Virus record (IMG/VR): IMGVR_UViG_3300035212_003113
Span: 307,676 to 371,675 of that record
Length of the DNA stretch: 64,000 nucleotides
Direction: 5' to 3' (one strand)
A program made the position numbers and the translations under genes. Under the pieces are notes generated by a model. That model saw only the letters and a program-made list of their open reading frames with translations. It did not search any database and was not told where the DNA came from. Below, piece by piece: positions 1 to 64,000 of the stretch. Every line of letters starts with the position of its first letter. Positions within the stretch are counted from its first letter, which is position 1.

Positions 1-1
1 G

Positions 2-403
2 CCTGCTGTTTTAGGAACCATTGCAGTAAGGCGCGCAATCTTCTCAGGTACTCCATTGGAGTCATTTGAGTACGCTGGCGTCTGGCCGGGAACTCTCAGT
101 GACCCTGCATATCCCGATACCTTTACTGGCTTCTTGTCGCCTTCCAACGCGACGCCACTGGAGTCGTTTGAGTACGCGGGCAACTGGCCTGGGACAATCT
201 CCGACCCTGCATATCCCTCAACGTTCACCGGCTTCGCCACGCCGTCAGACACGACGCCGTTAGAATCATTTGAGTATGTGGGCGGCTGGCCGGGAGCTCT
301 CAACGACCCTGCGTATCCCGATACCTTTACTGGTTTCTTGTCGCCGTCAGATGCGACACCGCTGGAGTCTTTTGAGGCCGCAGGGAGCTGGCCGGGGACC
401 TGA
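2..403 (+). CDS. 3' end of a repeat-containing protein, truncated at window start (probably virion-associated)
   Basis: Frame open from nt 2 (PAVLGTIAVRRAIFSGTPLESF...) to TGA at 403; 3.5 copies of a 34-aa repeat TPLESFEYxGxWPGxxxDPAYPxTFTGFxxPSxx. Confidence 0.7.
   Translation, partial: PAVLGTIAVRRAIFSGTPLESFEYAGVWPGTLSDPAYPDTFTGFLSPSNATPLESFEYAGNWPGTISDPAYPSTFTGFATPSDTTPLESFEYVGGWPGALNDPAYPDTFTGFLSPSDATPLESFEAAGSWPGT
50..400 (+). repeat. 102-bp coding tandem repeat, about 3.5 copies
   Basis: Units start at 50, 152, 254, 356; many differences are synonymous. Confidence 0.9.
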
Positions 404-447
404 TATCAACTGATGTACGGAATACGCAGACGTACTAGGAGGCTACG

Positions 448-1125
448 ATGTCTTTTGCAGATTGGACTTTTGTAACAAACGGGCTTGCCAGTAACGCGGA
501 GCCTTATGCTCCGAGCGGTGTGATACCTGCGCCTAGCATCGCGTCAGGTTCGTATGCCCGAATCATAAACGGAGATGGAAGCTCGTCGTCTTACGCTGGT
601 TTCGTGCCATCGAACGCATCATTTACCGGCGTTCCGGCGACGAAGGCGATTCGTATTCAAGCGTTCATCCGCTTGAACGGGAGCGTCGGGCAGTTTCTTA
701 TGGCTGCAAAATACACCCCGGCTGGTTTCAATAGTATTAGCGGCTACGCGCTAGGCACAAACAGATCATCTGCCCCTTCTTTGTTTTTTAGAACCCCTGG
801 CAGCCAGACAACATTGATAAACAGCATTTCTATCGATGTTTGGTACAGCTTCCGCATGACGGTGTATCCCATTTCTCCGACGGTAGACCGCATAATCTGC
901 GAGCAAGAGTCTTCTCCGGGGAGCGGTGTATGGTCATCAACATTCGCAGACGGCAATGGAGATATCACCATTGACCAAAGCATTACTCCTTCGCAGTACG
1001 TCGCATGGGGAGGATCGACGAACAATGGTGTATTTGGCGCAGGCGGCTACCTCGGTAGCCCCGGAAACACCATCATTGATATGATGCAAGTGTCGTTGGC
1101 AACAGTGCCTGTGCCAATTCCGTGA
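448..1125 (+). CDS. hypothetical protein, Gly/Ser/Thr-rich, beta-rich (possible virion protein)
   Basis: 225-aa ORF with AGGAGG upstream; no family recognised. Confidence 0.7.
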   Translation: MSFADWTFVTNGLASNAEPYAPSGVIPAPSIASGSYARIINGDGSSSSYAGFVPSNASFTGVPATKAIRIQAFIRLNGSVGQFLMAAKYTPAGFNSISGYALGTNRSSAPSLFFRTPGSQTTLINSISIDVWYSFRMTVYPISPTVDRIICEQESSPGSGVWSSTFADGNGDITIDQSITPSQYVAWGGSTNNGVFGAGGYLGSPGNTIIDMMQVSLATVPVPIP

Positions 1126-1484
1126 TACTCTGATGAGTATGTTGTCCGGCCCTGGCTACAGCCTGCTTGCTATCTAGCCAAGGGAGCTGTTATTGAGTAT
1201 GGGTCACTTGTTCGCCCAAAGTGCGCTTACTCTCCCAGATCGACATCGGCATATAGCTCGGTACCGAGTGCAGCTCCAAATAGTGATTTTTATTTCTAGT
1301 GGGCTGCCTACCTGAGATCTTTACCAGTTTTTGACTAAACTTTATTACTAGGCCAATGGCCTTGTAATGGCCTAATAGGCCATGCAAATGTAATAATAAA
1401 CAGACAACTCATGAGAGCATGCTGCCACTAGTCATGCAAGCAAATACTTGGTTATTACTCGAATCGGAATAACCAGAGGTAGAC

Positions 1485-3446
1485 GTGATAGGACCTAATC
1501 AATTAGCTATTCGAGCCGCGCCGCCTATTGACCTGCAGTCAATAGACTGTTATCGCGTTATTCTTGAGAAGAAAGCAGTATTCTCAGGCACTTCATTTGA
1601 TTTTGGAACAGGCTCCTTTTCAGGCTCCGGGCCAATTTTTGGAACATTCGCGGCACTGCCTCAGCCATCAAACAGCATAAATGGCAAAAAACTAGTAATT
1701 ACTCTGGATGGCACAAATCTGGGTATCGGCAGTCATACGGTTACTATAACCGGAACCTCATATAGCTCGGCAACCACAGAGACGATCACCTTTGCCTCAT
1801 CCGGTGTACAGCAGACTGTCGAATTCTGGAAAACAATTGATTCAATAGATATTTCGGTAGAAGTAGACGATCCAGTGTATCCAGCTGCCGCCATTCAGAT
1901 TGTCGAGGCAGTACCGCTCACCCAGTCTGAAAATGATGGGATTAATGCCGAAGTCTATTCCTATGATAACGGCGTCATTACGTTCCGCATTGCAGGTACA
2001 GATAACGACTTTATACTTTCCTCTGGATATTATCTTCTTGACTATCCATCGCCTATTTCTATTCAGATGGCTGACAAAGGCCGTCTTATTATAGGCGCAG
2101 ATGTCTCCGGCGTATATCGCGGTGAGGCAATTATCGAGGCACCATCTTTTTATTCTTCGACTCTAGAAGATGTGCGCATAGGCGAGAGCAGTGATATCCT
2201 TAATCAAACCCTGCTTCATAATTCTCCATTCCCTCCGGCTAAGATGCCAGAGGCGACCCTGCTCCTCGATTTTGATGAGCACGTAAAGGATATAACAGGA
2301 ATCTATCCAGCATTCCTCAGTCAATTCAAAACCGCATCCAGATCCCTGAACTCTGCCTTTGAAGATGCACTTTATGTTGATCGCAGGATCGTACTGGATA
2401 ATGCTAGAGAGCTAGTAGGTCCGCGGCGTGGTACAATAGAATTTTTTCTATCGCCGCTTTTAGATACATACTATGATGAGAACGAATACAGATTCATCAT
2501 GGATATTACGTCTCTTAAAAGCATTGATACCGTTAGCACAACCTCTAATACCATTATACTGCCATTTAAAGCCAGAAGCGTAAACCGCGTATACCTAAAA
2601 GGCGATGACACGCGAGAAAATCTTCTTGGACCGCGTAGTCTGCTTTCCGATGGACGTACCATTCGTCTGCCAAGCAGGCTGCCTGCTCAAAGAACAGCTG
2701 TTACCGTAGAATACACGCCAATAGACTTCGAGGGTGATCGCATATCGCTTTATCTCGACGGCTACAACAATGTTAATTTTGCTATAACGGCCAACAATAT
2801 TACTCGGGTGATCTCTAGAGAGATCGACTGGAAGCGAGACAGCTGGCATCGTATAATGGCCACTTGGGATGTTTCAAACATAGACAACTTCGACCAGATG
2901 CGGCTATTCCTTGATGGCACAGAAAATAACATAGTTACGTGGGGCAGTCCCGGCTTTATCTGGGGGGGCGGACATGTATGGGGAACATCTGCCACAGGTG
3001 TAACCGGCAGCCAGGCCTTAATTGACGATATAAACCTAGTTGACGAGTTCAGTGTAATAAATATTGGCTCTGATTTTTCTGGCTCGCAGCAATATTTGAT
3101 GAAAATGGATAACTTAAGATTTAGCTCTATTGCTCGCCAGCCTGTGCGCATTGGTGCGCTTGATTATGACTTAGTATGGAATGACAACCTAGGTGCAGTA
3201 TCTCCTGTTATACCCGATGCTTTTACAAAAGGTTTATTTGACTTCAATCGATCTGACTCTGAGAGCGACCGCTTGGCAAATCTTATCAGCACAGAGGGCT
3301 CGCTGTATTCAATCGGCGTAGAGATTGATGACGGATTTAACAAAATACTTTCGTCTGAGCGCAGTCGAGAGGCCCTGCTAAGCATCTATCAAAAAATAAA
3401 GCCGGCACATATGCGCCTGTTCTCAAAGTTTAAGCAAGAGATCTGA
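1485..3446 (+). CDS. putative virion structural protein with LamG/concanavalin-like segments
   Basis: 653 aa, GTG start after GAGG; WHRIMATWD...MRLFLDG...MDNLRFSSIAR resembles LamG pattern. Confidence 0.6.
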   Translation: MIGPNQLAIRAAPPIDLQSIDCYRVILEKKAVFSGTSFDFGTGSFSGSGPIFGTFAALPQPSNSINGKKLVITLDGTNLGIGSHTVTITGTSYSSATTETITFASSGVQQTVEFWKTIDSIDISVEVDDPVYPAAAIQIVEAVPLTQSENDGINAEVYSYDNGVITFRIAGTDNDFILSSGYYLLDYPSPISIQMADKGRLIIGADVSGVYRGEAIIEAPSFYSSTLEDVRIGESSDILNQTLLHNSPFPPAKMPEATLLLDFDEHVKDITGIYPAFLSQFKTASRSLNSAFEDALYVDRRIVLDNARELVGPRRGTIEFFLSPLLDTYYDENEYRFIMDITSLKSIDTVSTTSNTIILPFKARSVNRVYLKGDDTRENLLGPRSLLSDGRTIRLPSRLPAQRTAVTVEYTPIDFEGDRISLYLDGYNNVNFAITANNITRVISREIDWKRDSWHRIMATWDVSNIDNFDQMRLFLDGTENNIVTWGSPGFIWGGGHVWGTSATGVTGSQALIDDINLVDEFSVINIGSDFSGSQQYLMKMDNLRFSSIARQPVRIGALDYDLVWNDNLGAVSPVIPDAFTKGLFDFNRSDSESDRLANLISTEGSLYSIGVEIDDGFNKILSSERSREALLSIYQKIKPAHMRLFSKFKQEI

Positions 3447-3455
3447 GGAAATAAA

Positions 3456-6290
3456 ATGACTCAAAAACGCCCGCATTGGTTTGATTTTCAGAAGGTCACT
3501 ACAAATGATCTTAAGGCAGAGCAGGATGCTTGGCTTAGCGCCGTAGGCGGTGCCACTACCGGTGCATCAGGGACTGGCGTTCAGCTTGATAGTCCGCTAG
3601 AATCAGTTGTACTCGACACAGGAAGCCTAAATACTACCCAATCGGCGTGGGTAGCTACAGATTCTTTTGACGGTCGTGGCGTTCTGCTGGAAGAGTACGC
3701 CTGCAAGGATATCGTAAATGGCAATCAAATTTCGGTAACGCTTACGGACACAGCCGTTAGCGAGCGCGTTCCGCTGATACTAACTGTTATTGGAACGGAT
3801 TTTGATGATAATCCATATTACGAACATGTGCGTTGCCCGGTAAATGGACGCTATCATACGTATGGCCACTTTAAGATTGTCAAGAATATAATGTTTCAAA
3901 ACATGTTTGGCAATACCGATGCGCGGATTGACGGTCGCGGTTGCCTAGCACTTGGTGCTAATGGTGGTCGCGCAGTTGTGTCAGAGGCCAGCTCAATGCT
4001 GCCAGCTGCAGATACAATTGTTGAATCACAGTCCAAAACGCCTGACATTGTTTTTGCTGACTACAAGCTATACGATAGCGGCAAGACGCTTGATCAGGTG
4101 CTTGCTGAATCACTTGGATCAGAATACAGCGTAGATCAGCTTAACGTCAATACATCTATTTCTGAAACAAAACTTTTTAGTGCCGGCGCCTCTTCCGAGG
4201 TTACATATGGTCAGAAATTCAGGATGCGTGGTAACAATATCCAGAAGATCCAGCTGCTGCTTGCACTGGACTCTGGATCTTCTTGGTCTGGAGAGATTGC
4301 GGTAGGGCTTAAAAAGCTACTTAACCGTGAGACCTTTTCATCTGCAACGCGCTACCTGCCTGATACGCTTATTGACTTTGATCCAGAGACAGAGTTTCTC
4401 GCAGAGACGAGTCTTAGCCAGGCGGACCTAGAAGAGCAAGGAGTTGTCCTAGGACCTGATCACCAGCCAGTAGATTTTGTATTTTCTGAAACATCTATAG
4501 GCAATTCAAATCTGTCTGAGCTCGAGAATGATGCTTGGTATGTACTTGTTGTACGCCGGACCGGGTCGTCTACGACCGGAACCCTTAGTATACCAGTAGT
4601 ACCGGTATATACCGGTATAGACCCGTATACTAAGAGAGAAGATGAGGACTTTACTTCGGGGACGGGTCGTTTCACTGTATTCTCGGGCGGAATTTGGACA
4701 GACATCCAAGATCGCACTACCTGGTACAGGGTTTGCGGAGATGCATTCCGTGCTGCCTCTGGCACAATTGTCGATGACGGTGCTCGTGTAACAAGCCAGA
4801 AAACTACCGTTAATGACAAAGGCGTCAAGACTCAGCGACTAGAGCGCGGTATTGCTTTTGCCAACTCCACCGTTGATGCTGATAACTATTTTATCGCGCA
4901 GTCAGCAACACAGCTGACAGATATTATTACGCATCCTGCCACGGGTGATGATCAGGCCTCACGCGAGATAGATGTTCCAGACCTGGCCAGCCTAAGGCTG
5001 TCTGAAGTAGAAGACCTGCTTGTCACAAAGCCAAATCTCATTTGCTTGGCAGTAGGCACTGATGCAAATCCGCGTGCAAATCCGGTAATCACGGGAACTA
5101 TTTACCATCCTGGCTTATTTAGAAATAATATTCTTGACATTCCCAATCCACCGACAGATCTGATTAACAAGAATGTTGTTGGCAGTATCATAACTCCAAA
5201 TATTTTGAAGCCTTCGATCCGTTATCGCATCATTAGCCAGCAGCGCTTTGTCGATGGCTATGGTGACATGGATAGCAATGGTGAGCTAAATATATCCGAC
5301 CTGCTGCTGCTAGAGGCTTTTGACGGCTACAGCACTACGCTTGCAACTACATCAACGTACACTTCTGCACAGCAGATTGCCACTGTTGCCTCGGAAGAAA
5401 CACCAATGGTTTCTATACTCAAGGCAAATCTAGATACCGATTCCGAAGTGGGTACGGCTGATATCGCTGCTCTAAATGATTACCTGGTAAATGGCACGGG
5501 CTTCCCAAATGGCCAGGGCCAGTTCAATCGCGTGCGCCTGCATGTTGAGCCGCTCACTGACGGCTTGGACTTCCTGGACGACTTCGGCGCGTCTACGCTG
5601 GCCATTCACACGGCAGACACCAACCTCCTGTCAACTTTCTCGGCGCCTATAAACTGGTCGATTGCGCCGGTACGTGTTTGGTATGAGAGCTCAGTACAGG
5701 TAGTAGACATTAGGCGTTTTGCCATTTCTGCAAGCACGGATTTCTCGAGCGCAGATCTACGCTCTACTCCTCCATCCGGCGGGACAAATAGTCTTATTCT
5801 GCCAGGCGACCTATACCTGAGTGGCAATATTAAGACTCTAGAAGGCGACTACCATCGGCTTGATTACGAGCGCACGATTGTAGAACTAGAGCTACCTGAT
5901 GGTACTTCAGAGAAGGAGATAAATATATTTAATCTCTTTGTAAAGAACAAGATGCGCTTCAGCGATGGCGCTCTTGTGACGACTGAGGCCTTGGCATCTG
6001 GCCAGGTATTCTTCGAGGTCCAAGTCAGCTCGTTTGCAAAGAATATTGGATTTGCAGTTGATGGCTTTGTTGATTATTCCGATGTCGGAGATAGCGCCGA
6101 TGAAGCAATAGGCACGTACATCGATCAGGATACTGGTCTGATGAGAATACGCGCCTACAATATAGTCAACAACGACATACGCCCGGAAGTGCGCACACGC
6201 ATCTACGTAATTGTAAACATAAAGAAGGCTGGATGGCGTAATCCACCTCGAAAAGTAACTAGTGCGGAGCTTATTGCGCTTTGGAGTTAG
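3456..6290 (+). CDS. large putative virion structural protein with a dockerin-like double Ca-loop segment
   Basis: 944 aa; YGDMDSNGELNISDLLLL and ANLDTDSEVGTADIAALNDYL at nt 5259-5486. Confidence 0.6.
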   Translation: MTQKRPHWFDFQKVTTNDLKAEQDAWLSAVGGATTGASGTGVQLDSPLESVVLDTGSLNTTQSAWVATDSFDGRGVLLEEYACKDIVNGNQISVTLTDTAVSERVPLILTVIGTDFDDNPYYEHVRCPVNGRYHTYGHFKIVKNIMFQNMFGNTDARIDGRGCLALGANGGRAVVSEASSMLPAADTIVESQSKTPDIVFADYKLYDSGKTLDQVLAESLGSEYSVDQLNVNTSISETKLFSAGASSEVTYGQKFRMRGNNIQKIQLLLALDSGSSWSGEIAVGLKKLLNRETFSSATRYLPDTLIDFDPETEFLAETSLSQADLEEQGVVLGPDHQPVDFVFSETSIGNSNLSELENDAWYVLVVRRTGSSTTGTLSIPVVPVYTGIDPYTKREDEDFTSGTGRFTVFSGGIWTDIQDRTTWYRVCGDAFRAASGTIVDDGARVTSQKTTVNDKGVKTQRLERGIAFANSTVDADNYFIAQSATQLTDIITHPATGDDQASREIDVPDLASLRLSEVEDLLVTKPNLICLAVGTDANPRANPVITGTIYHPGLFRNNILDIPNPPTDLINKNVVGSIITPNILKPSIRYRIISQQRFVDGYGDMDSNGELNISDLLLLEAFDGYSTTLATTSTYTSAQQIATVASEETPMVSILKANLDTDSEVGTADIAALNDYLVNGTGFPNGQGQFNRVRLHVEPLTDGLDFLDDFGASTLAIHTADTNLLSTFSAPINWSIAPVRVWYESSVQVVDIRRFAISASTDFSSADLRSTPPSGGTNSLILPGDLYLSGNIKTLEGDYHRLDYERTIVELELPDGTSEKEINIFNLFVKNKMRFSDGALVTTEALASGQVFFEVQVSSFAKNIGFAVDGFVDYSDVGDSADEAIGTYIDQDTGLMRIRAYNIVNNDIRPEVRTRIYVIVNIKKAGWRNPPRKVTSAELIALWS

Positions 6291-6294
6291 CGCC

Positions 6295-6314
6295 CGGGCT
6301 CCGAAAGGAGCCCG
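6295..6314 (+). promoter_or_regulatory. 8-bp GNRA hairpin covering the Shine-Dalgarno of the glycosyltransferase
   Basis: CGGGCTCC-GAAA-GGAGCCCG directly before ATG 6315; no U-tract. Confidence 0.55.
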
Positions 6315-7478
6315 ATGTTTATTAGGAGCTTTACCTGGGGAAAAGCTGATCTGTCATGGAGCCCAGTCATGGAGCGCTTGTTGCGCGCGGCCGAAGGTCG
6401 TGGTCACAAGGTAAGTCTTTTGTCGACAAATGGCTATGATGGCATGGACTACTGGACTGCCGAGAGGTCTGCAGCTGCTGCAGCAGAAATTGATGCAGCT
6501 CGTGCCAGCGCCCCGTTCGATATAGATATTACTTATACAATTCCTTTTAACTTTCCGCAGAGGTTTTTGTCAGATAGCCGAGTGAAGATCGGTCGCTTTG
6601 ACTATGAGAGCAGCGTCCTGCCAAAGTTTTTCCGTCAGAATATAAATTTCCCTGATTACGTTGTAGGCAGCAGCAGATTTGTTGCCGATGTATTTTGTAA
6701 TGCAGGTGCCCATCCTGACAAGGTCAAGATCATACATTCTGGCGTGGATCGTTCTATCTTCAATGAAGACGTCCCGCCGCTAGATGTACAGAAACTCGGC
6801 ATAAGCGGCAAGCCCTTTGTATTCCTTGCAGTTGCTGAGCCGCATTATCGCAAGCAGCTAGATCGGCTCCTAAAGATCTATTGTGAGCGGTTTAGTGCAA
6901 GCGATGATGTAGTGCTGATTATAAAGACAAAGCTATTTGCGCCTGGTGACAAGCGCCAGGGCTTTGAGCAGGATATTCGCCCACATCTCGCCGCTCTTAA
7001 ATCAAAATATGGTGCAGCTATGCCACAGATCCGTATTCTAGGTAAGCGCTTGCCTAGTCTGGCAGCACTATACCGAGCTGCACACGCTTTCTGTTTACCA
7101 ACTGCTGGAGAGGGCTGGGGCATGCCATTCCTAGAGGCCATGAGCTGCGGTGCCCTCGTCATTGCTCCAGAATACGGAGGCCAGGTCGACTTCCTTAATC
7201 ACAATAATGCGATGTTGTGTCCTGTAAAGATACTTCCTGCTCTGCCGCAGGAGCAGTATGGTACTCACCCTGCTGCCCAACTAAACTGGAAAAATATATT
7301 AGATATGCCGAAGGGCGTAGTAGGGCGTCCGGATGAAGCTGTATTTGGAGATATGATGCGCCGGGCATATGAGAGCTATGACTCTTGCATAGATCCACTT
7401 AGGGTTAATATGCGCGCAACCGCCGACCGATTCACCTGGGACGCAGCTGCTCAACAGATGCTGGAGCTCGCCAAATGA
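6315..7478 (+). CDS. GT-B glycosyltransferase, GT4-like
   Basis: RKQLDRLLKIY and LYRAAHAFCLPTAGEGWGMPFLEAMSCGALVIAPEYGG (E-x7-E motif). Confidence 0.9.
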   Translation: MFIRSFTWGKADLSWSPVMERLLRAAEGRGHKVSLLSTNGYDGMDYWTAERSAAAAAEIDAARASAPFDIDITYTIPFNFPQRFLSDSRVKIGRFDYESSVLPKFFRQNINFPDYVVGSSRFVADVFCNAGAHPDKVKIIHSGVDRSIFNEDVPPLDVQKLGISGKPFVFLAVAEPHYRKQLDRLLKIYCERFSASDDVVLIIKTKLFAPGDKRQGFEQDIRPHLAALKSKYGAAMPQIRILGKRLPSLAALYRAAHAFCLPTAGEGWGMPFLEAMSCGALVIAPEYGGQVDFLNHNNAMLCPVKILPALPQEQYGTHPAAQLNWKNILDMPKGVVGRPDEAVFGDMMRRAYESYDSCIDPLRVNMRATADRFTWDAAAQQMLELAK

Positions 7479-7930
7479 TGCTGCTATCTGCCGATAAGGC
7501 TCCGGACATTTTAACCGCCCTCGCCAGCAGGGCGCTTGTGCTTTCGCTGCACGATGGCGGTACTCTCAGACTTGACCGCGAATCTGTACGCAGTATCACG
7601 CCTTCATCAGGCGTATTTGGATTTCAGACAGATGACGGCAGGATTATAGGGATTACTAGCTATTTGCAATCAGTGCAGCACAGCTCGGTACGCTTTTATG
7701 TGCATTTTGAAACCGATGATCGCAAAGAGATTAAAGAAGGACTGCTGTTGCTGCAAAAACTGGCATCTAGTTCTGGTACGGTGAAGATGAGTATCGTAGC
7801 CTGCCAGGACCAGGACGGCATGACTGATATTGCACGAGAGCTCGGTTTTTTCCCAGAGGTAAAACTGCGACAGCATGTTTATTCAAGAGGGCAATACCTT
7901 GCTGCAACAGAATATGGATGCATACTATGA
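7475..7930 (+). CDS. divergent GNAT (RimJ/RimL-like) protein
   Basis: C-terminal ELGFFPEVKLRQHVYSRGQYLAATEYG resembles the RimJ-type GFxxEGxLR...GxY pattern; overlaps both neighbours by 4 nt. Confidence 0.45.
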   Translation: MMLLSADKAPDILTALASRALVLSLHDGGTLRLDRESVRSITPSSGVFGFQTDDGRIIGITSYLQSVQHSSVRFYVHFETDDRKEIKEGLLLLQKLASSSGTVKMSIVACQDQDGMTDIARELGFFPEVKLRQHVYSRGQYLAATEYGCIL

Positions 7931-8445
7931 TCCCTAATAAAGAGCTAAACATAAAGCTGCGCAATTATCTCGATAGCGATGCTGCTAGCCTTATTGAGAT
8001 TCTTAATTCTGGCAAAGGACTGCTGCTTGGCGCAGCTGGAATTGCAAACTCCAGCAGCTGGGCCACCTTGCGCGGGAGTATGGTTGCCGAACAGGTAATT
8101 GTTGCAGAAAAAAATTTCAAGTCATACTTGATTGGCTATGTGGGCATCACAGCTCACTCAGTAAGTGCTCGTCGTGCAGAATTGTGCCTGTTCTGTATTG
8201 GTCCCGATACATCTAAAACTATTCCTGATCGCAAGACGCTCGACTGTGTTCTGGACTGGTGTTTCAATGTATTAGGGCTAAATAAAATAACCCTAGAAGT
8301 CATTGATGGCAATGCTATAATAGGCATACTGGAGTCTGCTGGCTTTATTTCCGAGGGGCTACGTAAAAGCCAGTATCAGATCGGCCAGAATCGCGCAGAT
8401 TCTGCCATGATGAGTCTGCTGGCCCCAGCCTGGAGGACGCAGTGA
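7927..8445 (+). CDS. GNAT N-acetyltransferase, RimJ/RimL/PseH-like
   Basis: LIGYVGI...AEL, FNVLGLNKITLEV, ESAGFISEGLRKSQ; ATG 7927 overlaps the upstream stop. Confidence 0.75.
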   Translation: MIPNKELNIKLRNYLDSDAASLIEILNSGKGLLLGAAGIANSSSWATLRGSMVAEQVIVAEKNFKSYLIGYVGITAHSVSARRAELCLFCIGPDTSKTIPDRKTLDCVLDWCFNVLGLNKITLEVIDGNAIIGILESAGFISEGLRKSQYQIGQNRADSAMMSLLAPAWRTQ

Positions 8446-8987
8446 ACGTAATTATGCTTCTAGATAATGATCCACTATGGAGGGCTGCAGTAGGAGTAAA
8501 CTCACTAGCCCAGCGCCTTATTGATGCGGCAGTAGGCTGCCGAGGAGTTCAGCGTCTTGTTGTATCTGCACTGCCATCCTGGACAGAGGATCGTCAGTAT
8601 TATAGGGTTGCGCCGTTCCAGCTGCCATCTCCCAAGATCAGGTCATGGATACGGTATTCCAGCTCAGAGCCAGAACAGCAGGTGTACGAAGCTATGCGTG
8701 AGCTCGGATGGGACACTGCATTAGTACTATCTAGTGCAACCCCATGCGTATTTTCGTTTATGCTGGATGAGATATTTTCTGGTCTACCTAATAAAGAATA
8801 TGGATTAAGAGTATTTACTTGGTCAGAGGTGGTTCGTGGAGGTTTTCTAGATACGGCTGGTACGCTTAGCGGCGCTAATCTGTCAGCAGAAGACGTTGAG
8901 TATGCTTATTCAGAAGTAATCAAGGGAGCCGCCTGGGAAGAGGTAATGGAAGAAATAAATGGCGAACAAGGATCTGTATCTATCTAA
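8442..8987 (+). CDS. truncated acylneuraminate cytidylyltransferase-like (NeuA/PseF/SpsF-like) protein
   Basis: LAQRLIDAA...RLVVS and LVLSSATPC resemble the family; N-terminal ARxGSK..KN motif absent. Confidence 0.4.
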   Translation: MNVIMLLDNDPLWRAAVGVNSLAQRLIDAAVGCRGVQRLVVSALPSWTEDRQYYRVAPFQLPSPKIRSWIRYSSSEPEQQVYEAMRELGWDTALVLSSATPCVFSFMLDEIFSGLPNKEYGLRVFTWSEVVRGGFLDTAGTLSGANLSAEDVEYAYSEVIKGAAWEEVMEEINGEQGSVSI

Positions 8988-9555
8988 TACGAGTACTAAG
9001 TTCGGGCCCGGAGAGCTTTCAGGCTTTGCTCCGGGTGGGCGTACACTTATACTCGGCAGAGGATTAGATTTAACGTCGCTCGGTGATTTGAAGAACTACT
9101 TCAGCATAATAATCGCCGAAGACCCTTCATACGCCACCGGCCTGGAGTTTCCACCAGACATCACTATTTGGCAACCAGGTAGTCCATATATCTCAGATGT
9201 TTATGCATTTCCTTATTCAAGGGAAACGCTTTTTGTTGTCAATAGGCATACTCTAAAGCGCTTGTTGTACGCTGGTGTTCTAACGGATACCTATAACCTT
9301 GCATATATTCCAGGTGGTGATATTAGCCATGTGCCAGCAGTAGTTGATTATGCGCCTATTGGATTGGATTCTCTTGCCACCGGGCAGCACCTGGCCACTA
9401 TAATGGGCGCAACCTCGTTTTATGATACAGAGGGGCGATCAGGAACAATACCGACAACGCTGCAGAGTCTCACTGAAGCTGTAAACACAAAGGATAAATA
9501 TGGCGTAAGTACATTTTATCTCGAGCGCAGATATTCTCTGATTGATCGGATCTAA
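8959..9555 (+). CDS. hypothetical protein (weak resemblance to Maf/MptE-like fold)
   Basis: 198 aa, operonic; RTLILGRGLDL loosely recalls the Maf IxxxGPSL strand. Confidence 0.3.
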   Translation: MANKDLYLSNTSTKFGPGELSGFAPGGRTLILGRGLDLTSLGDLKNYFSIIIAEDPSYATGLEFPPDITIWQPGSPYISDVYAFPYSRETLFVVNRHTLKRLLYAGVLTDTYNLAYIPGGDISHVPAVVDYAPIGLDSLATGQHLATIMGATSFYDTEGRSGTIPTTLQSLTEAVNTKDKYGVSTFYLERRYSLIDRI

Positions 9556-9563
9556 GGAACAAG

Positions 9564-10181
9564 ATGAAGATAGCTGTATGGGGCGCCGACACTTTTGTCG
9601 GCAGTAACATCTGCAACTATATGTTGCAGTATACAAAAAACGATATTTTTGGTGTGTTCGTTGGTCCTCCGCCATATAGGCATATGGAAGGACCGATGCG
9701 CAGTCGTACGAGATTTGATTGGCAGGTGACGACCGATCACCATGATGCTATAGACATGCGCCTCCAGGTCGAGTCGCCGGATCTGATTATCGTCACTACT
9801 CCTGTGCCAGATATGCTTTTCAATCGCTTTGCTACATGCTACGTAGGTCCTGATTTCGAGCAATTGGGGGCATCAAAGATCTTTCTGACGCCAGAACCAT
9901 TTGGTCCTCGTCAGCCGCGTAGCGAGGGTATTGCGAGCATCATCTACTGTGATGATCCACCGGCCGATGCCAGAAAAACAGTAATCTACATAAAGGATCT
10001 GTATGACCAGCTGATGTCTTTTATAGACTCTGGCTCCAAGAATGGCAGCGCAGTCGGCATCGAGACCACCACCAGGGAGCTCTGGAGTATTCCTCGTCTA
10101 GATAAAATTACTGGATCCTCTTTAGAGGCAGCGGTTATTCACACAATCGGGTGGTATTCCTCTAACAAGTGGTTTAAATAA
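9564..10181 (+). CDS. shortened NAD-dependent epimerase/dehydratase-like (RfbB-like) protein
   Basis: MKIAVWGADTFVGSN, PFGPRQP, IYIKD, LEAAVIHTIGWY; only 205 aa; LGASK at the YxxxK position. Confidence 0.6.
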   Translation: MKIAVWGADTFVGSNICNYMLQYTKNDIFGVFVGPPPYRHMEGPMRSRTRFDWQVTTDHHDAIDMRLQVESPDLIIVTTPVPDMLFNRFATCYVGPDFEQLGASKIFLTPEPFGPRQPRSEGIASIIYCDDPPADARKTVIYIKDLYDQLMSFIDSGSKNGSAVGIETTTRELWSIPRLDKITGSSLEAAVIHTIGWYSSNKWFK

Positions 10182-11528
10182 ATGGAGATTTCAGTAAAAA
10201 AGAACAAGATGGAGTTTACTAGGAACCCGGACTCAGACGCCGAGTTTCTTGCTGCTCTACAAGCAGATCACGCCGCTAAACGGGGTACTGCAGAAGAAAT
10301 TCCGAAGGAGAAAGCAATGAAGATTGGAACACGCCAGCACGTTAGTCTAAGGTTTGGAGTGGTCGGCAGCGGACAGGCTGGCGGACGCATGGCCGAGGTC
10401 TTTCACAAGTTTGGCTATGATGCATGTGCCATCAATACTGCGAAGCAAGATCTCGATACTCTTGCTATCCCAGAAGCTCGCCGGTTGCTACTAGATTATA
10501 CAATTAGCGGCAGTGGCAAGGATATCGAGATTGGTCAGGCAGCCATCGTAAATAATACCGAGCAAGTTTCTGAGTTTATAGGTCCGGTCCTGGAGAACTG
10601 CGATGTTGCAGTACTGACGCTATCACTAGGTGGCGGTAGCGGCAGTGGTAGCGCCGTACCAATGGTAGAACTACTCGCCGAGCTAGGCAAGCCGCTGCTT
10701 GTGCTTTGTGCGCTACCGGGCAGCTTTGATGACAGTCAGAGCAAATTCAATGCTACTGCTACACTCAGCCGTCTTGCAGAGTTCTCACAGCGTGGCATCG
10801 TAAATAGCCTTATTGTTATCGATAATGCAAAGATTGAGAACTCATTTCCTAGTCTCTCGCCATCGAAGTTCTGGGAAGTCAGTAATCGCAGCTCCATTGA
10901 ACCACTGCATCTTTTTAACACGGTCACTGCTATTCCCTCTGATCTAGAGGTCATGGATGCCATGGATCTAAGTCGCGCTCTCCTTGAGGCCGGCAGCTGC
11001 GCACTCTTTGGGAGCATGAGCATCTCAAAGGAGGAGTATGAACGCGATGACTCTGCTCTGCTCACCTCGATGATTCGCAAGCTGAGCGATGCTCTGCCGG
11101 CCGATGACTTTGACCTAAAGGAGGCGCAGGCCGTAGGTATCCTTGTAACTGCCAAGAAGGAAGTGCTTGATACGATTCCATATGCAAATATCGCGTACCT
11201 CTTTAAGTACGTCTCGGATGAGTTTGATTCATCGCGGTCATTCAAGGGTATCTATTCTGTTAGCCCAGAAGACGATTCAGACGACATCAAGGTCAGCTTT
11301 ATCTTCAGTGGCATGGGCCTTCCTACTCGCCGTATCGATGAGCTAAAGAAAGATGCTGACAAGCATCTCTCAAAGATCGAGGAGAAGCGCAAGAAGACGG
11401 CCGCCGGGATGCAAATGGGCACTGGCAAGACCTCTGTTAGCAAGGCCGATCAGATGATTGCAAAGGCCAAGCAGCAGCAGAGCGCAATTGGTAAGTTGCT
11501 TGGAAACAAGGTAGATCGCAAGCGATAG
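10182..11528 (+). CDS. tubulin/FtsZ-family GTPase (CetZ/TubZ/PhuZ-like) with a basic C-terminal tail
   Basis: GVVGSGQAGGRMA, AINTAKQDL, GSGKD, SLGGGSGSG signature, IVIDN; true start may be internal (MKIGTRQ). Confidence 0.9.
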   Translation: MEISVKKNKMEFTRNPDSDAEFLAALQADHAAKRGTAEEIPKEKAMKIGTRQHVSLRFGVVGSGQAGGRMAEVFHKFGYDACAINTAKQDLDTLAIPEARRLLLDYTISGSGKDIEIGQAAIVNNTEQVSEFIGPVLENCDVAVLTLSLGGGSGSGSAVPMVELLAELGKPLLVLCALPGSFDDSQSKFNATATLSRLAEFSQRGIVNSLIVIDNAKIENSFPSLSPSKFWEVSNRSSIEPLHLFNTVTAIPSDLEVMDAMDLSRALLEAGSCALFGSMSISKEEYERDDSALLTSMIRKLSDALPADDFDLKEAQAVGILVTAKKEVLDTIPYANIAYLFKYVSDEFDSSRSFKGIYSVSPEDDSDDIKVSFIFSGMGLPTRRIDELKKDADKHLSKIEEKRKKTAAGMQMGTGKTSVSKADQMIAKAKQQQSAIGKLLGNKVDRKR

Positions 11529-11533
11529 AGAAC

Positions 11534-11563
11534 AGGCCGGCTCCCGCCGGCCTTTCTATTTTT
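11534..11563 (+). terminator. intrinsic terminator after the tubulin gene
   Basis: AGGCCGGC-TCCC-GCCGGCCT followed by TTCTATTTTT. Confidence 0.8.
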
Positions 11564-11579
11564 ATTAGATAAGTCTTTT

Positions 11580-12038
11580 ATGAAGCTAAGCAAATGGTCG
11601 TTATATTACCAACCACTTGCATTAGATAATTTCGACAGTTTTCGCCAGGAGTTCCGTGACAGTAATCAACTGTTCTACACTCCTCAGTACGACAATGCCC
11701 TGCTCGCTATGTGGACAGCTGCTTGCGAGGCTATGGACAAAATTCAAACAGCCAATATGCAGCGCTGGCTGCCAGCAGACATATACTTCAATATGTCTGC
11801 TTTTTCATCTGTTTGGTTTTTTTCGTTGCACATTAAGCAACCGCTGCTGTCAATGCTAGATATGCGATGCATCCGCTGTTCGGTACCAACTATCCGTGGG
11901 CGAGTGCGGAATGAGCCAACGCCAATAAGCGTGGCGTTATATCTTTCTGGAGTTCAGCCGTCTGATGTTACTCTGCTGCGCCATCTACTTCCAACTGCAC
12001 AGATAGATGGCAATGAGGTTACCATTTACGTAGATTAG
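11580..12038 (+). CDS. hypothetical protein, MKL-signature N-terminus
   Basis: 152 aa, starts MKLSKWSL. Confidence 0.6.
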   Translation: MKLSKWSLYYQPLALDNFDSFRQEFRDSNQLFYTPQYDNALLAMWTAACEAMDKIQTANMQRWLPADIYFNMSAFSSVWFFSLHIKQPLLSMLDMRCIRCSVPTIRGRVRNEPTPISVALYLSGVQPSDVTLLRHLLPTAQIDGNEVTIYVD

Positions 12039-12060
12039 TAGGTCGGATGTAAAAATCCGT

Positions 12061-13533
12061 ATGCCTAATGTTGAAATAAAAGTATTTAACTGCCACGCAG
12101 AGATTGACGGCGAGCTGCAGCAGGGTGAAATCGATACGCTTGGTCGTGCTCTAAGTTACACCCAGGCAAATTCAAGATACAGCTTTGCATATAAATCTGG
12201 TCATTGGGATGGCCGAGTACGCCTCCTCAATAGACAGCTACAGTTCCCAGCTGGACTGGTGGACGAAGTAGTTAGAGTTCTGGCAGGATTTGGAATTGTA
12301 CCTCAAGTCACCGATTGTCGCAAAGGCATCTCTCACTCTCCTGTCGCGGACTGGCAAGGCCACCCGCTGCGGGACTATCAGCAAAGAGCTGTAGAGCGAG
12401 CACTTGATGTCGGCCGTGGCACAATGAAGATGGCCACTGGCGCCGGCAAGACAACCGTGATCGCCGCACTATGCGGGGCATACAACACTCAGACAGTGGT
12501 GTATGTCGTAAGCCTTGACTTGCTCACACAGGTAAAAGAAACAATCGAGACCTGTCTTGGTATTCCAGTAGGCCTTGTCGGCGGCGGCAATTGCAGTCTT
12601 GAAAAGATTACTGTATGCAGCGTGTGGAGTGCTGCAGCTGCGTATAATACAAAAGACGACGCAGACTCAGAAGAGGACGTAGCAGAGGATAAGTGGAGTC
12701 CTTCTGACGAACAAAAAAAGAATATCCGTGATATGGTCGAGGCAGCCAGACTTGTCATTCTAGACGAATCGCAATTTGCTGCAGCTGCCTCTATCCAAGC
12801 GATAATGAAAAATTCAAAATCTGCCGCTAACCGCTTTGGATTCTCTGGTACGCCATGGCGCAGTGATGGCGCAGATATCCTGCTGACTGCGGCATTTGGC
12901 GGTAACATTGTAGACATTCGTGCTTCTGATCTAATAGAGCTAGGATGGCTTGTTGAGCCACGTATAGCGTTTCGCGACATACCTGCAGACTTCAAGCTGC
13001 CCAAGAAGTGGGCAGATGTCAAAAAAGCATATATAGTTGAGAACGAAGTCAGGAATCATCTGCTTGTGCAGAATACTTGCAAGCTGCTGGATCTAGGTCG
13101 CAAGCCACTGCTGTTGTTCCGAGACATAAAGCACGGTCGCATGCTAGAAGAAATGTTGCCAGATGGTATCCGCTACGAGATGGTAACTGGAGCTCTTGCG
13201 ATGGATGAGCGCGAGCGTATCAAATCCCAGTTCAAAGCCGGCAAAATAGACTTGGTACTTGCTTCATCTGTATTTGACCAGGGCATCGACTTGCCTGCGC
13301 TTGATGCACTTGTGCTTGCTGGTGGTGGCAAGTCTACGGCAAAAGCACTGCAGCGTATTGGCCGAGTAATACGGGCTGCACCAGGCAAGACAGACGCACT
13401 TGTGCTAGAGACCTGGGATCAGTCGCATTTTGTCAAGAAGCATTCGTCTGCCAGATATGAGGCGTATCGTCTTGAGAGTAGGTTCAAGATCTCTGCTGGG
13501 CCTGAGATGCAGGCTACAATAGGAAAGAAATGA
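12061..13533 (+). CDS. superfamily 2 helicase (UvsW/XPB-like)
   Basis: LRDYQ Q-motif, ATGAGKT, DESQ, GFSGTP, GIDLP, QRIGRVIR. Confidence 0.9.
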   Translation: MPNVEIKVFNCHAEIDGELQQGEIDTLGRALSYTQANSRYSFAYKSGHWDGRVRLLNRQLQFPAGLVDEVVRVLAGFGIVPQVTDCRKGISHSPVADWQGHPLRDYQQRAVERALDVGRGTMKMATGAGKTTVIAALCGAYNTQTVVYVVSLDLLTQVKETIETCLGIPVGLVGGGNCSLEKITVCSVWSAAAAYNTKDDADSEEDVAEDKWSPSDEQKKNIRDMVEAARLVILDESQFAAAASIQAIMKNSKSAANRFGFSGTPWRSDGADILLTAAFGGNIVDIRASDLIELGWLVEPRIAFRDIPADFKLPKKWADVKKAYIVENEVRNHLLVQNTCKLLDLGRKPLLLFRDIKHGRMLEEMLPDGIRYEMVTGALAMDERERIKSQFKAGKIDLVLASSVFDQGIDLPALDALVLAGGGKSTAKALQRIGRVIRAAPGKTDALVLETWDQSHFVKKHSSARYEAYRLESRFKISAGPEMQATIGKK

Positions 13534-14240
13534 AAAAACAAGATTTTGGAATTCATGCGCCCAAGACCTGTGGTGGCGCGCTTGTTGCTGCATTTACAGA
13601 AAACAATTTGCCATACCTGGAGTGTGATCGCTGTAGTCATCGCATAGATGACTGGATTCGCTGGGCAGAAAAATACTCTGTAATGTGGCAGGACACAGAG
13701 GCTTGGAATGACTCCAAGAACCACATCTCGTGCCTGCTTGGCTATTTTTGTCACAAATACCAAGAATCATATGGCATGCCATATACCCTCAGCCTTTCTC
13801 CACAGGGCTTGTTCCGCGGCTCTGAGGCAGTCTTCTGTCGTCGGCTACTCGCTAGCTTTGCTAATTCTGTTACAGAGGCCCGCGACTATGTCGACTGGTA
13901 CTTTGTCAACAAGGTGCAGTCTCGGAAGAAGAAGGTTACAAGCATGAGCGTGCTGCTTGTGCCGAATGTTATCGGCCTATTCAAGCACCAGGCTGCCAAG
14001 AAGCAGCGCATTACGCGATCCACTCCGGTGCCGCTAAAGATGTTAGACTGGATTAAAGACAATGCCCCTACTGTTCTCTCTATGACGCAGCTCATTGACT
14101 TTGGCGATTTGCAGCAGCTACTACGTGCAGCTCCTAATCGTCGTGCAGCCAGCGAGGACCTGGATCGCTTTATCCAAGAGCTGTACAAGAAGAAGCTAAT
14201 AGACAATGACCTAAATATTCAGGGTTTGGAAGCAGAATGA
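13530..14240 (+). CDS. hypothetical protein with N-terminal Cys cluster, inside the replication module
   Basis: H-x3-TCGG...ECDRC; 4-nt overlaps with both neighbours. Confidence 0.65.
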   Translation: MKKQDFGIHAPKTCGGALVAAFTENNLPYLECDRCSHRIDDWIRWAEKYSVMWQDTEAWNDSKNHISCLLGYFCHKYQESYGMPYTLSLSPQGLFRGSEAVFCRRLLASFANSVTEARDYVDWYFVNKVQSRKKKVTSMSVLLVPNVIGLFKHQAAKKQRITRSTPVPLKMLDWIKDNAPTVLSMTQLIDFGDLQQLLRAAPNRRAASEDLDRFIQELYKKKLIDNDLNIQGLEAE

Positions 14241-14920
14241 AAAAAATAGTACTGGATACAAAACGCAATCAGGTGTTTTTTGCCGAGGAGATTCGTCAGG
14301 ATGGCGACTCTGTTGTTGCGGTATGTGGCAGCAAACTGCGCACGATTCAACTGGACAAGATCGCGTACATCGAGGACCTCGGCGATGAGCCTGTCACTAG
14401 AGAGATCGAGCCTCAAGATGAAGATACGGCGGTTACAAAATCGGCTGCTCCGCAGCCTGTTGTCGGCGCTGCACCACAACACATAAAGCTGCCGTCTTCG
14501 TTTGCACAGGCAGTAGAGAAGCGGCTGCGCGATGCCCCTCCGCCTGAACCATTTGATGATCATCCTTCAGTGGATGCCACATCACGCGTAACGGTTGAGC
14601 TAGTCGGTTCTGCATCAGGAGCATATGACGTACTCACTGATGCCGATTCTCTGGCGGCCGAGCACGTAAAGGAGCGGCTTGTCTCGGATATATTTTCAAA
14701 TGCCGTGCTAAAGGACAGTTTGCGTTCACACAATGTTGTCGGCATCACTAAGAGCGGTAATACTGTGACGTTGGATTGCAGGCAGAAGCCACCGATTCAG
14801 CCGCCAGCAGTAAGTGCGTCAGTAGCCAGTCTGGTGAATAATATCGTAGGTCTAGTTACCCCATCAGTAAAACTACCGGATCTTCCGTTACAGGTACCAA
14901 ATGAGGATAACCAAAAATAA
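14237..14920 (+). CDS. hypothetical protein with Pro-rich linkers
   Basis: 227-aa operonic ORF. Confidence 0.65.
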   Translation: MKKIVLDTKRNQVFFAEEIRQDGDSVVAVCGSKLRTIQLDKIAYIEDLGDEPVTREIEPQDEDTAVTKSAAPQPVVGAAPQHIKLPSSFAQAVEKRLRDAPPPEPFDDHPSVDATSRVTVELVGSASGAYDVLTDADSLAAEHVKERLVSDIFSNAVLKDSLRSHNVVGITKSGNTVTLDCRQKPPIQPPAVSASVASLVNNIVGLVTPSVKLPDLPLQVPNEDNQK

Positions 14921-15548
14921 AGCACGGGCATTCATGGATCAGCACCGGCTCACGATGCAGCAGCACCAGTTCGTCGATGCTATGGCAGACTCCAATATTC
15001 CAGTGGCGTACTGGCTGCTCCCGATGAGCAGCTTTGTTGGTTCAGAGGATATAAAGCGCACAGTCTTGCAGTATGTGCAAGAACTAAAGGGCAACTACAA
15101 TGATGGTCGCGGTTTTATCTTTGCCGGTCCGTATGGCGTAGGAAAGACTTATGGCATGTGCAGCGTCCTGAAGACTGCTCTACGTGCCGGTTACTCGACG
15201 TACTATACATCTATGACTGATATGTCGTTGTATGTCGGCTCACGAGCAACCCGCGACGAATACCTTAAGCTGTGCACCAAGTCAGATTTTCTTGCATTTG
15301 ACGAGCTTGATAGCCGGCACATCCCTACCTCTGATGAGGCCCGGGCATTCTTCGGGTCTGCGGTAGAGAAGATTATTCGTGAGCGTGTACAGAACAAACT
15401 ACCTACTCTGTTTGCAACAAATCACGAGTCACTTAAGCCGGTATTTGATGGCCAGTATGGTCGCGCTATTTTGAGCCTACTTGCTCCTGTGAGCGAGACG
15501 ATTACCGCACTCGGGCTAGACTTTAGGCAGGGACGAGGACGTCAGTGA
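14901..15548 (+). CDS. DnaC/IstB-like AAA+ ATPase (helicase loader candidate)
   Basis: Walker A GPYGVGKT, Walker B LAFDELD, RERVQNKLPTLFATN. Confidence 0.85.
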   Translation: MRITKNKARAFMDQHRLTMQQHQFVDAMADSNIPVAYWLLPMSSFVGSEDIKRTVLQYVQELKGNYNDGRGFIFAGPYGVGKTYGMCSVLKTALRAGYSTYYTSMTDMSLYVGSRATRDEYLKLCTKSDFLAFDELDSRHIPTSDEARAFFGSAVEKIIRERVQNKLPTLFATNHESLKPVFDGQYGRAILSLLAPVSETITALGLDFRQGRGRQ

Positions 15549-15961
15549 AGAGCGGTAGAGATATGCTACGCCGGCTACGGCATCGCGCCCTGGCCAGGGG
15601 GATCGGTTTTTCACTTTCTAGACCTGTGCTCAAAAAGATGCTTAAATGTGTTAACTGCCCGATATGCGGAGTAGCTTTCGTAAACGAGCAGAACCACGAG
15701 TACGAGATATCTATAGATCGCATTGTCCCTGCTCTTGGATATACAGATGCCAACACTGCTGCGATATGCAGAACGTGCAATGGCCTAAAGGCAGACCTTG
15801 ATCCAGAGCGTCTGGATGCAAAAGGCCACGGATACATTGCTACATGGGTGCGGGACACAGCTGCTGCGCGCGGCTTGCCACTGCGACTGACTCTAGCTGT
15901 TCGTACCCGCCGGGCACTTGCTCATTTTTTAAGACAGTTTGCTTCAAAGATAGAGGGCTAA
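15545..15961 (+). CDS. HNH-like Zn-binding endonuclease
   Basis: CPICG...SIDRIVPALGYTDAN...CRTCNGLK. Confidence 0.7.
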   Translation: MKSGRDMLRRLRHRALARGIGFSLSRPVLKKMLKCVNCPICGVAFVNEQNHEYEISIDRIVPALGYTDANTAAICRTCNGLKADLDPERLDAKGHGYIATWVRDTAAARGLPLRLTLAVRTRRALAHFLRQFASKIEG

Positions 15962-15962
15962 G

Positions 15963-17513
15963 ATGAAAGTAGAAAAGATTGATGGCATCATGCTAAAGTA
16001 TGCCTTTAGCGGACGCCGGTACATGCTTGATATGATCAATCGTGGTATTCGCAGCGAGTACTTTGCTCCAGGTGCTGATGCAGTATTCCGCATTCTTTTT
16101 GAGATCTTCACTGATCCCACTGTCAACTCAGTCATCTCACAGGAAGCTTTCACTGAGCACTGCAACCGCCTGAGGCTGACAGAGACTGCGGCGTTCGCTG
16201 AGTCGATGTTCAAGAAGATGACCTCTCTCAATACAAGTGACACAGACTTCCCATTCTATATGAAGGAGTTCCGTGATCGCCATAACCTGGTTGTTGCGCG
16301 CAAGTATATAGATTCTATCTCTGAGGCATTGGGCTCTGGTGCAAAGGCAGATGATCTAAATGAGATGTATCACAAGGCTTGGAATGAGATCGCTGCACTT
16401 AACCGTGTAGAGGTCTTTGACGAAGGTAGCCTTGGTAATGATATGACTAATATGCGGGCGGAGTACGAGGCTGTGAGAAAGGATCCTCATGGCTACCGCG
16501 GCGTCACGGTAGGACTACCTAGCCTTGACAATCTTACCAACGGCTTTCAGCCATCAGAGCTCATTATTGTGGCAGGTATGGAGGGCACCGGCAAGAGCCT
16601 TGTCATGATGAACATGGGCATTAATGCCTGGCTTGGCACAAATCGGATTGGTCGCGAGATCCTGCCGACTGGCAAGAATGTCCTGTACTTTACCCTGGAA
16701 ATGCCGCGCAGCAATCGTGGAAAGTTCGGTACTGCTGGTTATTTGAATCGCCGCATCCTGAGTTCTGTTGCTGAGGTGCCCTTTAGTAGTTTACGCAAGT
16801 CGCAGTTGAATCCAACAGAAGAGAAAAAACTGATGGACGCAATCGACTTTATTGCGGAATACGATAAGCATAATAAGTTCTATGTAGTCGACATCCCGCG
16901 TGGCGCTACTGTAGAGGATATCGAGATTAAATTCCAGGAGCTGCGTGAGAAGTTCCCGGTGCACCTAGTCATCATAGATTACATGGGTATTATGGCCGGC
17001 TCCACTACTGGTAAAGGCGATGATGCAGACTGGCAGGCACAGGGACAAATTGCCTCGGGTCTCCATGAGTTCGCCCGGTCGTTTTCTGTTCCGGTAATTA
17101 CTGGCGTCCAGGTAAACCGTCCACAGGGCAAGAATAACTCCCTAAAGGACCAGAATTACAATACTACTCGTATTGCCCGTTCTGCCCAGATCAGCCAGAA
17201 TGCTAACATCGTAATGCAGATCGGTTGTCGCGACCAGGAAGAAAATTACATGGATATGCCCATGTACCTGACCAAGATGCGCGATGGCAACAAAGGGCTG
17301 CTAACTTTTACAAAGGGCTTTGACAAGATGCGCATATATGACGGGGCGCCCTCTACCCCCGCCGAGCTGGATCGCTTTGAGGATGCGCTACCTGCCCCAT
17401 CACCCATTTCGGCCACGCCGCAGGACCTGGGCGAGTATGAGATTAGTAGTTCGCCGAAGTTGGATTTTGGCGATGGTGATGGAGAGTTTAATTACTCTGA
17501 AGCAGATTTTTGA
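15963..17513 (+). CDS. dnaB: DnaB-like replicative helicase
   Basis: AGMEGTGKS, FTLEM, IIDYMG, QVNR, KMRDG motifs; 516 aa. Confidence 0.9.
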   Translation: MKVEKIDGIMLKYAFSGRRYMLDMINRGIRSEYFAPGADAVFRILFEIFTDPTVNSVISQEAFTEHCNRLRLTETAAFAESMFKKMTSLNTSDTDFPFYMKEFRDRHNLVVARKYIDSISEALGSGAKADDLNEMYHKAWNEIAALNRVEVFDEGSLGNDMTNMRAEYEAVRKDPHGYRGVTVGLPSLDNLTNGFQPSELIIVAGMEGTGKSLVMMNMGINAWLGTNRIGREILPTGKNVLYFTLEMPRSNRGKFGTAGYLNRRILSSVAEVPFSSLRKSQLNPTEEKKLMDAIDFIAEYDKHNKFYVVDIPRGATVEDIEIKFQELREKFPVHLVIIDYMGIMAGSTTGKGDDADWQAQGQIASGLHEFARSFSVPVITGVQVNRPQGKNNSLKDQNYNTTRIARSAQISQNANIVMQIGCRDQEENYMDMPMYLTKMRDGNKGLLTFTKGFDKMRIYDGAPSTPAELDRFEDALPAPSPISATPQDLGEYEISSSPKLDFGDGDGEFNYSEADF

Positions 17514-17559
17514 CTCTAATAATTGTAATGCAAGTGATGTGGGAGTTATCCCGCCATAA

Positions 17560-17913
17560 ATGACAAAAGAATTTAACGAAATACTCGTTGTCGACCGAAA
17601 TGACCTGGCTCAAGTAGTCAGTGATCATCGTCGCCGGTGGGTTTTTCGCATTTTGGGGCGCAGCGGCGTAGATATAGCGGCTGCCAAGTCATTGTACCCA
17701 GAAACCGAGGAGATAGTATTAAGAGCTTGGTCGGATTTCCTAATAAGGTACGACTTAGAGCTCTTTTACTACATAAAGGAGCAGGAGCTGCGGCTTTGGA
17801 ATGCGGCATCCAGCAGAGTTCTAGGCTTTTGGCGCGAGCCAAAGCCTGTGAGGAGTAAGGCTCATAGACCTGATCAGAGTGTAGTTTTGTTTACGTATTC
17901 TGAGCCAGTTTAG
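17560..17913 (+). CDS. hypothetical protein
   Basis: 117-aa ORF, GGGAG upstream. Confidence 0.55.
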   Translation: MTKEFNEILVVDRNDLAQVVSDHRRRWVFRILGRSGVDIAAAKSLYPETEEIVLRAWSDFLIRYDLELFYYIKEQELRLWNAASSRVLGFWREPKPVRSKAHRPDQSVVLFTYSEPV

Positions 17914-17925
17914 CCGGAGAATAAT

Positions 17926-19173
17926 TTGAAATACTTGGTTGATACTAACATCTTGCTGTCTTATCCTGAATTCGTTACGCAGCCATCCATTGAGGTAATT
18001 CTAACCTATAGCGTTATTTGCGAGCTAGATAAGAAAAAGTATGAGCCGGGTACTATTGGCCTTGCTAGCAGGCAGGTCAGCAAGTGGCTGGACCGCGCCA
18101 GGACCGAGGGCGACCTTGCTGCTGGAGTAGATACAGAGTACGGCAACAAAGCTTATGTCATAATGGATCAGGAGCTCGGCCTGCCAACTGACGATGCTCT
18201 GGTGGCTATCGGAAGCCAGCTGTGCGAGGCTGGTGCCGACTTTGTGCTGCTTAGCAATGATATAAATGTACGCATCAAGGCAGCTCTGTCGGGGGTAAAG
18301 ACGGCAGGCTGGGGTTCTGGTCTGGCCTCCAAGGTAGAGTATCAGGCGATCCGCGAGATCATGGTTTCGGATGACATAATTAATCTTTTTTATGCGAATG
18401 GTCGTCTGGACCCACTAGAGGGATGGGATATAGTAAAAAATAGCTATGTCATGTTGCGCTCAGAGATCCGCACGACTACCACTGCTATTGGCTTTTTCAA
18501 CGGCCAGGACATGCAGGTAATTACCGGCAAGAATGGCATGTTTGGGATCAAGCACAAGAACGTAGATCAGATGTGCGCTATCGACGCGCTGGGCCGCGAG
18601 AACGTCCCGCTGGTTACGCTTGTGGGTAAAGCAGGCAGCGGCAAGACGCTGCTTGCCATAGCTGCAGCTCTTGATGCAATGCTTGAAAAGCGCAGCGTAG
18701 AGAAGATCATGCTTGTTCGTCCACCTATTCCCATGGGCAAAGATATCGGCTACTTGCCGGGTTCCGAGGCCGAAAAAATGGCAGCCTGGGCTGGTCCACT
18801 TTACGACAACCTTGACGTCATGATGAAGGGCAAGGGCAAGAATCTCGAGATGTATATCGAGAGTGGCGCTATCGAAGTGGTTCCGCCAACCTTCATGCGC
18901 GGTCGTTCTCTTAACAAGACTTTCGTCATTCTTGATGAAGGCCAATCTCTAACCCGTCACGAGATGAAGACGATTGCAACCCGCATTGGCGAGGGCTCTA
19001 GGCTTGTTGTAACAGGAGACCTTGAGCAGATCGACAATCCGCGCGTAAGCGCAACAGACAACGGTCTTGCGGTATTGGTCGAAACCTTCAGAGGTACGCA
19101 GTGGGGCATCTGCCTCAACCTAGTCAAGGGCGAGCGCAGCGACTTCGCAGCTGCAGCAGCAGAATTGATGTGA
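17926..19173 (+). CDS. phoH: PIN-domain PhoH-family protein
   Basis: PIN start YLVDTNILL...DD...ND; GKAGSGKT, GYLPG, RGRS, DEGQ, GDLEQID; TTG start after GGAG. Confidence 0.9.
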   Translation: MKYLVDTNILLSYPEFVTQPSIEVILTYSVICELDKKKYEPGTIGLASRQVSKWLDRARTEGDLAAGVDTEYGNKAYVIMDQELGLPTDDALVAIGSQLCEAGADFVLLSNDINVRIKAALSGVKTAGWGSGLASKVEYQAIREIMVSDDIINLFYANGRLDPLEGWDIVKNSYVMLRSEIRTTTTAIGFFNGQDMQVITGKNGMFGIKHKNVDQMCAIDALGRENVPLVTLVGKAGSGKTLLAIAAALDAMLEKRSVEKIMLVRPPIPMGKDIGYLPGSEAEKMAAWAGPLYDNLDVMMKGKGKNLEMYIESGAIEVVPPTFMRGRSLNKTFVILDEGQSLTRHEMKTIATRIGEGSRLVVTGDLEQIDNPRVSATDNGLAVLVETFRGTQWGICLNLVKGERSDFAAAAAELM

Positions 19174-19189
19174 AAGATTGAGCCTTTAA

Positions 19190-19621
19190 ATGAAGCTAGA
19201 TAGTTATGGGATATACTTCCTAGGCCAAGCAGCAATGCGAAGGATGCCCGTCTCTCATCTAATAGATTCATTTAAAGGCTCATCTTTGGGCTGGGATCGC
19301 GAGCAAGCTATTCGCCTTGAATGGCTAAAAAAGCAATATCCCGAGTACCACAAACTGGTGACGACAGGAGACATAGATGGTTCTATGTTATTCCTGTCTT
19401 CTTCCAATATAGAAGACAGTAGCATAAAAGAAGGTCAGCGCTGCGCTGTATGGGTAAATGGTCACAGAGCTGGCACTGCTGAATATCAGCAAGGACGGGA
19501 ATACAGCAAGATCATAGTGTCCTTGTTTGTCGATATGCGATGGGCAGAGGGAATTCTGGTTTCAGAATATCCGCAGTTTAAATCTAATCTTGGTAAGCTG
19601 ACCTGGGTCAGGCGGCACTGA
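19190..19621 (+). CDS. hypothetical protein, MKL-signature N-terminus
   Basis: 143 aa, starts MKLDSYGI. Confidence 0.6.
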   Translation: MKLDSYGIYFLGQAAMRRMPVSHLIDSFKGSSLGWDREQAIRLEWLKKQYPEYHKLVTTGDIDGSMLFLSSSNIEDSSIKEGQRCAVWVNGHRAGTAEYQQGREYSKIIVSLFVDMRWAEGILVSEYPQFKSNLGKLTWVRRH

Positions 19622-19630
19622 AGGGCAAAA

Positions 19631-19987
19631 ATGAATATAGGGAATCTCTCAATCTCGCCCACCGGTCATGTGTTTTATGGCATAGAGCTAATTGGCACAG
19701 TGGTGCACTTTGACTTTCGTTGTGCTGGTCCAGTTCGCTCCGGTAATTTGTCAATTCGTCCGTGTGAGTGCAATCTGGAGCACTTGGCCCTGGCTACGCA
19801 TCTTGCGCACAATGGCATATCTCTATCGGTTGACATTTTCGCCGAGTTCTGGCCTAACTCATATGTTCGAGATGGTTACTGGTATTTCGAGGCATCGCCT
19901 GGCGACAGCATCCCGCTGAACATAGCTAGTCAGAAACCCCAGGAAGAGGAAGATGATTTTGACATCTGCTTAACAGGCGTTTACTGA
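19631..19987 (+). CDS. hypothetical protein
   Basis: 118-aa ORF with acidic C-terminus. Confidence 0.55.
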   Translation: MNIGNLSISPTGHVFYGIELIGTVVHFDFRCAGPVRSGNLSIRPCECNLEHLALATHLAHNGISLSVDIFAEFWPNSYVRDGYWYFEASPGDSIPLNIASQKPQEEEDDFDICLTGVY

Positions 19988-20685
19988 AGCCGGCTCCAAT
20001 CGAAGTTCGGGGCTAGATCCAGTTTCTCGCGTCGAAAGTTCACATGAGACACGACGCCCGCTGCGCCAGCGAGCACCTTTCCCGGCACGGTCTCGAAGCG
20101 CACGCTTTCTGGCAACAGTGTATTGGGTATAGAATACTTGCCACTCAGATCAGCAACGAGGCGCTTCAGGGTGCTGTACTGCTCTGTAGTATAGCTGGCA
20201 AAGTACTCATATCCACGATAGGAGACTGCAGCATATGCCTCTGTTGTGCTAGTACTGCAATAATCTTTCCCGTATATGTCGACCAAGCGGTCGCCGTTCT
20301 TTTTAAGAGGCCCAATGTTACTTATCTCTATGCCAATGCTGGAGAAGGACGCCTCACTATTGCGGTAGCCTTCGCCAATTCCCAGGTGATAAGCCGAGTA
20401 ATCAGGATGGAAAAGCTGATATGCAGTGCCATCGCGTGCAAGCACAAATGCAGTGCTAACCGTATTTTCAGTTAAGGTTGCAATGTCTCCGGTCAGTACG
20501 CCGCATGTGTTGTGACAAACAATAAACTTTTTCTTCAGCTTTTTATCCAGGTAGTGAGTGGTTTTTGGAGCCTGTAGCCCGATCACATATGGAAATACTC
20601 CTTCCACCTGTTTAAACTTTTTGCCGCCAGCAATAAGAGTTTGCTTGAAACCACTTTCTATTCCTGGAATTTTGCCGTATCTCAT
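19981..20685 (-). CDS. N-acetylmuramoyl-L-alanine amidase (Amidase_2-like), endolysin candidate
   Basis: IVCHNT, STAFVLARDGTAYQL, AYHLG, SIGIEISN, SHVNF...D. Confidence 0.85.
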   Translation of the reverse strand: MRYGKIPGIESGFKQTLIAGGKKFKQVEGVFPYVIGLQAPKTTHYLDKKLKKKFIVCHNTCGVLTGDIATLTENTVSTAFVLARDGTAYQLFHPDYSAYHLGIGEGYRNSEASFSSIGIEISNIGPLKKNGDRLVDIYGKDYCSTSTTEAYAAVSYRGYEYFASYTTEQYSTLKRLVADLSGKYSIPNTLLPESVRFETVPGKVLAGAAGVVSHVNFRREKLDLAPNFDWSRLQ

Positions 20686-20822
20686 GTTTATGGGCTATCA
20701 AATTAGTACACTTAATGTATGTTGCATCAAGATGTCGCAGTCCACGGATTACTTGACGTCTTCGCAAAATTCCGTTGTACATCGCTGCTAGTGAGCCGCA
20801 ATGCGCGGCCAGAAGTAACGGA

Positions 20823-21323
20823 ATGCAAATGATCGAGAGAGTATTACTCCTTACGCAGTCTTACCAGCCGATCTCGGCAGTATCCTGGCGCAAGTGCGCA
20901 GACCTTGTTATCTTCAGGGAAAAAGCCGAGGTAGTTGCGTATTATGCTGATGGCAAGCCTGCAGCAATCCGTCTACTGGTGCGAACGCCAGATCCACATC
21001 GCTGGTTACGTAAGGCCGAGAACACCCGATATGTAAAGAGCAATGTATTTATGCGCGATGATTTCACATGCGTGTATTGCGGCTACCGCTCTGCTACTGG
21101 AAAAAATCTAACGATTGACCATGTGATTCCACGAAGTCGCGGTGGTGGGTCTACCTATAAGAACTGCGTCACTGCCTGCAAGACCTGTAACAACTTCAAG
21201 GATTGCTATACTCCGGAAGAAGCCGGCATGAAAATGCTGTACCAAACAAGGTGCCATAACGTGGAGTCGCTGTACTTCATAAGAGAAGTTCCTGAAGAGT
21301 GGAAGGTGTTTCTAGGCATATAG
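20823..21323 (+). CDS. HNH endonuclease
   Basis: RDDFTCVYCG, LTIDHVIPRSRGG, NCVTACKTCNNFK. Confidence 0.9.
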   Translation: MQMIERVLLLTQSYQPISAVSWRKCADLVIFREKAEVVAYYADGKPAAIRLLVRTPDPHRWLRKAENTRYVKSNVFMRDDFTCVYCGYRSATGKNLTIDHVIPRSRGGGSTYKNCVTACKTCNNFKDCYTPEEAGMKMLYQTRCHNVESLYFIREVPEEWKVFLGI

Positions 21324-21356
21324 TGCTTTGCTTGTAAGAGTACATCGGAGGTTCCG

Positions 21357-21581
21357 ATGTTTGACAAGAGCATTCAGACCGGTGATGGCGGGCTGCTAAA
21401 GATTAGTACAAGACTGGTTGGAGCAGAGGAGCGTGTATTGCTAACTCTTTCCGGCAAGTCAGGTGTATACGTTGTTGACGCAAATACGCTCTTAACAGAA
21501 GGCGCAGTTCGCGAGATAGTTGATGCTTTAAATGATGCCCTATTGTCACGCCGGCTCTCGCCCCCAGCGGAGAAAAAGTAA
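21357..21581 (+). CDS. hypothetical protein
   Basis: 74 aa, GGAGG upstream. Confidence 0.55.
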   Translation: MFDKSIQTGDGGLLKISTRLVGAEERVLLTLSGKSGVYVVDANTLLTEGAVREIVDALNDALLSRRLSPPAEKK

Positions 21582-22882
21582 TGGATATAGTTTACGATGT
21601 GATAATCATTGGCGGCGGTGCCGCAGGTGTGCTTGCAGCAGTGGAGCTAGCAAGCTCTACGAATCTAACAGTTGCTCTGCTGGAAAAAGCACGACGCCTG
21701 AATGATGCTCGAAATATCGGCTATTGCTGGCTTGGTGCGTCGGCACGCAGCAGTGCTCGTTTATTCAAGGATCCAGCAGTTGGCGGCTCAGGCTTTTCGT
21801 CAGAGGAGTGGACTCAGTTCGCCGAGCACATGCGCCACTATTATGGCTCGCCCCTTAAATTCAAGAAGCCAAAGCTTGGCAAGCGTACTCAAAAAGAAAT
21901 AGAGGACAATGGCTTTGCTGTTGCCGGCCATGAGATGTGCACTCTATCAGAGGAGCAGTTCATCCGCTGTGCGGATCGCATGCACATGGTTCTCAAGAGG
22001 AATATAAACATAATTCACAAGTGCGACATTGCATCAATTACAAAGGTGCCAGCGGGTCAAGACCTCCCCGAGCATTTCCTTATAGAGACGGATGATTTCC
22101 CATACCGCGCCAAGCAGGTACTGCTATCGACCGGTCGCTCGTCGCAGCAGTGGTGGGAGGACCTCCCTAAGAACTTCTCTGTTCCATTCTCGGCTGACTC
22201 ATTCAACATCGGCTTGCGCGTCGAGATCCCAACGCATCACATCGATTCGGCACTGACAAAAGACTTTGAGCACAAGCTATACTGGGATAAGTGGCGTACA
22301 TCAATGCCGATTCGTCGCATGAATGTAGAGACCGAAGAGGTCGGGCAGCTCAAGATATCCAATTCACGGCAGTGTCACAACGGCAAGAAGACGTACAGCA
22401 GCCTTTCGATCTCATGTGATCATGCCTCAGGTTCTGCGGCTCAGTCACAGCAGCGTCTAGTGGCGCTTAGCAACGTACTAAGCGACTTCCAGTTGAGCAG
22501 AGAGCCTGCCTCAAAACTGGTTTCTGGCGACTCTGTACTAAGTCCTATTCCAGAATATTCTGCATTTGCTCTTGCCCTAAAAGATCTTGCGCGTATTATA
22601 CCCAATATAATAGAGCGTGGCATGATATTCAGCCCTGAGGCAAATCTAAATGTTCGGAAGTACGCTCTATCCCCCGATGGTCATAGTCCGACGTCTGGGT
22701 TTTATATGATGGGAGATATAACAGGTCATCAAACTAGTTTTGTTCAGGCGGCAATAAGCGGACTTCGCACAGCGAATGGAATTATTGCACAGACGTCGAA
22801 GAACAAACTCAAGAAGAAAGAGGAGTTAGATTATGCAACTATCGAATCAGCCAGCAGAAAAAAAGCTAAGAAAGAAGATTAA
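21581..22882 (+). CDS. FAD-dependent oxidoreductase-like protein (COG2509-like, divergent)
   Basis: YDVIIIGGGAAG, LLSTGR, GLRVEI, MGDITG...QAAISG. Confidence 0.75.
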   Translation: MDIVYDVIIIGGGAAGVLAAVELASSTNLTVALLEKARRLNDARNIGYCWLGASARSSARLFKDPAVGGSGFSSEEWTQFAEHMRHYYGSPLKFKKPKLGKRTQKEIEDNGFAVAGHEMCTLSEEQFIRCADRMHMVLKRNINIIHKCDIASITKVPAGQDLPEHFLIETDDFPYRAKQVLLSTGRSSQQWWEDLPKNFSVPFSADSFNIGLRVEIPTHHIDSALTKDFEHKLYWDKWRTSMPIRRMNVETEEVGQLKISNSRQCHNGKKTYSSLSISCDHASGSAAQSQQRLVALSNVLSDFQLSREPASKLVSGDSVLSPIPEYSAFALALKDLARIIPNIIERGMIFSPEANLNVRKYALSPDGHSPTSGFYMMGDITGHQTSFVQAAISGLRTANGIIAQTSKNKLKKKEELDYATIESASRKKAKKED

Positions 22883-23222
22883 GCCATTGTTTGATCGCGT
22901 ACTGCTGGAGCCACTGCTGCAGAAGCAGGCCGGCAAGATTCTTGTTCATGATGACCTAGCTAAGCAGTCCCTGTCGCTTGCGCGTGTAGTTGCGTGCGGG
23001 CCAGGCAAGCTGCGTGCTGATACCAATGACTATCTCGTATGCCAACTGCAGCCAGGTGATCTTGTCTATATCAACCCAATGCTCGGTAACCGCGTTCGTT
23101 GTCCGTCGGATATGGAGTTCGTGGTAGAGGGAGCAGCAGAGAACGGTGGCGACCTCCTCCTTGAGGGTGGCAAGGACTATCATCTCCAGACTGAAGATTC
23201 CATCTATATGCGAATCGTTTGA
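22833..23222 (+). CDS. groES: GroES/Cpn10-like co-chaperonin
   Basis: IKPLFDRVLL...ARVVACGPGK...LQPGDLV. Confidence 0.8.
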   Translation: MQLSNQPAEKKLRKKIKPLFDRVLLEPLLQKQAGKILVHDDLAKQSLSLARVVACGPGKLRADTNDYLVCQLQPGDLVYINPMLGNRVRCPSDMEFVVEGAAENGGDLLLEGGKDYHLQTEDSIYMRIV

Positions 23223-23237
23223 AGGGCGGTTACTAGA

Positions 23238-23528
23238 GTGAACGACAACGATAATGTTTTTGAAGAGTCAGAGTTTGTAAAGGTAGTCCCAACTGATGAG
23301 GACTTTGATTCCGGCCTAGAGGGGCGCAATGGGCCAATGTACCATGTGCGCTTTTGTAAGACGGATGTCAAGGTGCTAATTGACACAAAGATTGTCGCGG
23401 AAGTCGATTACGGCGACCTGCTCCCTGGCTTTGATCGTTCAGACTACAAAGTAGTGATGACAATGGTCAAGGATATTAAGGAGATGTCGCTTGATGCCTG
23501 GCTGAAGAAGTACAAAACTGTAAAGTGA
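23238..23528 (+). CDS. hypothetical protein
   Basis: 96-aa ORF, GTG start. Confidence 0.5.
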   Translation: MNDNDNVFEESEFVKVVPTDEDFDSGLEGRNGPMYHVRFCKTDVKVLIDTKIVAEVDYGDLLPGFDRSDYKVVMTMVKDIKEMSLDAWLKKYKTVK

Positions 23529-23531
23529 AGA

Positions 23532-23753
23532 ATGACAAGAAAAGAGAAGAAAGACTATCGCAGCCAACCTCCAACGCAGCTATATATAGTATGGGTTGAT
23601 GGCAAGTGGCGCTTCTATAAAAACTCTGCACAGGCATCGCGGCGCTTTATCGAGGCCGCAGATGCAGACAGTAGAGCGCAGCTGATCCGATACGAAGCAG
23701 TAGAAATTGTTGGCGAAGCCAATATTGATAGACAAATAAAAGCATCGCAGTAG
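23532..23753 (+). CDS. hypothetical protein
   Basis: 73-aa ORF. Confidence 0.5.
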   Translation: MTRKEKKDYRSQPPTQLYIVWVDGKWRFYKNSAQASRRFIEAADADSRAQLIRYEAVEIVGEANIDRQIKASQ

Positions 23754-23936
23754 AATTTCGTTATATAGTGTTATAGAGAATGGGCCGCACCAGCTGCCCA
23801 TTTTCGCTTTCTATAGCGGTTTTTTTACCGATCAATAAGCATAGCGAACTTTACCCTTTCTTCGGTGACGACGTCGGCAGACGTAGTCTGGTAGATAAGC
23901 CCAGCGCCATATAGGTTGATGATTAGTGAGGATTAT

Positions 23937-24917
23937 ATGACAGACTCGCCTCGTTTAATGACAAAAACAGAGAGCTTTGTGGTGGAGTATCCACAGGCCG
24001 TAGACTTTGCAAACAAGCAACTTAAGATATTTTGGCTGCCGGATGAGATCAAGGTAGAGAAGGATGTGCAGGATATCCTGGTTAATATGACGCCTGCAGA
24101 AAAGCATGGCGTAATTACGACCTTACGCCTGTTTACGCTTTATGAGCTAAAGGCCGGAGCAGAGTACTGGGGCGGTCGTTTTATGCGTCTGTTTCCTCGA
24201 CCTGAACTAATGCGCATGGCAAGCGCATTCAGTATGTTTGAGCTGGCAGTGCACAAGCCATTCTATAACAAGATCAATGAGCTACTGCATCTAAATACAG
24301 ATGAGTTTTATCTGTCTTACGCAGCAGACCCTGTGCTCGCAGAGCGCATGGCGTTCATCGATCAGATTGTCAGTGGAGATGATCCGCTGCTATCGCTGGC
24401 CGGCTTTTCAATGGTAGAAGGAGCTGTGCTTTATAGCTCTTTTGCGTTCCTAAAGCATTTCCAGTCAAAGGGCAAGAACAAGCTCAACAACGTAGTACGC
24501 GGCATTAACTTTAGTGTTCGCGATGAGAACCTGCATAGCATGGGCGGCGCCTGGGCATTTAAGCAGCTGCTGGAGGAGATGGCTCCTGATCAGGGCGCAC
24601 TCAAGGAGCTCGAGAGCAAGATATTTGCTATCGCTAATACCCTGTGTGAGCACGAGCATCGCATCGTAGAGATGATTTTTGAAAAAGGCGACATAGAGGG
24701 CATTTCAAAAGAACAGATGCAGATCTTTGTCAAGAGCCGTGTAAACGTGTGCCTGTCGCAACTGGGCTTTGCACCGCTCTTCAAGGTAGATCCAGAAGAA
24801 GATCGTGTGTCTGCTTGGTTCTACCGCGGTATAAATAACTACGGCTACAATGATTTTTTTGCCGGGGCGGGTAAAGAGTATAACCGCAACTGGGATGAGT
24901 TCGGATTTACTTGGTGA
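23937..24917 (+). CDS. nrdB: class I ribonucleotide reductase beta subunit
   Basis: FWLPDEI, ELAVHKPFY, VEGAVLYSSF, RDENLH; ATG 23937 after GAGG. Confidence 0.92.
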   Translation: MTDSPRLMTKTESFVVEYPQAVDFANKQLKIFWLPDEIKVEKDVQDILVNMTPAEKHGVITTLRLFTLYELKAGAEYWGGRFMRLFPRPELMRMASAFSMFELAVHKPFYNKINELLHLNTDEFYLSYAADPVLAERMAFIDQIVSGDDPLLSLAGFSMVEGAVLYSSFAFLKHFQSKGKNKLNNVVRGINFSVRDENLHSMGGAWAFKQLLEEMAPDQGALKELESKIFAIANTLCEHEHRIVEMIFEKGDIEGISKEQMQIFVKSRVNVCLSQLGFAPLFKVDPEEDRVSAWFYRGINNYGYNDFFAGAGKEYNRNWDEFGFTW

Positions 24918-24925
24918 GGCATATT

Positions 24926-26620
24926 ATGGATCTTTATGAAAAACTATCTACTGAGCGCAAAGAGCTACAGGCCCAGGGCCTGATACCTGAATGGTACAGC
25001 ACTGCCGGATGGCAGATGTTCAAGGAGCGCTATCTTAGTGGCACAGATCGCGCAGTACGCGGTCAGTTCGAGCGCATTGCGGCAACGGCCGCTCGTCATT
25101 TGCGCAGCATTGGCAAAGAGGAAGAGGCTCGGGAGAAGTTCTTCCAGATGCTTTGGGACGGATGGCTAAGCCCTAGCACTCCAGTCCTGTCTAACATGGG
25201 CACAAACAAGGGCATGCCCATCAGCTGCAGTGGCACATACGTAGGCGACGAGATCGACCAATTTTATGGAGTACGGCACGAGACTGCCATGCTTACCAAG
25301 AATGGCTTCGGTACTGCAGCCTATCTCGGCGACATTCGTCCTCGCGGTAGCAAGATTAGCCGGGGCGGCAAGGCGTCCGGAGTTCTGCCTGTTTTCAAGG
25401 GCTTTGTACAGGATTCGCGAGACGTAAGCCAGGGCACCCGTCGTGGCGCATGGGCAGGGTACCTGCCAATTGATCATGGCGACTTTGACGAGCTTGCTGA
25501 CTATGTAATGGCAGAAGTCGATGACTGCAACGTTGGCTGGAATGTTAGCGATGCCTTTATCGCAAAGCTCGATGCTGGCGACCCAGAGGCTGTGCGACGC
25601 TACCAGAAAGCCATGAAGATGAAGATGGTAACCGGTCGCGGATACTTCTTCTTTCCAGACAAGGCAAATAAAAAGCGTCCCAAGATGTATGTCGAGCGCG
25701 GTCTTGATGTCAAGGCACCGCAGCTGTGCAACGAGATCATGCTTCATTCGAGCAAGGAATTCACGTATACCTGTGTACTGTCAAATATGAACCTCGCTCA
25801 CTATGATGCGTGGAAAGACACAGATGCAGTATTCTGGGCTACAGTATTCTTGGACTGCGTTATTTCCGAGTTCCTCGAGAAAGCAGAGAGCGAGCCAATG
25901 CTTGGCAAGGCTGTTCGTTTTACGAAGGCCGGTCGTGCTCTTGGCCTGGGCGTTTGCGGCTTCCATTCATATCTTCAGGAAAAGCGCTTGGCGTACGAGA
26001 GTCTTGATGCACACTTCAAGAACATGGAAATCTTTAAGCATCTGCATGATGAGTCCAAGCGCGCTTCGGCGTGGCTGGCGCAGCAGCTCGGCGAGCCTGA
26101 GTGGTGTGTAGGACATGGTGTGAGAAATACCCACAATATCGCACTTCCTCCCACCAAGTCAACGGCGCTACTTATGGGCGGCGTTTCAGAGGGAATCTCT
26201 CCTGATCCTGCCATGACATATACCCAGACTTCTGCTGCAGGCGAAGTGGACCGAATCGTAGTTCCTCTACTGAAGCTCATGAAGGAGCGCGGAGTGTATA
26301 CGGATGCTGTGATCAATGACCTTGTTGATCATCAAGGTTCCGTTCAGCATGTAGCTTGGCTAACTGATGACGAGAAGGCCGTCTTTAAGACTGCGTTTGA
26401 AATCAATCAAAAGACTGTGCTGCGCATGGCTGCTGCCCGTGCTAAGCATATCGACCAATGGCAAAGTCTTAATCTTTTCTTTGCTGCAGACGAGGATCCT
26501 GCGTGGATTTCGGAATGCCACAAGGTAGCTTTCCATGACCCCGACATCCTTGGGCTGTACTATATCTATACCCAGGCTGGAGTTCAGGCCAGCAAGGGCG
26601 AGTGCGAGGCCTGCCAGTAA
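24926..26620 (+). CDS. nrdA: class I ribonucleotide reductase alpha subunit (short, no ATP cone)
   Basis: SPSTPVLSN, ISC, QLCNEI, TCVLS, PPTKS, YYIY, C-terminal CEAC. Confidence 0.93.
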   Translation: MDLYEKLSTERKELQAQGLIPEWYSTAGWQMFKERYLSGTDRAVRGQFERIAATAARHLRSIGKEEEAREKFFQMLWDGWLSPSTPVLSNMGTNKGMPISCSGTYVGDEIDQFYGVRHETAMLTKNGFGTAAYLGDIRPRGSKISRGGKASGVLPVFKGFVQDSRDVSQGTRRGAWAGYLPIDHGDFDELADYVMAEVDDCNVGWNVSDAFIAKLDAGDPEAVRRYQKAMKMKMVTGRGYFFFPDKANKKRPKMYVERGLDVKAPQLCNEIMLHSSKEFTYTCVLSNMNLAHYDAWKDTDAVFWATVFLDCVISEFLEKAESEPMLGKAVRFTKAGRALGLGVCGFHSYLQEKRLAYESLDAHFKNMEIFKHLHDESKRASAWLAQQLGEPEWCVGHGVRNTHNIALPPTKSTALLMGGVSEGISPDPAMTYTQTSAAGEVDRIVVPLLKLMKERGVYTDAVINDLVDHQGSVQHVAWLTDDEKAVFKTAFEINQKTVLRMAAARAKHIDQWQSLNLFFAADEDPAWISECHKVAFHDPDILGLYYIYTQAGVQASKGECEACQ

Positions 26621-26665
26621 TTAAAATGTATAATGGTAGGCCACTGCCCGCGGCTGTGGTCGGAG

Positions 26666-26701
26666 CAAGCCGGGACTTGGTTCTCGGCTTGTTTCTTTTT
26701 T
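26666..26701 (+). terminator. intrinsic terminator downstream of nrdA
   Basis: CAAGCCGGGA...TCTCGGCTTG stem followed by TTTCTTTTTT. Confidence 0.7.
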
Positions 26702-26734
26702 ATATTACTTAGCCCTCAGTTCTATGAGGTGTCT

Positions 26735-27187
26735 ATGGGACGCGTAATTGCTGGCGTGTTGGCATTGTTCTTGAGTTCATGCATTGGACATGTGGAACCT
26801 GCTGTGCAGCCGACTGCGGTGGCGCCGGTAGCGTCTGCCGCAGCAGATGAAAAGACTGCTTTTTGCAGCATGGCACAGCAGCAGATGGCCCACAATGAAA
26901 CGGTCTCTAGAGCCAAAGCCGCTGAGGGCGGACTCGACCTAAAAATAAAGATTACGGAGTGCGACCTGGTAGGTAATTCTGCAGGTCGCATTTATTATAC
27001 CCTGAACACGACCATGGGCGAGCAGCCTGTTCTCACGGTTGACTCTGTTGCAATAATTATGCGTATCGATGGCACATGGACGATAGTGAAAGATTCGCCG
27101 ATCTATGTAATAAATCATGTACTAGGGGAGTTCTCTTGGTTCGTTAATGAACCGCTCACTGATGACGACCGAGGGCAGGATATATAG
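26735..27187 (+). CDS. putative lipoprotein
   Basis: MGRVIAGVLALFLSSC signal/lipobox-like N-terminus; GAGG upstream. Confidence 0.6.
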   Translation: MGRVIAGVLALFLSSCIGHVEPAVQPTAVAPVASAAADEKTAFCSMAQQQMAHNETVSRAKAAEGGLDLKIKITECDLVGNSAGRIYYTLNTTMGEQPVLTVDSVAIIMRIDGTWTIVKDSPIYVINHVLGEFSWFVNEPLTDDDRGQDI

Positions 27188-27196
27188 GAGAGTGAA

Positions 27197-27466
27197 ATGG
27201 CCATTACACCAGATATTGCACTTGAGCTAACAGATGATCAGCTGATCACAATAGCAGATGTTCAAGCTGAAGTGGATCTGTACCTGGCCAATGAATACTC
27301 CGATGGCCGCAGCGTAGAGGTGCGTCACGCGCTTCTTGCGCCGCTATTTGCGTACGAAGAAAAAGTACTTGATGCGTTTGTGTTGATGTATCAGGCCGCC
27401 GGCTGGACGGTGGTCCGCTACCCTGACAAGCGTCAGGGCGATTGGCTCTCTTTTTCTAGAACCTGA
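27197..27466 (+). CDS. hypothetical protein
   Basis: 89 aa, AGGAG upstream. Confidence 0.65.
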   Translation: MAITPDIALELTDDQLITIADVQAEVDLYLANEYSDGRSVEVRHALLAPLFAYEEKVLDAFVLMYQAAGWTVVRYPDKRQGDWLSFSRT

Positions 27467-27819
27467 TCCACCCACCAGTTTATTGCCCCGGCTATAAAAG
27501 CTGATTGCTCTGCAGATATCCGCGCAACCAGTGCATCTCTGATCGCAAGCAGTTTTTTGGTAGCTGGTAGTCTCGAGAAACCCGGGCAATCTACGATCAC
27601 TGGCAACAGGTCCCTGCGTTTAAAAGGCGCCGGGCTGCCGGTCACCAATAGATGCGACAGCATATCGTCTTCTGGCTCAAGTACAAAACCCCATGCCGAT
27701 GAAGACAACACATAGCTGGGTCGACCACTGAAGTGCAGCTTAGTGGGGCGATTGGGAGAGGGCGCCTCTGCAGGTTCGTCATCGACCGTAAAGCGCACGC
27801 CGAGGTTTGCCAGCTTCAA
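27433..27819 (-). CDS. MKL-signature hypothetical protein
   Basis: TTG start, MKLANLGV; 4-nt overlap with the upstream stop. Confidence 0.6.
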   Translation of the reverse strand: MKLANLGVRFTVDDEPAEAPSPNRPTKLHFSGRPSYVLSSSAWGFVLEPEDDMLSHLLVTGSPAPFKRRDLLPVIVDCPGFSRLPATKKLLAIRDALVARISAEQSAFIAGAINWWVDQVLEKESQSP

Positions 27820-28061
27820 TAGAGCTCCAGGTATATCGCGACAATTTCTACGCCAAAGAGTCGCGACATTCGTTCTGCACTAAGTGGTGGGATCTGTTCC
27901 CGTCCTATCTCCCGGAAATCACCCAGCATGGTCATGTGCATTATGTCTGACGGAATGCTGTACTCCGCCATGACCTTTACATCACCGCTGGTGACGTCCT
28001 CTACACCAAGCAGGGAGTCGGAGATTATTACGTATTGAAACCGAATATCATCTAGTTTCAT
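27816..28061 (-). CDS. MKL-signature hypothetical protein
   Basis: MKLDDIRF; ATGA overlap with the upstream stop. Confidence 0.6.
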   Translation of the reverse strand: MKLDDIRFQYVIISDSLLGVEDVTSGDVKVMAEYSIPSDIMHMTMLGDFREIGREQIPPLSAERMSRLFGVEIVAIYLELY

Positions 28062-28390
28062 AGTCCGCCTGAGTATGATCGGAACCAGCGAATACGTTCA
28101 AGAGAATCTGCGTCAAACAGATCTGCGTTGCTATCTAGATGGTTCGCAAGAGGAGCTCTGCAGTCTCCAGAACGGATGATGTCCGGCTTATACTCACTCC
28201 TATAGGTAGTGCGCTCGTAGTCATTCAAAGTAATCTTTTCTTCCCAGACGGAAATCAGCCCAATTCTGCGCCTTAGCCAGATCTCTATTATGTCATAGGA
28301 CGAGCCGATTACTAGTAGTGATACTGGCTGCAGGGCTCCTATTTCACGCCCACCGGTTTTAAAGTATGGGAAGAACCTGGATAATTTCAA
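28058..28390 (-). CDS. MKL-signature hypothetical protein (re-called start)
   Basis: TTG 28390 overlaps the stop of 28387..28974 and gives MKLSRFFP...; C-terminal LANHLDSNADLFDADSLE. Confidence 0.55.
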   Translation of the reverse strand: MKLSRFFPYFKTGGREIGALQPVSLLVIGSSYDIIEIWLRRRIGLISVWEEKITLNDYERTTYRSEYKPDIIRSGDCRAPLANHLDSNADLFDADSLERIRWFRSYSGGL

Positions 28391-28974
28391 GGGGTTGCTA
28401 TACTGGCTGCCCGTCGCGCGAGCTCGGCATCGAGAGCATCTGCCTCTGCAAAAAGACCTTCTGCATCTAGTCGCTCGGCAAGTGCTGCCAACTCTGTAGA
28501 CCGCAGCTCGCTGAGCGTCTCTGTATCGGCGCCTGCCAGGCGGACTATGCCTTCGAAAAGGGGCAGTAGAGTGGCGCGTGCTTTTTTCTTTTTCTTGGCC
28601 TTGGCATCTGCAGCATCCATCTGGCGCACGATTTTGCGAGCCCAAGCATAGCCGGGCTGGCCGCCCCAAATAGCGCCCGCAATATAGCCGCGATCAGTTT
28701 GAGGAGTTTTACCGGGATCGACCTTGATATTTTTCTCATGCCGCATGAAAAAACGCAACATGCGACGTACGGTTGATGGATTAAGAGTGTTGCGGTTCTT
28801 AAGGTTTACTGCGCGCTGAACACCAGATCCAACGCCTTCTTTCTTGGCCTGACTGGTAGTAAGTCCACCCTTGTGGCTTTTCTTGGCTTTTTGGCGCAGC
28901 TCAAGGCCGCGAGCCGCCGCATCGGCAACGCTCTTCGGCGGTTTAAAGTCTATGTGATCGTATTTGCCGGCCAT
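28387..28974 (-). CDS. conserved phage protein (FKPP...RMLRFFxRH...WGG type domain, often head-associated)
   Basis: FKPPKSVADAAARGLELR, TVRRMLRFFMRHE, IWGGQPGYAWARKIV. Confidence 0.7.
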   Translation of the reverse strand: MAGKYDHIDFKPPKSVADAAARGLELRQKAKKSHKGGLTTSQAKKEGVGSGVQRAVNLKNRNTLNPSTVRRMLRFFMRHEKNIKVDPGKTPQTDRGYIAGAIWGGQPGYAWARKIVRQMDAADAKAKKKKKARATLLPLFEGIVRLAGADTETLSELRSTELAALAERLDAEGLFAEADALDAELARRAASIATP

Positions 28975-29086
28975 TGTTCACCTCTTTTTTACTAGCGGAA
29001 ATATCCTATGAATAGATATATTTTCCGCACTGTTATTTGGCGCAGCAAGCGCGCTGATTCGCATCTCCTGTAAGAATATTTGCAAA

Positions 29087-29437
29087 ATGAAGCTGGCTAA
29101 TTTCTTTTACCTTCTTAGCGATGAACAAGTCTTCACCATATTCCGAGCCGTGTATCGTCCATCGGTGTCCGATGCCGCAATTACAGAGCTTGTTCAGCTA
29201 TGTCTGAGTTCAATACCCGACGACATCATAATCTCCGAGTGGTTTCTTTTTGAAGAGCTGCGACTAACAAGACGAAACAATAGACAATTGCCTGCGAAAA
29301 CATTTTACCTTATGTCATCAGATGATAAAAAACAGTACTTCATCCGTCATAGCGGCAATCGTCGCCGCCCTCTTTCGCATATCGGCTTTGCCGCTATTGC
29401 ATACCCGCTCAACATGCGGCTACTGGTAAAGCTATGA
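29087..29437 (+). CDS. MKL-signature hypothetical protein
   Basis: MKLANFFY. Confidence 0.6.
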   Translation: MKLANFFYLLSDEQVFTIFRAVYRPSVSDAAITELVQLCLSSIPDDIIISEWFLFEELRLTRRNNRQLPAKTFYLMSSDDKKQYFIRHSGNRRRPLSHIGFAAIAYPLNMRLLVKL

Positions 29438-29796
29438 AGCTGGATTCACTCTCGCTTGCTTTTGGTGGGCCAGCGGCAATATCGGCATTTATAGCGAAAT
29501 GCATGTTCCCATATAGGCTGCATTCAGAGGACATGTCTGCTGTCGTCTCAAAGGTACTGGATGAGCAAGGCTACATTCTGTATTCCCCGCGCTACTCTGT
29601 CTCTATATGGGATACTGCTTGGCCGCACCGGGTATGGATGTTTAGCAAAGATTATCAGGCATTTAATCGAGCAGAGGATGAGCCTACGTGCGGGCATTAT
29701 GTGCAGCCGATACTGCAGATATCTGCTCAGCGCAGCAGGGGAGAGTTACAGGCATCTGTAATAAAGCATGTGCTGAAGAGGCCGGTAGAAAAATGA
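29434..29796 (+). CDS. MKL-signature hypothetical protein
   Basis: MKLDSLSL; ATGA overlap. Confidence 0.6.
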   Translation: MKLDSLSLAFGGPAAISAFIAKCMFPYRLHSEDMSAVVSKVLDEQGYILYSPRYSVSIWDTAWPHRVWMFSKDYQAFNRAEDEPTCGHYVQPILQISAQRSRGELQASVIKHVLKRPVEK

Positions 29797-30032
29797 AAAC
29801 AGAGTCGTACATACTTCGATTCGGCGACGCGGCACAAATACGGGAACTTGCACGCGATACCCTTGATAACGCCGGAATAGTATGTGATGCAGAGGCAGAT
29901 GCTTTTGTAATTAAAGCCGGCTATGCTCAGCAAATGGCGGCTTCCGCAGGGTCTGCTTGTATGTCTGTGAAGATCATAAATAAAAAGTTGTACATCAGTG
30001 GCGAAGCTAACGGCCTAATGTTCACCATATGA
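29793..30032 (+). CDS. MK(T)-variant hypothetical protein
   Basis: MKTESYIL; ATGA overlap; start re-called from the ORF track. Confidence 0.55.
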   Translation: MKTESYILRFGDAAQIRELARDTLDNAGIVCDAEADAFVIKAGYAQQMAASAGSACMSVKIINKKLYISGEANGLMFTI

Positions 30033-30463
30033 AACTAGATACCTGGGCTTTTAATAATCTGAGTAGCCACGAGCTGCTACAATATCTATTTATCACAGGA
30101 TGTCCACCGCTAGATAAGAACGGTGTTGATGCCATCATATCACTACTAGACTCATTCTGTAGGCGGCGCTCTACAGCAGGAAAGCACCACAAGCTCCTTT
30201 GGGCAACTGTATCTCAAACAGGCGGTCGATATCTGCATTACTATTCATCAAGGATCTTCTCCAGGTATCCACGGTATACCGTCAAGTACCATGTATTATC
30301 CTCTCCTCCTCCGGCACCAGACTGGGTCCTGCTGCAATGGATTGATGGCAGCGGGTTCTCCCGTGAAGCGATGCGCAGGCTGAACATCTGCATCCGCCCG
30401 TCTGCGCTTAACGCCTCTGGGCATCCGATACCACGAAGGAGCAGCAAATATGAAGATGCATAA
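30029..30463 (+). CDS. MKL-signature hypothetical protein
   Basis: MKLDTWAF; ATGA overlap. Confidence 0.6.
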   Translation: MKLDTWAFNNLSSHELLQYLFITGCPPLDKNGVDAIISLLDSFCRRRSTAGKHHKLLWATVSQTGGRYLHYYSSRIFSRYPRYTVKYHVLSSPPPAPDWVLLQWIDGSGFSREAMRRLNICIRPSALNASGHPIPRRSSKYEDA

Positions 30464-30719
30464 TTGGATTTTTAAGAATGGTTCGGCCCTGGAGATCGCT
30501 CAAGAGTTGTCTCGCCTTACCCGTTACTCCCCTGAGCGCCTGGCCGAGGCCGCTGCATTTATCGCCTCCTTTCGCCCAAGCGACATTCGCTTTGCCCTTG
30601 GTTCAGCCGTATGGGCAGATGGAACCTTTACAGAAGTAGACTGTGAAGAGCCAGCGGCTCGCCTAGAGGTATGGATGTCTACAGAGTTTGGCGACCACAT
30701 GATTACAGTCGACATCTGA
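30450..30719 (+). CDS. MK(M)-variant hypothetical protein
   Basis: MKMHNWIF; AGGAG upstream. Confidence 0.6.
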   Translation: MKMHNWIFKNGSALEIAQELSRLTRYSPERLAEAAAFIASFRPSDIRFALGSAVWADGTFTEVDCEEPAARLEVWMSTEFGDHMITVDI

Positions 30720-30746
30720 TTATGGATAATGCAGCAATAGTTCGGG

Positions 30747-31037
30747 ATGAAACTGCTGCCATTTTCATACAAATTACATCCCGGACCAGAAACGCAAATA
30801 GGCTATTGCGGATACATGATGTTTATCCGCGCAACATCCACACTAGGAAAGCCTGTTGCATTTGCAGTTTATTATGACAACAATCTGTACGTCTGGCATG
30901 TTTCTCCACTCGCATATGGAGAGCTAGAGCTTCCGGACGCGTCGGATCTATGTGATGCGATCTACGCTGCCAGGAAAACAGAGATAGTTCTGCTGCTCGC
31001 AGAAGCAAGGTGCAAGAATGAAGCTAAGAACACTTGA
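30747..31037 (+). CDS. MKL-signature paralogue family member
   Basis: MKLLPFSY. Confidence 0.6.
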   Translation: MKLLPFSYKLHPGPETQIGYCGYMMFIRATSTLGKPVAFAVYYDNNLYVWHVSPLAYGELELPDASDLCDAIYAARKTEIVLLLAEARCKNEAKNT

Positions 31038-31296
31038 ATATCGGATCGAGTCACAGAAGGCTGGCGAGGTTGGCCTAACAGTAACAGCTTCTCATCCGGA
31101 TGGTGAGGTCCACCAGTTTCATGTATGCCCGGTCGGCAGCGGCCAGATTGGCTTTATTTCACGTGACATTATAACGCGGATGCGCGCCGGTGACTCTGCC
31201 GGGGCCAGGAGTCTATCAGATCTTTATCGCGCTATCTTTGCGGTTCATGCCTCTGGTATTGAAGCCGAGCCTAGTTATCGCTTTTCAGGTTTGTGA
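31018..31296 (+). CDS. MKL-signature paralogue family member
   Basis: MKLRTLEY...HPDGEVHQF. Confidence 0.65.
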   Translation: MKLRTLEYRIESQKAGEVGLTVTASHPDGEVHQFHVCPVGSGQIGFISRDIITRMRAGDSAGARSLSDLYRAIFAVHASGIEAEPSYRFSGL

Positions 31297-31297
31297 A

Positions 31298-31564
31298 GTG
31301 AAGCTGCGGGATTTTGAATATGAGATTGTGCTATCGCGTATTTACTCATGGTCATCTTATTCTACAACGGTGCACGCGGTACTGGTCCATCCTGACGGCG
31401 AAGAGCATCACATTTATTTCTATGAGCATGAGCCACCAGGCCCAGGTAAAGCCTTTTGGTCCGTAGGCGGCACGAATAATACTAATTATGCTGAGCTGCA
31501 GGAGATGCAGCGTTTTTATCATCGCATCTATGCTACCAGGCTTGCCGACATGTTGAAGAAATGA
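31298..31564 (+). CDS. MKL-signature paralogue family member
   Basis: GTG start, MKLRDFEY...HPDGEEHHIYF. Confidence 0.65.
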   Translation: MKLRDFEYEIVLSRIYSWSSYSTTVHAVLVHPDGEEHHIYFYEHEPPGPGKAFWSVGGTNNTNYAELQEMQRFYHRIYATRLADMLKK

Positions 31565-31851
31565 AGTTACAATACTTTGAATACGAGGTTCATGTTGTTG
31601 ATGACGCTGCAGCGCCGCCAGATCTCGCTTCGCGTTCTGCAATGACACTGCGAATAACACACCCGTCTGGAGAGAATCATATATTTTATATATATCCTAC
31701 GGGGTTAGGCTGGAATGACCCTGCAGTTTGGTCTCCGGATATCGTGCGACTATTACAGGAGTCGCGTACAGTAGAGGCAAGTTCGCTATATCATCTGCTC
31801 AAGACACTGGTCCGCTTGAACGCTAGAAAGATCCTAGGTGATCGCCAATGA
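31561..31851 (+). CDS. MKL-signature paralogue family member
   Basis: MKLQYFEY...HPSGENHIFY. Confidence 0.65.
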   Translation: MKLQYFEYEVHVVDDAAAPPDLASRSAMTLRITHPSGENHIFYIYPTGLGWNDPAVWSPDIVRLLQESRTVEASSLYHLLKTLVRLNARKILGDRQ

Positions 31852-32135
31852 AGCTAGAGGCACTTGAATACCGAATAACTGCAATAGAGTCGGTCGTTGC
31901 CGGAGTCGCAGAGATAACCGCACAACACTCCGAGCGGGAGCTGCAGTTTCAAATAATAACATATACTGAAAAGCCAATGGCTCTGTCGCATCACATACTC
32001 AGTGCCATTGAGGCAAATAACATGGCTCAGGTCCATGCCTTTTCCTCACTATTCCTTTCGATCTATTCTCTCAATAAAGAGCAGATCGATGGCTTCTTGC
32101 GGGAGAAATATGAAGCTAGAAAACTTCCAGTATAA
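31848..32135 (+). CDS. MKL-signature paralogue family member
   Basis: MKLEALEY. Confidence 0.65.
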   Translation: MKLEALEYRITAIESVVAGVAEITAQHSERELQFQIITYTEKPMALSHHILSAIEANNMAQVHAFSSLFLSIYSLNKEQIDGFLREKYEARKLPV

Positions 32136-32400
32136 GATTTATGCTGCCAGAGAAAACAACTACTACCGGATAAGAGCGATCTCCCCGAGCGCCTGCCACG
32201 ATTTTAATGTGCACCACTCGCTGACCCTTAAGTATACCGTAGTGGTTTCAGATGAGATATCTGCTCTGCTAGAAGATCGCTTTGCAGATGAGGCGATTGC
32301 CTTGCGTGCCAGACTCACTTCGCTTTTTATGACGCACCAGGCTGCAATAGATGCCGCTACGGAGCGCTGCGCTGAATTTGTAGAGGTGTATTGCCCATGA
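32110..32400 (+). CDS. MKL-signature paralogue family member
   Basis: MKLENFQY; ATG 32110 after GGGAG. Confidence 0.65.
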   Translation: MKLENFQYKIYAARENNYYRIRAISPSACHDFNVHHSLTLKYTVVVSDEISALLEDRFADEAIALRARLTSLFMTHQAAIDAATERCAEFVEVYCP

Positions 32401-32651
32401 AGCTAGCAGATATACCAAGAAAATATCCGGAGATATTTGTAGAGCTGCCGTTGCTGCAACAGGCTGCCGCCCTGGAGGAGTCTGGCTATATTGTAAAGCT
32501 GGATACCAGACTGACTGAATTCTCTATAAGTGAGTCGCAGCAGTATGAAGATATATATAGTTTTTCTGGATTTGCTGCTAGAGAGCTGCGGGCCGTGTCC
32601 CGCACAATTACCTATCGCGGCGGCGGGGTCACGCTGATAATCGACTGCTAG
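32397..32651 (+). CDS. MKL-signature hypothetical protein
   Basis: MKLADIPR; ATGA overlap. Confidence 0.55.
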   Translation: MKLADIPRKYPEIFVELPLLQQAAALEESGYIVKLDTRLTEFSISESQQYEDIYSFSGFAARELRAVSRTITYRGGGVTLIIDC

Positions 32652-33811
32652 CCGGTTCTTATGCCATCCAGCCAGTATTCTGTACTGCCATCGCTCCATA
32701 TGATAGCCGGTCCGCCTTCTCTATGAAGCACGCCGTGGCGGTGCCAGAACCGTGATCCGTCTTCCTGCATATAGGAGGGCGTATCGTTCCAGCTATGCAG
32801 TAGACCACGGTTATACCAGCATTTTGCACCACGGGCAGTTACTACTGCTGGGACAATTAACCCTCCTAGATCGCTATGCAGCAGCCCGCGCTCATCGAGC
32901 ACAATGCGCTTCGCACTGCTCCATGTCCATTCCCCAACACTGCGTATTCTTTTTGCCGCATAGCGCTCATGACGTAAGTGCTTGCGTAGCATGCTATGCA
33001 GCCCTTGTACGAGCACCGGATCTATACAAGTGTTATTTGTATAATCTTTAAACTGGCGCGAGCCGTATTCAAACTGATAGATGCCCCCAGTTCGACGGTT
33101 CATGAATACAAATAGCACAAAGCCGGCATCTGGATTATGGTACTTCTCGAAATAATTCTTCTCCATGCCACTGAGGGATGTGCACCAGAATGTGCCATTA
33201 CCCCAATACTTTGCCGCCTCGCTACTTAGAGGGACTACGATGTCCCATTCGGCCTCGTCTATCCATTCGCCGGTACGGTCTTCTCCACCAATCCACCCTG
33301 GCGGTCCTGCCGGGCCGCCTTTCACGTATTCGGTTTCCCGGCGCGCAGCTGCCTGCAGTGCTACCCAGCGTCCTTTTGCTCGCGCCTTTGCCTCAGCAGC
33401 ACCGGCTCGCCGCCATCCGCGGCTAATTGCTCCACGCAAACCGTTATAATCTAGCAGATGAATATTCCTGTCACCCGTGTCTAGCCAACGGTGTATTCTG
33501 TGATAAAGCTCGAGCAGGCGGGGCGCTTCTCTCATTCCACTGTACACTAGTTTTCCTGTCCATGACATGGTCGTTACAAGGCGCTTGCGTAGCCATATTA
33601 TGACTTCACCCATGAACTCGTCTGCAACGTCTGTGGGAAGCAGGCGGCATAGCATTGTAGCAAATTCTTCTCGCAGGTCTATATCACCTGGATCAGCGCC
33701 TATTAGCGCCCATACCTGCCCTCGCAGCCGCCGCCGCCAGCGCTCATCAAACAGATAGCGCAGCTCTTCGCCAGTGCGACTGTTCTCGGAAATACGGGTA
33801 CGCCAGTCCAT
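32648..33811 (-). CDS. hypothetical protein with a GTxWC domain and C-terminal LH(R/S)..GPA repeats
   Basis: VPLSSEAAKYWGNGTFWCTS; GLLHSD, GLLHSW, GVLHREGGPAIIWSDGSTEYWLDG. Confidence 0.65.
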   Translation of the reverse strand: MDWRTRISENSRTGEELRYLFDERWRRRLRGQVWALIGADPGDIDLREEFATMLCRLLPTDVADEFMGEVIIWLRKRLVTTMSWTGKLVYSGMREAPRLLELYHRIHRWLDTGDRNIHLLDYNGLRGAISRGWRRAGAAEAKARAKGRWVALQAAARRETEYVKGGPAGPPGWIGGEDRTGEWIDEAEWDIVVPLSSEAAKYWGNGTFWCTSLSGMEKNYFEKYHNPDAGFVLFVFMNRRTGGIYQFEYGSRQFKDYTNNTCIDPVLVQGLHSMLRKHLRHERYAAKRIRSVGEWTWSSAKRIVLDERGLLHSDLGGLIVPAVVTARGAKCWYNRGLLHSWNDTPSYMQEDGSRFWHRHGVLHREGGPAIIWSDGSTEYWLDGIRTG

Positions 33812-33900
33812 GCACTACACCTGTTTAATTAGATTGCACTGCATTGACTCTATTTTTAATATTACTGAGTGATGGAAACCCTGCTCAACAAGAGGAAAAG

Positions 33901-36900
33901 ATGCCAAAGAAGCCTTTTACACTGCCATTTATAACGCTTAGAGGAAAGTATTCTGACATGTCGCCTGTTGACAGTCAGCCAGGTCAATTTATACTGTACT
34001 TTAACAAAGAGGATGGCAAAATCCTTTTCAGCTCTGATGGAAATCCATATGAGCCACTGGACCAGAGCATTCGTGATGACATAGTAATTGATGCGGATGG
34101 CGTCCTTCTGGGGATTGGTACGCCTGGCGTAAAAGTTGATAACTCTAACATCACCATTGATCTAGGTGGCAGGATCCAGGGAATCGGAACACCGGGTATA
34201 AAAGTCAATAACGAAAAGGTATTCGAAGACCCCAGGTTCGTAGTTATAGAGCAGAAGGTTCTTGATCTTGAGCCCGCTGCAGATAATACAATAGAGCTAA
34301 AGGCTAGCAAGATATTTTTTAAGTACGACGGCGACAATCGCCCTGTTCCTGGGCAGCAGATCGAGATAGAATTCATTAAGGGTGCTGCGCTATCCGGAAC
34401 TCCGATTATCGAGATACTACCTAGCGATAAGGGCATTGATCTGCTCGAGGCTGAGCCCGGCAAGTATACTCTTTATGTATCAGAATTCAACAAGGCTCAG
34501 GCAGATAGCATCGACGTAAAGGCAACCTTTGCTAGCTCCTCAGGTGTTCTTACCGACTCGGTTACCATATACAAGGCCCGAGATGGCATGAATTCCCTTG
34601 TAGGCGGCTTAACAAATCCATTTGTTGCAGTACAGGTAAATGGCAGCGGCGTAGTAGATGGCAGCCTTCAAAGCATACTTAATTCTGCCGGAGGTGTATT
34701 TACCGTACTGAAAGGAACGGAAAATCTTACTGGCGACAGCAGTCGCATATCTTACTCAATAGAAAGCACTCCCGAGGCCTTTTTGGGCAGTGATGGCGAA
34801 CCAACCGTTGCCATCAGCAACAGTGGCGCTTACTCATTTACTGACTTTGATATCAATGAGCTCATAGGAGAACTAACCTTTGTTGCCACGGATCTGTTAA
34901 CAGGCCAGGAGCTGCGCTCAAAGTTTACAATGGTAGTGGTTCGGCAGGGCGAAGATGGCTTGCCAGGCGCTACTGGCGTTAGCTCAAGAACAGTAAAGCT
35001 TACTGCAGATGACTCCCAGATAGCTTATCGATCCGATGATCAGCTGCTTGATCCGGCTACAATTACTGTTCAGGCTGCGCAGCAGAATCATGATGGAACC
35101 GTATTTTATGAATTCATTGTTTCAGAAGGACTAAGTGGCACAGAAATAATTCTTTGTAATTCAACATCAGAGACAATCATCCTCACGGATGATTTAAAGA
35201 ATTATGGCTCGGGGCTTTCGTACACATTTATAGAAGCCAGTAAGACTGCATTTGGCAAGAGCAAGACGCTCAAGGTGCGCACACGAGAAGGCAGCGCTAC
35301 CGCTGCCGTTAAGGCCGAGGACGCTATAACGATAATCGCCACCAAGGATGGCAGCGACGCGCTTGAGGTTGTTTTTGAAAATAGCAATCATTCATTCGTA
35401 GCCAATGCCGCAGGTCTGGTGTCGGATTACGCCGGCGGCGGATCGATTGTAGAGGCATATATAGGCAATGAGCAGCTAAATGCCAAAGCCTCTGGTATCC
35501 CTGGAAACGGAGAATTCGTTGTCAGCATAAATACCCAGGTCGATATTACAAGTGGTCCACCGGCAGTGGACAGCGAGAATGCCAAGCGGATTATAATTGG
35601 CGACCCAACCGGCATGCCCAATGGCAAGGATACTGCAAGCGTCACTTATACTATAACCGGCAAAAGTTCTGCCGGGGTACAGAAGACGCAGAGCATAAAG
35701 GCCAGCTTTAGCAAGTCAAAGCAGGGCGTGACCGGTAGCAATGGCGTTGGAGCCAGGAGCGTAGAGCTGGTATCTAGCGCCTATCAGTTCAACTATGACA
35801 ATCTGAACCAGGTTTCTCCGGCTAGCTTTACACTAACCGCTACTGCTCGAGGAACTACCAGTACAAACATAAAGTACAAGTTTTACAAGGATGGCGTCGT
35901 ACTAGACAGCCCGTCACAGCCGCAGACATCAAATACACTTGGACCGATAAGCAGTGTGCCCAGTGCCAACTCTCTTGCTGGATACTCAGTAGAGCTTATT
36001 GAGGATGACGTAGTAAAGGCCACGGACTCCCTGTCTATTTATGGCACAAAAGACGGCAGTGACGGCATAACGCTAATTGTTCCAAATGATAACCACACGG
36101 TCACTACTGATGGCAATGGATCGCCTGCTACCCTCGCGGGCTCTGGCACAAAGATAAATCTTCTCATTGGAAGTCAACCGTTAACTGCAACGGCAAGCGC
36201 CACCTTGTTGCCCGGGAGATTCCGTGCATCACTGGCTGCGACCGGCATCGAGTTCCCAGATCCAGAAATAACTGTATTTGACACAAATACCTTGATACTT
36301 GGTGAAGCGACTGCTTTTGCTGCTGACGCCGGTATTGGCACCTTGACGGTCGAATTCATGCGGCCGAATGCTTCTGTATCCGAGACGATAACGCGCAACC
36401 TGTCGTACTCCAAGAGCAAGCAGGGCGCGCAAGGCCTGGCAGGCAGCAATGGCGTCGGCGCGCGCTCCGTAGAACTAGTGTCTAACTACTACCAGTTCAA
36501 CTACAATAGTAGCGACGAAGTATTCCCTGCAGAGTTTTTGCTTACTGCGACCCCGCGAGGGACAAGCAGCAGCGACATAAAATACAAATTTTACAAAGAC
36601 GGCGCTCTCATAACAAGCCCTACGCAGCCGCAAACATCGAACACACTAGGCCCAATTACCGAAGTGCCCGCATCTGACTCTGGTACCGGGTATTCGGTAG
36701 AGATGCTCGAAGACGGAGTAGTAAAGGCTACCGACTCTATATCGATATATGGTACCAAGGACGGCAGCGATGGAGTTACCCTTGTTGTTCCAAATGACAA
36801 CCATACGGTGACCACTGATAGCGATGGCGTTCCGAGTACGCTTGCATCTTCTGGAAGCATAATTCGTCTTTTGGTCGGGAGCTTGGCTTTAACAGCAACA

Positions 36901-39900
36901 ACTGCTTTAGAGTCACAGGCTGGTGAGTTCAGAGCATCTATAGTGCCCACTGGTATATCTTTCCCAGGCACAGCCATAACTCTTTCAAATTCAACAACAC
37001 TGCAGCTAGCAGATGCAACTGCATTCGGTTCAGATTCTGCATCAGCTGTTCTGACTGTAGAGTTTGTGCGCCCTGGCAATACAGTAAAAGAAACAATTAC
37101 AAGAAGCCTGTCCTATTCCAAGAGCAAGCGCGGCATCCAGGGCCTTACCGGAAGCACCGGCGTAGGTGCTCGCTCAGTAGAGCTGGTATCTAATTCTTAT
37201 CAGTTTAACTACAATGCTGCTAACCAGGCAAGTCCGTCCAACTTTAGCCTTTCTGCTACCGCACGAGGCACGACAAGTTCAAACGTAAAGTATAAGTTTT
37301 ACAAAGATGGGGTTGCCGTAACAAGTCCGCCTCAGCCCCAGATATCTGACACTCTGGGTCCGATCTCCGCGCTTCCTACAGTGAATGCAACGGTCGGATA
37401 CTCCGTAGAGCTGCTGGAAGATGATGTGGTAAAGGCTACGGATTCTATATCCGTCTATGGGACAAAAGACGGCAGTGATGCCATAACCCTTGTTGTTCCT
37501 AACGATAGCCATACTGTGACCACTGATAGCGCTGGCGCGCCACTGACGCTTGTTGGTTCGGGCTCTGCAATAAAGTTGCTGATTGGCAGCCAAGCCCTTG
37601 ATGCAGTTGTCGGCTCAAGCATTGCTGCCGGACAATTCAGGGTCTCTGGACTTACTCCTACCGGAATCACGTTTCATTCGACCGGGTCTCCGCCTATTTT
37701 CACAACGCTACTAGACTCAACCACCCTAAAGCTAAATGATGCTTCTGTCTTTGCCGCAGACTCTGCCACAGCAGTACTGGAGGTTTCTTTTATACGACCC
37801 GGCGGATCGGAGACCGAAACAATAATACGAAATCTATCATACTCCAAGAGCAAGCAGGGTGCAGATGGCGAGGATGCTGTCACGATAGAGATTCCCAATA
37901 CTAATCACACGTTCCCGGCGGACTCTGGCGGTGTGATATCGACCTCTGCTCCGGACAATTATCTTGATTCTGGAACAACCATACAGGCGCTAGTCGGCGG
38001 AACTCCTCTGGCATATGTTAGCAGTATTACTGCCGCAGGACAATTTACAGTGACCTCGTCAGTAAGCCCGGTTGGCGGCATAACTGTTCCAGCTCCAACT
38101 GGAACAGGCACACCGACCGCGACAATAGGAGCGCTTTCCGCTTTCTCCAGCTCTGTGGATGTGGCCACGGTAACGTACACGATAACACTGCGGCGCCAGG
38201 GCTCCTCTGTAGATGAAACATTTACAAGAGTAGGGACCTATACCAAGGCCAAGGGCGGTAGCAATGGCGTTGGGGCTCGCTCAATAGAGCTGGTATCCAA
38301 TGCTTACCAGTTTAACTATAACAGCAGCAATCAGTCTTCTCCGGCAAACTTTACTCTGACGGCAACGGCCAGAGGAACCACTGATGCAGTAGTAAAGTAC
38401 AAATTCTACAAGAATGGAGTGGTACTCACAAGCCCCGTACAGCCTCAGGATTCCGGTACACTGGGTCCGCTTACTGACTTGCCAGCAGCAAATGCACTAG
38501 TTGGTTATTCCGTTGAGCTCCTTGAGGGCGCCACGAGCGGAAGTCTTGCAGTCAAGGCAACCGACTCTGTATCGATATATGGCACAAGGGACGGCAGCGA
38601 TGGCGTAACACTGATTGTTCCTAATGATAATCACACCGTTACCACTGACAGCAATGGCGCACCAATAGCTCTCACTGGATCAGGCTCCGCTATACAGCTC
38701 ATAGTCGGAAGCCAGGGCTTGCTTGCTACGACCGGTACGCTGTCAGCGGGCAGGTTCAAGGCTTCTATTTCTGGCGCAACCGGGATTACATTCGCAGCAT
38801 CTCCGATGAGTGTTTCGGGTGCAGATGCTACTGGAAAAACGCTGCTGCTTGCGGATGCCACTGCTTTCTCGGGCGACTCTGGCACGGCCACGCTTACTGT
38901 CGAGTTTATCAGATCAGGAGGCTCAGCCACTGAATCCGTTGTTCGTACGCTGTCATACTCAAAGAGCCGGCAGGGCGCTACAGGTGCTACAGGTGCTGCC
39001 GGCGCTACAGGCGCAACAGGCGCTACAGGTGCTGTCGGCGCAACAGGCGCCACCGGTGCGCAAGGCATACAGGGGCCTGATGGGCCCGAGGGTGGAAATC
39101 CCGAAGACATCGGCTTCTTCTCCTCGATATACATAAAAGACGGAGTCAAATACCCATGGGGTTGGGGCAGAACCAGTAGTATTAGCTCTACCGTGCAAAC
39201 CGTGCTGAATAGCGGCACCAGCGCACCTATCGAAGAGGCGCTGGTGTATGACCCAGACCTAGTGAGCTCTGTACAGGGCAGTACGCTTTCAACAAAAGGC
39301 GGATATGTCTTCCTGCCGCAAAACGGCCTATCGGTCAGCACAAGCGCATTTTGCTATAGCAGACCAATACCAATAGATACCGATTACAGATCCAAGTTAA
39401 GATTTCAACTGGCCAGGGAATCCGCAACAGGCTATGGCACAGTAACTATCGGTGCTTTCTTTCTTGGCTCAAATTTACAAAAACTTGTGGCTAGCGATGG
39501 CAACACCCTGCATGTCCGAGCAGTCTATGCAAATGATCAATCGCTAATAACAACGAGCCTGCGAACAGTTACATTCAACTTTTCTCCAAGTGCCACGGCT
39601 GCCGTGAGTTACTCGCCTGCCGGGCAAGGAACCAAGTCTGACAATCTGACGCCCATCAACGGTGCTCTCTATAGCGACATAAGCAACATATCTGTTCCAA
39701 CAGATGCCAGATATGCCGTGCCATTTATACACATAGCGGGCGCAACGAACAGCAGACTGACCGTGGCCACTGCCAGGTGGTGGGCCTTTAATCCAGCTCA
39801 AGTGGTGAACGGCGAATCAATAGTTATTTCTACCTCGGATTACTCAGATATCTTCGCCCGCCCCGAAAGACTTTTCGTAATTGGAAGTACGGCGGTAGCG

Positions 39901-41037
39901 GGCTCTGTTGGCGTAGAGACTGGGTCCGGCGTAGCCCTATATGCCGGCCCATCTTTTGCAGGCAGAGAGTTTGAGGTAACCGGCCTCGGCATGATAACTG
40001 GCAGAGCTATAACACTGAGCGGGACAAATACTTCGAGTTTCGCCGGAGCCGTGAACATTACCGGGAATACAACGATTGCTGGCACGCTAGATGTTAATTC
40101 TACATCCACCTCCTCGATAAAAAAACTGCAGGTCGGCGATCCTGGAGATATCACAAATCAACTACAGGTATACGGTTCTGCCACATTTAATCGCGGAGTG
40201 GATATACTAACTATCGGGCCCAGATTAAACACTGTGCCGCTGCAAGTAGCCGGCGCGGGCACATTTTCCACCGCCGATGGCGATATAATCATTAAGCAGC
40301 CAGCACTAAACAATCAAGCAACAGATGCCTCAGGAAATGCAAATACAAACGCCGGAATTGTGCTGGAACCAGCCGGCAGCACAAATCGCTGGCGTATGTT
40401 CGTAAATGATGGAAACTCATTTGTTTGGTCTTACGATGGCGGACAAAAAGCGTATCTTAATGAAGCGGTCGCAACCGGCACAAATCAAATAAATTTCACC
40501 GGACAACACCGATCTCGTCAGGCTGACCCAGCTACAGACTTCTCGGATAAAACCGGGCTAATCGTCGTCTCTGTCGGAGAGTACCTGTCGACCGACGGGA
40601 ATAGTATAACCATTAACGAGTCCCTACCCAAGGTGGCTCTAAGCTCAACAAGAAACCAAAAAGCCGTGTTTGGCGTGGTCTCTGACCGGGAAGATACAAA
40701 CTCTACAGTCAGAGAATATACATTTGGGCACTTTGTCAGTGTACACGAAAAAGCACCGGACGACACTCGCCTAGTCATCAACTCCCTAGGCGAAGGCGCC
40801 ATCTGGGTAACCAACGTAAACGGCAACCTGCAAAACGGCGACTATATAACAACCTGCGAAATTCCCGGATATGGTATGCGCCAGGACGATGACCTGCTGC
40901 ATAACTATACCGTAGCGAAAATTACCTGCGATTGCGATTTCGACCTAAACAGTCCGATTTATATCTGCGAGGAATTTACCTTTAATGGGCAGACGTACCG
41001 CAGGGCGTTTGTAGGCTGTACGTACCACTGCGGATAG
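33901..41037 (+). CDS. large modular tail fibre / receptor-binding protein
   Basis: ATG 33901 after GAGG; repeated ~236-aa two-part modules, collagen-like G-X-Y run at 38974-39099, C-terminal NFTGQHR...GEGAIWV...GDYITT...AK domain of intramolecular-chaperone type. Confidence 0.8.
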   Translation: MPKKPFTLPFITLRGKYSDMSPVDSQPGQFILYFNKEDGKILFSSDGNPYEPLDQSIRDDIVIDADGVLLGIGTPGVKVDNSNITIDLGGRIQGIGTPGIKVNNEKVFEDPRFVVIEQKVLDLEPAADNTIELKASKIFFKYDGDNRPVPGQQIEIEFIKGAALSGTPIIEILPSDKGIDLLEAEPGKYTLYVSEFNKAQADSIDVKATFASSSGVLTDSVTIYKARDGMNSLVGGLTNPFVAVQVNGSGVVDGSLQSILNSAGGVFTVLKGTENLTGDSSRISYSIESTPEAFLGSDGEPTVAISNSGAYSFTDFDINELIGELTFVATDLLTGQELRSKFTMVVVRQGEDGLPGATGVSSRTVKLTADDSQIAYRSDDQLLDPATITVQAAQQNHDGTVFYEFIVSEGLSGTEIILCNSTSETIILTDDLKNYGSGLSYTFIEASKTAFGKSKTLKVRTREGSATAAVKAEDAITIIATKDGSDALEVVFENSNHSFVANAAGLVSDYAGGGSIVEAYIGNEQLNAKASGIPGNGEFVVSINTQVDITSGPPAVDSENAKRIIIGDPTGMPNGKDTASVTYTITGKSSAGVQKTQSIKASFSKSKQGVTGSNGVGARSVELVSSAYQFNYDNLNQVSPASFTLTATARGTTSTNIKYKFYKDGVVLDSPSQPQTSNTLGPISSVPSANSLAGYSVELIEDDVVKATDSLSIYGTKDGSDGITLIVPNDNHTVTTDGNGSPATLAGSGTKINLLIGSQPLTATASATLLPGRFRASLAATGIEFPDPEITVFDTNTLILGEATAFAADAGIGTLTVEFMRPNASVSETITRNLSYSKSKQGAQGLAGSNGVGARSVELVSNYYQFNYNSSDEVFPAEFLLTATPRGTSSSDIKYKFYKDGALITSPTQPQTSNTLGPITEVPASDSGTGYSVEMLEDGVVKATDSISIYGTKDGSDGVTLVVPNDNHTVTTDSDGVPSTLASSGSIIRLLVGSLALTATTALESQAGEFRASIVPTGISFPGTAITLSNSTTLQLADATAFGSDSASAVLTVEFVRPGNTVKETITRSLSYSKSKRGIQGLTGSTGVGARSVELVSNSYQFNYNAANQASPSNFSLSATARGTTSSNVKYKFYKDGVAVTSPPQPQISDTLGPISALPTVNATVGYSVELLEDDVVKATDSISVYGTKDGSDAITLVVPNDSHTVTTDSAGAPLTLVGSGSAIKLLIGSQALDAVVGSSIAAGQFRVSGLTPTGITFHSTGSPPIFTTLLDSTTLKLNDASVFAADSATAVLEVSFIRPGGSETETIIRNLSYSKSKQGADGEDAVTIEIPNTNHTFPADSGGVISTSAPDNYLDSGTTIQALVGGTPLAYVSSITAAGQFTVTSSVSPVGGITVPAPTGTGTPTATIGALSAFSSSVDVATVTYTITLRRQGSSVDETFTRVGTYTKAKGGSNGVGARSIELVSNAYQFNYNSSNQSSPANFTLTATARGTTDAVVKYKFYKNGVVLTSPVQPQDSGTLGPLTDLPAANALVGYSVELLEGATSGSLAVKATDSVSIYGTRDGSDGVTLIVPNDNHTVTTDSNGAPIALTGSGSAIQLIVGSQGLLATTGTLSAGRFKASISGATGITFAASPMSVSGADATGKTLLLADATAFSGDSGTATLTVEFIRSGGSATESVVRTLSYSKSRQGATGATGAAGATGATGATGAVGATGATGAQGIQGPDGPEGGNPEDIGFFSSIYIKDGVKYPWGWGRTSSISSTVQTVLNSGTSAPIEEALVYDPDLVSSVQGSTLSTKGGYVFLPQNGLSVSTSAFCYSRPIPIDTDYRSKLRFQLARESATGYGTVTIGAFFLGSNLQKLVASDGNTLHVRAVYANDQSLITTSLRTVTFNFSPSATAAVSYSPAGQGTKSDNLTPINGALYSDISNISVPTDARYAVPFIHIAGATNSRLTVATARWWAFNPAQVVNGESIVISTSDYSDIFARPERLFVIGSTAVAGSVGVETGSGVALYAGPSFAGREFEVTGLGMITGRAITLSGTNTSSFAGAVNITGNTTIAGTLDVNSTSTSSIKKLQVGDPGDITNQLQVYGSATFNRGVDILTIGPRLNTVPLQVAGAGTFSTADGDIIIKQPALNNQATDASGNANTNAGIVLEPAGSTNRWRMFVNDGNSFVWSYDGGQKAYLNEAVATGTNQINFTGQHRSRQADPATDFSDKTGLIVVSVGEYLSTDGNSITINESLPKVALSSTRNQKAVFGVVSDREDTNSTVREYTFGHFVSVHEKAPDDTRLVINSLGEGAIWVTNVNGNLQNGDYITTCEIPGYGMRQDDDLLHNYTVAKITCDCDFDLNSPIYICEEFTFNGQTYRRAFVGCTYHCG

Positions 41038-41056
41038 TTCACGAACAAGCAAGAAT

Positions 41057-41090
41057 AAAAAAACCGGATGCGCAACATCCGGTTTTTCTT
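41057..41090. terminator. bidirectional intrinsic terminator between convergent genes
   Basis: AAAAAAACCGGATG-CGCAA-CATCCGGTTTTTCTT. Confidence 0.9.
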
Positions 41091-42125
41091 TCACTCGTCT
41101 TCATTCATAAATCGGTATAGGCCATAGTCAATCAGTACCCACTCGCCAGTCCCGGGCCGTTCCATGATATTATCTTCATGAATATCGCCGCTCAACACCC
41201 CGCCCTCTCGCATCCAGTCCAGGGTCTCACGCAGCGACCGACGGTCACTGTCCGAATCCAGCGCCTCCGTACTCCGGCTCAGAGTCTCGTACGGCCCTAC
41301 CACATCATCCCCTGCCCGCCCAGGGTGGAACTTTGGCAGCCAGCCTGCTCGCACTATCGCAAAAACGAGCTCTGGGTATTTGCCCTCTAGCAAACGAGCT
41401 GCAACTCGTGCCCGGCCACTCAGTGCAGACCGTACCCGCCCGCCCAGCAGAGATGCAATGTCGCCAACACTCGCCCGCCCGCCACGGCCAAATTCCCCGC
41501 CCAGCGAAACCAGGACGCCAGTAATCGCCCTCTCTAGATCAGTACGAAAAGAATTTAAACCGCCCCTATCACCGCCGAAGACAGCCGCAGCCGCCCTGCC
41601 GTTACGCCCAAACCACTCCGCAAACGCTCCTGCCACTAACCCCGCGTCCAGCAGCTTCTCCCCGCTGCTCCCGCCCACAAGAACCGCATGCTGCACGTCC
41701 GCTATGCCGCTCACGTCCGCGTCCAGCCGGAAGCGCAAGCCTTTCACCCCCGACTCCACGTCAGCGCTCCAATCTGTACCTACTAAGTCCCGCGCGATCC
41801 CACGATCCAAAGGACGTAGAATTTCCATAACATAATAACAGAAAGCCCCGCCGCAGCCTACTCGATACACCACCGGCACATGACGCTTTATAGCACCCGG
41901 AGCACCGGCACGCATCGTCCGTAGTCGATCAAGCACAGCATACTCGGCAGAACCACTCTCCCGCCCCTCGATCTTGATCGCCACCGGTCGACCTTCCGCC
42001 ACACCAAAGTAAACCCGGCCATATGCGCCCTCACCAGCAGGCACATCGCCGGTTACCCCGTACTCGCCCAGTAGCGCACGCAGCTCTTCGTCCTCATCCC
42101 CGGCCATCCGAAATAAAGCAAACAT
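41091..42125 (-). CDS. protein kinase-like (Ser/Thr kinase fold) protein
   Basis: Start re-called at MFALFRMAG; GEGAYGRVY, VAIK, YVMEIL, GDIHEDNIM, LIDYG. Confidence 0.8.
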   Translation of the reverse strand: MFALFRMAGDEDEELRALLGEYGVTGDVPAGEGAYGRVYFGVAEGRPVAIKIEGRESGSAEYAVLDRLRTMRAGAPGAIKRHVPVVYRVGCGGAFCYYVMEILRPLDRGIARDLVGTDWSADVESGVKGLRFRLDADVSGIADVQHAVLVGGSSGEKLLDAGLVAGAFAEWFGRNGRAAAAVFGGDRGGLNSFRTDLERAITGVLVSLGGEFGRGGRASVGDIASLLGGRVRSALSGRARVAARLLEGKYPELVFAIVRAGWLPKFHPGRAGDDVVGPYETLSRSTEALDSDSDRRSLRETLDWMREGGVLSGDIHEDNIMERPGTGEWVLIDYGLYRFMNEDE

Positions 42126-42665
42126 AAATCCTCCAAGTCTCCAGCAAAGCCTCCTATAAAAATAGACCGACAGGAATAAAACGCAACTCCCGCCCACAAA
42201 AGGCCCCCTCCTCACCCGGGCCCCCTCCCATTTATCCACAGTTTTCTTTGACCACTCTACTAAACCACGAATCCTACTTTTCACTACACCACACCACCAA
42301 CCACAATCACCGCCCCAGTAAACTACCGCAAAGCCGCATCCCACCGCCAAAAAACCGCCTGCCGCAACGCACCGCGTTACCAACAGAAACCCCCTAAAAT
42401 AACCCCCACCGCATCCGGAAGCCGCCCCCGCCCAGTACCAACAAAAACAACCCGCAACCGGATCCACCCGCCCGCTATAATAAAAGCATCAAGGTTCTAA
42501 TCCGCCCCCGCCCTATAAGAAAAACACAAGGAATACACCCACGCTTCTGCACTCAAAGCGCCCCCGCTATATAGAGAAAACACTAGAGAATATACCAGAA
42601 GGAGTCCGTGGCACACAAGGAGGCGTCCCCTCAATAGATAACCTATCGATAATCGGTAGATGTCT

Positions 42666-42951
42666 GCACGTAGTACAGCCCCTGTCCCGTAGAAAATACC
42701 AAAAGATATACCCGGGAGATGCCGGGAGATGCTTGGAGAATACCGGGAGGTACTTGCGCGTAGAGCAGGCCTTGCCCAGTAGAAAATACCAGAAGATATA
42801 CCCGGCATTTGCCGGGAGAATACCGGGAGGTGCTTGCACGTAGTGCAGGCCTTGTCCAGTAGAAAATACCAGAAGATATACCCGGTAGATACCTGGAGAA
42901 TACCGGGAGATATCTGGAGATATCTGGAGATATCTGCACGTAGTGCAGGCC
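42666..42951 (+). repeat. non-coding tandem repeat: ~50-bp core plus 10-bp fillers
   Basis: GCACGTAGTGCAGGCCTTGTCCAGTAGAAAATACCAGAAGATATACCCGG-like cores at 42666, 42756, 42836, partial 42936; fillers GGAGAATACC/GGAGATATCT. Confidence 0.9.
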
Positions 42952-43201
42952 CCCTGAAATTTGCAAATTTTCCTAGCGTGCAATCCGCGTGCCACGCTAC
43001 CCCTCCGCCCCTATAACCCGCCAACCCCCGCCCAGGGGTTGCTTTCCTGTAAACGGCCAGGCAGCCGCCCGTAATAAAAGCGGCACAAATCTTGCCTATT
43101 ACTTTCCATTCCTTTCGGTCCTAAAGACATTCTTTCCTGATCCTGACGCGTGAGACAGGGACCCGTCCGTCAACCCCTTCCCCCTGTCTGTGAGGTAAGT
43201 C

Positions 43202-43612
43202 ATGACCACCACCATCACAGCCCGCGCCGCCTACGTTGCTACCGTAACCAAGACCGCGCTGGCGCTGGCCATCATGGCTCAAGAAGAATATCGCAAGGCG
43301 GTAGTGGAGGCGTTTGCCGCCTATGACGGCGGGCGCCCCGGCGCGGCGGCCGTCGCCGCCTTGCGGCGCGTGGCAGTCCGGCCCGCCACCGCCATTGAAA
43401 GCCGCCGCCCGGCGACGGAGACCGCCGCCCTTCTCGTGAACGCCTATGACGGCGGATACGACGCGGCGGAACGAGCCGCACGCCGTTGGGACATTGACGC
43501 CGTCGAGGGCGTCCCCTTCGCCGACCGGGTTGATGCCCGCCCATGGTTCCTTAATGTCATGCCTGATGGGACTGAGATGTGGCAGACGATTCCCGATGAC
43601 GTCGAGTTCTGA
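43202..43612 (+). CDS. cassette gene, Ala-rich hypothetical protein
   Basis: Preceded by element, leader L1 and GAGG; followed by hairpin and T-tract. Confidence 0.7.
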   Translation: MTTTITARAAYVATVTKTALALAIMAQEEYRKAVVEAFAAYDGGRPGAAAVAALRRVAVRPATAIESRRPATETAALLVNAYDGGYDAAERAARRWDIDAVEGVPFADRVDARPWFLNVMPDGTEMWQTIPDDVEF

Positions 43613-43771
43613 TGGCCGGGGCCGACCCTGCCCTGTCTGCCCCGGCTAGCCCGGGGCTTTTCTTTCACCGGGTTTCGAGCCGGGCCGGTCCTAAAAACAT
43701 TATCTTTTGATCCTGACGCGTGAGACAGGGATCAGTCCATCAACCCCTTCCCCCTGTCTGTGAGGTAAGTC

Positions 43772-44005
43772 ATGACCACCGCCGCCGTCACCACCGCCGC
43801 CCTCGCCGTCAACGCCCTCGCCGCCGCCCTCGATGCCGTCCGCGCCGCTCACGCCGCGTCACCGTCCTGCCCGGCGGCGGCCGCCGCGTTGGCGGTTACG
43901 GAGGCCGCGCTGGAACTCGCAAACCAAGGGCTCGACTCCGCCATCGGGGCGGATTCCATCGACTGGCGCCCGGGGCTTTGCGAGAGTCTCGTCGCCGGGG
44001 AATGA
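43772..44005 (+). CDS. cassette gene, Ala-rich hypothetical protein
   Basis: Preceded by element, leader L1 and GAGG. Confidence 0.7.
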   Translation: MTTAAVTTAALAVNALAAALDAVRAAHAASPSCPAAAAALAVTEAALELANQGLDSAIGADSIDWRPGLCESLVAGE

Positions 44006-44032
44006 CCCCGGCCTTCCCTCTCACCCTTCCGA

Positions 44033-44063
44033 CCCCGGCCACGCGCCGGGGTTTTTTTATTTT
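44033..44063 (+). terminator. intrinsic terminator, representative of cassette terminators
   Basis: CCCCGGC-CACGC-GCCGGGG plus T-tract; similar CCCCGGC..GCCGGGG+T hairpins near 44711, 45112, 48650, 49200. Confidence 0.8.
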
Positions 44064-44261
44064 CTGTCCGCCGTCGTCGCACGCCTATGTCACGGTCAAG
44101 GTCTAGGGCGGGGCGTCCCCGGCGCCAGCCCCGGCACGGGCCGGGGCTTTTCTTTTGCCCGGTCTCGAACCAGGCGAAATCCTAAAGACATTATCTTTTG
44201 ATCCTGTATGTCGAGACAGGGATCAGTCCATCAACCCCTTCCCCCTGTCTGTGAGGCCGTC

Positions 44262-44696
44262 ATGACCGCTTTCAATGACACGTTCCCCATCGTCGGCATG
44301 ACTGCCAAGTCCGTTGGACTCTGTAAGGACAAAGACGGCGGGGACGCCGTCCGATTCACGTTCGCGGACGGCAGCGAGTGGTTGATGCACCACTCGCGCA
44401 GCTGCTGCGAGTATGTTGGCCTCACGCAGGTCGACGGCGACCTGTGCGACCTTGTTAACTCCCCGCTCGTCATGGCGGAGTGCGCGGGCGAGATTGTCGA
44501 CGACATCGACGAGGACGGCCACTCGCTCGGAACAAGCGGTTGGACGTTCTACCGCTTCGCCACGGGGAAGGGCTACGTCACCCTGCGCTGGCAAGGCAAT
44601 AGCAACGGGTATTATTCAGTCGAGGTCTCTTTCTATCAGACGAAAGAGTCCGCGTCGATATCGTTCTATGATAACGACGACGACGACAACTACTAA
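44262..44696 (+). CDS. conserved phage hypothetical protein (CCE...WTFY...SNGYYS family)
   Basis: HHSRSCCEYV..VDGDLCDL, WTFYRFATGKGYVTLRWQGNSNGYYS; start re-called after GAGG. Confidence 0.75.
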   Translation: MTAFNDTFPIVGMTAKSVGLCKDKDGGDAVRFTFADGSEWLMHHSRSCCEYVGLTQVDGDLCDLVNSPLVMAECAGEIVDDIDEDGHSLGTSGWTFYRFATGKGYVTLRWQGNSNGYYSVEVSFYQTKESASISFYDNDDDDNY

Positions 44697-44828
44697 CCCG
44701 TAGTGAATCGCCCCGGCCCTGCCGGGGCTTTCGCTTTTCCGGGTTTCTTTCCCGGCCCCGGCCGGTCCTAAAGACATTATCTTTTGATCCTGATGCGCGG
44801 GACAATCCAGTCCCGTTTGGAGGCCGCC

Positions 44829-45089
44829 GTGACCATCCGCCGCACTGCTACCATCGTTGATGCCACCGCCGTCCGCACGGCGGTCATCGCCGCCCGTCTG
44901 CGGGCCGCCTACAGCGAGGCCGGTGACGCTGAGGCGGCCCGCATTCATCGGGGGCAGCTCGACGACGGTACGGTGGTGGTGGGGGTGCTTGACGCCCCTC
45001 CGCCCCCGCCGACGGAAGCGGAGTTGGTAGCGGAGCGCATCCGGGCGATGCGCGCCCGTATGGGTGGCGCGGCCCGCCCGCTCCGGTGA
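44829..45089 (+). CDS. cassette gene, hypothetical protein
   Basis: GTG start after GGAGG downstream of element 44764. Confidence 0.65.
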   Translation: MTIRRTATIVDATAVRTAVIAARLRAAYSEAGDAEAARIHRGQLDDGTVVVGVLDAPPPPPTEAELVAERIRAMRARMGGAARPLR

Positions 45090-45241
45090 ACCCGGCCCGC
45101 CGCTTCTCTCGCCCCGGCCCTGCCGGGGTTTTCTTTTGCCCGGTCTCGAGCCTGGCCCGTCCTAAAAACATTTCTTTTTGATCTTGTATGTCGAGACAGG
45201 GTCCAGTCCGTCAACCCCTTCCCCCTGTCTGTGAGGCAACC

Positions 45242-45604
45242 ATGAAGACCACCCGCGCCACCACCGCCGCCGTCAACGCCGCCATCGGGCGCGCCCACGC
45301 CCTCCTCTCCTTCGCCGCGCAAGCGGCTGAAGACGCCGACCTCGCCGCCACCACCGCCGCCGCCTACGGTGACGGCGGCGAAGCAGCCGCCTACGGAGCC
45401 GCCGCCGCCGCATGGGCGGCCAGCGGCGACGCCGCCGCCCGAAAGGGGGCAATCCTCGCCCCCCTCGTCGAGGGGGGGCGCATCACCCCCGCCCGCGCGG
45501 AGGAGGTGGTCAACGACCCCGCTTACTATCCCCTGGGGGACGAGGTCCTCCAAGACGAAGACGGAGTTTCCTACTCCGTCTGGGGGCACCCGGTTTACTG
45601 GTGA
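45242..45604 (+). CDS. cassette gene, Ala-rich hypothetical protein
   Basis: MKTTRATT after leader L1 and GAGG. Confidence 0.7.
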   Translation: MKTTRATTAAVNAAIGRAHALLSFAAQAAEDADLAATTAAAYGDGGEAAAYGAAAAAWAASGDAAARKGAILAPLVEGGRITPARAEEVVNDPAYYPLGDEVLQDEDGVSYSVWGHPVYW

Positions 45605-45742
45605 CCCCCGCCCCCCCGACCCCGCCCTAACCCGGCGGGGTTTCCGCTTTTCCGCTTTTCTTTCCCGGCCCCGGCCGGTCCTAAAAACATTTCTTTTTGA
45701 TCCTGTTAGATGTCAGAACAACCCGCAACACCCGGAGGCAGT

Positions 45743-45952
45743 ATGTCTAGCTATGACTGCATGTTTGAGCGCCTGAGCGCGGCTTCGGCCGCCGACAAGG
45801 CCGAGACCCCCACCGCCACCACTCCCGAGTGGCGCCTGCGGCCCACCCCGGGCCGGGACATCTGCTACTACTGCGGGACCGACAATGGCCCGCTTAGCGG
45901 GGAGTGCAGCTCCCGGCAAGGGCACGATTGCTATCACTGCGGCGGGAACTAA
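45743..45952 (+). CDS. cassette gene, small Zn-finger-like protein
   Basis: CYYCG...CSS...CYHCGG; GGAGG upstream. Confidence 0.65.
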   Translation: MSSYDCMFERLSAASAADKAETPTATTPEWRLRPTPGRDICYYCGTDNGPLSGECSSRQGHDCYHCGGN

Positions 45953-46092
45953 CTCCCGCCCATCGCCCCGCCCCGCCAGCAAGGCGGGGCCTTGCCGTTT
46001 TCTGCGTTTCTTTCCCGGCCCCGGCCGGTCCTAAAGACATTCTCTCTTGATCCTGTTAGGCGTCAGAACAACCCGCAACACCCGAGGCTCGC

Positions 46093-46425
46093 ATGGCGTT
46101 TGTGAACTTGACCCCCCACACCATCACCGTCGTCGACCAAGCGGGCGCGCCCGCGCTCGTCCTGCCCGCCGACGGGACCGTCGCCCGCGTGGCGACAAAG
46201 ACGGCCGTGGCCGCCGTCGTCGACGGCGTGGAGATTTTCGAAACCTCTTTCGGGGAGGTCGTCGGCCTCCCCGCGCCGGCCCCCGGCGTGACGTGGGTTG
46301 TCTCCGGCCTCGTCGCCGGACACCCGGCGGTGCGGGGCCGTACCGACGTCCTTTCCCCCGGGGCGCTTGTGCGCGGCCCCGATGGTCAGCCGGTTGGCTG
46401 CCGGGGCTTGAGCCGTCCCGCGTGA
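46093..46425 (+). CDS. conserved viral hypothetical protein (NLTPH family)
   Basis: NLTPHTIT...ARV...GLPAP...VVSGLVA...RTDVLSPG..VR..DG...GCRGL. Confidence 0.75.
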   Translation: MAFVNLTPHTITVVDQAGAPALVLPADGTVARVATKTAVAAVVDGVEIFETSFGEVVGLPAPAPGVTWVVSGLVAGHPAVRGRTDVLSPGALVRGPDGQPVGCRGLSRPA

Positions 46426-46539
46426 GCGGCTCCCCGGTCAATCGACCGGGCTGCCCGGCTCGTCACCCGTCCTAAAAACATTATCTTTTGATCCTGTTAG
46501 ACAGAAGCCGGAACGAAACAAACCGGCACGGAGGATACG

Positions 46540-47007
46540 ATGAAGACCCTGACGATTATGCGTGGCGTCCCCGGTAGCGGCAAGAGCACCCTTGCCAAGG
46601 TGCTCGCCAACGTCCCGGGCGTCGAGACGGCTCCCGTGTTTTCCACAGATGATTTTTTCATGGTCGATGGCGAGTACCGCTTCGACGGGTCGAAGCTCGG
46701 GGCCCACCACGCGGCCAACCTCCGCCGCACGGCGGAGGCGATGGAAGCCGGTGTTACCCACGTCATCGTGGACAACACTATGACTCAAGGATGGGAGGCG
46801 CGGGAATATGTCCGCGCCGCGACCTTCCACGGATACAGGGTGCAGTTCGTCGAGCCGCGCACGCCGTGGGGGCGGGACGCGGCGGAGTGCGCCGCCCGTA
46901 ACTCTCACGGGGTTCCCCTCGCCGCAATCGAGGGGATGCTGGCCCGGTGGGAGCCGGACCTCACCCCGGAAGCGTGCTTGAACGCCCGCGCCCCGTGGGA
47001 GGGGTGA
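46540..47007 (+). CDS. P-loop kinase, AAA_33/N4BP2-like
   Basis: MRGVPGSGKST, FSTDDFF, VIVDNT, HGVP...IEGML. Confidence 0.85.
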   Translation: MKTLTIMRGVPGSGKSTLAKVLANVPGVETAPVFSTDDFFMVDGEYRFDGSKLGAHHAANLRRTAEAMEAGVTHVIVDNTMTQGWEAREYVRAATFHGYRVQFVEPRTPWGRDAAECAARNSHGVPLAAIEGMLARWEPDLTPEACLNARAPWEG

Positions 47008-47110
47008 GAGATGCCCGGCGCCGGCCGGGCTCTTTCCCCGGCCGGTCCTAAAAACAGAAAGTTTTGATCCTGATAGGCAGAGCGGCAAACAACACGCCGC
47101 AGGAGGCAAC

Positions 47111-47425
47111 ATGCGTACCGAAACGACCCTCTCTGTTCGCATTGGAATCGTAAATGCCATGGCCCGCCGGGCCGGGGACGCGGGCCTGGCTGCCCGTGCA
47201 GATCAGGTCACGGATCTCGCCTTTGCCTTGCTCGCCATCGGCGGCGACGCCGGGCCGGTGGTGGAGGCACTGGCCAACCTCGCCGGAGAGTTGGAAACGG
47301 CGATGGTACGCCGTGGCTTCAACCGCCGCGAGATTCCGGCGGTTATCCGCCGGGACTGCGAAGCTGCCGGGCTGCCGGTGGCCGATGCCACGGTCACGGT
47401 CCGCAAGCCGGGGGTGGGGCTGTGA
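47111..47425 (+). CDS. cassette gene, hypothetical protein
   Basis: AGGAGG upstream; follows element 47044. Confidence 0.7.
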   Translation: MRTETTLSVRIGIVNAMARRAGDAGLAARADQVTDLAFALLAIGGDAGPVVEALANLAGELETAMVRRGFNRREIPAVIRRDCEAAGLPVADATVTVRKPGVGL

Positions 47426-47568
47426 AGCCGTGGAACATCCCTGACGACGAAACCGATAACCGCCCCGCCCGCATGGGCCGGGGCCGCCCGGCGGGTGAGT
47501 CGCCCCGCCCGACAAAGGGTCGTCCCCGCTCGTGGGATGCCCGCCGAAGGGAAAAGCGCCGCGACTAG
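47422..47568 (+). CDS. small Arg/Pro-rich peptide
   Basis: GTG overlapping the upstream stop; MKPWNIPDDETDN...WDARRREKRRD. Confidence 0.45.
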   Translation: MKPWNIPDDETDNRPARMGRGRPAGESPRPTKGRPRSWDARRREKRRD

Positions 47569-47650
47569 CGGACCGGGGGAGCAATCCCCCGCCCGCCTTC
47601 CGCCGGTCCTAAAAACATTCTTTTTTGATCTTGATAGGCAAGAGGTGAGT

Positions 47651-47749
47651 ATGACCCGCCGCGATGCTGCCGATGCGTTTTTCTTCCTTGCCGGTATGTT
47701 TGTTCTCGTGTTCGTCTATCCCGTCTTGTTCTACGGGATGGCGGGTTAG
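47651..47749 (+). CDS. 32-aa membrane peptide
   Basis: GAGGTG SD; MTRRDAADAFFFLAGMFVLVFVYPVLFYGMAG; has its own element (47605). Confidence 0.6.
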   Translation: MTRRDAADAFFFLAGMFVLVFVYPVLFYGMAG

Positions 47750-47825
47750 TCTCCGGGGCCGGTGCCCCCTTTCTCGCCGGTCCTAAAAACATTCTTTCCT
47801 GATCCTGTTAGTCACGGAGGCAGCG

Positions 47826-48038
47826 ATGAAAGACAAGGCTGGCAAGATGACGGTGACCTTTCCCGACGGCAGCAAGCTGACGGCCATGGCTCCGATGGGG
47901 CTCCCCGGTACGCTGGCCACGGTCGGATGGGAGGCCCACCGCGCCCGGGCGGCGATAGCCGAGATGGACATGACAAGTATTCAAAGGCTCCTGCGCCACT
48001 CCGATGCGCTGCGGGCGCTCCGGCAAGCGGGCTACTGA
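47826..48038 (+). CDS. cassette gene, hypothetical protein
   Basis: GGAGG SD after element 47779. Confidence 0.7.
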   Translation: MKDKAGKMTVTFPDGSKLTAMAPMGLPGTLATVGWEAHRARAAIAEMDMTSIQRLLRHSDALRALRQAGY

Positions 48039-48126
48039 TAAGGAATCGGGCCGGGGCTTGTCCCCGGTGCCGAGCCGGACCGGTCCTAAAAACATTCTTT
48101 TCTGATCCTAATAGGCGGAGGTCAGC

Positions 48127-48291
48127 ATGGCTCAATCGGTTCGGATTCGCATCGCTGGAAACTTCGGGCACGCGCTTTGCCTGTGCCCGGGGTGTTGTCC
48201 CCGTGGCGGCGGGGGCAAGGCGGCCGTCAAGCGCAAGACGGCGCGGGCCGTCCGGCGTTCCGAGCGCCGGGAGATCGAGACGGAGGATTAG
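48127..48291 (+). CDS. 54-aa Cys/basic peptide, missed by the ORF track
   Basis: GGAGG at 48117; MAQSVRIRIAGNFGHALCLCPGCCPRGGGGKAAVKRKTARAVRRSERREIETED. Confidence 0.65.
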   Translation: MAQSVRIRIAGNFGHALCLCPGCCPRGGGGKAAVKRKTARAVRRSERREIETED

Positions 48292-48370
48292 CCGTCCCGG
48301 CCCGGGGAGTCGCATCCCCGGTCCCGAACCTGCCCGGTCCTAAAAACATTATCTTTTGATCTTGATAAGC

Positions 48371-48628
48371 ATGAACAACAACGACAGCCTCACTGCCCGA
48401 TCCAACATCGTCGCGCTCCGGCGCGCCGACCGCGATGCGGCTGCCGCGCGCCGCGCGGGCTACGGAACTGACCGCGCCGCTTGGTGCGGCGTCGATGCCG
48501 GCCTTGCCAAGCTCATGACGGAGGCGGGCCTTTTCGCCCGCCTGCCCGCTGAGGCCCGCGAGCAGTGGGACGCCGGTTGTCTTTCCGCGTCGGAAGCTTT
48601 CGCTATCATCGGCGACGAACTATTTTAG
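48371..48628 (+). CDS. cassette gene, probably leaderless
   Basis: ATG falls exactly on the inferred +1 of element 48336; no SD. Confidence 0.65.
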   Translation: MNNNDSLTARSNIVALRRADRDAAAARRAGYGTDRAAWCGVDAGLAKLMTEAGLFARLPAEAREQWDAGCLSASEAFAIIGDELF

Positions 48629-48772
48629 TTCGCCGCCCACCCTTCCACCGCCCCGGCCCCGCCGGGGCTTTTCTTTTGCCAGGTCTCGAACCTGGCAGCG
48701 GTCCTAAAAACAGATATTTCTGATCCTGTTAGACATCGGAACGGCGGCACGGGCCGCACAACGGAGGATAGC

Positions 48773-49183
48773 ATGGCTTCGCAAAAGCGCTCTCTCGCCC
48801 TTGACATTCGTCTCGCTGGCATCGATTTCCCGTCGGACGTGGGCCGGGCGTTGGAGTTCTACGTTAACGGCAAGCTCCTGTTTCGTGGGGACCGTGCGGG
48901 ATTCGAGCGGCTCTGGGCCGCTCTCCCAAATATCCATGCCGCTTTCGGCGGGATGGAGTCTGAAGGCGTGCGCCCCTTCCGCACGGGGACCGTGCGCTTT
49001 CAGCCGGGCCGCAACCCGCAAGTCGGATACGTCTACACGTTGGAGGACGTGGCCGCCTGCATGCTGTTCCGTCATGAAGTCGAGGAAGCTCTTGACGGGC
49101 GCGGGGCGTTCCTGCCGGACGACGTGCTCGAAGATACTCACTCCTGCGCAGGGTGGGGATGTGTTTGTCACAGTGAGAGCTAG
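48773..49183 (+). CDS. cassette gene, hypothetical protein
   Basis: GGAGG SD after element 48700. Confidence 0.7.
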   Translation: MASQKRSLALDIRLAGIDFPSDVGRALEFYVNGKLLFRGDRAGFERLWAALPNIHAAFGGMESEGVRPFRTGTVRFQPGRNPQVGYVYTLEDVAACMLFRHEVEEALDGRGAFLPDDVLEDTHSCAGWGCVCHSES

Positions 49184-49339
49184 CCTCACAGCGGGCCTCG
49201 CCCGGCCCCGGCCTAATCAGCCGGGGTTTTTTTGTCTTTTTTTGCGGGCGTCATCGGTCCTAAAAACATAACTTTTTGATCCTGATAGGTGTCCAGCGGT
49301 TCCCGGCGCTCCTGCCGGCCCGCCCTGCCCGAGGTTAGC

Positions 49340-49648
49340 ATGACCAACGTCATCGGCATTATTCTCTCTACCGACTACGGCACCCTCGAAATCGAGGGGG
49401 TGGAGGCCGGCGCTCTTGCCCGCCTGCGCCGTGACCCGGTACTGGTCGCGGCCGTGGAGGCGGCCGACGACGACGCCTTTGCGGCTCGTCTCATCGACCT
49501 CCACCCGGAAGTGGCGGACTATGAGGTCCCGTCAACCGACTTCCTGCGGGTGACGCGCCTGCCCGCCGGCACCCGGTACGGGATTGTCATGGGCGACGGG
49601 GATACCGAAGCGCTCGTCTCGGAGCTTGACCTTACCGAGACGGCATGA
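49340..49648 (+). CDS. cassette gene, hypothetical protein
   Basis: GAGGT SD; MTNVIGIIL. Confidence 0.65.
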   Translation: MTNVIGIILSTDYGTLEIEGVEAGALARLRRDPVLVAAVEAADDDAFAARLIDLHPEVADYEVPSTDFLRVTRLPAGTRYGIVMGDGDTEALVSELDLTETA

Positions 49649-49743
49649 CCGTCCGGGCGGGGGCCGGGTTCACCCGGCTCCGCCCCTCTCCTCCCCGGTC
49701 CTAAAAACAGATTCTTTTGATCCTGTTAGACATGGAGGCCACG

Positions 49744-50010
49744 ATGAAGCTGACAAAGAAGGAAGCTCGCAACGTTCGCGTTCTCGCCGCGCAGCACGAC
49801 GGGTTGGACGTGCTCGCCAGTGCGGCGGGCATCGCCCGGGGCGACCGCTCGGTCGCTTACCCGGTGGAGAACCGGGGCCGGGTGGGTTGGTTCAAGCAGG
49901 TGTGCCACCTCGCCGGCCGCGAGACGGGTCGCAACCACTGGGTTGCGGCGGTGGTCCGCGCCAACCGTCCCGCTAACGCGGTGGCGATTCTCCGGGCGCT
50001 CGAAGACTAG
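49744..50010 (+). CDS. cassette gene, hypothetical protein
   Basis: GGAGG SD; an in-frame ATG at 49732 also sits on the inferred +1. Confidence 0.7.
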   Translation: MKLTKKEARNVRVLAAQHDGLDVLASAAGIARGDRSVAYPVENRGRVGWFKQVCHLAGRETGRNHWVAAVVRANRPANAVAILRALED

Positions 50011-50192
50011 CGGGTGACGGGCCGGGGCGCGTAGCCCCGGACCCGAGCCTACCGGTCCTAAAAACAGATTCTTTTGATCCTGTTAGACAGAACGGCGGCG
50101 ACGAAACGATACGATGCGCCGCACATAACGGGTTAAACGTAGCGCCGGTGGTCGGCGGTACGCTAGGCCCTAGAAACAAAAGGGAAAGCACA

Positions 50193-50705
50193 ATGTCGCT
50201 CATCAAGTTTGGTTCCAACACCGGCAACTCTGGCAACACCCTTGCTCTCCCCGCTCCCCGTGTGACGGCGCCCGCCCCTATGGCGCCGATGCCTCTCCCG
50301 GCGCCGGTCGCTGCGACGAGCACGAGCCCGGACATTGCGGCTCTTATGGCGAGGCTTGCGGCGGCCGAGGCGGGGCTCGCTACAGAGAAGGCCCGGGCCG
50401 ATGCGGCCGAGGCTGCCCGTGCGGCGAGTGGCGGTAGCCGTGGATACAGCATGAAGGCGTCGGAGAAGGGCGCTATCTCGATCTACGGCGTCTCTACCAA
50501 GTTCCCGGTGACGCTCTACGCTCCCCACCTCGTGGGAATCATCCGTGATCTGGTTATGACCGGCAAGGCGTCGGCGTTCCTCCGGGAGAATGCGGCGAAG
50601 CTTTCGGTCAAGGTCGACGGCACGGGCCAGGCGGGCACGGGTGCTTCGGAATCGGCAGTGCGCAGCCTTGCCGATGAGCTTGATCGGGTCACCCGCAAGG
50701 CGTGA
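50193..50705 (+). CDS. MSLIK paralogue 1 (coiled coil + SEKGAISIYG..FPVTLY domain)
   Basis: Near-colinear similarity to 53453..53896 and 54869..55297. Confidence 0.8.
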   Translation: MSLIKFGSNTGNSGNTLALPAPRVTAPAPMAPMPLPAPVAATSTSPDIAALMARLAAAEAGLATEKARADAAEAARAASGGSRGYSMKASEKGAISIYGVSTKFPVTLYAPHLVGIIRDLVMTGKASAFLRENAAKLSVKVDGTGQAGTGASESAVRSLADELDRVTRKA

Positions 50706-50826
50706 ACGGTAGGAAGGGGGCCGGGTTCGCCCGGCCCTTTCCTTCCCCGCCGGTCCTAAAAACAGATTCTTTTGATCCTGTTAGACAAGCGGCGACGACG
50801 AAACAAACGCCGCGAATGGAGACGCG

Positions 50827-51219
50827 ATGCGCAAGCAGTCTGCTCGTTCCCTCACCCTTGCTCTTTCCCGTGCCGCTGCTGACGTGCTTGTCGGCAAGCT
50901 GTCAAGCCTTAACTATGGGAATACCACCACGCCGGGGCCGCGTCAAACGGCCATCCTCGCAGATATTGCCCGCCGCAAGGCAACCCGGCGCGGGCGTCGG
51001 GCTGCTACTGCCGCTGAGATTGCGGAAACGCAAGGCATCCCGGTCTCCAACGTGGAGCGGGCGCTGTCCTGTCTCCGGTGCCGTGGCCTTGTCGACCGCC
51101 GGGGCACCCGGTTCGGCCTTACCATCCGGGGGACGGAAGCTGCCGCCCTGTTCTCCGGGGTGCAGGTGCCCGACGGCATCGGGCTGGTCCTGACTGGTCA
51201 TGCTATCCGCAAGGTGTGA
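50827..51219 (+). CDS. winged helix-turn-helix protein
   Basis: RQTAILADI...TAAEIAETQGIPVSNVERALSCLRCRGLV...LTIRG. Confidence 0.75.
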   Translation: MRKQSARSLTLALSRAAADVLVGKLSSLNYGNTTTPGPRQTAILADIARRKATRRGRRAATAAEIAETQGIPVSNVERALSCLRCRGLVDRRGTRFGLTIRGTEAAALFSGVQVPDGIGLVLTGHAIRKV

Positions 51220-51320
51220 CCGTCCGGGGCGGGTCGGGGGAGAAATCCCCCGGCCTTTCCTTCCGGCCCCGGTCCTAAAGACATACTTACCTGATCCTGA
51301 TAAGCACAACGGAGGCCGGT

Positions 51321-51515
51321 ATGAAAAGCAAGTTTTCTTGCCCTACTTGTAAGCAACGCCCTGCGTGTGACTGTGCACCCCCGGACTATGCCCGGATGCG
51401 CCGGGAAAGCGAGCATGCACCGTCGACTGCCGTCTATGTTGCCGCCCTGCAACGTGCATGGGAGCACCGTGCGATGATGCTCGAAGCGGACGAGACCCGC
51501 GACCACCGCGATTAG
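51321..51515 (+). CDS. small Cys-rich protein
   Basis: CPTC...CDC; GGAGG SD. Confidence 0.65.
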   Translation: MKSKFSCPTCKQRPACDCAPPDYARMRRESEHAPSTAVYVAALQRAWEHRAMMLEADETRDHRD

Positions 51516-51533
51516 CGGGTAGGAGGACTGCGC

Positions 51534-51716
51534 ATGAAAGAGCTTTTCTTTTGCATTGATCAGGAACACGTTGATGCCGGGGAGTTCCTGCCCGGCGAGA
51601 TCGGGCACTGGGCAGTGCGCGGACTCCCCGGCGGGGTGCTCGTATTCAACAACCGCTATCTAGCCGAACTGGTGTGGGCGGGTATCGCACCTCACCACGG
51701 CTACGCTCACAACTAG
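51534..51716 (+). CDS. hypothetical protein
   Basis: AGGAGG SD. Confidence 0.65.
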   Translation: MKELFFCIDQEHVDAGEFLPGEIGHWAVRGLPGGVLVFNNRYLAELVWAGIAPHHGYAHN

Positions 51717-51795
51717 GGGATCGGGGCGGACACCTGCCCCTTTCCTTCCCGGTCCTAAAAGCATACCGGGCCGATCTTGATAGCCGGGAGGCACG

Positions 51796-51987
51796 ATGGA
51801 ACGGCTCCGACAAACGCTCCGGGCGTTGTTCGCCCCGCCGCATTATCCGCCCGGCTATGCGCCGGTGTCCGGTCATGCGGTGCATTCATACGAGAAAAAC
51901 TATTTTCTGGCGGACACGCGCCGCCGTGCGAGGGTAGCCTATGAAGCCGCGAAACGCAATCTTGTTGCAGATGATCCTAACCCGTAA
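51796..51987 (+). CDS. cassette gene, hypothetical protein
   Basis: GGAGG SD after element 51751. Confidence 0.65.
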   Translation: MERLRQTLRALFAPPHYPPGYAPVSGHAVHSYEKNYFLADTRRRARVAYEAAKRNLVADDPNP

Positions 51988-52178
51988 AGGCGGGGTCATG
52001 CGCGACCGCAAGGCGGAATCGAAACGCCGGGCGTGCCGGGGGCGAGTCCGCCGGGACCGCGACGACGAGTGACCGGCTGGGGCGCCAGCCCCACCTGGCT
52101 CGCGACCGGTCCTAAAAACATACTCCTCTGATCCTGTATAGCAGAAGCCGGAACGAAACCAACTAGCAGGAGGCAGCT

Positions 52179-52472
52179 ATGTCCAAGGTTCACTTCAACA
52201 CCGGTCGTCTTTATGGTCCCCATGGTCAACGCATCGTGGCTATGCAGTGCCCTTCCGGCGAAGTTGTGTTCGTTGACCGGGACCGGGGCATCCTAGGTGC
52301 CTTGACTGAAAAGTCGGGGGAGATGGGCGCCAACACCGGAGGCGTCAAGGTGTTCCCGCCGTTGACGGCGGCGCAGGTACAGGCGGAAGTCAGTCGCCGC
52401 TATGTCGGCAGCTACGCTTATCAAAGCAGCTCACTGGCCTACCAGTTTGAGGCGCAGCTTCTCGCGGACTGA
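52179..52472 (+). CDS. cassette gene, hypothetical protein
   Basis: AGGAGG SD after element 52108. Confidence 0.7.
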   Translation: MSKVHFNTGRLYGPHGQRIVAMQCPSGEVVFVDRDRGILGALTEKSGEMGANTGGVKVFPPLTAAQVQAEVSRRYVGSYAYQSSSLAYQFEAQLLAD

Positions 52473-52556
52473 GGTCCGGCCCCGCACGCGCGGGGTTCTT
52501 TGCTGAGCCGGTCCTAAAAACAGATTCTTTTGATCTTGTTAGACACGGAGGCGACG

Positions 52557-52850
52557 ATGCGCAGCAGCGAGCAGGTTTTCGTGGCAGTCGTTTCAACCTC
52601 CCGCCACTTTGGCGGGCATGAGGAAGGCGGCTGGTGGTTCGACTGGTCGAATGTAGAAAAGGCGTGGTCTTTTGACAACCCGCGCCGGGCGCGCCGGTTT
52701 GCCCGGCGGCTGGAACGCGAGGAAGCGCATTACGCGCCGCGTCATGACCGCTTCTCGGTTCTCGGCGGGACCGATGTAGAAGTCCGCCGCACGCGGGACC
52801 CGGAAGCACTCGCCGAATGGCAGAGCCGGCAGCGCCCGCGATACGAGTGA
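52557..52850 (+). CDS. cassette gene, hypothetical protein (GGxEEGGWW motif)
   Basis: GGAGG SD; FGGHEEGGWWFD. Confidence 0.7.
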   Translation: MRSSEQVFVAVVSTSRHFGGHEEGGWWFDWSNVEKAWSFDNPRRARRFARRLEREEAHYAPRHDRFSVLGGTDVEVRRTRDPEALAEWQSRQRPRYE

Positions 52851-52945
52851 GCGGACAACGGACCGGGGCCTAGCTCCGGTCCCGAGTCCGGCCGGTCCTA
52901 AAAACATAAACTTTTGATCCTGATAGGTGCCACAACGGAGGCTGC

Positions 52946-53146
52946 ATGCAGGTGACGGAGATTGCGATTGACGGCAACGGCAACGCGACGGTGAACGCCC
53001 GCGAGGGCGGGATGGAAGCGGCGCTCGCCCGCGCCCCGTGGGCGCTGCGGGGATGGGCGGCGGAACGCTGCAATCTGGAAATGACGGGGCGGGAGTACCT
53101 GACCCGCCGCGCCGAGATGCTGCGGGCGCTGGCGGACGTCCGCTAG
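52946..53146 (+). CDS. cassette gene, hypothetical protein
   Basis: GGAGG SD after element 52894. Confidence 0.7.
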   Translation: MQVTEIAIDGNGNATVNAREGGMEAALARAPWALRGWAAERCNLEMTGREYLTRRAEMLRALADVR

Positions 53147-53452
53147 GGGACGGGGTGCCGGGGGGGCACCTGACTCCGGACCGGGCCTAAAAACATACTC
53201 CTCTGATCTTGTCCCGCATACGTGGGAGGTGTGCCATGCGGGGCTAAAAGATTGCAAAACTTATCTGCAAGGGCCAACGGCGAGTCCGGGGGCGGGCGTC
53301 CTATTGTCCGAAAAGCGCGGTCGCCACCGGTCCTAAAAACAGCTTCCCCTGATCTTGTAGGGTGTCCCGGCGACGACGCCGCGACGCAGCGCCGATGACG
53401 CAGCGCCCGATGGTCGGGGGTTGCGGATAGGCTAGAACGCAGGATACAAGCC

Positions 53453-53896
53453 ATGTCGCTTATCAAGCTCCCCGCCCCTGTCGCCGCCACCGTTGCCACG
53501 CCCGTCACGGCGCCGTCTCTGTCTCCTGACATTGCCGCGCTCATGGCCCGCCTCGCAGCGGCGGAAGCTGCGGTCGCGACGGAAAAGGCCCGCGCCGACG
53601 CCGCTGAAAAGGTCAAGGCGGAGTCGCGGGGTTATTCTGCGAAGGCATCGGAAAAGGGCGCGGTTTCCATCTACGGGGTTAGCGCCCGCTTCCCTGTCAC
53701 GCTGTATGCCCCGCACTTTGTCGGGGTGTGCCTTGACCTTATCATGACGGATAAGGGGGTCAACTTCCTGCGTGAAAACGCGGATAAGTTGTCTGTCAAG
53801 GTGGACGGCACCGGGCAGGCCGGGACGGAGGCGAGCCGGGCGGAAGTGCTGCGCCTCGCAGACCGGCTGGCCGGTGCGGTTGCCCGCCTGAAGTGA
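53453..53896 (+). CDS. MSLIK paralogue 2
   Basis: SPDIAALMARL...KASEKGAVSIYGVSARFPVTLYAPH. Confidence 0.8.
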   Translation: MSLIKLPAPVAATVATPVTAPSLSPDIAALMARLAAAEAAVATEKARADAAEKVKAESRGYSAKASEKGAVSIYGVSARFPVTLYAPHFVGVCLDLIMTDKGVNFLRENADKLSVKVDGTGQAGTEASRAEVLRLADRLAGAVARLK

Positions 53897-54868
53897 GGCG
53901 GGCCGGGGGTGGGCGGGGCGACCCGCCTGCCCCTTTTCCGGCGACCGGCGCCCGGCCGGACCCGCCGGGTTCGCCACCGGCCCTAAAAACATACTCGCCT
54001 GATCCTGTAGGACGTACTCTGGTGACAAACCGGGGCGGGCGAACTATTCCTTTTTTTATTGCCCGGCGCGGGGCAGTCCGGTCGTCGGTCCTAAAAACAT
54101 ACGCCGACGATCCTGACAGACGGGTCAACGGGACAACCGGGGGCGGGATAGGTGCGTCGATTGCAAGAAAAAACCGGGGAACAATAACAGGATCGGGAAA
54201 GCCCGTTTTTAGGACCGGGATTGCCTGCAAAGTTTATGCCCCTTTTTATTGTGCCGGTCCTAAAAACAGCTTCTCCCGATCCTGTTACGCGTCAACGCTA
54301 TAGTCGGGGGCGGGGAGAGGTGTATCCGGTGGATTAGTTATGTGGACAAAAGATCCGTTTTGTTTTTGCGTTTTATGATAGCTGACAGGGGCCGGCGGTC
54401 CTAAAGACGGAGTCCGCCGATCCTGTAACCTGCGTCAACGGGACAACCGGGGACGGGTGCGGTGTGCCTAGTGGCTTTGTAATGCTGATGCAATGTTTGC
54501 AGGATCTTTTCTATCTGTTATTAGGATTGCGGCTTCAGTCCTAAAGACGGTGTTGTGTGATCCTGTTGTGCTTTTACTGATTCTGGCTTTCCCTAACGGT
54601 AGAGAGCTGGGAGATAACTTTATAATCTTTAGCAGGCCGCCCGGGCTTGCTGGATAGCTATTGTCTCGCGCGCGTTGATAGGGATGCTTGGTAGGTTGCT
54701 AGATAGTACCTGCTAGAAAGCAGTTTTTCTTGACAGGGGGCGGCGGTCCTAAAGTCGGGGTCCGCCGATCCTGTAGAGCAGAACGGCGGCCCACTACATA
54801 GCCGCAAAGGTGAAGCGTTATACCCGGTGGTCGGGTATCTCGTGGAGCCTAAATACAGGGAGAGCATC

Positions 54869-55297
54869 ATGTCGCTCATCAAGGTCGGAACCCCCGTCGC
54901 CAACAACACCGTCACCTCTGTCAGCCCGGATGTGGCAGCTCTCATGGAGCGTCTCAAGGCTGCCGAGGCTGCGCTGGCAGCAGAGAAGGCCCGTGCCGAT
55001 GCTGCTACCAAGACTAAGGGCGAGGCGCGTGGTTACACCGCCAAGGCCAGCGAGAAGGGTGCTATCAGCATCTACGGTGTGTCCGCTCGCTTTCCTGTCA
55101 CGGTCTACGCTCCCCACTTTGTGGGGATTGCGCTGGACCTCATCATGACCGACAAGGGAGTGGCGTTTCTCCGGGAGAACGCTGATAAGCTCTCTGTCAA
55201 GGTGGATGGTACCGGGACCGCTGGTACCGAGGCTAGCCGTGCCGAGGTTCTCCGGCTGGCTGACCGTCTCGCTGAAGCTGTCGCCAAGCTGAAGTGA
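54869..55297 (+). CDS. MSLIK paralogue 3
   Basis: SPDVAALMERL...KASEKGAISIYGVSARFPVTVYAPH; start re-called. Confidence 0.8.
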   Translation: MSLIKVGTPVANNTVTSVSPDVAALMERLKAAEAALAAEKARADAATKTKGEARGYTAKASEKGAISIYGVSARFPVTVYAPHFVGIALDLIMTDKGVAFLRENADKLSVKVDGTGTAGTEASRAEVLRLADRLAEAVAKLK

Positions 55298-55658
55298 GGC
55301 AGGCAGGTGGGGGCCGGGATAACCCGGCTCCCTTTCCTGTTAGAATGACAGCTTACCCCTACACAGGTGGCAATAATGCTGCGCTTTTTGGAACTTCCTC
55401 CTAGCCGTCCTGACGTCGAGCCTACGTGGACGGAGTGTATTGCGATGGCCTTTCAATGTGCCCGCTTTGCGCCGCTCGAAGCGGACAGGGCACGGGCCAT
55501 GCATGCTGCCTGTAGCTGGTTAGAAAAAGGCTTGTTTTGGCTTGATTGAAGCCACTACCGGGGAGGGGCGACTCTCCCCGGTACCTACAACCTGCAACAC
55601 ACCTGCCAACGGGACAACCGGGGGCGGGCGATCTATTCGCGCGCGCGTTGTGTGCTCC

Positions 55659-56025
55659 GGTCCTAAAAACAGCGATTTCTGATCCTGATACAGTTGCCCC
55701 TCTGTCAGGCAGAGGATTGCAGCGTTCCGGTCCTAAAGACGGGTGTTGCTGATCCTGTAGGGGTTTGCCGATTGCCTGCAATCCTCTGCCCTTGCTCCGT
55801 CCTAAAGACGGGGATCTGTGATCCTGTATCGGTTTGACCTGTGTGTGTCTATATACTTGTTTCTATGTGAAACGCGCCGGTCCTAAAAACAGATTCTTTT
55901 GATCCTGTCGCCCTTTGTCTTTTTGTCAACTTCACGCGGTCCTAAAAACATACTCGCCTGATCCTGTTAGCATTTTCTTTTTTCTAGACTCGCTCCAGTC
56001 CTAAAGACGGTGTGCCCTGATCCTG
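55659..56025 (+). repeat. ORF-free cluster of six 29-bp elements with 30-52-bp gaps
   Basis: Starts 55659, 55729, 55798, 55879, 55938, 55997; gaps 41, 40, 52, 30, 30. Confidence 0.9.
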
Positions 56026-56281
56026 TCCCGGTTGCCCCGCTGTTTGCTTCTTCTCTCTTTTTCTTGTGCCTAGAGCGGCTGGCCTATTGCCGGCAGACAA
56101 CCGCTTTGCAGCGTTTACCCGTCTGAAGAATAATGGGCAAAAGATACCAAGGGAACCGCCACCACCCACCGGGAGCTAAAACCTCTCTTGATGCCGGTAT
56201 TACAGCTGTACTAAGTATTAGACAGCTGCTAGTTGACCCGCGCCGGCTCTAAAGCCGGGTATGCCGCTGTATGGAGTTGTC

Positions 56282-56776
56282 ATGAAACTTGACAAAGTCG
56301 CGCTGTCTTATGCAAGATCCAGCGAAGAAGCTATATCTATACTAACAGAGAGCAGACCAGAGTTTGTCCCGCTGCTGCATCCTGATGATTTGCGTAAGAT
56401 AACAAAATATATTGTTGCCTGCAATAACCATAATCATAAAGTCTTCAAGGTTACTATACCCCTGTTTGCTTGGTACGAGCATAGGATATGGCCAGATCCT
56501 TCTGCCTTTCCTAGCAGCACAGGAATCATTTACTCTATCATGGTGTGGGTAAAGTCTCCAAAAAGAGTTCTGAAAAAGAACTTCACTCTTTTGTATCCAT
56601 TTGATCTGGGTTCTAATGCCGCATTAGACAGGGAAAGCATAAAGGAAATAATCCGATTGAAGGTAGAGAAAATAGAGAGTATGAAGGTTAGCTATAAGGC
56701 TGCCGCTGATAAGCTAAAGAATATGGCAATCGTGACAATCGGGGCCGGGCCTAAAGTCGGGTCCGGCCGATCCTGA
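56282..56776 (+). CDS. MKL-signature protein inside the cassette array
   Basis: MKLDKVAL after GGAG; stop codon lies at the right end of element 56747. Confidence 0.65.
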   Translation: MKLDKVALSYARSSEEAISILTESRPEFVPLLHPDDLRKITKYIVACNNHNHKVFKVTIPLFAWYEHRIWPDPSAFPSSTGIIYSIMVWVKSPKRVLKKNFTLLYPFDLGSNAALDRESIKEIIRLKVEKIESMKVSYKAAADKLKNMAIVTIGAGPKVGSGRS

Positions 56777-56891
56777 GGGACGACCGACGAACCGCCGCAG
56801 CATACAGGATGCGGTGGATCTAACAGTAGCGCCGGTCCTAAAGCCGGTGTCCCCCGATCCTGTAGGACGAACCGCAAACCCCGGAGACGCC

Positions 56892-57200
56892 ATGACCCTG
56901 CCTATTGTTGGTGAGAAGCCCGCTCATACCGGCAGCCTGTCGGAGATTCGTACTTGGATGCGTGCTCCTAGCACCCGTGATGCCTGGATGGCACAGAATG
57001 TACTGCTGGGTGGTGCGTTCGCTACCTACATGGCAGACCAAGAGCCTGACGATGTTCGCCGAGTTTTTTGCATTGAGCCTGTCTGTCAGTTGAAGGAGGA
57101 TGCGGGCATCCGTGGTCGTGGTATCCACCTGTTTGCTCTGAAGGACTTTGAAGACGCGCTGTGGACTGGGTTTGCCGCTACCATCAACCGCCGTCGCTGA
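56892..57200 (+). CDS. cassette gene, hypothetical protein
   Basis: GGAG SD after element 56834. Confidence 0.65.
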   Translation: MTLPIVGEKPAHTGSLSEIRTWMRAPSTRDAWMAQNVLLGGAFATYMADQEPDDVRRVFCIEPVCQLKEDAGIRGRGIHLFALKDFEDALWTGFAATINRRR

Positions 57201-57219
57201 AGCCCTGACAGGAGACAAC

Positions 57220-57714
57220 ATGCATAAGTCTTTTTCGGAAATGCTTGGCGCTAACTTCAAGCCGGCTGACTTTGCTCCCGGTCGCTATGACATGATGGTA
57301 GACTATTTCTCTTGGACCCTGCATGTTGCCAATGCTATTTCTGAGGCCGTTGCTAATCATGTTCGGGAAAGCCGCCCGGATGCCATGCCGGACCTGAATG
57401 ACCCGGCTGTTATTGTTCGCACTCTGTATAGCTTTTTCAATGGGCGTATTACTGAGAATGACGGGCTAGAGCTTGTCCTGATTCCCGAAGGTCAGCCGTC
57501 TGATCACTGGGATATTATTCCCGGCAAAAAGTATAGCGTCAACTACGCTTACTTGCACAATGCCTGCGCTATTATGCTCGGTGTTCCTACCTATGTCAAG
57601 CAGGATGATGCTGGTCTTATTCGCAACTTTTGGTTTGTCGAGGAATACTTTTTCCGTGATGCCGAAGGCCTTGAGCGTTGGCTAAAGATCCGGGCTGCCC
57701 GCCGGGCTGCCTGA
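57220..57714 (+). CDS. hypothetical protein
   Basis: AGGAG SD; stop overlaps the left end of element 57713. Confidence 0.65.
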   Translation: MHKSFSEMLGANFKPADFAPGRYDMMVDYFSWTLHVANAISEAVANHVRESRPDAMPDLNDPAVIVRTLYSFFNGRITENDGLELVLIPEGQPSDHWDIIPGKKYSVNYAYLHNACAIMLGVPTYVKQDDAGLIRNFWFVEEYFFRDAEGLERWLKIRAARRAA

Positions 57715-57764
57715 TCCTAAAGACGGTTTATCCCGATCCTGTAACCTGTAACCCCGGAGATCCT

Positions 57765-58226
57765 GTGCCTAACTGGTGTGGTAACATTGTCGAGATTTCT
57801 TCCAACAGCACCGCTGACATGGATGGGGTCATGGCCCTACTCTGCAATACCGACGAGCCATTCGCTGCTATCTTTCCCCGTCCGCCTGACGAGGATTGGT
57901 ATGATTGGAATACTACCAACTGGGGCACCAAGTGGGATGCCACCGGCTTCTCTATTAGCCGGGATTCTGATGATCACATTACTCTGACCTTTGACACAGC
58001 TTGGGCTCCGTCACTTGGCGTCACCGGCCGGCTGGCAGATCGCTTTCCCAGCCTGGAGATCCGCCATCTCTATGAGGAGCCTGGTATGTGTTTCAATGGC
58101 TGTGCTACTTTTGCCAAAGGACGCATGACTGGCGATGAATGCCGGGACATGACTGATAATGATCTGGAGATAAACGAGGACGGGGAAGAAAATCCCGACT
58201 TTGTTTACCTGTCTGATCGCTTCTAG
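57765..58226 (+). CDS. YubB/Api92 (DUF1281-like) family protein
   Basis: MPNWC..N, WYDWNTTNWGTKWDA, FDTAWAP, LYEEPG. Confidence 0.8.
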   Translation: MPNWCGNIVEISSNSTADMDGVMALLCNTDEPFAAIFPRPPDEDWYDWNTTNWGTKWDATGFSISRDSDDHITLTFDTAWAPSLGVTGRLADRFPSLEIRHLYEEPGMCFNGCATFAKGRMTGDECRDMTDNDLEINEDGEENPDFVYLSDRF

Positions 58227-58571
58227 GAATGACATGAGCAAGCCTATTGTTCATGCCGGACGAGCATTGGCACTTAGTCCGGCACAGGCAGATGCCGCCA
58301 TTAGTGGATAGCTAAAGGTGGCACTTGCCTACCGGCAAGGTCGTAAGCGCCGCATTCGTAAAGGACTATTGCGGGTTTATGGTTGCCCTTGCTGTGGTAT
58401 ATTTGCAGATGTCATCGGCGTCAACACGCAGCGCCGCTATGTCAACTTCACAAATCTTTTCTCCCTCTTTCGTGATCGACTGATACCAGCCCATGACTGA
58501 GGGGGCCGGGCCTAAAGCCGGTGCCGCCCGATCCTGTAGGTCGACCGCCACACCCCAACAACGGAGTCAGT

Positions 58572-59177
58572 ATGACCGAGCGTATCCCGCAGATTGGTGA
58601 GACTATCCGCAATCGTACCGGTGGCAATCTGAGCGCCAGCTTTGCTGCCATGCAGAATCTGCGTGCTGTCATCGAGGAGATTACTGAGGCTGCCCGTGTG
58701 CAGGCTATCCTCCAACAGCACCTGGATGGCAAGGTGTCGGCTCTGGCCGTCCGCTATGATGACATTGTTGAATGTCCAGAAATCCTGAACTTTGTTACGC
58801 CGATTAGCCGCGAGCCGGACTTTGACGGCAAGTTTATCCTCTGGGAAGGCTACGCCCGTGATGCCGGCAATCCTATGAGTGGTATGCGTGGTGACCGTGG
58901 CCAGCTCCACCGGGTTATCCAGCACGCCAACGGCCACCGTGTTTTCTGCAAGTACAACAGCGTGTTGCAGAGCTGGAATACTTGCGAGGCCCGTGACCCT
59001 GAAACTGGCAATAAGATTCCCAATCGTTTTCCCAAGGCTGTGTTCCGCCGCCGCAAGAGCGATGACTGGGCGGACGTTGGCGCTGACACGGTTAGCCGGA
59101 CTGTTATGAGCCCCAAGGGTGATACCACTACCCGTGTCTTTGACGCCAACTGGAAGCCACGTTCGGTTCGTCGCTGA
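58572..59177 (+). CDS. cassette gene, hypothetical protein
   Basis: GGAG SD after element 58508. Confidence 0.7.
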   Translation: MTERIPQIGETIRNRTGGNLSASFAAMQNLRAVIEEITEAARVQAILQQHLDGKVSALAVRYDDIVECPEILNFVTPISREPDFDGKFILWEGYARDAGNPMSGMRGDRGQLHRVIQHANGHRVFCKYNSVLQSWNTCEARDPETGNKIPNRFPKAVFRRRKSDDWADVGADTVSRTVMSPKGDTTTRVFDANWKPRSVRR

Positions 59178-59257
59178 CAAGTAATCGGTTGCTGCCGACG
59201 GACAGCAAGTGGTTTGCACGTTCCGCAAAAAAACGTGCGCTTTTTACCGGGAGAGCT

Positions 59258-59422
59258 ATGAGCGAATACAACGATTACCCTTATTGTGGAACCTGCTTGC
59301 GCTATCTGCACGAGCCTCCCGAGTATTCCTTTTGTCTGGCACTATTCAAGATGTCGGTTTGCCGGGAGTGTGGCAAGCAGCAGGTGCCGGAAGATAGGCA
59401 GTCTCATAAGGATAATCCATGA
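59258..59422 (+). CDS. small Zn-finger-like protein
   Basis: CGTC...CRECG. Confidence 0.55.
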   Translation: MSEYNDYPYCGTCLRYLHEPPEYSFCLALFKMSVCRECGKQQVPEDRQSHKDNP

Positions 59423-59634
59423 CCGCTGCTGATGACCGTCTGACAAGCATTGTCGAGGAGCGGGATGCTGCCCATTTCGAGGCGAAACTTCTGCGCGAAG
59501 ATAATGAACGCCTGCGAACGGCACTAAAGCGGTTGATGGATGCTGCCCCTTTAGAGGACAACGGCAGCACACAACTTGTCGACGCTTTTATTCACGCCCT
59601 AAATACTCTTGACCGAACCAGAGATGAGCCATGA
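59419..59634 (+). CDS. small coiled-coil protein
   Basis: EERDAA...DNERLR; ATGA overlaps. Confidence 0.6.
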   Translation: MTAADDRLTSIVEERDAAHFEAKLLREDNERLRTALKRLMDAAPLEDNGSTQLVDAFIHALNTLDRTRDEP

Positions 59635-60011
59635 AGATTGATGATTTCCTAGAGGCCGACGAGAATGGCTGGCACATTGACTGGTACACGCTGCACGCCA
59701 ATGAAGCGGATGTTATCTACGCAAAGGAAGAACACGGGAAAGATATTCAGGCTGGAGATGTGCTATGGCGCTTGCCTAAAGCGATTGGTCCTATTGACAT
59801 TGACTACAATGGCTGGACCGGCTATTATCTCAAGTGCAGGGAGAGTGATGCCCTACTCGCTGCTGCCGCTCCCGATCTGCTAGCCGCCTGTGAACTACTG
59901 CTAAAGGCACAAAGCTGTGCAGACGCAGGCGAGGGAGATGGCTTTGGGTATTATGTCGATGCTGTTCAAGCAGCAGGCATCGCTATTGCCAAAGCAAAGG
60001 GCAAGTCATAA
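59631..60011 (+). CDS. hypothetical protein with AAAPDLL motif
   Basis: LLAAAAPDLLAACE...AIAKAKG. Confidence 0.65.
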   Translation: MKIDDFLEADENGWHIDWYTLHANEADVIYAKEEHGKDIQAGDVLWRLPKAIGPIDIDYNGWTGYYLKCRESDALLAAAAPDLLAACELLLKAQSCADAGEGDGFGYYVDAVQAAGIAIAKAKGKS

Positions 60012-60035
60012 TGATCCGAGCGAAAGAAGAAAATC

Positions 60036-60392
60036 ATGAATGATTTACTCGACGAGATCAAAGAAAAGTGGAACATACCATACACGCTGCCTATGTCTGT
60101 TCCATGGGGAAAAGACGACGTTGTATGGCTGGTGCAAGAGATCGAACGCCTGCGCGCCGAGAGCGAACGTCTTCTGAGAGAACGGGCCACGGCGTGGTTT
60201 GAGCGCGACGAAGCCCGCTATGGGCTGTTGGAAATGCACCGTGAGCGCAACGAAGCACGAGATGATAACGAGCGCTTGCGTGAAGTGATTCAATCCCTAG
60301 TAGAACAAAAAAAGATTGTCAATATCCGTGAGGCCGATGGCACATACATTGACGTGACAGCTTGGTGCAAGGCTGCTCTTGAACAGGAGTGA
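60036..60392 (+). CDS. coiled-coil (Ead/Ea22-like) hypothetical protein
   Basis: DVVWLVQEIERLRAE, ERDEAR/ERNEAR heptads. Confidence 0.6.
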   Translation: MNDLLDEIKEKWNIPYTLPMSVPWGKDDVVWLVQEIERLRAESERLLRERATAWFERDEARYGLLEMHRERNEARDDNERLREVIQSLVEQKKIVNIREADGTYIDVTAWCKAALEQE

Positions 60393-60478
60393 CAGCCCGC
60401 CCCGGTCCTAAAGCCGGGGACCGCCGATCCTGAGCGGCGAGCCACCGACAGCCGGTGAGTTTTTTGTCCGGGAGACAC

Positions 60479-60685
60479 ATGATCTTTGACAGACTCGATG
60501 AGTACGAAGGCGGTGGTGGTTTCGACGGAACCTACTGCCCGGAATACTACAATCGAAAGCCAACGCGAGAGCCTGGCTACAGCGTACAAGTATTCGACCG
60601 ATACGCCGACGAAGATGCAGTCCTCCAAAAAAATAAATCAAAACCATCGCCATTGGCAATGCTGTGGCTCAAGGAGCAACCATGA
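60479..60685 (+). CDS. cassette gene, hypothetical protein
   Basis: GGGAG SD after element 60404. Confidence 0.55.
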   Translation: MIFDRLDEYEGGGGFDGTYCPEYYNRKPTREPGYSVQVFDRYADEDAVLQKNKSKPSPLAMLWLKEQP

Positions 60686-61251
60686 GCAAACCACTGACCG
60701 ACAACGCTATCCGCCTACCCGCCGACCTCGCTGGCGCTCTTGCACTCATCGAAAGCCTCACCGTCCAGCGTGACGCAGCGGAGGCGTTGGCGAAGGAGCG
60801 GACGATTGAGCGCGACAACTACGGACAGGAACTCGACAAGTCGACTGGCATGGTCGAGATGCTCGTCGACGACGCCGAAGCAGCCCGCATGTTGTGGCGC
60901 TCGTCAGAGAAGGCGTGCGCGCACATGGATACCCAGCGTGCCATCGCCCGCGCCGAGCGTGACGACGCCGAGCAGATGGTGGCGCAGTTGCGGGAGACGT
61001 TGACGACTGGTCGAGACATCGTCATCGAAACCAGCCGCCAACACACTCAGTGGGTCGAGGGTGCCTACGATATCCTTGAATCCTCCGCCCCCATCGCCGG
61101 TCGGTGGTGTCTGGCGAGCGAACATGCCGCTGCTATCGCACGTCTTGAGTTCTTGGAACGCAAGGTCAGACGGGCGGAGGAGGTCATGGACGTGATCCGG
61201 TCTAGTTTACCCCTGCTGGTGCAGCACTATGAAGAAGAGGTGAAGTCATGA
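60682..61251 (+). CDS. coiled-coil hypothetical protein
   Basis: AGGAG SD; QRDAAE/ERDNY/ERDDAE repeats. Confidence 0.65.
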   Translation: MSKPLTDNAIRLPADLAGALALIESLTVQRDAAEALAKERTIERDNYGQELDKSTGMVEMLVDDAEAARMLWRSSEKACAHMDTQRAIARAERDDAEQMVAQLRETLTTGRDIVIETSRQHTQWVEGAYDILESSAPIAGRWCLASEHAAAIARLEFLERKVRRAEEVMDVIRSSLPLLVQHYEEEVKS

Positions 61252-61460
61252 GCCCGCTTGTTGCCGCTGTTGTCTCGCTGGCGCTGCCGGTCATTGCTGC
61301 CGACGCCTTACTTGCTGTACTGTGCTTCGCCCTTGGGGGTGAGGCCAAGCGGTGGGCGGTTATCTGGTGGGCGCGGTTATTTTACCCCGCGATTACTTGT
61401 GCATTCGCCCTCGTGTCCCTTGGTATTTACCATATGCTGGTGCAAGGGGTGAAACCATGA
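61248..61460 (+). CDS. small membrane protein
   Basis: Two hydrophobic segments; GAGGTG SD. Confidence 0.6.
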   Translation: MSPLVAAVVSLALPVIAADALLAVLCFALGGEAKRWAVIWWARLFYPAITCAFALVSLGIYHMLVQGVKP

Positions 61461-61533
61461 TGACGAATCACACACCGGGACCGAAGGGGTGCATCATGAA
61501 TCTGCCTGACCCCGGCGACGACAAGGAGACGGC

Positions 61534-61845
61534 ATGACCACAAAATACACACCCGGACCGTGGGACTGGCGAGACACATCCGATTTGCGTCAGGCGAAAT
61601 CAACGAGGACCGACGGGAGGTACGGCGAATCTGTGCTCTGTGCGTCCTATGATTATGATCGTGGACCGTACCTGGATACGACGGATGCCAACCGAGCCCT
61701 GATCGGTGCAGCGCCTGACCTGCTGGCGGCGCTGGTTCATCTGGAGCGTATGGTATCTAAAATGCGCCAAACATTAGACGACGACGACCCGGCGCTAGAG
61801 TCAGCCCGCGCCGCCATCGCAAAGGCGACGAAGGAGCAGTCATGA
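61534..61845 (+). CDS. TPGPW...ANxxLIxAAPDLL family hypothetical protein
   Basis: YTPGPWDW; ANRALIGAAPDLL. Confidence 0.7.
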   Translation: MTTKYTPGPWDWRDTSDLRQAKSTRTDGRYGESVLCASYDYDRGPYLDTTDANRALIGAAPDLLAALVHLERMVSKMRQTLDDDDPALESARAAIAKATKEQS

Positions 61846-61899
61846 ACACCAACAGCGCGACCTCGCGCCTCTACGGGCTGGACGGGTACCGGAGAAACC

Positions 61900-62178
61900 A
61901 TGACAATGAAACGTGACCGGGCGGCAGCCGCTGCCTTTTTCCACGACCAGCCCGAGTGGGATCTCACCATTGCCCACTGGATTGAGACGGGCGAAAAACG
62001 CTACGGCGCGGGCACCGTGCGCTCCAACGTGCTGGCGCTGGCAGAAGCCTTCGCGGCTCACTCCGTCCCCGTCGACAACTCCAGCAGCAGCCATGCGACT
62101 CACAAGCGCGAGCGCGAGGAGTTGAAAGCGTCGACCGACAAGATTTTTGCTGATTTAGACAAGGTGGTGAAACCATGA
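61900..62178 (+). CDS. hypothetical protein
   Basis: GGAG SD. Confidence 0.55.
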   Translation: MTMKRDRAAAAAFFHDQPEWDLTIAHWIETGEKRYGAGTVRSNVLALAEAFAAHSVPVDNSSSSHATHKREREELKASTDKIFADLDKVVKP

Positions 62179-62369
62179 GTAAAGACGAAGCACTTGTTCT
62201 GATGACTATTCGCTGTTTGGAGGCCGAAGCACGCCTACAACAGGCCGTGCCGCTTGACGCCGTTCAACGGCTCCGAGAGGAAGTATTGTCACGGGCACCC
62301 GAGAGCCTGCGGGGTGGTTATGACCGGTTCTTTGCAGAGGTAGTAGGCAAGCCCTGTAGGCCGTTGTGA
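62175..62369 (+). CDS. hypothetical protein
   Basis: ATGA overlap. Confidence 0.55.
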   Translation: MSKDEALVLMTIRCLEAEARLQQAVPLDAVQRLREEVLSRAPESLRGGYDRFFAEVVGKPCRPL

Positions 62370-62506
62370 CGGCAGCACTCAGCTGCGTATTGTGCGGACG
62401 CCCCGGCCCTAAAGACGGAGTCCCCCGATCTTGAAGGCCGAAGCGCCCCGCCTAAATGGCAAACTGTTCCTGCCTGCCTCTACAGAGTTCTAAAAGGATA
62501 AAAGCC

Positions 62507-62899
62507 ATGAAGATTCTAAATCGTGAAAACTTCCTGCGCTGTCCTGCTGGCACGGTATTCTTTGACTATAAGCCGCAAGTCTTTGGAGGTCTTTCTATCA
62601 AGACATGCGAGCCAAAGCCACTCAATAGGAATAACGGATATCCGGACGATTTCTTCCGCATTGATATTGACACGGTGCTCAATGTAGGGGAACCCGGTCG
62701 TGGTGAGTCATGCAGCGATACCTATGAAGCTATTTCTCTCCTGGAACGCGCGGAGGCTGGCGAGCAGGTAGACCTGCATTTTGATGCCGATGGACGCGAC
62801 GGCATCTTTGACGAGGATGCCCGCTTTGCCGTTCTCGATCCCGAGGATGTGCAACGCTTGATTGCTGTACTCAGTAATGCGCCCAAGGAAATGCCTTGA
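62507..62899 (+). CDS. cassette gene, hypothetical protein
   Basis: MKILNRENFLRCPAGTVF; AAGGA SD after element 62405. Confidence 0.65.
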   Translation: MKILNRENFLRCPAGTVFFDYKPQVFGGLSIKTCEPKPLNRNNGYPDDFFRIDIDTVLNVGEPGRGESCSDTYEAISLLERAEAGEQVDLHFDADGRDGIFDEDARFAVLDPEDVQRLIAVLSNAPKEMP

Positions 62900-62960
62900 T
62901 CCGTACAACGGCTGACATTATCTAGAGAGGCAACTTTCTCTAAGAATTTTGGAGCAAAGC

Positions 62961-63335
62961 ATGAGCAAGCACACACCTGGACCATGGGCTGCCGGCCGAG
63001 CTGATATGCAGACCATTGTAGAAGGTTATCCCTGCAAATGGATCTATGGTCCAGACGATTCTTATTTGGCCTTGGCAAGCGGCCGTGCATCCGATAACTG
63101 GGATGAAGTTATGGCCAATGCCCGGCTAATCGCAGCCGCTCCAGCACTACTTGCATTTGCCGAGCGCGTACTAGCCCGCTGGCATTCCCATGACGGCCAG
63201 CTAGATCGCATTGATGATGCGCTCGCTGCGCTTGCAGCAGCTACCGGCAAAGAATCAGAAGATATTCTCCGTCAATCAGAAAGTGCTGTACGGCAAATGC
63301 TGAAGGAACTGTATGGAGAAGATACAGAGGAATAA
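62961..63335 (+). CDS. TPGPW...ANARLIAAAP family hypothetical protein
   Basis: HTPGPW; ANARLIAAAPALL. Confidence 0.7.
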   Translation: MSKHTPGPWAAGRADMQTIVEGYPCKWIYGPDDSYLALASGRASDNWDEVMANARLIAAAPALLAFAERVLARWHSHDGQLDRIDDALAALAAATGKESEDILRQSESAVRQMLKELYGEDTEE

Positions 63336-63427
63336 GACTTCCTGACAGTCCCCGCCGGCCCTAAAGCCGGCGTCCCCCGATCCTGAAGGCCGAACCCCGC
63401 CGCAAACCTTCTAACGCTGGAGATAAA

Positions 63428-63748
63428 ATGGGCACCCGTTTTGTACCGATGGCTGATGTAAAGTCCGCTTCTCTCGCTGCCGGCTCCCATTGGTTTGAGC
63501 CAGATTCTATGCGATTCTTCCGCACCCGCTTGCCCCTGCTTGGTAAGATGGATGACGGCGGCAGAGTATGGTTCGTCAGCTCTGAGGCACCCCGCAGCGG
63601 AAACCGCAAGTATTCTGTTCGGGTATTTATTCCACAGACCGGCTCTGTACAAACTCACGGAACTTTTCACTCGTACGCTTCCTCTCGTGCTGCACAGCGG
63701 GCTGTCGATACTGCGATTGCAGCTGGTATTGGTCCGCAGTCAGCATAG
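63428..63748 (+). CDS. conserved phage hypothetical protein (HWF...MRFF family)
   Basis: HWFEPDSMRFFRTRL...FVSSE...YSVR; GGAG SD after element 63357. Confidence 0.7.
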   Translation: MGTRFVPMADVKSASLAAGSHWFEPDSMRFFRTRLPLLGKMDDGGRVWFVSSEAPRSGNRKYSVRVFIPQTGSVQTHGTFHSYASSRAAQRAVDTAIAAGIGPQSA

Positions 63749-63902
63749 CAGAAAGGGCCGCCCTAAAGCCGGTGTCCCCTGATCTTGTAGGTGGAGCCTG
63801 CTGACTGCATCAGTCCCGTCAAAAGAATTTATTATTTCTTACCAGGACAATCATCCACAGTGACGTTGTGTCCCATTAGACTGCCTTTGCACGGAGGACA
63901 AA

Positions 63903-64000
63903 ATGAAACTAGACGTCTGGTCTCTCCTCGATGCTGGTGGCGTCTTTCAATACGGAAGGTACGAGATCAGGAACAGTAATGGCTTGCTTCACCGGGATGA
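63903..64000 (+). CDS. 5' end of an MKL-signature protein with an LHR motif, truncated by window end
   Basis: GGAGG SD; MKLDVWSLL...NGLLHRD. Confidence 0.6.
   Translation, partial: MKLDVWSLLDAGGVFQYGRYEIRNSNGLLHRD

Follow-up and report, generated by a model that had tools for sequence, protein, structure and literature searches.

Why should about 19 small proteins that are otherwise diverse, all encoded within one stretch of a phage genome, begin with the same residues, Met-Lys-Leu (MKL)? The stretch in question, hereafter the window, comprises 64,000 nucleotides of the 371,675-bp (372-kb) genome of a freshwater jumbo phage, a circular assembly in which the first 127 nt of the contig are repeated as its last 127 nt. 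The first-pass annotation of the window had proposed either that the shared start was a targeting tag on a variable payload, on the model of the internal proteins of phage T4, or that it was the first strand of a common hypervariable fold. Here, we examine how far the MKL start extends, at what level it is selected and which of the possible readings accounts for it best.

Results

All 19 starts exist in the window: 17 of them read M/V/L-K-L and two are variants, MKT (29793) and MKM (30450), with ATG as the start codon in 16 cases, TTG in two and GTG in one. Residue 6 is hydrophobic in all 19 proteins and residue 8 in 17, the exceptions being those starting at 28390 (Pro) and 32397 (Arg). Fifteen of the genes (13 MKL, MKT and MKM) form a block of two divergent operons at 27.4–32.7 kb, where, as first described, most genes are chained by 4-nt overlaps (9 of 14 junctions). 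Each of the 15 has a syntenic ortholog, 45–84% identical, in the related phage L008, and the gene calls and starts are thereby validated, also where the gene is on the minus strand (three cases) or initiates with TTG or GTG.

The leftward operon, on the minus strand, ends with a TTG-initiated MKL gene of 128 aa (27433..27819), the L008 ortholog of which is 72% identical and starts as ATG MKL; the same strand carries an 81-aa MKL gene with 4-nt overlaps on both sides (27816..28061; ortholog 74%) and a TTG-initiated MKL gene of 110 aa (28058..28390; ortholog 68%, likewise TTG MKL). The rightward operon, on the plus strand, opens with an MKL gene of 116 aa (29087..29437; ortholog 69%) without a Pfam or PHROG match, followed by MKL genes of 120 aa (29434..29796; ortholog 52%, GTG MKL) and 144 aa (30029..30463; ortholog 58%; Atlas model of low confidence), between which lies the MKT variant of 79 aa (29793..30032), whose ortholog starts MKI. 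Next are the MKM variant of 89 aa (30450..30719; ortholog 79%, MKM too) and an MKL gene of 96 aa (30747..31037; ortholog 84%). Five tandem MKL paralogs of 88–96 aa each, designated family 3, occupy positions 31018..32400 (31018–31296, 31298–31564 with a GTG start, 31561–31851, 31848–32135 and 32110–32400), and an 84-aa MKL gene (32397..32651; ortholog 52%) closes the operon. The other four genes are also on the plus strand. Two are singletons: one of 152 aa (MKLSKWSL...; 11580..12038) between the tubulin and UvsW helicase genes, with no Pfam match and no paralog, and one of 143 aa (MKLDSYGI...; 19190..19621) with no Pfam match. A 164-aa MKL gene of family 16 (56282..56776) has a paralog at genome positions 79731–80147 and homologs in the related phages L006 and L040 that likewise begin MKL. 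Finally, an MKL gene with MORN repeats (family 1) starts at 63903..64000 and, running across the junction of the circle, ends at genome position 494, giving a protein of 154 aa; because the contig ends repeat 127 nt, this ORF resumes at genome position 30 past the window end.

Although the carriers first listed are all real, a count of about 19 proved far too low for the phage, in which approximately 115–120 ORFs with a length of 60 aa or more begin Met-Lys-Leu against about nine expected. With the same length cut-off, 120 ORFs start NTG-AAR-Leu, compared with 6–15 (mean approximately 9) in ten Markov-3 simulated genomes, so that background frequency, raised earlier as a possible cause, is insufficient; among the 400 possible dipeptides directly after the start codon, KL ranks first. 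A few cases are known, the T4 internal proteins among them, in which diverse payloads share an N-terminal label; one that is borne by ~115 proteins, or ~23% (about a quarter) of the genes, and by 55 independent groups would represent a different organizational scale for a virus. These 55 groups, among 375 after paralogs were collapsed, are almost all small accessory proteins: the start occurs in 45 of 160 small accessory groups, 8 of 77 small core groups, 1 of 120 large-protein groups and 1 of 18 groups of a foreign high-GC island, and is almost absent from the core genes, the structural and replication modules among them. Forty-three carriers are singletons. The MKL genes lie mostly outside the window, at genome positions 0–90 kb, in early-like accessory arrays with tRNAs and replication genes and away from head genes. 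The related phages L006, L008, L040 and L041 are all MKL-rich. No RNA run was found to contain the phage itself. Family A, the largest of the tandem arrays, has 312 representatives in public data, and of 43 that were inspected 38 begin MKL, two begin MKI and three have the motif slightly inside a longer call. The MKL start is, then, a signature conserved across one lineage and confined to one gene class.

The full consensus is M-K-L, polar or acidic residues at positions 4–5 (acidic at residue 4 in 27% of the MKL groups) and hydrophobic residues at 6, 8 and 10, a pattern that persists when only the 43 singletons are considered. The varied Lys (AAG/AAA) and Leu (CTA/CTG/TTA/CTT) codons seen in the window had been taken to indicate a protein-level feature, and the genome-wide data bear this out, as codons turn over while residues hold. 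AAG encodes Lys2 in 67% of MKL genes, compared with 64% of Lys codons genome-wide, and all six Leu codons occur at position 3, with a mild excess of CTA and otherwise the codon usage of the genome. Between orthologs, the Lys2 codon differs synonymously in 7 of 15 pairs with the residue 100% conserved, and the Leu3 codon in 5 of 13 pairs with the residue 93% conserved, against 62% conservation in the rest of the protein in the same pairs; ATG, GTG and TTG starts also swap. Within family A, which has a mean column identity of 19%, Met1 and Lys2 are nonetheless invariant and Leu3 is at least 90% conserved. Upstream of the MKL starts no nucleotide-level signal was found beyond a weak Shine-Dalgarno (SD) sequence. 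A promoter, ribosome-binding site, operator or recombination site was rejected as the cause, given that wobble positions follow genome usage, there is no upstream information and synonymous turnover occurs. Selection on the signature thus acts at the peptide level, and for a near-invariant Lys2 at the protein surface folding is not a sufficient explanation.

Apart from their starts the proteins are as diverse as first reported. Homology is detectable within MKL families and not between them, and profile comparisons found no inter-family similarity past the N-terminus, with all hhalign probabilities <2% once the first 10 residues were trimmed. The AlphaFold (AF2) model of family A comprises three helices and then five strands, whereas that of family 3 (m075ee9069d65; pLDDT 86) comprises a short helix, four strands and three helices and returned no match in a fold search; family 1 is made up of MORN repeats. 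A helical turn at residues 2–7 opens both AF2 models, and residues 1–10 (pLDDT 92 in family A and 84 in family 3) form a helix packed on the domain, a property of the predictions only. The differing topologies, the MORN family and the helical beginning of the motif in both models refute, for the signature in general, the earlier suggestion of a first strand in one common fold. One full-length paralogous family was likewise rejected, on the basis of the lack of inter-family homology, the differing predicted topologies and the 43 singletons. The signature sits on different folds, and paralogy accounts for only part of it.

Docking to a common partner was one form of tag first proposed, and for that role the genome offers a candidate in ClpS, Clp and Lon of the phage itself. 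The ClpS gene lies at genome positions 75167–75403, amid MKL genes (PF02617, 91 bits). Its product aligns with solved ClpS structures (E = 2e-19) and retains both the AETK motif and the NDD..TP..H pocket, but its gate residue is Tyr in place of the gatekeeper Met of the solved structures, which almost every other ClpS recovered shares. Three orthologs, 78%, 72% and 65% identical, have Tyr, Tyr and Gln at the gate, respectively, and both of those that could be placed (78% and 65%) lie inside MKL arrays. Three unrelated viral contigs that carry ClpS are not MKL-rich. The co-occurrence of ClpS and MKL is one of co-inheritance in a single lineage and does not constitute independent replication. 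Further genes of the phage specify a full Lon, which is kept in relatives, ClpP and peptide deformylase; searches of its genome for MetAP, M17 aminopeptidase, L/F-transferase and a Clp_N-type unfoldase were negative.

Discussion

The MKL start probably marks small accessory proteins for a common fate. The best reading of it, which we put forward tentatively, is an N-terminal recognition signal that is common to the class and linked to proteolytic handling, by which structurally unrelated, small and fast-diversifying proteins would be given one post-translational fate. Here we infer three things: a partner that reads MKL, its identity as ClpS or Lon, and proteolysis as the outcome. The candidate reader would be the phage ClpS with its non-canonical gate, joined by a host ClpA/ClpC-type unfoldase and ClpP; phage Lon is an alternative reader. 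Lys2 and Leu3 could constitute a latent degron, as secondary and primary destabilizing residues, respectively, that would be exposed via N-terminal trimming or be recognized directly by a re-specified ClpS, and the outcome would be scheduled clearance of this protein class. We regard as doubtful the most specific form of this proposal, a phage-run N-degron in which a quarter of the proteome, made up of small accessory and host-takeover proteins, bears the latent degron and a re-specified ClpS (Tyr/Gln) clears the class on a timetable together with Clp/Lon.

The Leu/N-degron pathway (ClpS-ClpAP, L/F-transferase) resembles such a system in that its signal sits at the extreme N-terminus, with Lys and Leu as secondary and primary destabilizing residues, and the pocket core of the phage ClpS is intact; ClpS recognizes N-terminal L/F/W/Y, and LFTR turns proteins with N-terminal K/R into ClpS substrates (PMC12258705). 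Counting against a degron, acidic residues close to the N-terminus stabilize proteins in the E. coli pathway (PMC12258705), and 27% of the MKL groups are acidic at position 4. In contrast to that pathway, Met1 precedes K/L here, the ClpS gate is Tyr or Gln, the phage is without LFTR, ClpA or a trimming peptidase, and its MKL N-terminus is predicted to be ordered. As encoded, then, the N-terminus is Met, with Lys2 and Leu3 behind it and no free destabilizing residue. Met excision is ordinarily blocked by Lys at position 2, Met1 masks the putative degron of residues 2–3, and ClpS substrates normally present a free, flexible N-terminus. Some jumbo phages do carry their own ClpS or ClpP, as this one does, but there ClpS is presumed to bring host proteins to host ClpAP (Iyer et al., 2021; PMC7824862), and no N-terminal signature spanning a class of phage proteins is known to be linked to either. 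Should the start be read by phage ClpS/Clp/Lon, this would be the first phage to program the turnover of its own proteome via the N-end rule, and the widespread, unexplained ClpS genes of phages would gain a function.

A serious rival, if a somewhat unlikely one, concerns synthesis rather than fate: Met-Lys-(Leu/Ile) would be maintained by purifying selection as an optimum that aids processive early elongation of poorly initiated small genes, namely those with a weak SD or in coupled polycistronic arrays. Lys/Asn and then Tyr/Ile at early positions have a peptide-level effect that is independent of synonymous codons (PMC6920384), which fits both the codon turnover at MKL and its order of Lys and then a hydrophobic residue very early. 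Pairing with the SD of -5 kcal/mol or stronger is found in 34% of MKL genes, compared with 46–54% of others, and NTGA overlaps are commoner among them (31% vs 12%); however, 69% of MKL genes lie outside 4-nt overlaps, 21% have an upstream gap of >100 nt and a third have a good SD. At the third residue MKI is the second commonest start, as this explanation would have it, but Leu is used almost to the exclusion of other residues (115 cases vs 15 of Ile, and little besides), a narrower choice than would be expected of a yield optimum. In the published work, moreover, the effect lies at codons 3–5, a stretch that is variable here (residues 2–3 are fixed and 4–5 vary), whereas residues 6, 8 and 10 are constrained. 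A ramp motif would also be expected to favor strongly expressed genes whatever their class; MKL is class-specific, being almost never found on core genes or on large groups, and small genes in the high-GC island of the same genome do without it. If the start were a translation optimum, it would be a striking natural case of yield control by the nascent peptide, and either way it provides a simple handle for finding the accessory gene class of this lineage in metagenomes.

Deep paralogy, the other serious rival and likewise a somewhat unlikely one, holds that the whole set goes back to a single small gene or a few such genes, which were tandemly duplicated and drifted past recognition of both sequence and topology, the N-terminal helix start surviving because it nucleates folding and holds the initiation region. 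Large tandem arrays do exist (44 members in family A, 14 in the MORN family and five in family 3), several pairs of families show a weak alignment of their first 20–45 residues (hhalign E ~1e-3), and the opening helical turn is common to both models; yet the similarity is lost upon trimming of the 10 N-terminal residues, and the MKL families have three differing architectures. Lys2 is invariant not only across paralogs of so little identity but also in hundreds of external homologs, with no folding requirement for it, and no sign was seen of new proteins that arose by frameshift while retaining the start. Deep paralogy covers the origin of MKL but not its maintenance, and an additional constraint is therefore still required.

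The least supported reading, and an improbable one, is the T4-like capsid-targeting or injection leader that had been proposed from the window, which would bring a range of small effectors into the prohead, to be injected together with the DNA. T4 IPI, IPII and IPIII do share an N-terminal leader of ~10 residues starting Met-Lys on diverse, fast-evolving proteins (PMC3012670), the MKL payloads are small, diverse and lineage-specific, resembling accessory or anti-host proteins, and the ClpP-family protease of the phage has head maturation proteases as its best PHROG matches. In T4, however, cleavage occurs after Glu in L/I-x-E, whereas the MKL leader has no conserved protease site ([LIV]-x-E within residues 4–16 in only 20–25%, at scattered positions) and is built into the predicted folds as an ordered segment; ~115 different cargo proteins, compared with a handful in T4, would be unprecedented, and neither the MKL genes, in their early-like arrays, nor ClpP neighbor head genes. 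A search for the T4-type S77 prohead protease (PF03420) returned no match in the phage and was uninformative, the control genomes being equally silent. MKL implicates no secretion apparatus, in which it differs from MIX on T6SS effectors, a trafficking label that is likewise a short N-terminal motif joined to unrelated C-terminal domains; motifs of the MIX type belong to bacterial secretion, are longer than MKL and do not lie at residues 1–3.

The MKL start extends well beyond the window

The first-pass annotation had described 19 small proteins with a Met-Lys-Leu (MKL) start or a close variant of it (17 MKL, one MKT and one MKM), and all of these starts were present, with the residues and the codon variety that had been reported. 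A hydrophobic residue occupies position 6 in 19/19 and position 8 in 17/19, and 4-nt overlaps were found at 9 of the 14 junctions in the two divergent operons (window 27.4–32.7 kb), in agreement with the chained arrangement described earlier. A promoter scan of the divergent intergenic region yielded nothing convincing. At the syntenic locus L008 of another phage, orthologs with 45–84% identity were identified for every signature-bearing gene of the window block. The window gene models are considered sound because these orthologs keep the same starts, including those of three minus-strand genes and the TTG and GTG starts.

Genome-wide gene calls were made with a crude coding-potential caller that picked starts blind to MKL; 60 of the 461 genes begin with MKL, and among the 400 possible post-start dipeptides KL ranked as the commonest. 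When all NTG-AAR-Leu starts with 60 or more codons after them were counted, 120 ORFs were obtained genome-wide, as compared to 6–15 in Markov-3 simulated genomes (n = 10). After the whole proteome had been collapsed into independent groups, MKL was retained in 55/375 (14.7%): 45/160 of the small accessory-region groups, 8/77 of the small core-region groups, 1/120 of the large-protein groups and 1/18 of the groups in a foreign-looking high-GC island. The excess over the simulated genomes and the count over independent groups exclude chance as the cause of the MKL starts, and with it the background frequency that the first-pass annotation had named as a competing explanation. The phenomenon is confirmed, and its extent grows from 19 to approximately 115 genes and to an entire lineage of phages. 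MKL genes make up ~41% of the genes in genome positions 0–90 kb and 12 of the 22 in the window block at 27–33 kb; the region at genome 120–330 kb, where the structural machinery and much of that for replication are encoded, is nearly devoid of them. A 140-aa MKL ORF on the minus strand at window 56838–57260 lies antisense to plus-strand genes; it is probably not a gene and represents one of the ~10 MKL ORFs expected by chance.

Selection acts on the peptide

With one vote given to each family, the motif reads M-K-L followed by polar or acidic residues at positions 4 and 5. Residue 6 is hydrophobic in 74% (background, 40%) and aromatic in 37% (background, 5%), and residue 8 is hydrophobic in 72% as compared to 46%. 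Arg or Lys is frequent at position 9, and a hydrophobic residue follows at position 10. The hydrophobic pattern at positions 6, 8, and 10 was also present among the singletons alone. Family A, the largest paralog family described below, has a mean column identity of 19%, and yet its M1 and K2 do not vary and its L3 is conserved in at least 90%. Among 15 ortholog pairs between the window and L008, residues 1, 2, and 3 are conserved in 100, 100, and 93%, respectively, and residue 8 in 87%; the mean over the remaining protein is 62%.

The codons in the same ortholog pairs have turned over, with synonymous changes in 7/15 Lys2 codons and 5/13 Leu3 codons, including CTG to TTG. Lys2 is encoded by AAG in 67% and AAA in 33% (genome-wide, 64 and 36%), all six Leu codons are used at Leu3 with only a mild excess of CTA, and the start codons are ATG (75%), GTG (17%) and TTG (8%). 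A motif at the DNA or RNA level is excluded by this codon usage and synonymous turnover, and the DNA upstream of MKL starts contained no information except a weak, Shine-Dalgarno-like G-rich patch. The 4-nt ATGA overlap imposes A as the first base of codon 2; it was rejected as the cause of Lys2 because only 31% of the MKL genes have such an overlap and because Leu3 would be left unexplained. Selection therefore acts at the peptide level.

Families that share the start differ in predicted fold

Families were defined by BLAST and iterated HMM searches. Family A comprises 44 members of ~90 aa, a MORN-repeat family contains 14 MKL members, and family 3 consists of five tandem window genes at 31018–32400; in addition there are ~12 pairs and 43 MKL proteins without a detectable paralog. 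In profile–profile comparisons of the families with the N-terminus kept, the top local match was nearly always between residues 1–N of both profiles (E ~1e-3). Once the first 10 residues had been cut, no similarity was detected between families, all probabilities being <2%. AlphaFold2 models built from the family alignments predicted helices at 2–13, 17–28, and 34–38 followed by five strands for family A (pLDDT 89.7), and a helical turn at 3–7, four strands and then three helices for family 3 (pLDDT 86). These two confident models are predicted to be topologically different, and the MORN family is a third architecture. Accordingly, the earlier suggestion of one common hypervariable fold does not hold in general, and ordinary paralogy, also considered at that time, accounts for the relationships within families but not for those between them.

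Neither of the two models gave a significant fold match in PDB, AFDB clusters or BFVD, and a search of the MKL proteins against Pfam and PHROGs returned zero hits. A HicB/UPF0150-like fold was considered for family 3 and found no support in Pfam, PDB or BFVD. ESM Atlas models of two singletons were of low confidence. An origin of the singletons by start-preserving frameshifts was rejected, as no alternative-frame matches were found within the genes. The β-hairpin part of family A (Y-x-W...G-F; profile positions 50–82) matches repeats of giant Bacteroidota-type T9SS surface proteins (P0001, P0002, and P0020), which are built of Ig/PKD domains. The match was traced to an Ig/PKD-type repeat-motif resemblance, which probably reflects a common repeat motif and not functional homology.

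The signature is conserved in one phage lineage

A family A profile searched against 1.84 billion proteins recovered 312 representatives at 50% identity. Among the 43 inspected, 38 start with MKL and 2 with MKI, and in 3 an MKL or VKL lies a few residues inside an over-extended call. The related contig L006 (53% GC, with clear GGAG ribosome-binding sites) carries MKL-starting members of families A, 7, 16, and MORN with non-MKL genes interspersed among them, and the related loci L008, L040, and L041 are MKL-rich as well. The signature is hence conserved across one phage lineage. The family proteins were found neither in cultured phages nor in PHROG families.

The window forms the final 64 kb of one contig of 371,675 bp, the first 127 nt of which recur as its last 127 nt (window 63874–64000 = genome 1–127); the assembly is therefore circular or terminally redundant. 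IMG/VR classifies the record as a complete virus with direct terminal repeats; the repeat could equally well be an overlap left by the assembly of a circular or circularly permuted genome. Typical jumbo-phage functions encoded in the window are a TubZ/PhuZ-like tubulin (10182–11528, plus strand; Pfam Tubulin 1.8e-14, TubZ-like_C), a UvsW-like helicase, DnaB, ribonucleotide reductase and a glycosyltransferase. The closest phage match of the tubulin is in Bacillus phage G (25% identity), and no related loci were recovered with tubulin as the query. No cultured relatives were found by DNA or by family A and no close ones by core proteins, for which the best cultured match was again Bacillus phage G, at ~24% identity. 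The phage occurs in lake and river metagenomes; no RNA runs containing it were found.

The phage encodes ClpS and further proteolytic functions

A phage-encoded ClpS (PF02617, 91 bits; genome 75167–75403) is flanked by a family A MKL gene, an EamA-type membrane protein gene and an MKL-MORN gene. Alignment with solved ClpS structures (E = 2e-19) showed that the core of the N-degron pocket (Asn-Asp-Asp, Thr-Pro, His) and the AETK segment are kept; the protein is a bona fide ClpS. At the pocket gate the phage protein has Tyr where the Caulobacter protein has Met, the gatekeeper residue for ClpS specificity. The Ala mutant of the Caulobacter residue is represented by PDB 3g1b, and A. tumefaciens ClpS2 has Arg. 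Orthologs in related phages (78, 72, and 65% identity) have Tyr, Tyr, and Gln, respectively, at the gate, and Met occupies this position in almost all of the other ClpS proteins retrieved. Two of the orthologs (78 and 65%) could be placed, both within MKL-rich arrays, with 12 MKL and 2 MKI starts among 39 genes and 8 MKL and 2 MKI starts among 42 genes. Two further ClpS loci, L017 and L031, were discarded as phage relatives, being bacterial clpS-clpA loci.

A complete Lon protease is encoded at genome 134540–136960 (substrate-binding N-domain, AAA+ module and Lon_C; E = 5e-86) and is conserved on six other viral contigs with 81–100% identity; a peptide deformylase lies ~1 kb downstream (137962–138366). 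A ClpP-family protease at genome 170857–171444 has head maturation proteases as its best PHROG matches, and its neighbors are not head genes. Together, ClpS, Lon, deformylase, and ClpP constitute a toolkit for N-termini and proteolysis that is unusually complete for a virus. No MetAP, M17 aminopeptidase, L/F-transferase or Clp_N-type unfoldase was found in the phage. ClpS and ClpP are already on record for jumbo phages and are presumed to act on host proteins (PMC7824862).

What the signature may be for

Canonically, Leu, Phe, Trp or Tyr at the N-terminus is bound by ClpS, and proteins that begin with Lys or Arg become ClpS substrates through the action of L/F-transferase (PMC12258705); by these specificities, residues 2 and 3 of MKL correspond to a secondary and a primary destabilizing residue behind Met1. 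We tentatively put forward that the signature could be a recognition label read by a common partner, for which ClpS/Clp or Lon would be the best candidates, and that the outcome might be timed proteolysis. Class specificity, the peptide-level constraint and the co-occurrence with ClpS fit this proposal. Against it, the degron would be masked by Met1 and the search for a trimming enzyme found none, position 4 is often occupied by an acidic residue, the models predict an ordered N-terminus, and the association between ClpS and MKL is phylogenetically non-independent; unrelated ClpS-carrying viral contigs are not MKL-rich.

A serious rival, judged only slightly less probable than the label, is an early-elongation optimum by which the MKL start would raise yield. 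Lys or Asn followed by Tyr or Ile early in the chain has been shown to raise yield with any codon choice (PMC6920384), and MKL genes do have somewhat weaker Shine-Dalgarno sites and more overlaps; however, the motif is not used by core and large genes or by the small genes of the high-GC island, Leu is near-exclusive, and the constraint falls on other positions than those of the published window. Deep paralogy, judged about as probable as this optimum, would account for the spread of the motif but leaves the invariant Lys2 unexplained. Capsid targeting, for which the leader of the T4 internal proteins is a true precedent (PMC3012670), is the least likely of the four since no cleavage site is fixed, the predicted fold includes the leader, ~115 cargo species would be needed and the genomic context is wrong. 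The remaining probability lies with an explanation outside those considered here. While the signature resembles known N-terminal labels on diverse payloads, it falls outside both the T4 capsid targeting leaders and the canonical N-degron substrates, and no description of a proteome-wide N-terminal signature of this kind was found in the literature searched.

Additional features of the genome and its relatives

A second shared module, approximately A-x-[ED]-L-D-x-x-G-(4–5 residues)-A-D-x-[IVL]-D, defines family 2. It forms an N- or C-terminal element in ~15 proteins (68–467 aa) that differ otherwise, namely that at window 28387–28974 (minus strand; residues 166–182) and 14 others in the genome, and is present in the related contigs L006 and L041. 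One carrier (genome 64865–65695) also contains DUF7178 and a weak ClpS-like stretch. C-terminal MORN-type repeats are also found in a 387-aa protein (window 32648–33811, minus strand), which is related to the MKL-MORN family and has no MKL start; its gene is convergent with the rightward MKL operon, overlapping the end of that operon by 4 nt, and the L008 counterpart is 79% identical.

The high-GC island (window 43200–55300) spans ~12 kb with 60–74% GC and a GC3 of 0.70–0.86 in a genome of ~49% GC. It carries ~21 small plus-strand genes, several of them paralogous to low-GC genes elsewhere in the genome, such as a P-loop kinase-like gene (46540–47007) that matches genome 4161–4634; a possible MKL start was seen on only one gene. 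The island looks like a block taken up from a high-GC relative.

Five tRNA genes (Thr-TGT, Met-CAT, Ser-ACT, Leu-TAA, and Gln-CTG) lie amid MKL arrays at genome 12482–35886, and the window has none. A giant 2397-aa ORF at window 33844–41037 (plus strand) gave weak Pfam hints (collagen-like repeat, ComP_DUS-like), and its counterpart in L008 exceeds 3163 aa and runs past the end of the locus. The large subunit of ribonucleotide reductase is a single 569-aa ORF in the window (24911–26620) and apparently two ORFs of 488 and 256 aa in L008 (863–4541); between the latter lies a 452-aa ORF with no Pfam hit, which may be a mobile insertion.

What the first reader, a model, noticed from the sequence alone, without database searches (positions are those of the whole stretch)
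43117..63787. 21-kb array of single-gene cassettes built on a 29-bp bipartite element with exact -35/-10 geometry and a non-sigma70 consensus
Seen: 47 copies of GGTCCTAAA-N13-GATC(C/T)TG with invariant spacing. The usual layout is stop, GC hairpin plus T-tract, element, short leader, GGAGG, ATG. In 38 copies the base 35 nt after the element start is a purine, preceded by a pyrimidine in 37. Four unrelated shared leader sequences each begin on that base while the 7 nt before it vary (GAGACAGGG at 43152/43722/44213/45193; GTCAGAACA at 45712/46062; AGAAGCCGG at 46503/52143; AGAACGGCGGC at 50089/54780). One ATG (48371) lies on it. This puts GGTCCTAAA at -35..-27 and GATCCTG at -13..-7. No full copy was found by eye in nt 1-43100. 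Established: this is sigma-factor promoter geometry with a YR initiator, and promoter-dense early regions occur in SPO1 and T4-type phages. Inference: a dedicated promoter class read by a phage-encoded or host alternative sigma/RNAP that is not encoded in this window. I do not recognise the consensus.
Basis: partly seen in the sequence, partly recalled or inferred. Interest (0 to 1): 0.92.

Follow-up and report, generated by a model that had tools for sequence, protein, structure and literature searches.

The report
Jumbo-phage promoter class, 70+ copies
A 38-bp two-box DNA signal, present 47 times in this window and at least 27 more times elsewhere in a 372-kb uncultivated phage genome, is very probably the phage's own early/middle promoter, placed with a terminator between small swappable genes; its consensus fits no sigma factor or phage polymerase I compared it with, so what reads it is unknown.

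Summary
There are 31 exact and 47 near-exact copies with invariant N13 spacing, against none expected by chance and none in nt 1-43100. The window is the last 64 kb of a 371.7-kb jumbo myovirus contig.

- **Size and extent.** The conserved unit is longer than reported, running from -37 to +1. It is not confined to 21 kb. A GC-rich-spacer form (class B) continues on the same strand for about 145 kb in total.
- **Class A.** The AT-rich-spacer form is restricted to a 65% GC block at 43.1-54 kb. That block holds 25 terminator-promoter-gene modules.
- **Start site.** Three observations place the start at element position 36. Ribosome-binding sites begin at +1 to +4 and never earlier. One ATG lies exactly on +1. 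In orthologous modules of a related phage, homology starts at about +1.
- **Relatives.** Related phages keep GGNCCTAAA-N13-GATCC with the same spacing, while cassette order is shuffled. This resembles the PeSL promoter-terminator modules of T4-like phages.
- **Consensus.** It is not sigma-70-like and not the AT-rich jumbo-phage vRNAP type. Both boxes resemble sigma-28 boxes but lie 5 bp too close together.
- **Reader enzyme.** About two thirds of the genome was sampled. It holds no RNA polymerase subunit and no complete sigma factor, only a clade-specific zinc-ribbon protein with a sigma region-4 domain.

Verdict: a real promoter class with a new consensus and an unidentified reader.

The parts
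43117..53357 (+). Class A block: 25 elements with an AT-rich spacer (AACAK then T-rich). Element starts are 43117, 43687, 44178, 44764, 45158, 45677, 46027, 46468, 47044, 47605, 47779, 48082, 48336, 48700, 49256, 49697, 50054, 50752, 51271, 51751, 52108, 52510, 52894, 53183, 53329. Each is followed by a short leader and a small ORF of 32-170 aa. One unit is bicistronic (51321-51716) and one is doubtful (53183).
   Evidence: GC 0.65 and GC3 0.77
43639..53935 (+). Inter-cassette GC-rich hairpins, one or more per gap. They end 10-46 nt before the next element, and 14 of 24 are followed by a T-rich tail (intrinsic-terminator-like).
53979..56025 (.). Promoter cluster with few ORFs. It holds + strand copies at 53979, 54087, 54256, 54397, 54537, 54745 and a stack of six at 55659-55997 spaced 59-81 bp. 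Several of these lack the YR start.
54188..54216 (-). Inverted copy, convergent with the + copy at 54087. The predicted starts are about 59 nt apart across an ACAACCGGGGGCGGG motif.
54500..54528 (-). Degenerate inverted copy (3 mismatches), convergent with the + copy at 54397.
56747..63787 (+). Class B elements with a GC-rich spacer (GCCGG then N8 then C), at 56747, 56834, 57713, 58508, 60404, 62405, 63357, 63759. They stand in front of multi-gene units, and the series continues beyond the window.
48371..48628 (+). ORF whose ATG lies exactly on predicted +1 (a leaderless message if the start assignment is right). The public gene call uses the same ATG.
46540..47425 (+). Two cassettes (an AAA_33 kinase-like ORF and a 104-aa ORF) with orthologues of 88% and 84% identity in the related phage L135. 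DNA homology starts at the ATG or within the -10 box and stops at the stop codon.
50827..51219 (+). Class A cassette encoding a small winged-helix-like protein. All Pfam hits are below threshold. It is a candidate regulator.
50089..50192 (+). Structured 104-nt leader of a three-member paralogue family. Sister leaders lie at 53364-53452 and 54780-54868.
42470..43060 (.). Repeat-rich, probably non-coding junction at the divergence point just left of the first element.
41091..42467 (-). Divergently oriented 458-aa gene that marks the left border of the promoter-bearing block. Its homologues were used to find the same layout in relatives.

Best explanation
**What it is.** The element is the core promoter of the early (or early plus middle) transcription programme of an uncultivated 372-kb jumbo myovirus.

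**Anatomy, from the sequence.**
- An upstream box CC-GGNCCTAAAR lies at about -37 to -26.
- A fixed 12-nt gap follows.
- The downstream box is Y-GATCYT-G. Its hexamer GATCCT has the A at position 2 and the T at position 6 of a sigma-70-family -10 element.
- A 7-nt discriminator follows, then a pyrimidine-purine start at element position 36.

**Genome layout.** The promoter heads about 72 transcription units on one strand over roughly 145 kb. At the start of that block (43.1-54 kb of the window) it is fused to a preceding hairpin terminator. Together they form insulated single-gene modules. These are strongly expressed and are reshuffled between related phages, as PeSL modules are in T4-like phages.

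**Inferred, not shown.** The enzyme is a bacterial-type multisubunit RNA polymerase, most likely the host core. A specificity factor other than the primary sigma guides it. I lean towards a phage-supplied factor. A clade-specific 191-aa zinc-ribbon plus sigma-region-4 protein, encoded 22 kb into the block, is the only candidate seen. The AT-rich (class A) and GC-rich (class B) spacers probably set strength or timing.
For: **Copies and conservation.** Copy number and invariant spacing are far beyond chance. Conservation is strand-specific: 71 of 72 catalogued copies, and 72 of the 74 in this genome, are on the coding strand, each upstream of an ORF.

**Start site.**
- A GC hairpin precedes every class A copy.
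- SD sequences begin at +1 to +4 in six cassettes here and at +1 in two cassettes of L135, and never earlier. One ATG lies on +1.
- Leader hairpins begin 1-7 nt after position 36.
- YR at positions 35/36 occurs in 27/30 class A, 34/42 class B, 12/13 L135 and 11/11 other relatives.
- In orthologous cassettes, homology begins at about +1 or the -10 box while the spacers differ completely.

**Relatives and distribution.**
- The boxes and the N13 spacing are kept in at least four related contigs.
- The class is absent from the structural and replication parts of the genome.
- Cassette order differs between the two phages.

**Candidate factor.** It passes the Pfam Sigma70_r4 threshold. It is 79% conserved in a relative that has the same box. 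It is found only in this clade.
Against: There are no transcript data, so the start site is inferred. The cognate factor is unknown.

**Weaknesses of the sigma-4-like candidate.**
- It lies inside the block it would have to activate, so it would need to be injected or made from another promoter.
- Its fold matches to sigma factors are all non-significant (best E 0.45).
- One source names it a CsgD-family regulator.

**Other limits.**
- About one third of the genome was not read and could hold a polymerase.
- Ten of 24 class A hairpins lack a T tract.
- Copies were collected by matching the core, so conservation of the core is partly ascertainment.
- All copies of this phage from different samples are identical in the region compared, so there is no population-level variation to test.
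Confidence: 0.6

Rival explanations
1. The promoter is read by a phage-encoded RNA polymerase, as in phiKZ/AR9-type or N4-type phages. It would be either packaged in the virion or made early, and its genes would lie in the unread third of the genome.
For: The consensus is unlike the primary-sigma type and carries far more information (about 48 bits summed) than a 372-kb genome needs. That is typical of promoters for dedicated phage polymerases. No complete sigma was found. Several very large virion-module proteins have no recognisable domains.
Against: **No polymerase genes seen.** The roughly two thirds read has no DFDGD catalytic motif and no Pfam RNAP domain.

**Promoter form.** Known jumbo-phage vRNAP early promoters are a single AT-rich motif of about 10 nt near -10, without an upstream box (PMC7598289). 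T7-type promoters are contiguous and short.

**Gene content.** The phage has a UvsW-type helicase, and its tubulin is similar to that of phage G. In the jumbo-phage groups defined in PMC7824862, phages with such features lack polymerases of their own.
Confidence: 0.2
2. The promoter is read by an unaided host alternative sigma, for instance a sigma-28/FliA-like factor in a flagellated host. The phage would simply borrow a host regulon signal.
For: The upstream box CCTAAAG and the downstream CGAT(CC) resemble the sigma-28 boxes TCTAAAG and GCCGATAA. The A of GAT falls at -12 or -11, as in sigma-28 promoters (PMC12784957).
Against: The gap between the two boxes is 11 nt here and 16 nt in the sigma-28 promoter read. 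That is half a helical turn of difference, and the gap here never varies. A scan of 185,579 species genomes with the class B consensus found no genome with more than one copy. That pattern did include phage-specific spacer bases, so the test is weak.
Confidence: 0.12
3. The element is not primarily a promoter. It could be a recombination site for cassette exchange, an operator for a DNA-binding protein, or an RNA processing signal that produces the 5' ends at position 36.
For: Cassette order differs between relatives, with breakpoints at or near the elements. The two boxes share GNNCCT as a direct repeat 22 bp apart. Class B copies have an imperfect inverted repeat around TAAA. Copies without downstream genes exist at 55659-56025.
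Against: **Against a recombination site.** Neither of the two divergent ORFs next to the array shows a recombinase domain. There is no attC-like structure.

**Against processing.** The terminators in front of each copy make read-through processing unnecessary. Class A has no RNA hairpin.

**For a promoter role.** Strand bias, the fixed distance to the SD boundary and the YR start are promoter properties.

**Compatibility.** Recombination at repeated promoters is a known by-product in PeSL modules, not an alternative function (PMC4122927).
Confidence: 0.06

Closest known systems
PeSL (promoter-early stem-loop) modules of T4-like myoviruses (PMC2839356, PMC4122927)
   Same: A composite terminator hairpin plus early promoter is repeated between small, mostly unknown-function genes in a hyperplastic region. 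Related phages differ by cassette gain, loss and reordering at these repeats.
   Different: The PeSL promoter is a host sigma-70 early promoter, whereas this consensus is not sigma-70-like. Here the same promoter class also heads ordinary operons for a further 130 kb or so. The recombination intermediates reported for PeSLs (recalled from the first PeSL paper, which I did not read here) were not and cannot be tested.
Sigma-28 (FliA) promoters, TCTAAAG at -36..-30 and GCCGATAA at -15..-8 (PMC12784957)
   Same: Both boxes are similar in sequence (CTAAAG; CGAT). The A of GAT lies at about -11/-12. The spacer is GC-rich in class B.
   Different: The boxes are 11 nt apart instead of 16. GGNCC upstream of TAAA is as conserved as TAAA itself. 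The downstream box ends in CCTG rather than AA.
T4 middle promoters (MotA box centred at -30 with sigma appropriation; from my own knowledge, with context in PMC2988021, which I did not read)
   Same: A box of about 10 bp occupies -35 to -26 in place of a canonical -35 hexamer. It is combined with a -10 hexamer of the nAnnnT form. A small phage DNA-binding protein would supply the upstream contact.
   Different: The T4 -10 is a good sigma-70 TAnnnT, whereas here it is GATCCT. No MotA or AsiA homologue was seen. The candidate factor here has a sigma region-4 fold family, not a MotA fold.
Early promoters of RNAP-encoding jumbo phages (phiKZ, AR9; PMC7598289)
   Same: A highly conserved motif is repeated upstream of early operons of a jumbo phage. 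It is predictable from sequence alone.
   Different: Those are single AT-rich motifs of about 10 nt centred near -10. This one is bipartite, reaches -37 and is GC-containing. No vRNAP genes were found in the two thirds of the genome read.
SPO1 host-takeover module and the T4 early region (from my own knowledge)
   Same: Many strong promoters and terminators are packed around small genes at the start of the infection programme.
   Different: Those use the host primary sigma. Nothing is known here about timing.

Membership tests
Primary-sigma (sigma-70 type) promoter | TTGACA-like hexamer, 16-18 bp spacer, TATAAT-like hexamer | tested here: not met
   None of the 15 sigma-70-like sites in 43-63 kb coincides with an element. 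The hexamer at the -10 position is GATCCT, which keeps A2 and T6 only. GGNCC sits at the -35 position. The alternative register, with TAGRCN as the -10, is excluded because SDs start at element positions 36-39.
Sigma-28 / FliA promoter | TAAAG-type -35 box and GCCGATAA-type -10 box | tested here: inconclusive
   CCTAAAG and CGATCC resemble the boxes quoted in PMC12784957. This is a comparison by eye, with no scoring model.
Sigma-28 / FliA promoter | Spacing of the two boxes (16 nt between TAAAG and CGAT in the promoter read) | tested here: not met
   The gap is 11 nt in all 72 copies and in all relatives.
Jumbo-phage virion-RNAP early promoter | Single AT-rich motif of about 10 nt centred near -10, with no upstream box | tested here: not met
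   The element is bipartite from -37 to -7. The family is described in PMC7598289.
Jumbo-phage virion-RNAP early promoter | Genome encodes split beta/beta' RNAP subunits | tested here: inconclusive
   The roughly 64% of the contig read has no DFDGD motif and no Pfam RNAP hit. About 110 kb plus four gaps remain unread.
T7-type single-subunit RNAP promoter | One contiguous conserved block from about -17 to +6 | tested here: not met
   Conservation is split into two boxes, reaches -37, and is weak from -5 to +6.
N4 virion-RNAP promoter | Short hairpin in the promoter DNA | tested here: not met
   Class A copies have no inverted repeat. Class B copies have only an imperfect one without consistent covariation.
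PeSL module (T4-like phages) | Terminator stem-loop directly followed by an early promoter, repeated between variable small genes | tested here: met
   All 24 class A gaps have a GC hairpin ending 10-46 nt before the element. The genes are small and mostly without known families.
PeSL module (T4-like phages) | Indels and reordering between related phages at the repeats | tested here: met
   In the L135-to-window comparison, orthologous ORFs keep 82-83% DNA identity with sharp ends, while neighbours differ and the order is changed.
PeSL module (T4-like phages) | The promoter is a host sigma-70 early promoter | tested here: not met
Integron cassette array | Tyrosine recombinase next to the array, and attC inverted-repeat sites at cassette ends | tested here: not met
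   The divergent neighbour genes have no recombinase domain. The element is not palindromic.

The most novel reading that the evidence does not exclude
A clade of uncultivated jumbo phages runs its whole early programme through a specificity system of its own. The host core polymerase would be redirected by a phage-supplied, possibly injected, minimal sigma-like factor: the zinc-ribbon plus region-4 protein, alone or with an unrecognised partner. That factor would read a 10-bp box at -35 to -26, set half a helical turn closer to the -10 element than in any sigma-70-family promoter I compared it with. The class A and class B spacers would act as a built-in timing code.
Probability: 0.2. Interest if true: 0.8.

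Novelty: new variant of a known kind. Interest (0 to 1): 0.55.

Why it matters
**Transcription map.** The promoter map gives the transcription architecture of an uncultivated jumbo-phage clade from sequence alone. It marks about 145 kb of one-strand units, their predicted starts, and a hyperplastic cassette block that is probably the host-takeover region.

**An open mechanism.** This clade shows no polymerase and no complete sigma in the two thirds read, yet its promoter is too specific for a primary sigma. That makes the means of redirecting transcription a defined question, with a concrete DNA probe (a 40-bp element) and one concrete protein candidate.

**Generality of PeSL-type shuffling.** The comparison with a relative extends terminator-promoter module shuffling beyond T4-like phages and beyond sigma-70 promoters.

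Tried and rejected
- **DNA similarity to known phages.** Nothing useful was found. tblastn with the tubulin gave only a distant hit to Bacillus phage G, and the 944-aa protein gave nothing.
- **tRNA and Rfam scans of the window.** Both were empty.
- **Metagenome pattern scan.** It returned only single chance-like matches.
- **Literature search for the box sequence.** It returned only unrelated primers and miRNA sequences.
- **Sigma-70 register.** I considered AAGACA as the -35, a 17-bp spacer and TGnTAGACA as an extended -10. I rejected it because SDs and one ATG start at element positions 36-39, and because five copies have no TAGRC.
- **A second promoter motif in nt 1-43100.** The repeat search found none.
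- **GATC avoidance or Dam-related logic.** GATC is not depleted in the rest of the window, so I did not pursue it.
- **Large proteins without domains.** Proteins of 653, 944, 458, 1529, 1579, 1177, over 1857 and 2397 aa were compared with PDB sequences, looking for N4-, crAss- or phiKZ-type polymerases. There were no significant hits.
- **A sigma-2-like partner next to the sigma-4-like gene.** None was found.
- **Sigma-70-like promoters upstream of that gene.** Their number is no higher than chance.
- **Failed or unhelpful look-ups.** One look-up failed because I guessed a TTG start. The most divergent homologue of the border gene sits on contigs that break before the array.
- **Sample and assembly accessions in the literature.** No paper mentions them.

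Full report

Yes. The pattern GGTCCTAAA-N13-GATCYTG has 31 exact matches in the window, against 0.00 expected from shuffles. It has 46 matches at up to two mismatches, against 0.07 expected, and 47 at up to three.

Forty-five copies are on the + strand. Two are on the - strand, at 54188 and 54500. The 13-nt gap never varies. Nothing comparable occurs in nt 1-43100.

- CC precedes the element.
- Positions 1-14 read GGTCCTAAARACRK.
- Position 22 is T or C.
- Positions 23-30 read GATCYTGW.
- Positions 31-35 tend to TAGRC.
- Position 36 is a purine in 38 copies, and position 35 is a pyrimidine in 39.

Summed over positions -2 to 36, conservation is about 48 bits. This is uncorrected and partly inflated, because copies were chosen by their core. 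About 13 bits would be enough to specify some 72 sites in a 372-kb genome.

**2. Where the window comes from**

Pattern and protein look-ups place the window at the last 64 kb of IMGVR_UViG_3300035212_003113, a 371,675-bp contig. The same contig was assembled independently from other samples as 371,689 and 371,645 bp. Two of these copies, over 20.3 kb, are identical to each other and to the window where they overlap it.

Gene content of the window and flanks:
- The left 43 kb (GC 0.49) encodes a TubZ-like tubulin, UvsW-type and DnaB-type helicases, PhoH, ribonucleotide reductase, an amidase and a 2397-aa collagen-repeat fibre.
- Further left lie baseplate and tail genes.

It is therefore a jumbo myovirus. 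It has no near relative among deposited phages.

**3. Anatomy of the array**

From 43117 to 53357 there are 25 copies whose spacer is AT-rich (class A). Each is followed, 0-104 nt after position 36, by a Shine-Dalgarno sequence and an ORF of 32-170 aa with GC3 of 0.59-0.90.

Every gap between a stop codon and the next element contains a GC-rich hairpin with a 5-11 bp stem. Fourteen of the 24 have a T-rich tail.

This block has GC 0.65 and mean GC3 0.77. The left part of the window has GC 0.49 and mean GC3 0.50. The block's proteins are Ala-rich. They are mutually unrelated apart from one three-member family, and they are almost all without known families.

From 53979 to 56025 the copies crowd together with few ORFs. 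This stretch includes two convergent + / - pairs and a stack of six copies 59-81 bp apart.

From 54397 onward the spacer is GC-rich (class B; GCCGG after the TAAA, a run of C before GATC). These copies head multi-gene units.

**4. The class extends far beyond the reported 21 kb**

Two further class B copies lie just past the window end. Scans of IMG/VR with class B patterns retrieved many more from the same contig.

In all I catalogued 30 class A and 42 class B copies. Seventy-one are on the same strand. They lie every 1-6 kb, up to contig position about 123 kb.

The contig is evidently a circular permutation. The series therefore runs from window position 43.1 kb, across the contig end, for about 145 kb.

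At about 142.5 kb the + strand block meets minus-strand tail-fibre genes. The broader pattern found no copy between 124 and 307 kb. That pattern requires CC and G in the spacer and missed two variant copies inside the block, so spacer variants there are not excluded.

Genes in the class B region are accessory and DNA-metabolism functions. They include a MoxR-type ATPase, a VWA protein, an M16 peptidase, a trigger-factor-like protein, type II topoisomerase subunits, ligase, Lon and GroEL.

**5. Evidence that it is a promoter starting at position 36**

- **(a) Left boundary.** In six window cassettes the SD begins at +1 to +4 relative to position 36. One ATG (48371, also the public gene call) lies on position 36. 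No SD or start codon lies further upstream. In the relative L135, two cassettes have GGAGG starting exactly at position 36.
- **(b) Leader hairpins.** In 13 cassettes a stable leader hairpin starts 1-7 nt after position 36.
- **(c) YR start.** YR at positions 35/36 holds in 27/30 class A, 34/42 class B, 12/13 L135 and 11/11 other relatives.
- **(d) Terminators.** Terminator-like hairpins precede the copies.
- **(e) Orientation.** Strand and position relative to ORFs are consistent over 72 copies.

The boundary in (a) also rules out the register I considered in which TAGRCN would be a -10 hexamer. That register would start transcripts behind their ribosome-binding sites.

**6. Relatives**

Homologues of the divergent border gene (41091-42467) led to a phage about 73% identical in that protein (L135). 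It has the same divergent layout. It carries 13 copies of GGSCCTAAAGCCGGTG-N5-ACGATCCYC with the same N13 spacing.

Four cassettes are orthologous, at 88, 84, 55 and 49% protein identity. DNA identity of 82-83% covers exactly the ORF in one case. In another it runs from the -10 box to the stop codon. The promoter spacers are entirely different, and the neighbouring cassettes and their order differ.

Three other viral contigs carry class B copies. So does a 2.9-kb contig binned with a Geobacteraceae MAG.

What the clade conserves is GGNCCTAAA, the N13 gap, GATCC and the YR start. The AT-rich class A spacer is a peculiarity of this phage.

**7. What reads it**

Geometry is sigma-like. GGNCC occupies -35 to -31. 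The hexamer GATCCT occupies the -10 position, with the A and T that sigma-70-family region 2 captures. A 7-nt discriminator follows.

It is not primary-sigma-like.

Both boxes resemble sigma-28 boxes (TCTAAAG and GCCGATAA; PMC12784957), but they are 11 nt apart rather than 16. That fails the spacing criterion.

It is unlike the single AT-rich -10 motif of vRNAP early promoters in RNAP-encoding jumbo phages (PMC7598289).

I read about 64% of the genome. In it I found:
- no Pfam RNAP or Sigma70_r2 domain;
- no DFDGD motif;
- no significant hit to E. coli FliA, RpoE, RpoD or RpoS, singly or as a profile.

The one exception is a 191-aa protein at contig position about 22.5 kb (L145:7770-8345).
- It has an N-terminal zinc ribbon and a Sigma70_r4 domain (27.4 bits against a cut-off of 24.1).
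- It is 79% conserved in a relative that carries class B promoters.
- It is confined to this clade.
- Its predicted structure (pLDDT 78) lists sigma factors and isolated region-4 domains among the top fold matches, but none is significant.

A class A cassette (50827-51219) encodes a small winged-helix-like protein, with hits below threshold. These two are candidates, not findings.

PMC7824862 describes a jumbo-phage group defined by a UvsW-type helicase. That group lacks a polymerase of its own and uses phage sigma factors. This fits a host-core model, but it is only an analogy.

**8. Comparison with known systems**

In architecture the class A block matches the PeSL modules of T4-like phages (PMC2839356, PMC4122927). 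Both have a terminator stem-loop fused to an early promoter, repeated between variable small genes, with shuffling between relatives. It fails only the criterion that the promoter be of the sigma-70 type.

In function it also resembles the SPO1 host-takeover module and the T4 early region (my own knowledge).

An upstream box at -35 to -26 combined with a -10 hexamer recalls T4 middle promoters, which work by sigma appropriation (my own knowledge).

I therefore file it as a new variant of a known kind. It is a phage promoter-terminator module system with a new two-box consensus, an unusual box spacing and an unidentified reader.

**9. Confidence**

| Claim | Confidence |
|---|---|
| The element is a promoter with its start at position 35-37 | about 0.85 |
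| The enzyme is a bacterial-type polymerase guided by a non-primary specificity factor | about 0.6 |
| That factor is phage-supplied | about 0.35 |
| A phage polymerase is hidden in the unread third | about 0.2 |

None of this rests on transcript data.

Noticed in passing
window 42470-43060: The junction left of the first promoter is repeat-rich. It has 80-bp units, 10-bp phased GGAGAT-type repeats, four copies of the palindrome CTGCACGTAGTGCAG, and C-rich CCGCCCCCGCCC motifs. The ORFs called here (42497-43024, 42567-42995) are probably not genes, because the repeat spacings of 90 and 80 bp are not in one frame. It could be an origin, a packaging site or a regulatory region.
   Followed up: partly
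window 54025-55628: The motif ACAACCGGGGGCGGG occurs four times just downstream of promoter copies. Two occurrences lie between convergent + / - promoter pairs whose predicted starts are about 60 nt apart. Its reverse complement resembles the C-rich motif in the left junction, so the class A block is flanked by inversely oriented G/C-run motifs.
   Followed up: partly
window 55659-56025: Six promoter copies are stacked 59-81 bp apart, with no ORF or terminator between them. Several have T rather than a purine at position 36. They may act as a polymerase sink, a source of short RNAs or a very strong compound promoter.
   Followed up: no
window 50089-50192, 53364-53452, 54780-54868: Three paralogous genes (65-79% identity) have long, strongly folding leaders of 89-104 nt (-29 to -39 kcal/mol). 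They share a hairpin whose stem differs between copies around a loop GTGGT/ATGGT. This is a possible cis-regulatory RNA.
   Followed up: partly
window 43000-54000 versus the rest: The class A block has GC 0.65 and GC3 0.77, and its proteins are 17% Ala. It sits inside a genome of GC about 0.49-0.52. The relative's array is also GC-rich (0.61 over the 15.4-kb locus). Adaptation of the earliest genes to a high-GC host, or a foreign origin, would both fit.
   Followed up: partly
L145:7770-8345 (contig about 22.5 kb, outside the window): A 191-aa protein with a zinc ribbon and a sigma-70 region-4 domain. It is restricted to this phage clade. One source annotates it as a CsgD-family regulator.
   Followed up: yes
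window 10182-11528: A tubulin/TubZ-like gene. Its only match in the phage collection is a 25%-identity hit to Bacillus phage G.
   Followed up: partly
window 33844-41037: A 2397-aa fibre protein with a collagen-like Gly-X-Y stretch (9-bp period at 38965-39072) and four internal repeats of about 708 bp (35722-38715).
   Followed up: no
window 57412-57599, - strand: Three good sigma-70-like promoter matches (11, 10 and 9 of 12) lie within 190 bp. They are antisense inside a + strand ORF of lower GC. This is probably chance, but it is the densest such cluster in the region.
   Followed up: no
window 56236-56285: A decayed look-alike of the element (GGCTCTAAAGCCGG, then no GATC box) lies directly upstream of the ATG at 56283.
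   Followed up: no
window 50-399: Three tandem copies of a 102-bp unit (73-82% identity) lie inside the first ORF region of the window.
   Followed up: no
L154 and L176: A 2.9-kb contig binned in a Geobacteraceae MAG carries a perfect class B promoter. A 171.6-kb piece of this same phage sits in GenBank assembly GCA_043533855.1. These are weak hints for host assignment.
   Followed up: no

What the first reader, a model, noticed from the sequence alone, without database searches (positions are those of the whole stretch)
43117..52160. Cassettes look shuffled: upstream and leader blocks recombine across the element
Seen: upstream block U1 (TTTTCTTTTGCC[C/A]GGTCTCGA[A/G]CC[A/T]GG) precedes 44178, 45158 and 48700. 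Block U2 (TTTCTTTCCCGGCCCCGGCC at 44744, 45657, 46007) precedes 44764, 45677 and 46027. The same CCCCGGCCCTGCCGGGG terminator occurs at 44711 and 45112. Downstream leaders assort partly independently: U1 pairs with L1 twice but with another leader at 48700; U2 pairs with L2 twice but with a unique leader at 44764; L1 also follows other upstream blocks at 43117 and 43687. The ORFs behind shared blocks are unrelated. Established: promoter-stem-loop cassettes (PeSL) drive modular shuffling in T4-type phages. Inference: the element is also a crossover point, making a plug-and-play accessory gene array.
Basis: partly seen in the sequence, partly recalled or inferred. Interest (0 to 1): 0.7.

Follow-up and report, generated by a model that had tools for sequence, protein, structure and literature searches.

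The report
Shuffled promoter-terminator gene cassettes, jumbo phage
A lake-water giant phage carries a GC-rich row of about 25 tiny genes, each with its own phage-specific promoter, leader and terminator, and comparison with related phages shows that these units are gained, lost, moved and re-paired at the repeated regulatory sequences, much like the PeSL cassettes of T4-type phages.

Summary
Blocks U1, U2, L1 and L2 and the shared terminator sit at the stated coordinates. None is expected by chance. The ORFs behind them are unrelated.

The region is part of a 13-kb array in a 371.7-kb uncultivated lake-water jumbo phage. The array is 65% GC against 49% elsewhere. It holds about 25 single-gene units: a bipartite promoter-like motif (GGTCCTAAAAACA-N9-GATCCTG), a leader, a small ORF and an intrinsic terminator. 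U1 and U2 are terminator tails. L1 and L2 are 5'-UTR families, L1 with a stem-loop.

The relaxed motif occurs 77 times forward and once reverse in the genome.

Related metagenomic phages share the design but not the order:
- Cassettes are inserted, lost or moved one at a time.
- In the closest informative pair, all nine homology breaks lie within -12 to +24 nt of the promoter.
- One ORF has three different leaders in three phages.
- Promoters are homogenised within each genome.

The phage encodes RecA/UvsX-like and UvsW proteins and no tyrosine integrase.

This is a PeSL-like system with a non-sigma-70 promoter in an unrelated phage lineage. Excised circles could not be tested. In passing: orthologue GC3 tracks position in or out of the array.

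The parts
43117..53978 (+). Core array: 25 co-oriented single-gene cassettes, about 65% GC, ORF GC3 0.78. Each is promoter, leader, small ORF, terminator.
43117..43686 (+). Cassette 1: promoter 43117-43149, L1 leader (core 43152-43195), ORF 43202-43612 (136 aa, ORFan), terminator 43639-43657, U1-like tail 43650-43685.
43687..44177 (+). Cassette 2: promoter, L1 leader, ORF 43772-44005 (77 aa, Ala-rich), terminators 44031-44053 and 44127-44148, U1 44148-44174.
44178..44763 (+). Cassette 3: promoter variant (AATCCTAAAGACA), L1 leader, ORF 44262-44696 (DUF7448), terminator 44710-44728, U2 44744-44763.
44764..45157 (+). Cassette 4: promoter, unique stem-loop leader, ORF 44829-45089 (GTG start, 86 aa), terminator 45111-45129, U1 45129-45155.
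45158..45676 (+). Cassette 5: promoter, L1 leader, ORF 45242-45604 (120 aa), U2 45657-45676.
45677..46026 (+). Cassette 6: promoter, L2 leader, ORF 45743-45952 (69 aa, Cys-rich), hairpin 45979-45995, U2 46007-46026.
46027..46467 (+). Cassette 7: promoter, L2 leader, ORF 46093-46425 (110 aa). The same ORF carries two other leader types in relatives L011 and L021.
46468..47043 (+). Cassette 8: promoter, leader with GCCGG/CCGGC stem and A-rich loop, ORF 46540-47007 (AAA_33 / polynucleotide-kinase-like P-loop protein).
47044..48699 (+). Cassettes 9-13, with promoters at 47044, 47605, 47779, 48082 and 48336. ORFs: 47111-47425, 47422-47568, 47651-47749 (32 aa, hydrophobic), 47826-48038, 48127-48291, 48371-48628. 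Cassette 13 has only 9 nt between the motif and its ATG. Terminator 48650-48668, U1 48669-48695.
48700..50053 (+). Cassettes 14-16, with promoters at 48700, 49256 and 49697. ORFs: 48773-49183, 49340-49648, 49744-50010. Terminator 49204-49228. The 49256 leader is 'type 0', shared with unrelated ORFs in relatives.
50054..50751 (+). Cassette 17: promoter, 113-nt structured leader, MSLIK paralogue a (50193-50705).
50752..52160 (+). Cassettes 18-21 (start), with promoters at 50752, 51271, 51751 and 52108. ORFs: 50827-51219 (winged-HTH-like), 51321-51515, 51534-51716, 51796-51987, 51941-52072.
52108..53978 (+). Cassettes 21-25, with promoters at 52108, 52510, 52894, 53183 and 53329. ORFs: 52179-52472, 52557-52850, 52946-53146. 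MSLIK paralogue b (53453-53896) has a 98-nt leader.
53979..56030 (+). Promoter-dense zone with almost no ORFs: about 14 motif copies 60-170 bp apart, one of them reversed at 54216. It also holds MSLIK paralogue c (54869-55297) and the small conserved hairpin motif at 54126, 54436 and 55607.
56747..63790 (+). Genome-type promoters with a GC-rich spacer (GGCCCTAAAGCCGG-N8-CGATCCTG) at 56747, 56834, 57713, 60404, 62405, 63357 and 63759. They lie in front of ordinary genes that stay collinear in relatives.

Best explanation
The finding lies in a hyperplastic array of autonomous expression cassettes in an uncultivated 371.7-kb lake-water jumbo phage. Each cassette has four parts. First is a phage-specific bipartite promoter, whose conserved core is CCTAAA-N13-GATCC. 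In this genome's array it reads GGTCCTAAAAACA-N9-GATCCTG(T/A)TAG. Second is a leader: either about 20 nt with only a Shine-Dalgarno site, or a longer family such as L1 (a 5' stem-loop) or L2 (no stable fold predicted). Third is one small ORF, usually an ORFan. Fourth is a GC hairpin plus T-run terminator, sometimes with a second hairpin tail (U1 or U2). Because these 20-116-nt regulatory modules are repeated about every 400 bp in one orientation, they serve as substrates for homologous recombination and short-tract gene conversion. The phage's own RecA/UvsX-like and UvsW proteins probably carry this out. The outcomes are deletion, insertion, replacement and transposition of single cassettes. 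ORFs are also re-paired with other leaders, and promoters are homogenised within a genome. Shown here: the anatomy, its conservation in relatives, variable cassette order, breaks at the promoter, leader swapping and concerted promoter evolution. Inferred: that the motif is a promoter, which polymerase or sigma factor reads it, early timing of expression, homologous recombination as the mechanism, and any circular intermediate.
For: Motif: 33 copies in the window against 0.28 expected. The relaxed form occurs 77 times forward and once reverse in the genome, against 0.35 in shuffles, and 42 of those copies lie in 13 kb. It is the most repeated 12-mer family in the genome. It always lies between a + strand terminator and a Shine-Dalgarno/ATG. 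Terminator-like sites number 20 against 10.5 +/- 2.6 in shuffles. No sigma-70-type site lies in the leader position. Independent assemblies confirm the layout: L014 is 95% identical and collinear over 7.3 kb, and six lake metagenome runs hold 94-99% of the sampled words. Relatives L011, L018 and L021 have the same GC-rich array with their own promoter flavour. Cassette order differs while flanking genes stay collinear. In L018 against L021, two replacements occur and 9 of 9 block ends lie within -12 to +24 nt of the motif. Leader and ORF re-assort. Family w46093 has L2 in the window, type 6 in L011 and type 0 in L021. Families w46540, x7, x15, w47111 and w50827 also switch leaders. Nucleotide homology for w46093 and w46540 starts at the ATG. 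Orthologous promoters differ by 11.8-14.5 of 33 nt between the window and the three relatives (5.5-8.0 among the relatives), against 4.5-8.0 between non-orthologous promoters within one genome. The four L1 copies show all three possible 2-2 site patterns within about 70 nt. A RecA/UvsX-like gene and UvsW are present, and no tyrosine integrase was found.
Against: There are no RNA data, so promoter function, start sites and timing are unproven (one search found no RNA holders). No RNA polymerase was detected by Pfam, though the T7-type model also failed its controls. Only weak sigma-like ORFs were found. At 95% identity no cassette event is seen over 17 cassettes, so turnover is not very fast. 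Block ends near promoters are partly expected, because promoters are the only sequence shared by non-homologous cassettes. No recombinant junctions or circles could be shown. The apparent joints in the Logan contigs are cross-mapped promoter copies. One apparent indel, L011 against L015, was a 100-N scaffold gap.
Confidence: 0.72

Rival explanations
1. Regulatory constraint only. The shared blocks exist because every gene needs the same promoter, a terminator and a stabilising leader. Rearrangements arise by ordinary illegitimate recombination, and selection keeps only events that fall between genes. The repeats are not preferred crossover sites.
For: The promoter core is conserved across all relatives, which implies functional constraint. 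Block ends at promoters are partly an alignment effect. No junction molecules were seen.
Against: Constraint does not explain arbitrary sequence being shared. That includes 116 nt of L1, the U1 and U2 tails, and genome-specific promoter spacers that differ between phages yet are uniform within each one. It also does not explain mosaic L1 copies, or leader swaps whose homology ends exactly at the ATG.
Confidence: 0.17
2. Tandem duplication and divergence. Cassettes that share blocks are old duplicates whose ORFs have diverged beyond recognition.
For: The MSLIK trio are true paralogues at 66-79% identity. The L1 cassettes are neighbours.
Against: Leaders at 64-85% identity sit beside ORFs with no detectable similarity. 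One L1-driven ORF is a DUF7448 protein whose homologues in relatives L016 and L019 lie outside arrays without L1. Orthologous ORFs carry different leaders in different phages.
Confidence: 0.06
3. Site-specific cassette capture, integron-like or by a dedicated recombinase that recognises the hairpin or promoter as an attachment site.
For: The layout is a one-gene-per-unit array with a hairpin between units. Integron-like elements have been reported in phages (PMC9892861, abstract seen).
Against: The genome has no tyrosine recombinase, while the controls were positive. The hairpins are followed by T runs, as in intrinsic terminators. Every unit has its own promoter, unlike integron cassettes.
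Confidence: 0.03
4. Assembly artefact: a chimeric or mis-ordered metagenomic contig across short repeats.
For: The repeats break k=31 unitigs and one scaffold.
Against: The same order was recovered independently in L014 and in six runs. L011's order is seen in more than 10 other contigs. The repeats are far shorter than the assemblers' final k.
Confidence: 0.02

Closest known systems
PeSL (promoter-early stem-loop) cassettes of T4-type phages (Arbiol et al. 2010, PMC2839356; Comeau et al. 2014, PMC4122927)
   Same: Both are composite terminator-plus-promoter repeats of about 100 bp in front of small ORFans, concentrated in a hyperplastic region. Indels and replacements between related phages are bounded by the repeats. 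Both are proposed to act through homologous recombination, and each shuffled gene carries its own expression signals.
   Different: The promoter here is not sigma-70-like (CCTAAA-N13-GATCC). The phage is an unrelated, uncultivated jumbo phage. The modules are three separable parts (terminator tail, promoter, 5'-UTR leader) that re-assort independently. The promoter flavour is homogenised per genome. The array is a sharp GC-rich island. Mini-circles have not been shown.
Single-gene early transcription units of large lytic phages (for example T4 early genes, in which each small gene has its own promoter)
   Same: Many small co-oriented genes of unknown function, each with a strong promoter.
   Different: Timing here is only inferred. 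The promoter consensus is phage-specific and is shared with about 30 further genes over the next 125 kb.
Integron cassette arrays
   Same: One gene per unit, variable content and order, and a structured element between units.
   Different: There is no integrase and no attC-like site. Each unit has its own promoter and terminator.

Membership tests
PeSL cassettes (T4-type phages) | Strong sigma-70-like early promoter (-35 and -10 boxes with an AT-rich upstream region) | tested here: not met
   The sigma-70 scan finds no + strand site in the leader position. The conserved motif is CCTAAA-N13-GATCC.
PeSL cassettes (T4-type phages) | Stem-loop that can terminate or attenuate upstream transcription, as part of the same intergenic unit | tested here: met
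   GC hairpins plus a T run lie on the + strand 10-45 nt upstream of the promoters, 20 sites against 10.5 +/- 2.6 in shuffles. Termination itself was not assayed.
PeSL cassettes (T4-type phages) | Concentrated in hyperplastic regions, directly upstream of ORFans | tested here: met
   42 of 77 motif copies lie in 13 kb. Most array ORFs have no Pfam or PHROG match.
PeSL cassettes (T4-type phages) | Insertions, deletions and replacements between related phages are bounded by the motif | tested here: met
   In L018 against L021, 9 of 9 block ends lie within -12 to +24 nt of the motif. Single cassettes have moved between the window and L011, L018 and L021.
PeSL cassettes (T4-type phages) | Excised mini-circles carrying one ORF and a chimeric motif | not testable with these tools
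   Only k=31 Logan contigs were available, and the apparent joints are cross-mapped promoter copies.
PeSL cassettes (T4-type phages) | Host genome is a T4-like myovirus | tested here: not met
   DnaB and the tubulin-like protein are at most 25% identical to any cultured phage, Bacillus phage G being the best hit. There is no megablast hit.
Integron | Tyrosine-recombinase integrase | tested here: not met
   PF00589 gives no match in the genome, while the controls were positive.
Integron | Promoterless cassettes read from a single Pc promoter | tested here: not met
   Every cassette has its own promoter motif and is preceded by a terminator.

The most novel reading that the evidence does not exclude
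The array may be more than a shuffling site. It may be a compartment with its own composition-driving process. Orthologues of the same gene family have GC3 of about 0.8 inside the array and 0.45-0.64 outside it. Codon positions 1 and 2 and the amino-acid make-up shift in the same direction. This would fit GC-biased gene conversion driven by the intense repeat-mediated recombination. It would equally fit selection for host-like GC in the first genes expressed, for example to use the host tRNA pool or to escape AT-targeting silencers. Either would be a new link between recombination or expression timing and base composition inside one phage genome.
Probability: 0.25. Interest if true: 0.8.

Novelty: new variant of a known kind. 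Interest (0 to 1): 0.6.

Why it matters
PeSL-type modular shuffling has been documented only in T4-like phages that use host sigma-70 promoters. This array shows the same evolutionary device in a deep-branching, uncultivated freshwater jumbo phage lineage with a different promoter. That suggests repeated expression signals are a general way for large phages to keep a plug-and-play store of small accessory genes.

The system is unusually clean for study. It has about 25 units, three separable module classes, several natural relatives and a compositional signature. It could be used to measure cassette turnover, gene conversion tract lengths and ORFan capture. It also supplies a defined promoter, leader and terminator parts list for an unknown transcription system.

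Tried and rejected
- **Megablast against cultured phages:** the region gave no hit.
- **Exact promoter pattern in viral contigs:** no hit.
- **Single-protein search for related loci:** the MSLIK query found nothing, and the flanking 458-aa gene gave only one weak hit, L010. Relatives came instead from the search for homologous proteins followed by the look-up of encoding contigs.
- **L011 against L015 'cassette deletion':** rejected, because it is a 100-N scaffold gap that starts right after a promoter.
- **Read laying, used twice:** only k=31 contigs were available. All joints had short sides of 39 nt or less and sat at promoter copies. One carried the spacer of the tandem promoters at 55.9 kb, so these are cross-mapping and not recombinants. 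Zero depth over g44262 and part of g45743 in the riverine runs may mean those cassettes are absent from a 90-95% relative, but this is not conclusive.
- **The 2397-aa ORF upstream:** tested as a possible virion RNA polymerase. It is collagen- or tail-fibre-like.
- **RNA polymerase searches:** T7-like RNAP and the RNAP beta domain gave no hits. The T7-type model also failed its controls.
- **Rfam and tRNA scans of the array:** nothing significant.
- **MSLIK structure model:** pLDDT 81, but no PDB fold match.
- **Individual leader folds:** not more stable than shuffles, with z between -2.1 and +1.7. L2 in particular folds weakly (-1.9 and -3.8 kcal/mol). Support for structure comes only from a few compensatory changes.


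Full report
**1. Context**

The window is the last 64 kb of a 371,675-bp IMG/VR virus record. The record's 127-bp terminal repeat looks like an assembly overlap.

The genome is about 49-50% GC. It encodes a tubulin/TubZ-like protein, UvsW, DnaB and ribonucleotide reductase, a RecA/UvsX-like protein and five tRNAs.

It has no close cultured relative. DnaB and the tubulin-like protein are at most 25% identical to any cultured phage, with Bacillus phage G the best hit. The record is found in lake-water and riverine metagenomes.

The finding lies inside the sharpest compositional anomaly of the genome. This is a block of about 65% GC at window positions 43.0-54 kb.

**2. Check of the observation**

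Every block is present at the stated place, and none is expected by chance:
- U1 matches three times exactly.
- U2 matches three times exactly.
- The 44-nt L1 core matches four times.
- The L1 family extends to 116 nt. The U2+promoter+L2 family and a wider U1 family of five copies also appear.
- The shared terminator hairpin is at 44710 and 45111.

The pairings between upstream blocks and leaders are as described. The ORFs behind shared blocks show no similarity to each other. The only paralogues among 30 array ORFs are three 'MSLIK' proteins.

**3. Anatomy**

In this array it reads GGTCCTAAAAACA-N9-GATCCTG(T/A)TAG. Within one mismatch it occurs 33 times in the window, against 0.28 expected.

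The relaxed core, [C/A]CTAAA-N13-GATC, occurs 77 times forward and once reverse in the genome, against 0.35 in shuffles. Forty-two copies lie in 13 kb. The rest occur at 2-3 per 10 kb from 364 kb, across the record's end, to about 125 kb. It is the most repeated 12-mer family of the genome.

The copies outside the array carry a GC-rich spacer (GGCCCTAAAGCCGG-N8-CGATCCTG). The array copies carry an AT-rich one.

Each array copy sits 10-45 nt after a + strand GC hairpin with a T run. Terminator-like sites number 20, against 10.5 +/- 2.6 in shuffles. Each copy also sits 9-125 nt before an ATG or GTG, mostly with a GGAGG site.

No sigma-70-type site occupies these positions. I therefore read the motif as a phage-specific promoter. 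This is an inference, because no RNA data were available.

The polymerase is unknown. No T7-like polymerase or beta-subunit domain was detected, though the T7-type model also failed its controls. Weak sigma-like ORFs exist elsewhere in the genome.

The leaders fall into classes:
- About 20 nt with only a Shine-Dalgarno site.
- 40-60 nt, mostly with a 5'-proximal stem-loop. L1 belongs here, as do several with a GC stem and an A-rich loop. L2 is also in this size class, but no stable fold is predicted for it (-1.9 and -3.8 kcal/mol).
- About 100-nt structured leaders in front of the MSLIK genes.

A few compensatory changes support the stems. Single-sequence stability is not above shuffles.

U1 and U2 are the T-run tail of a terminator plus a short second hairpin that abuts the promoter.

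Most ORFs are ORFans. The exceptions are a DUF7448 protein, an AAA_33/polynucleotide-kinase-like protein and a winged-HTH-like protein.

**4. Relatives**

The MSLIK protein has more than 80 strong metagenomic clusters. Contigs that encode them gave the following loci:
- L014 is 95% identical to window 46699-54022 and collinear with it.
- L011 and L015.
- L018.
- L021 and L022.
- More distant loci L012, L013, L016, L017 and L019.

L011, L018 and L021 show the same design. Each has a GC-rich array (0.60-0.69) of small co-oriented genes. Each gene lies behind the same promoter core, in that genome's own flavour, and behind repeated terminators and leaders.

**5. Tests of the shuffling idea**

*(a) Gene order.* Seventeen array families are shared by the window and L011, but only about 3-4 of 16 adjacencies are kept. 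The differences amount to single-cassette moves plus unique cassettes in each genome. The genes just after the array (56814, 57220, 57765, 58572) are collinear in all relatives. L018 and L021 show further single-cassette moves. In L021 the AAA_33 gene lies outside the array.

*(b) Break points.* L018 and L021 are about 86% identical and differ by two cassette replacements. All nine homology-block ends inside the array lie within -12 to +24 nt of the promoter motif. The replaced unit is leader, ORF(s) and terminator hairpin. The retained flanks are the T run plus promoter. This is partly expected, because promoters are the only shared sequence there. The resolution is therefore 'the regulatory repeat', not a specific base.

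*(c) Leader and ORF re-assortment.* ORF family w46093, at 84% amino-acid identity, has L2 in the window, a different stem-loop leader in L011 and a third in L021. Nucleotide homology begins at the ATG. Families w46540, x7, x15, w47111 and w50827 behave likewise. Conversely, one leader type precedes four unrelated ORF families. L1 occurs only in this genome, four times.

*(d) Concerted evolution.* Promoters of orthologous cassettes differ by 11.8-14.5 of 33 positions between the window and the relatives (5.5-8.0 among the relatives). Non-orthologous promoters within one genome differ by only 4.5-8.0.

*(e) Mosaic copies.* The four L1 cassettes show all three possible two-by-two site patterns within about 70 nt. 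This points to short conversion tracts.

*(f) Machinery.* RecA/UvsX-like and UvsW genes are present. No tyrosine integrase was found.

*(g) Rate.* At 95% identity (L014) no cassette event is seen over 17 cassettes.

**6. What could not be shown**

Circles and recombinant junctions could not be shown. Only k=31 contigs were available for the holder runs. Their 'joints' are cross-mapped promoter copies. One apparent indel was a scaffold gap at a promoter repeat.

**7. Comparison with known systems**

The closest known system is the PeSL of T4-type phages. It is a composite of a sigma-70-like early promoter and a terminator stem-loop in hyperplastic regions. It bounds indels between close relatives and yields mini-circles (PMC2839356, sections read; PMC4122927).

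This array shares the composite terminator/promoter repeat, the association with ORFans, the hyperplastic setting and repeat-bounded replacements.

It fails two features: the sigma-70-type promoter and the T4-like genome. Mini-circles are untested. It therefore works like a PeSL system but is not a member of that family.

An integron-like reading fails on both the integrase and the promoterless-cassette criteria.

**8. Side finding on composition**

Array ORFs have GC3 of 0.78, against 0.49 for core genes. They are enriched in Ala, Arg and Gly.

Within gene families, GC3 follows location:
- AAA_33 is 0.80-0.84 in arrays and 0.55 outside.
- DUF7448 is 0.81 against 0.61-0.64.
- Family w47826 is about 0.80 against 0.60.
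- Family w51941 is 0.80 against 0.45.

Across 200 genes in 54 families, family-centred GC3 correlates with flanking GC (Spearman 0.50, p = 8e-14, slope 1.27). GC at codon positions 1 and 2 also follows, more weakly.

The phage tRNAs read ACA, AGU and UUA-type codons. These codons are used in core genes and avoided in the array.

The cause is open. Candidates are biased gene conversion, or selection for host-like composition of the first expressed genes.

**9. Verdict**

This is a new variant of a known kind. Interest is moderate to high: 0.6.

Noticed in passing
window 43000-54000 against the rest of the genome; relatives L011, L018, L021: The array is a conserved GC-rich island, and orthologue GC3 depends on whether the gene sits inside or outside the array. 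Examples: AAA_33 0.80-0.84 against 0.55; DUF7448 0.81 against 0.61-0.64. The within-family correlation with flanking GC is rho 0.50, p = 8e-14.
   Followed up: partly
window 53979-56030: A promoter-dense zone with almost no ORFs: about 14 motif copies 60-170 bp apart, one of them reversed at 54216. The same zone exists in L011, L018, L021 and L019. It may make short non-coding transcripts or serve another DNA-level role.
   Followed up: partly
window 54126, 54436, 55607 (variant at 53273); 3-6 copies in each of L011, L018, L019 and L021: A conserved 22-nt motif, CAACG-N-GACAA-N'-CGGGGGCGGG, in which N and N' covary (G/C, C/G, T/A, and TC/GA). This indicates a tiny hairpin. It lies either about 12-16 nt after a promoter or right after a T run. 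It has no Rfam match.
   Followed up: partly
window 50193-50705, 53453-53896, 54869-55297: Three 'MSLIK' paralogues at 66-79% identity, each behind a 98-113-nt structured leader. The trio is conserved in all relatives, and the family has more than 80 metagenomic clusters. The AlphaFold model (pLDDT 81) has no PDB fold match.
   Followed up: yes
window 42712-42936: Tandem repeats directly upstream of the first array promoter: an 80-bp unit in 2.2 copies, plus 10- and 20-bp sub-repeats. A weakly similar stretch occupies the same position in L018.
   Followed up: partly
window 48336-48373: Cassette 13 has only 9 nt between the end of the promoter motif and its ATG, and no Shine-Dalgarno site. Its mRNA may be leaderless.
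   Followed up: no
genome 12482-35886 (outside the window): Five phage tRNAs: Thr-UGU, Met, Ser-ACU, Leu-UAA and Gln-CUG. Most read A/U-ending codons, which the core genes use and the array avoids. This hints at a host richer in GC than the phage.
   Followed up: partly
genome 177957-178745, about 206.1 kb and about 22.8 kb (outside the window): ORFs resembling sigma factors (region 2 plus ECF-type region 4, weak; region 4 above the Pfam cut-off). They are candidates for reading the CCTAAA-N13-GATCC motif.
   Followed up: partly
window 33844-41037: A 2397-aa ORF with collagen-like repeats and tail-fibre PHROG matches ends about 2 kb before the array.
   Followed up: yes
window 10182-11528: A tubulin/TubZ-like gene. 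Its only match among cultured phages is Bacillus phage G, at 25% identity.
   Followed up: partly
L015 2993-3092: A 100-N scaffold gap begins exactly after a promoter plus leader start. The repeats disturb assemblies, which can mimic cassette indels.
   Followed up: yes
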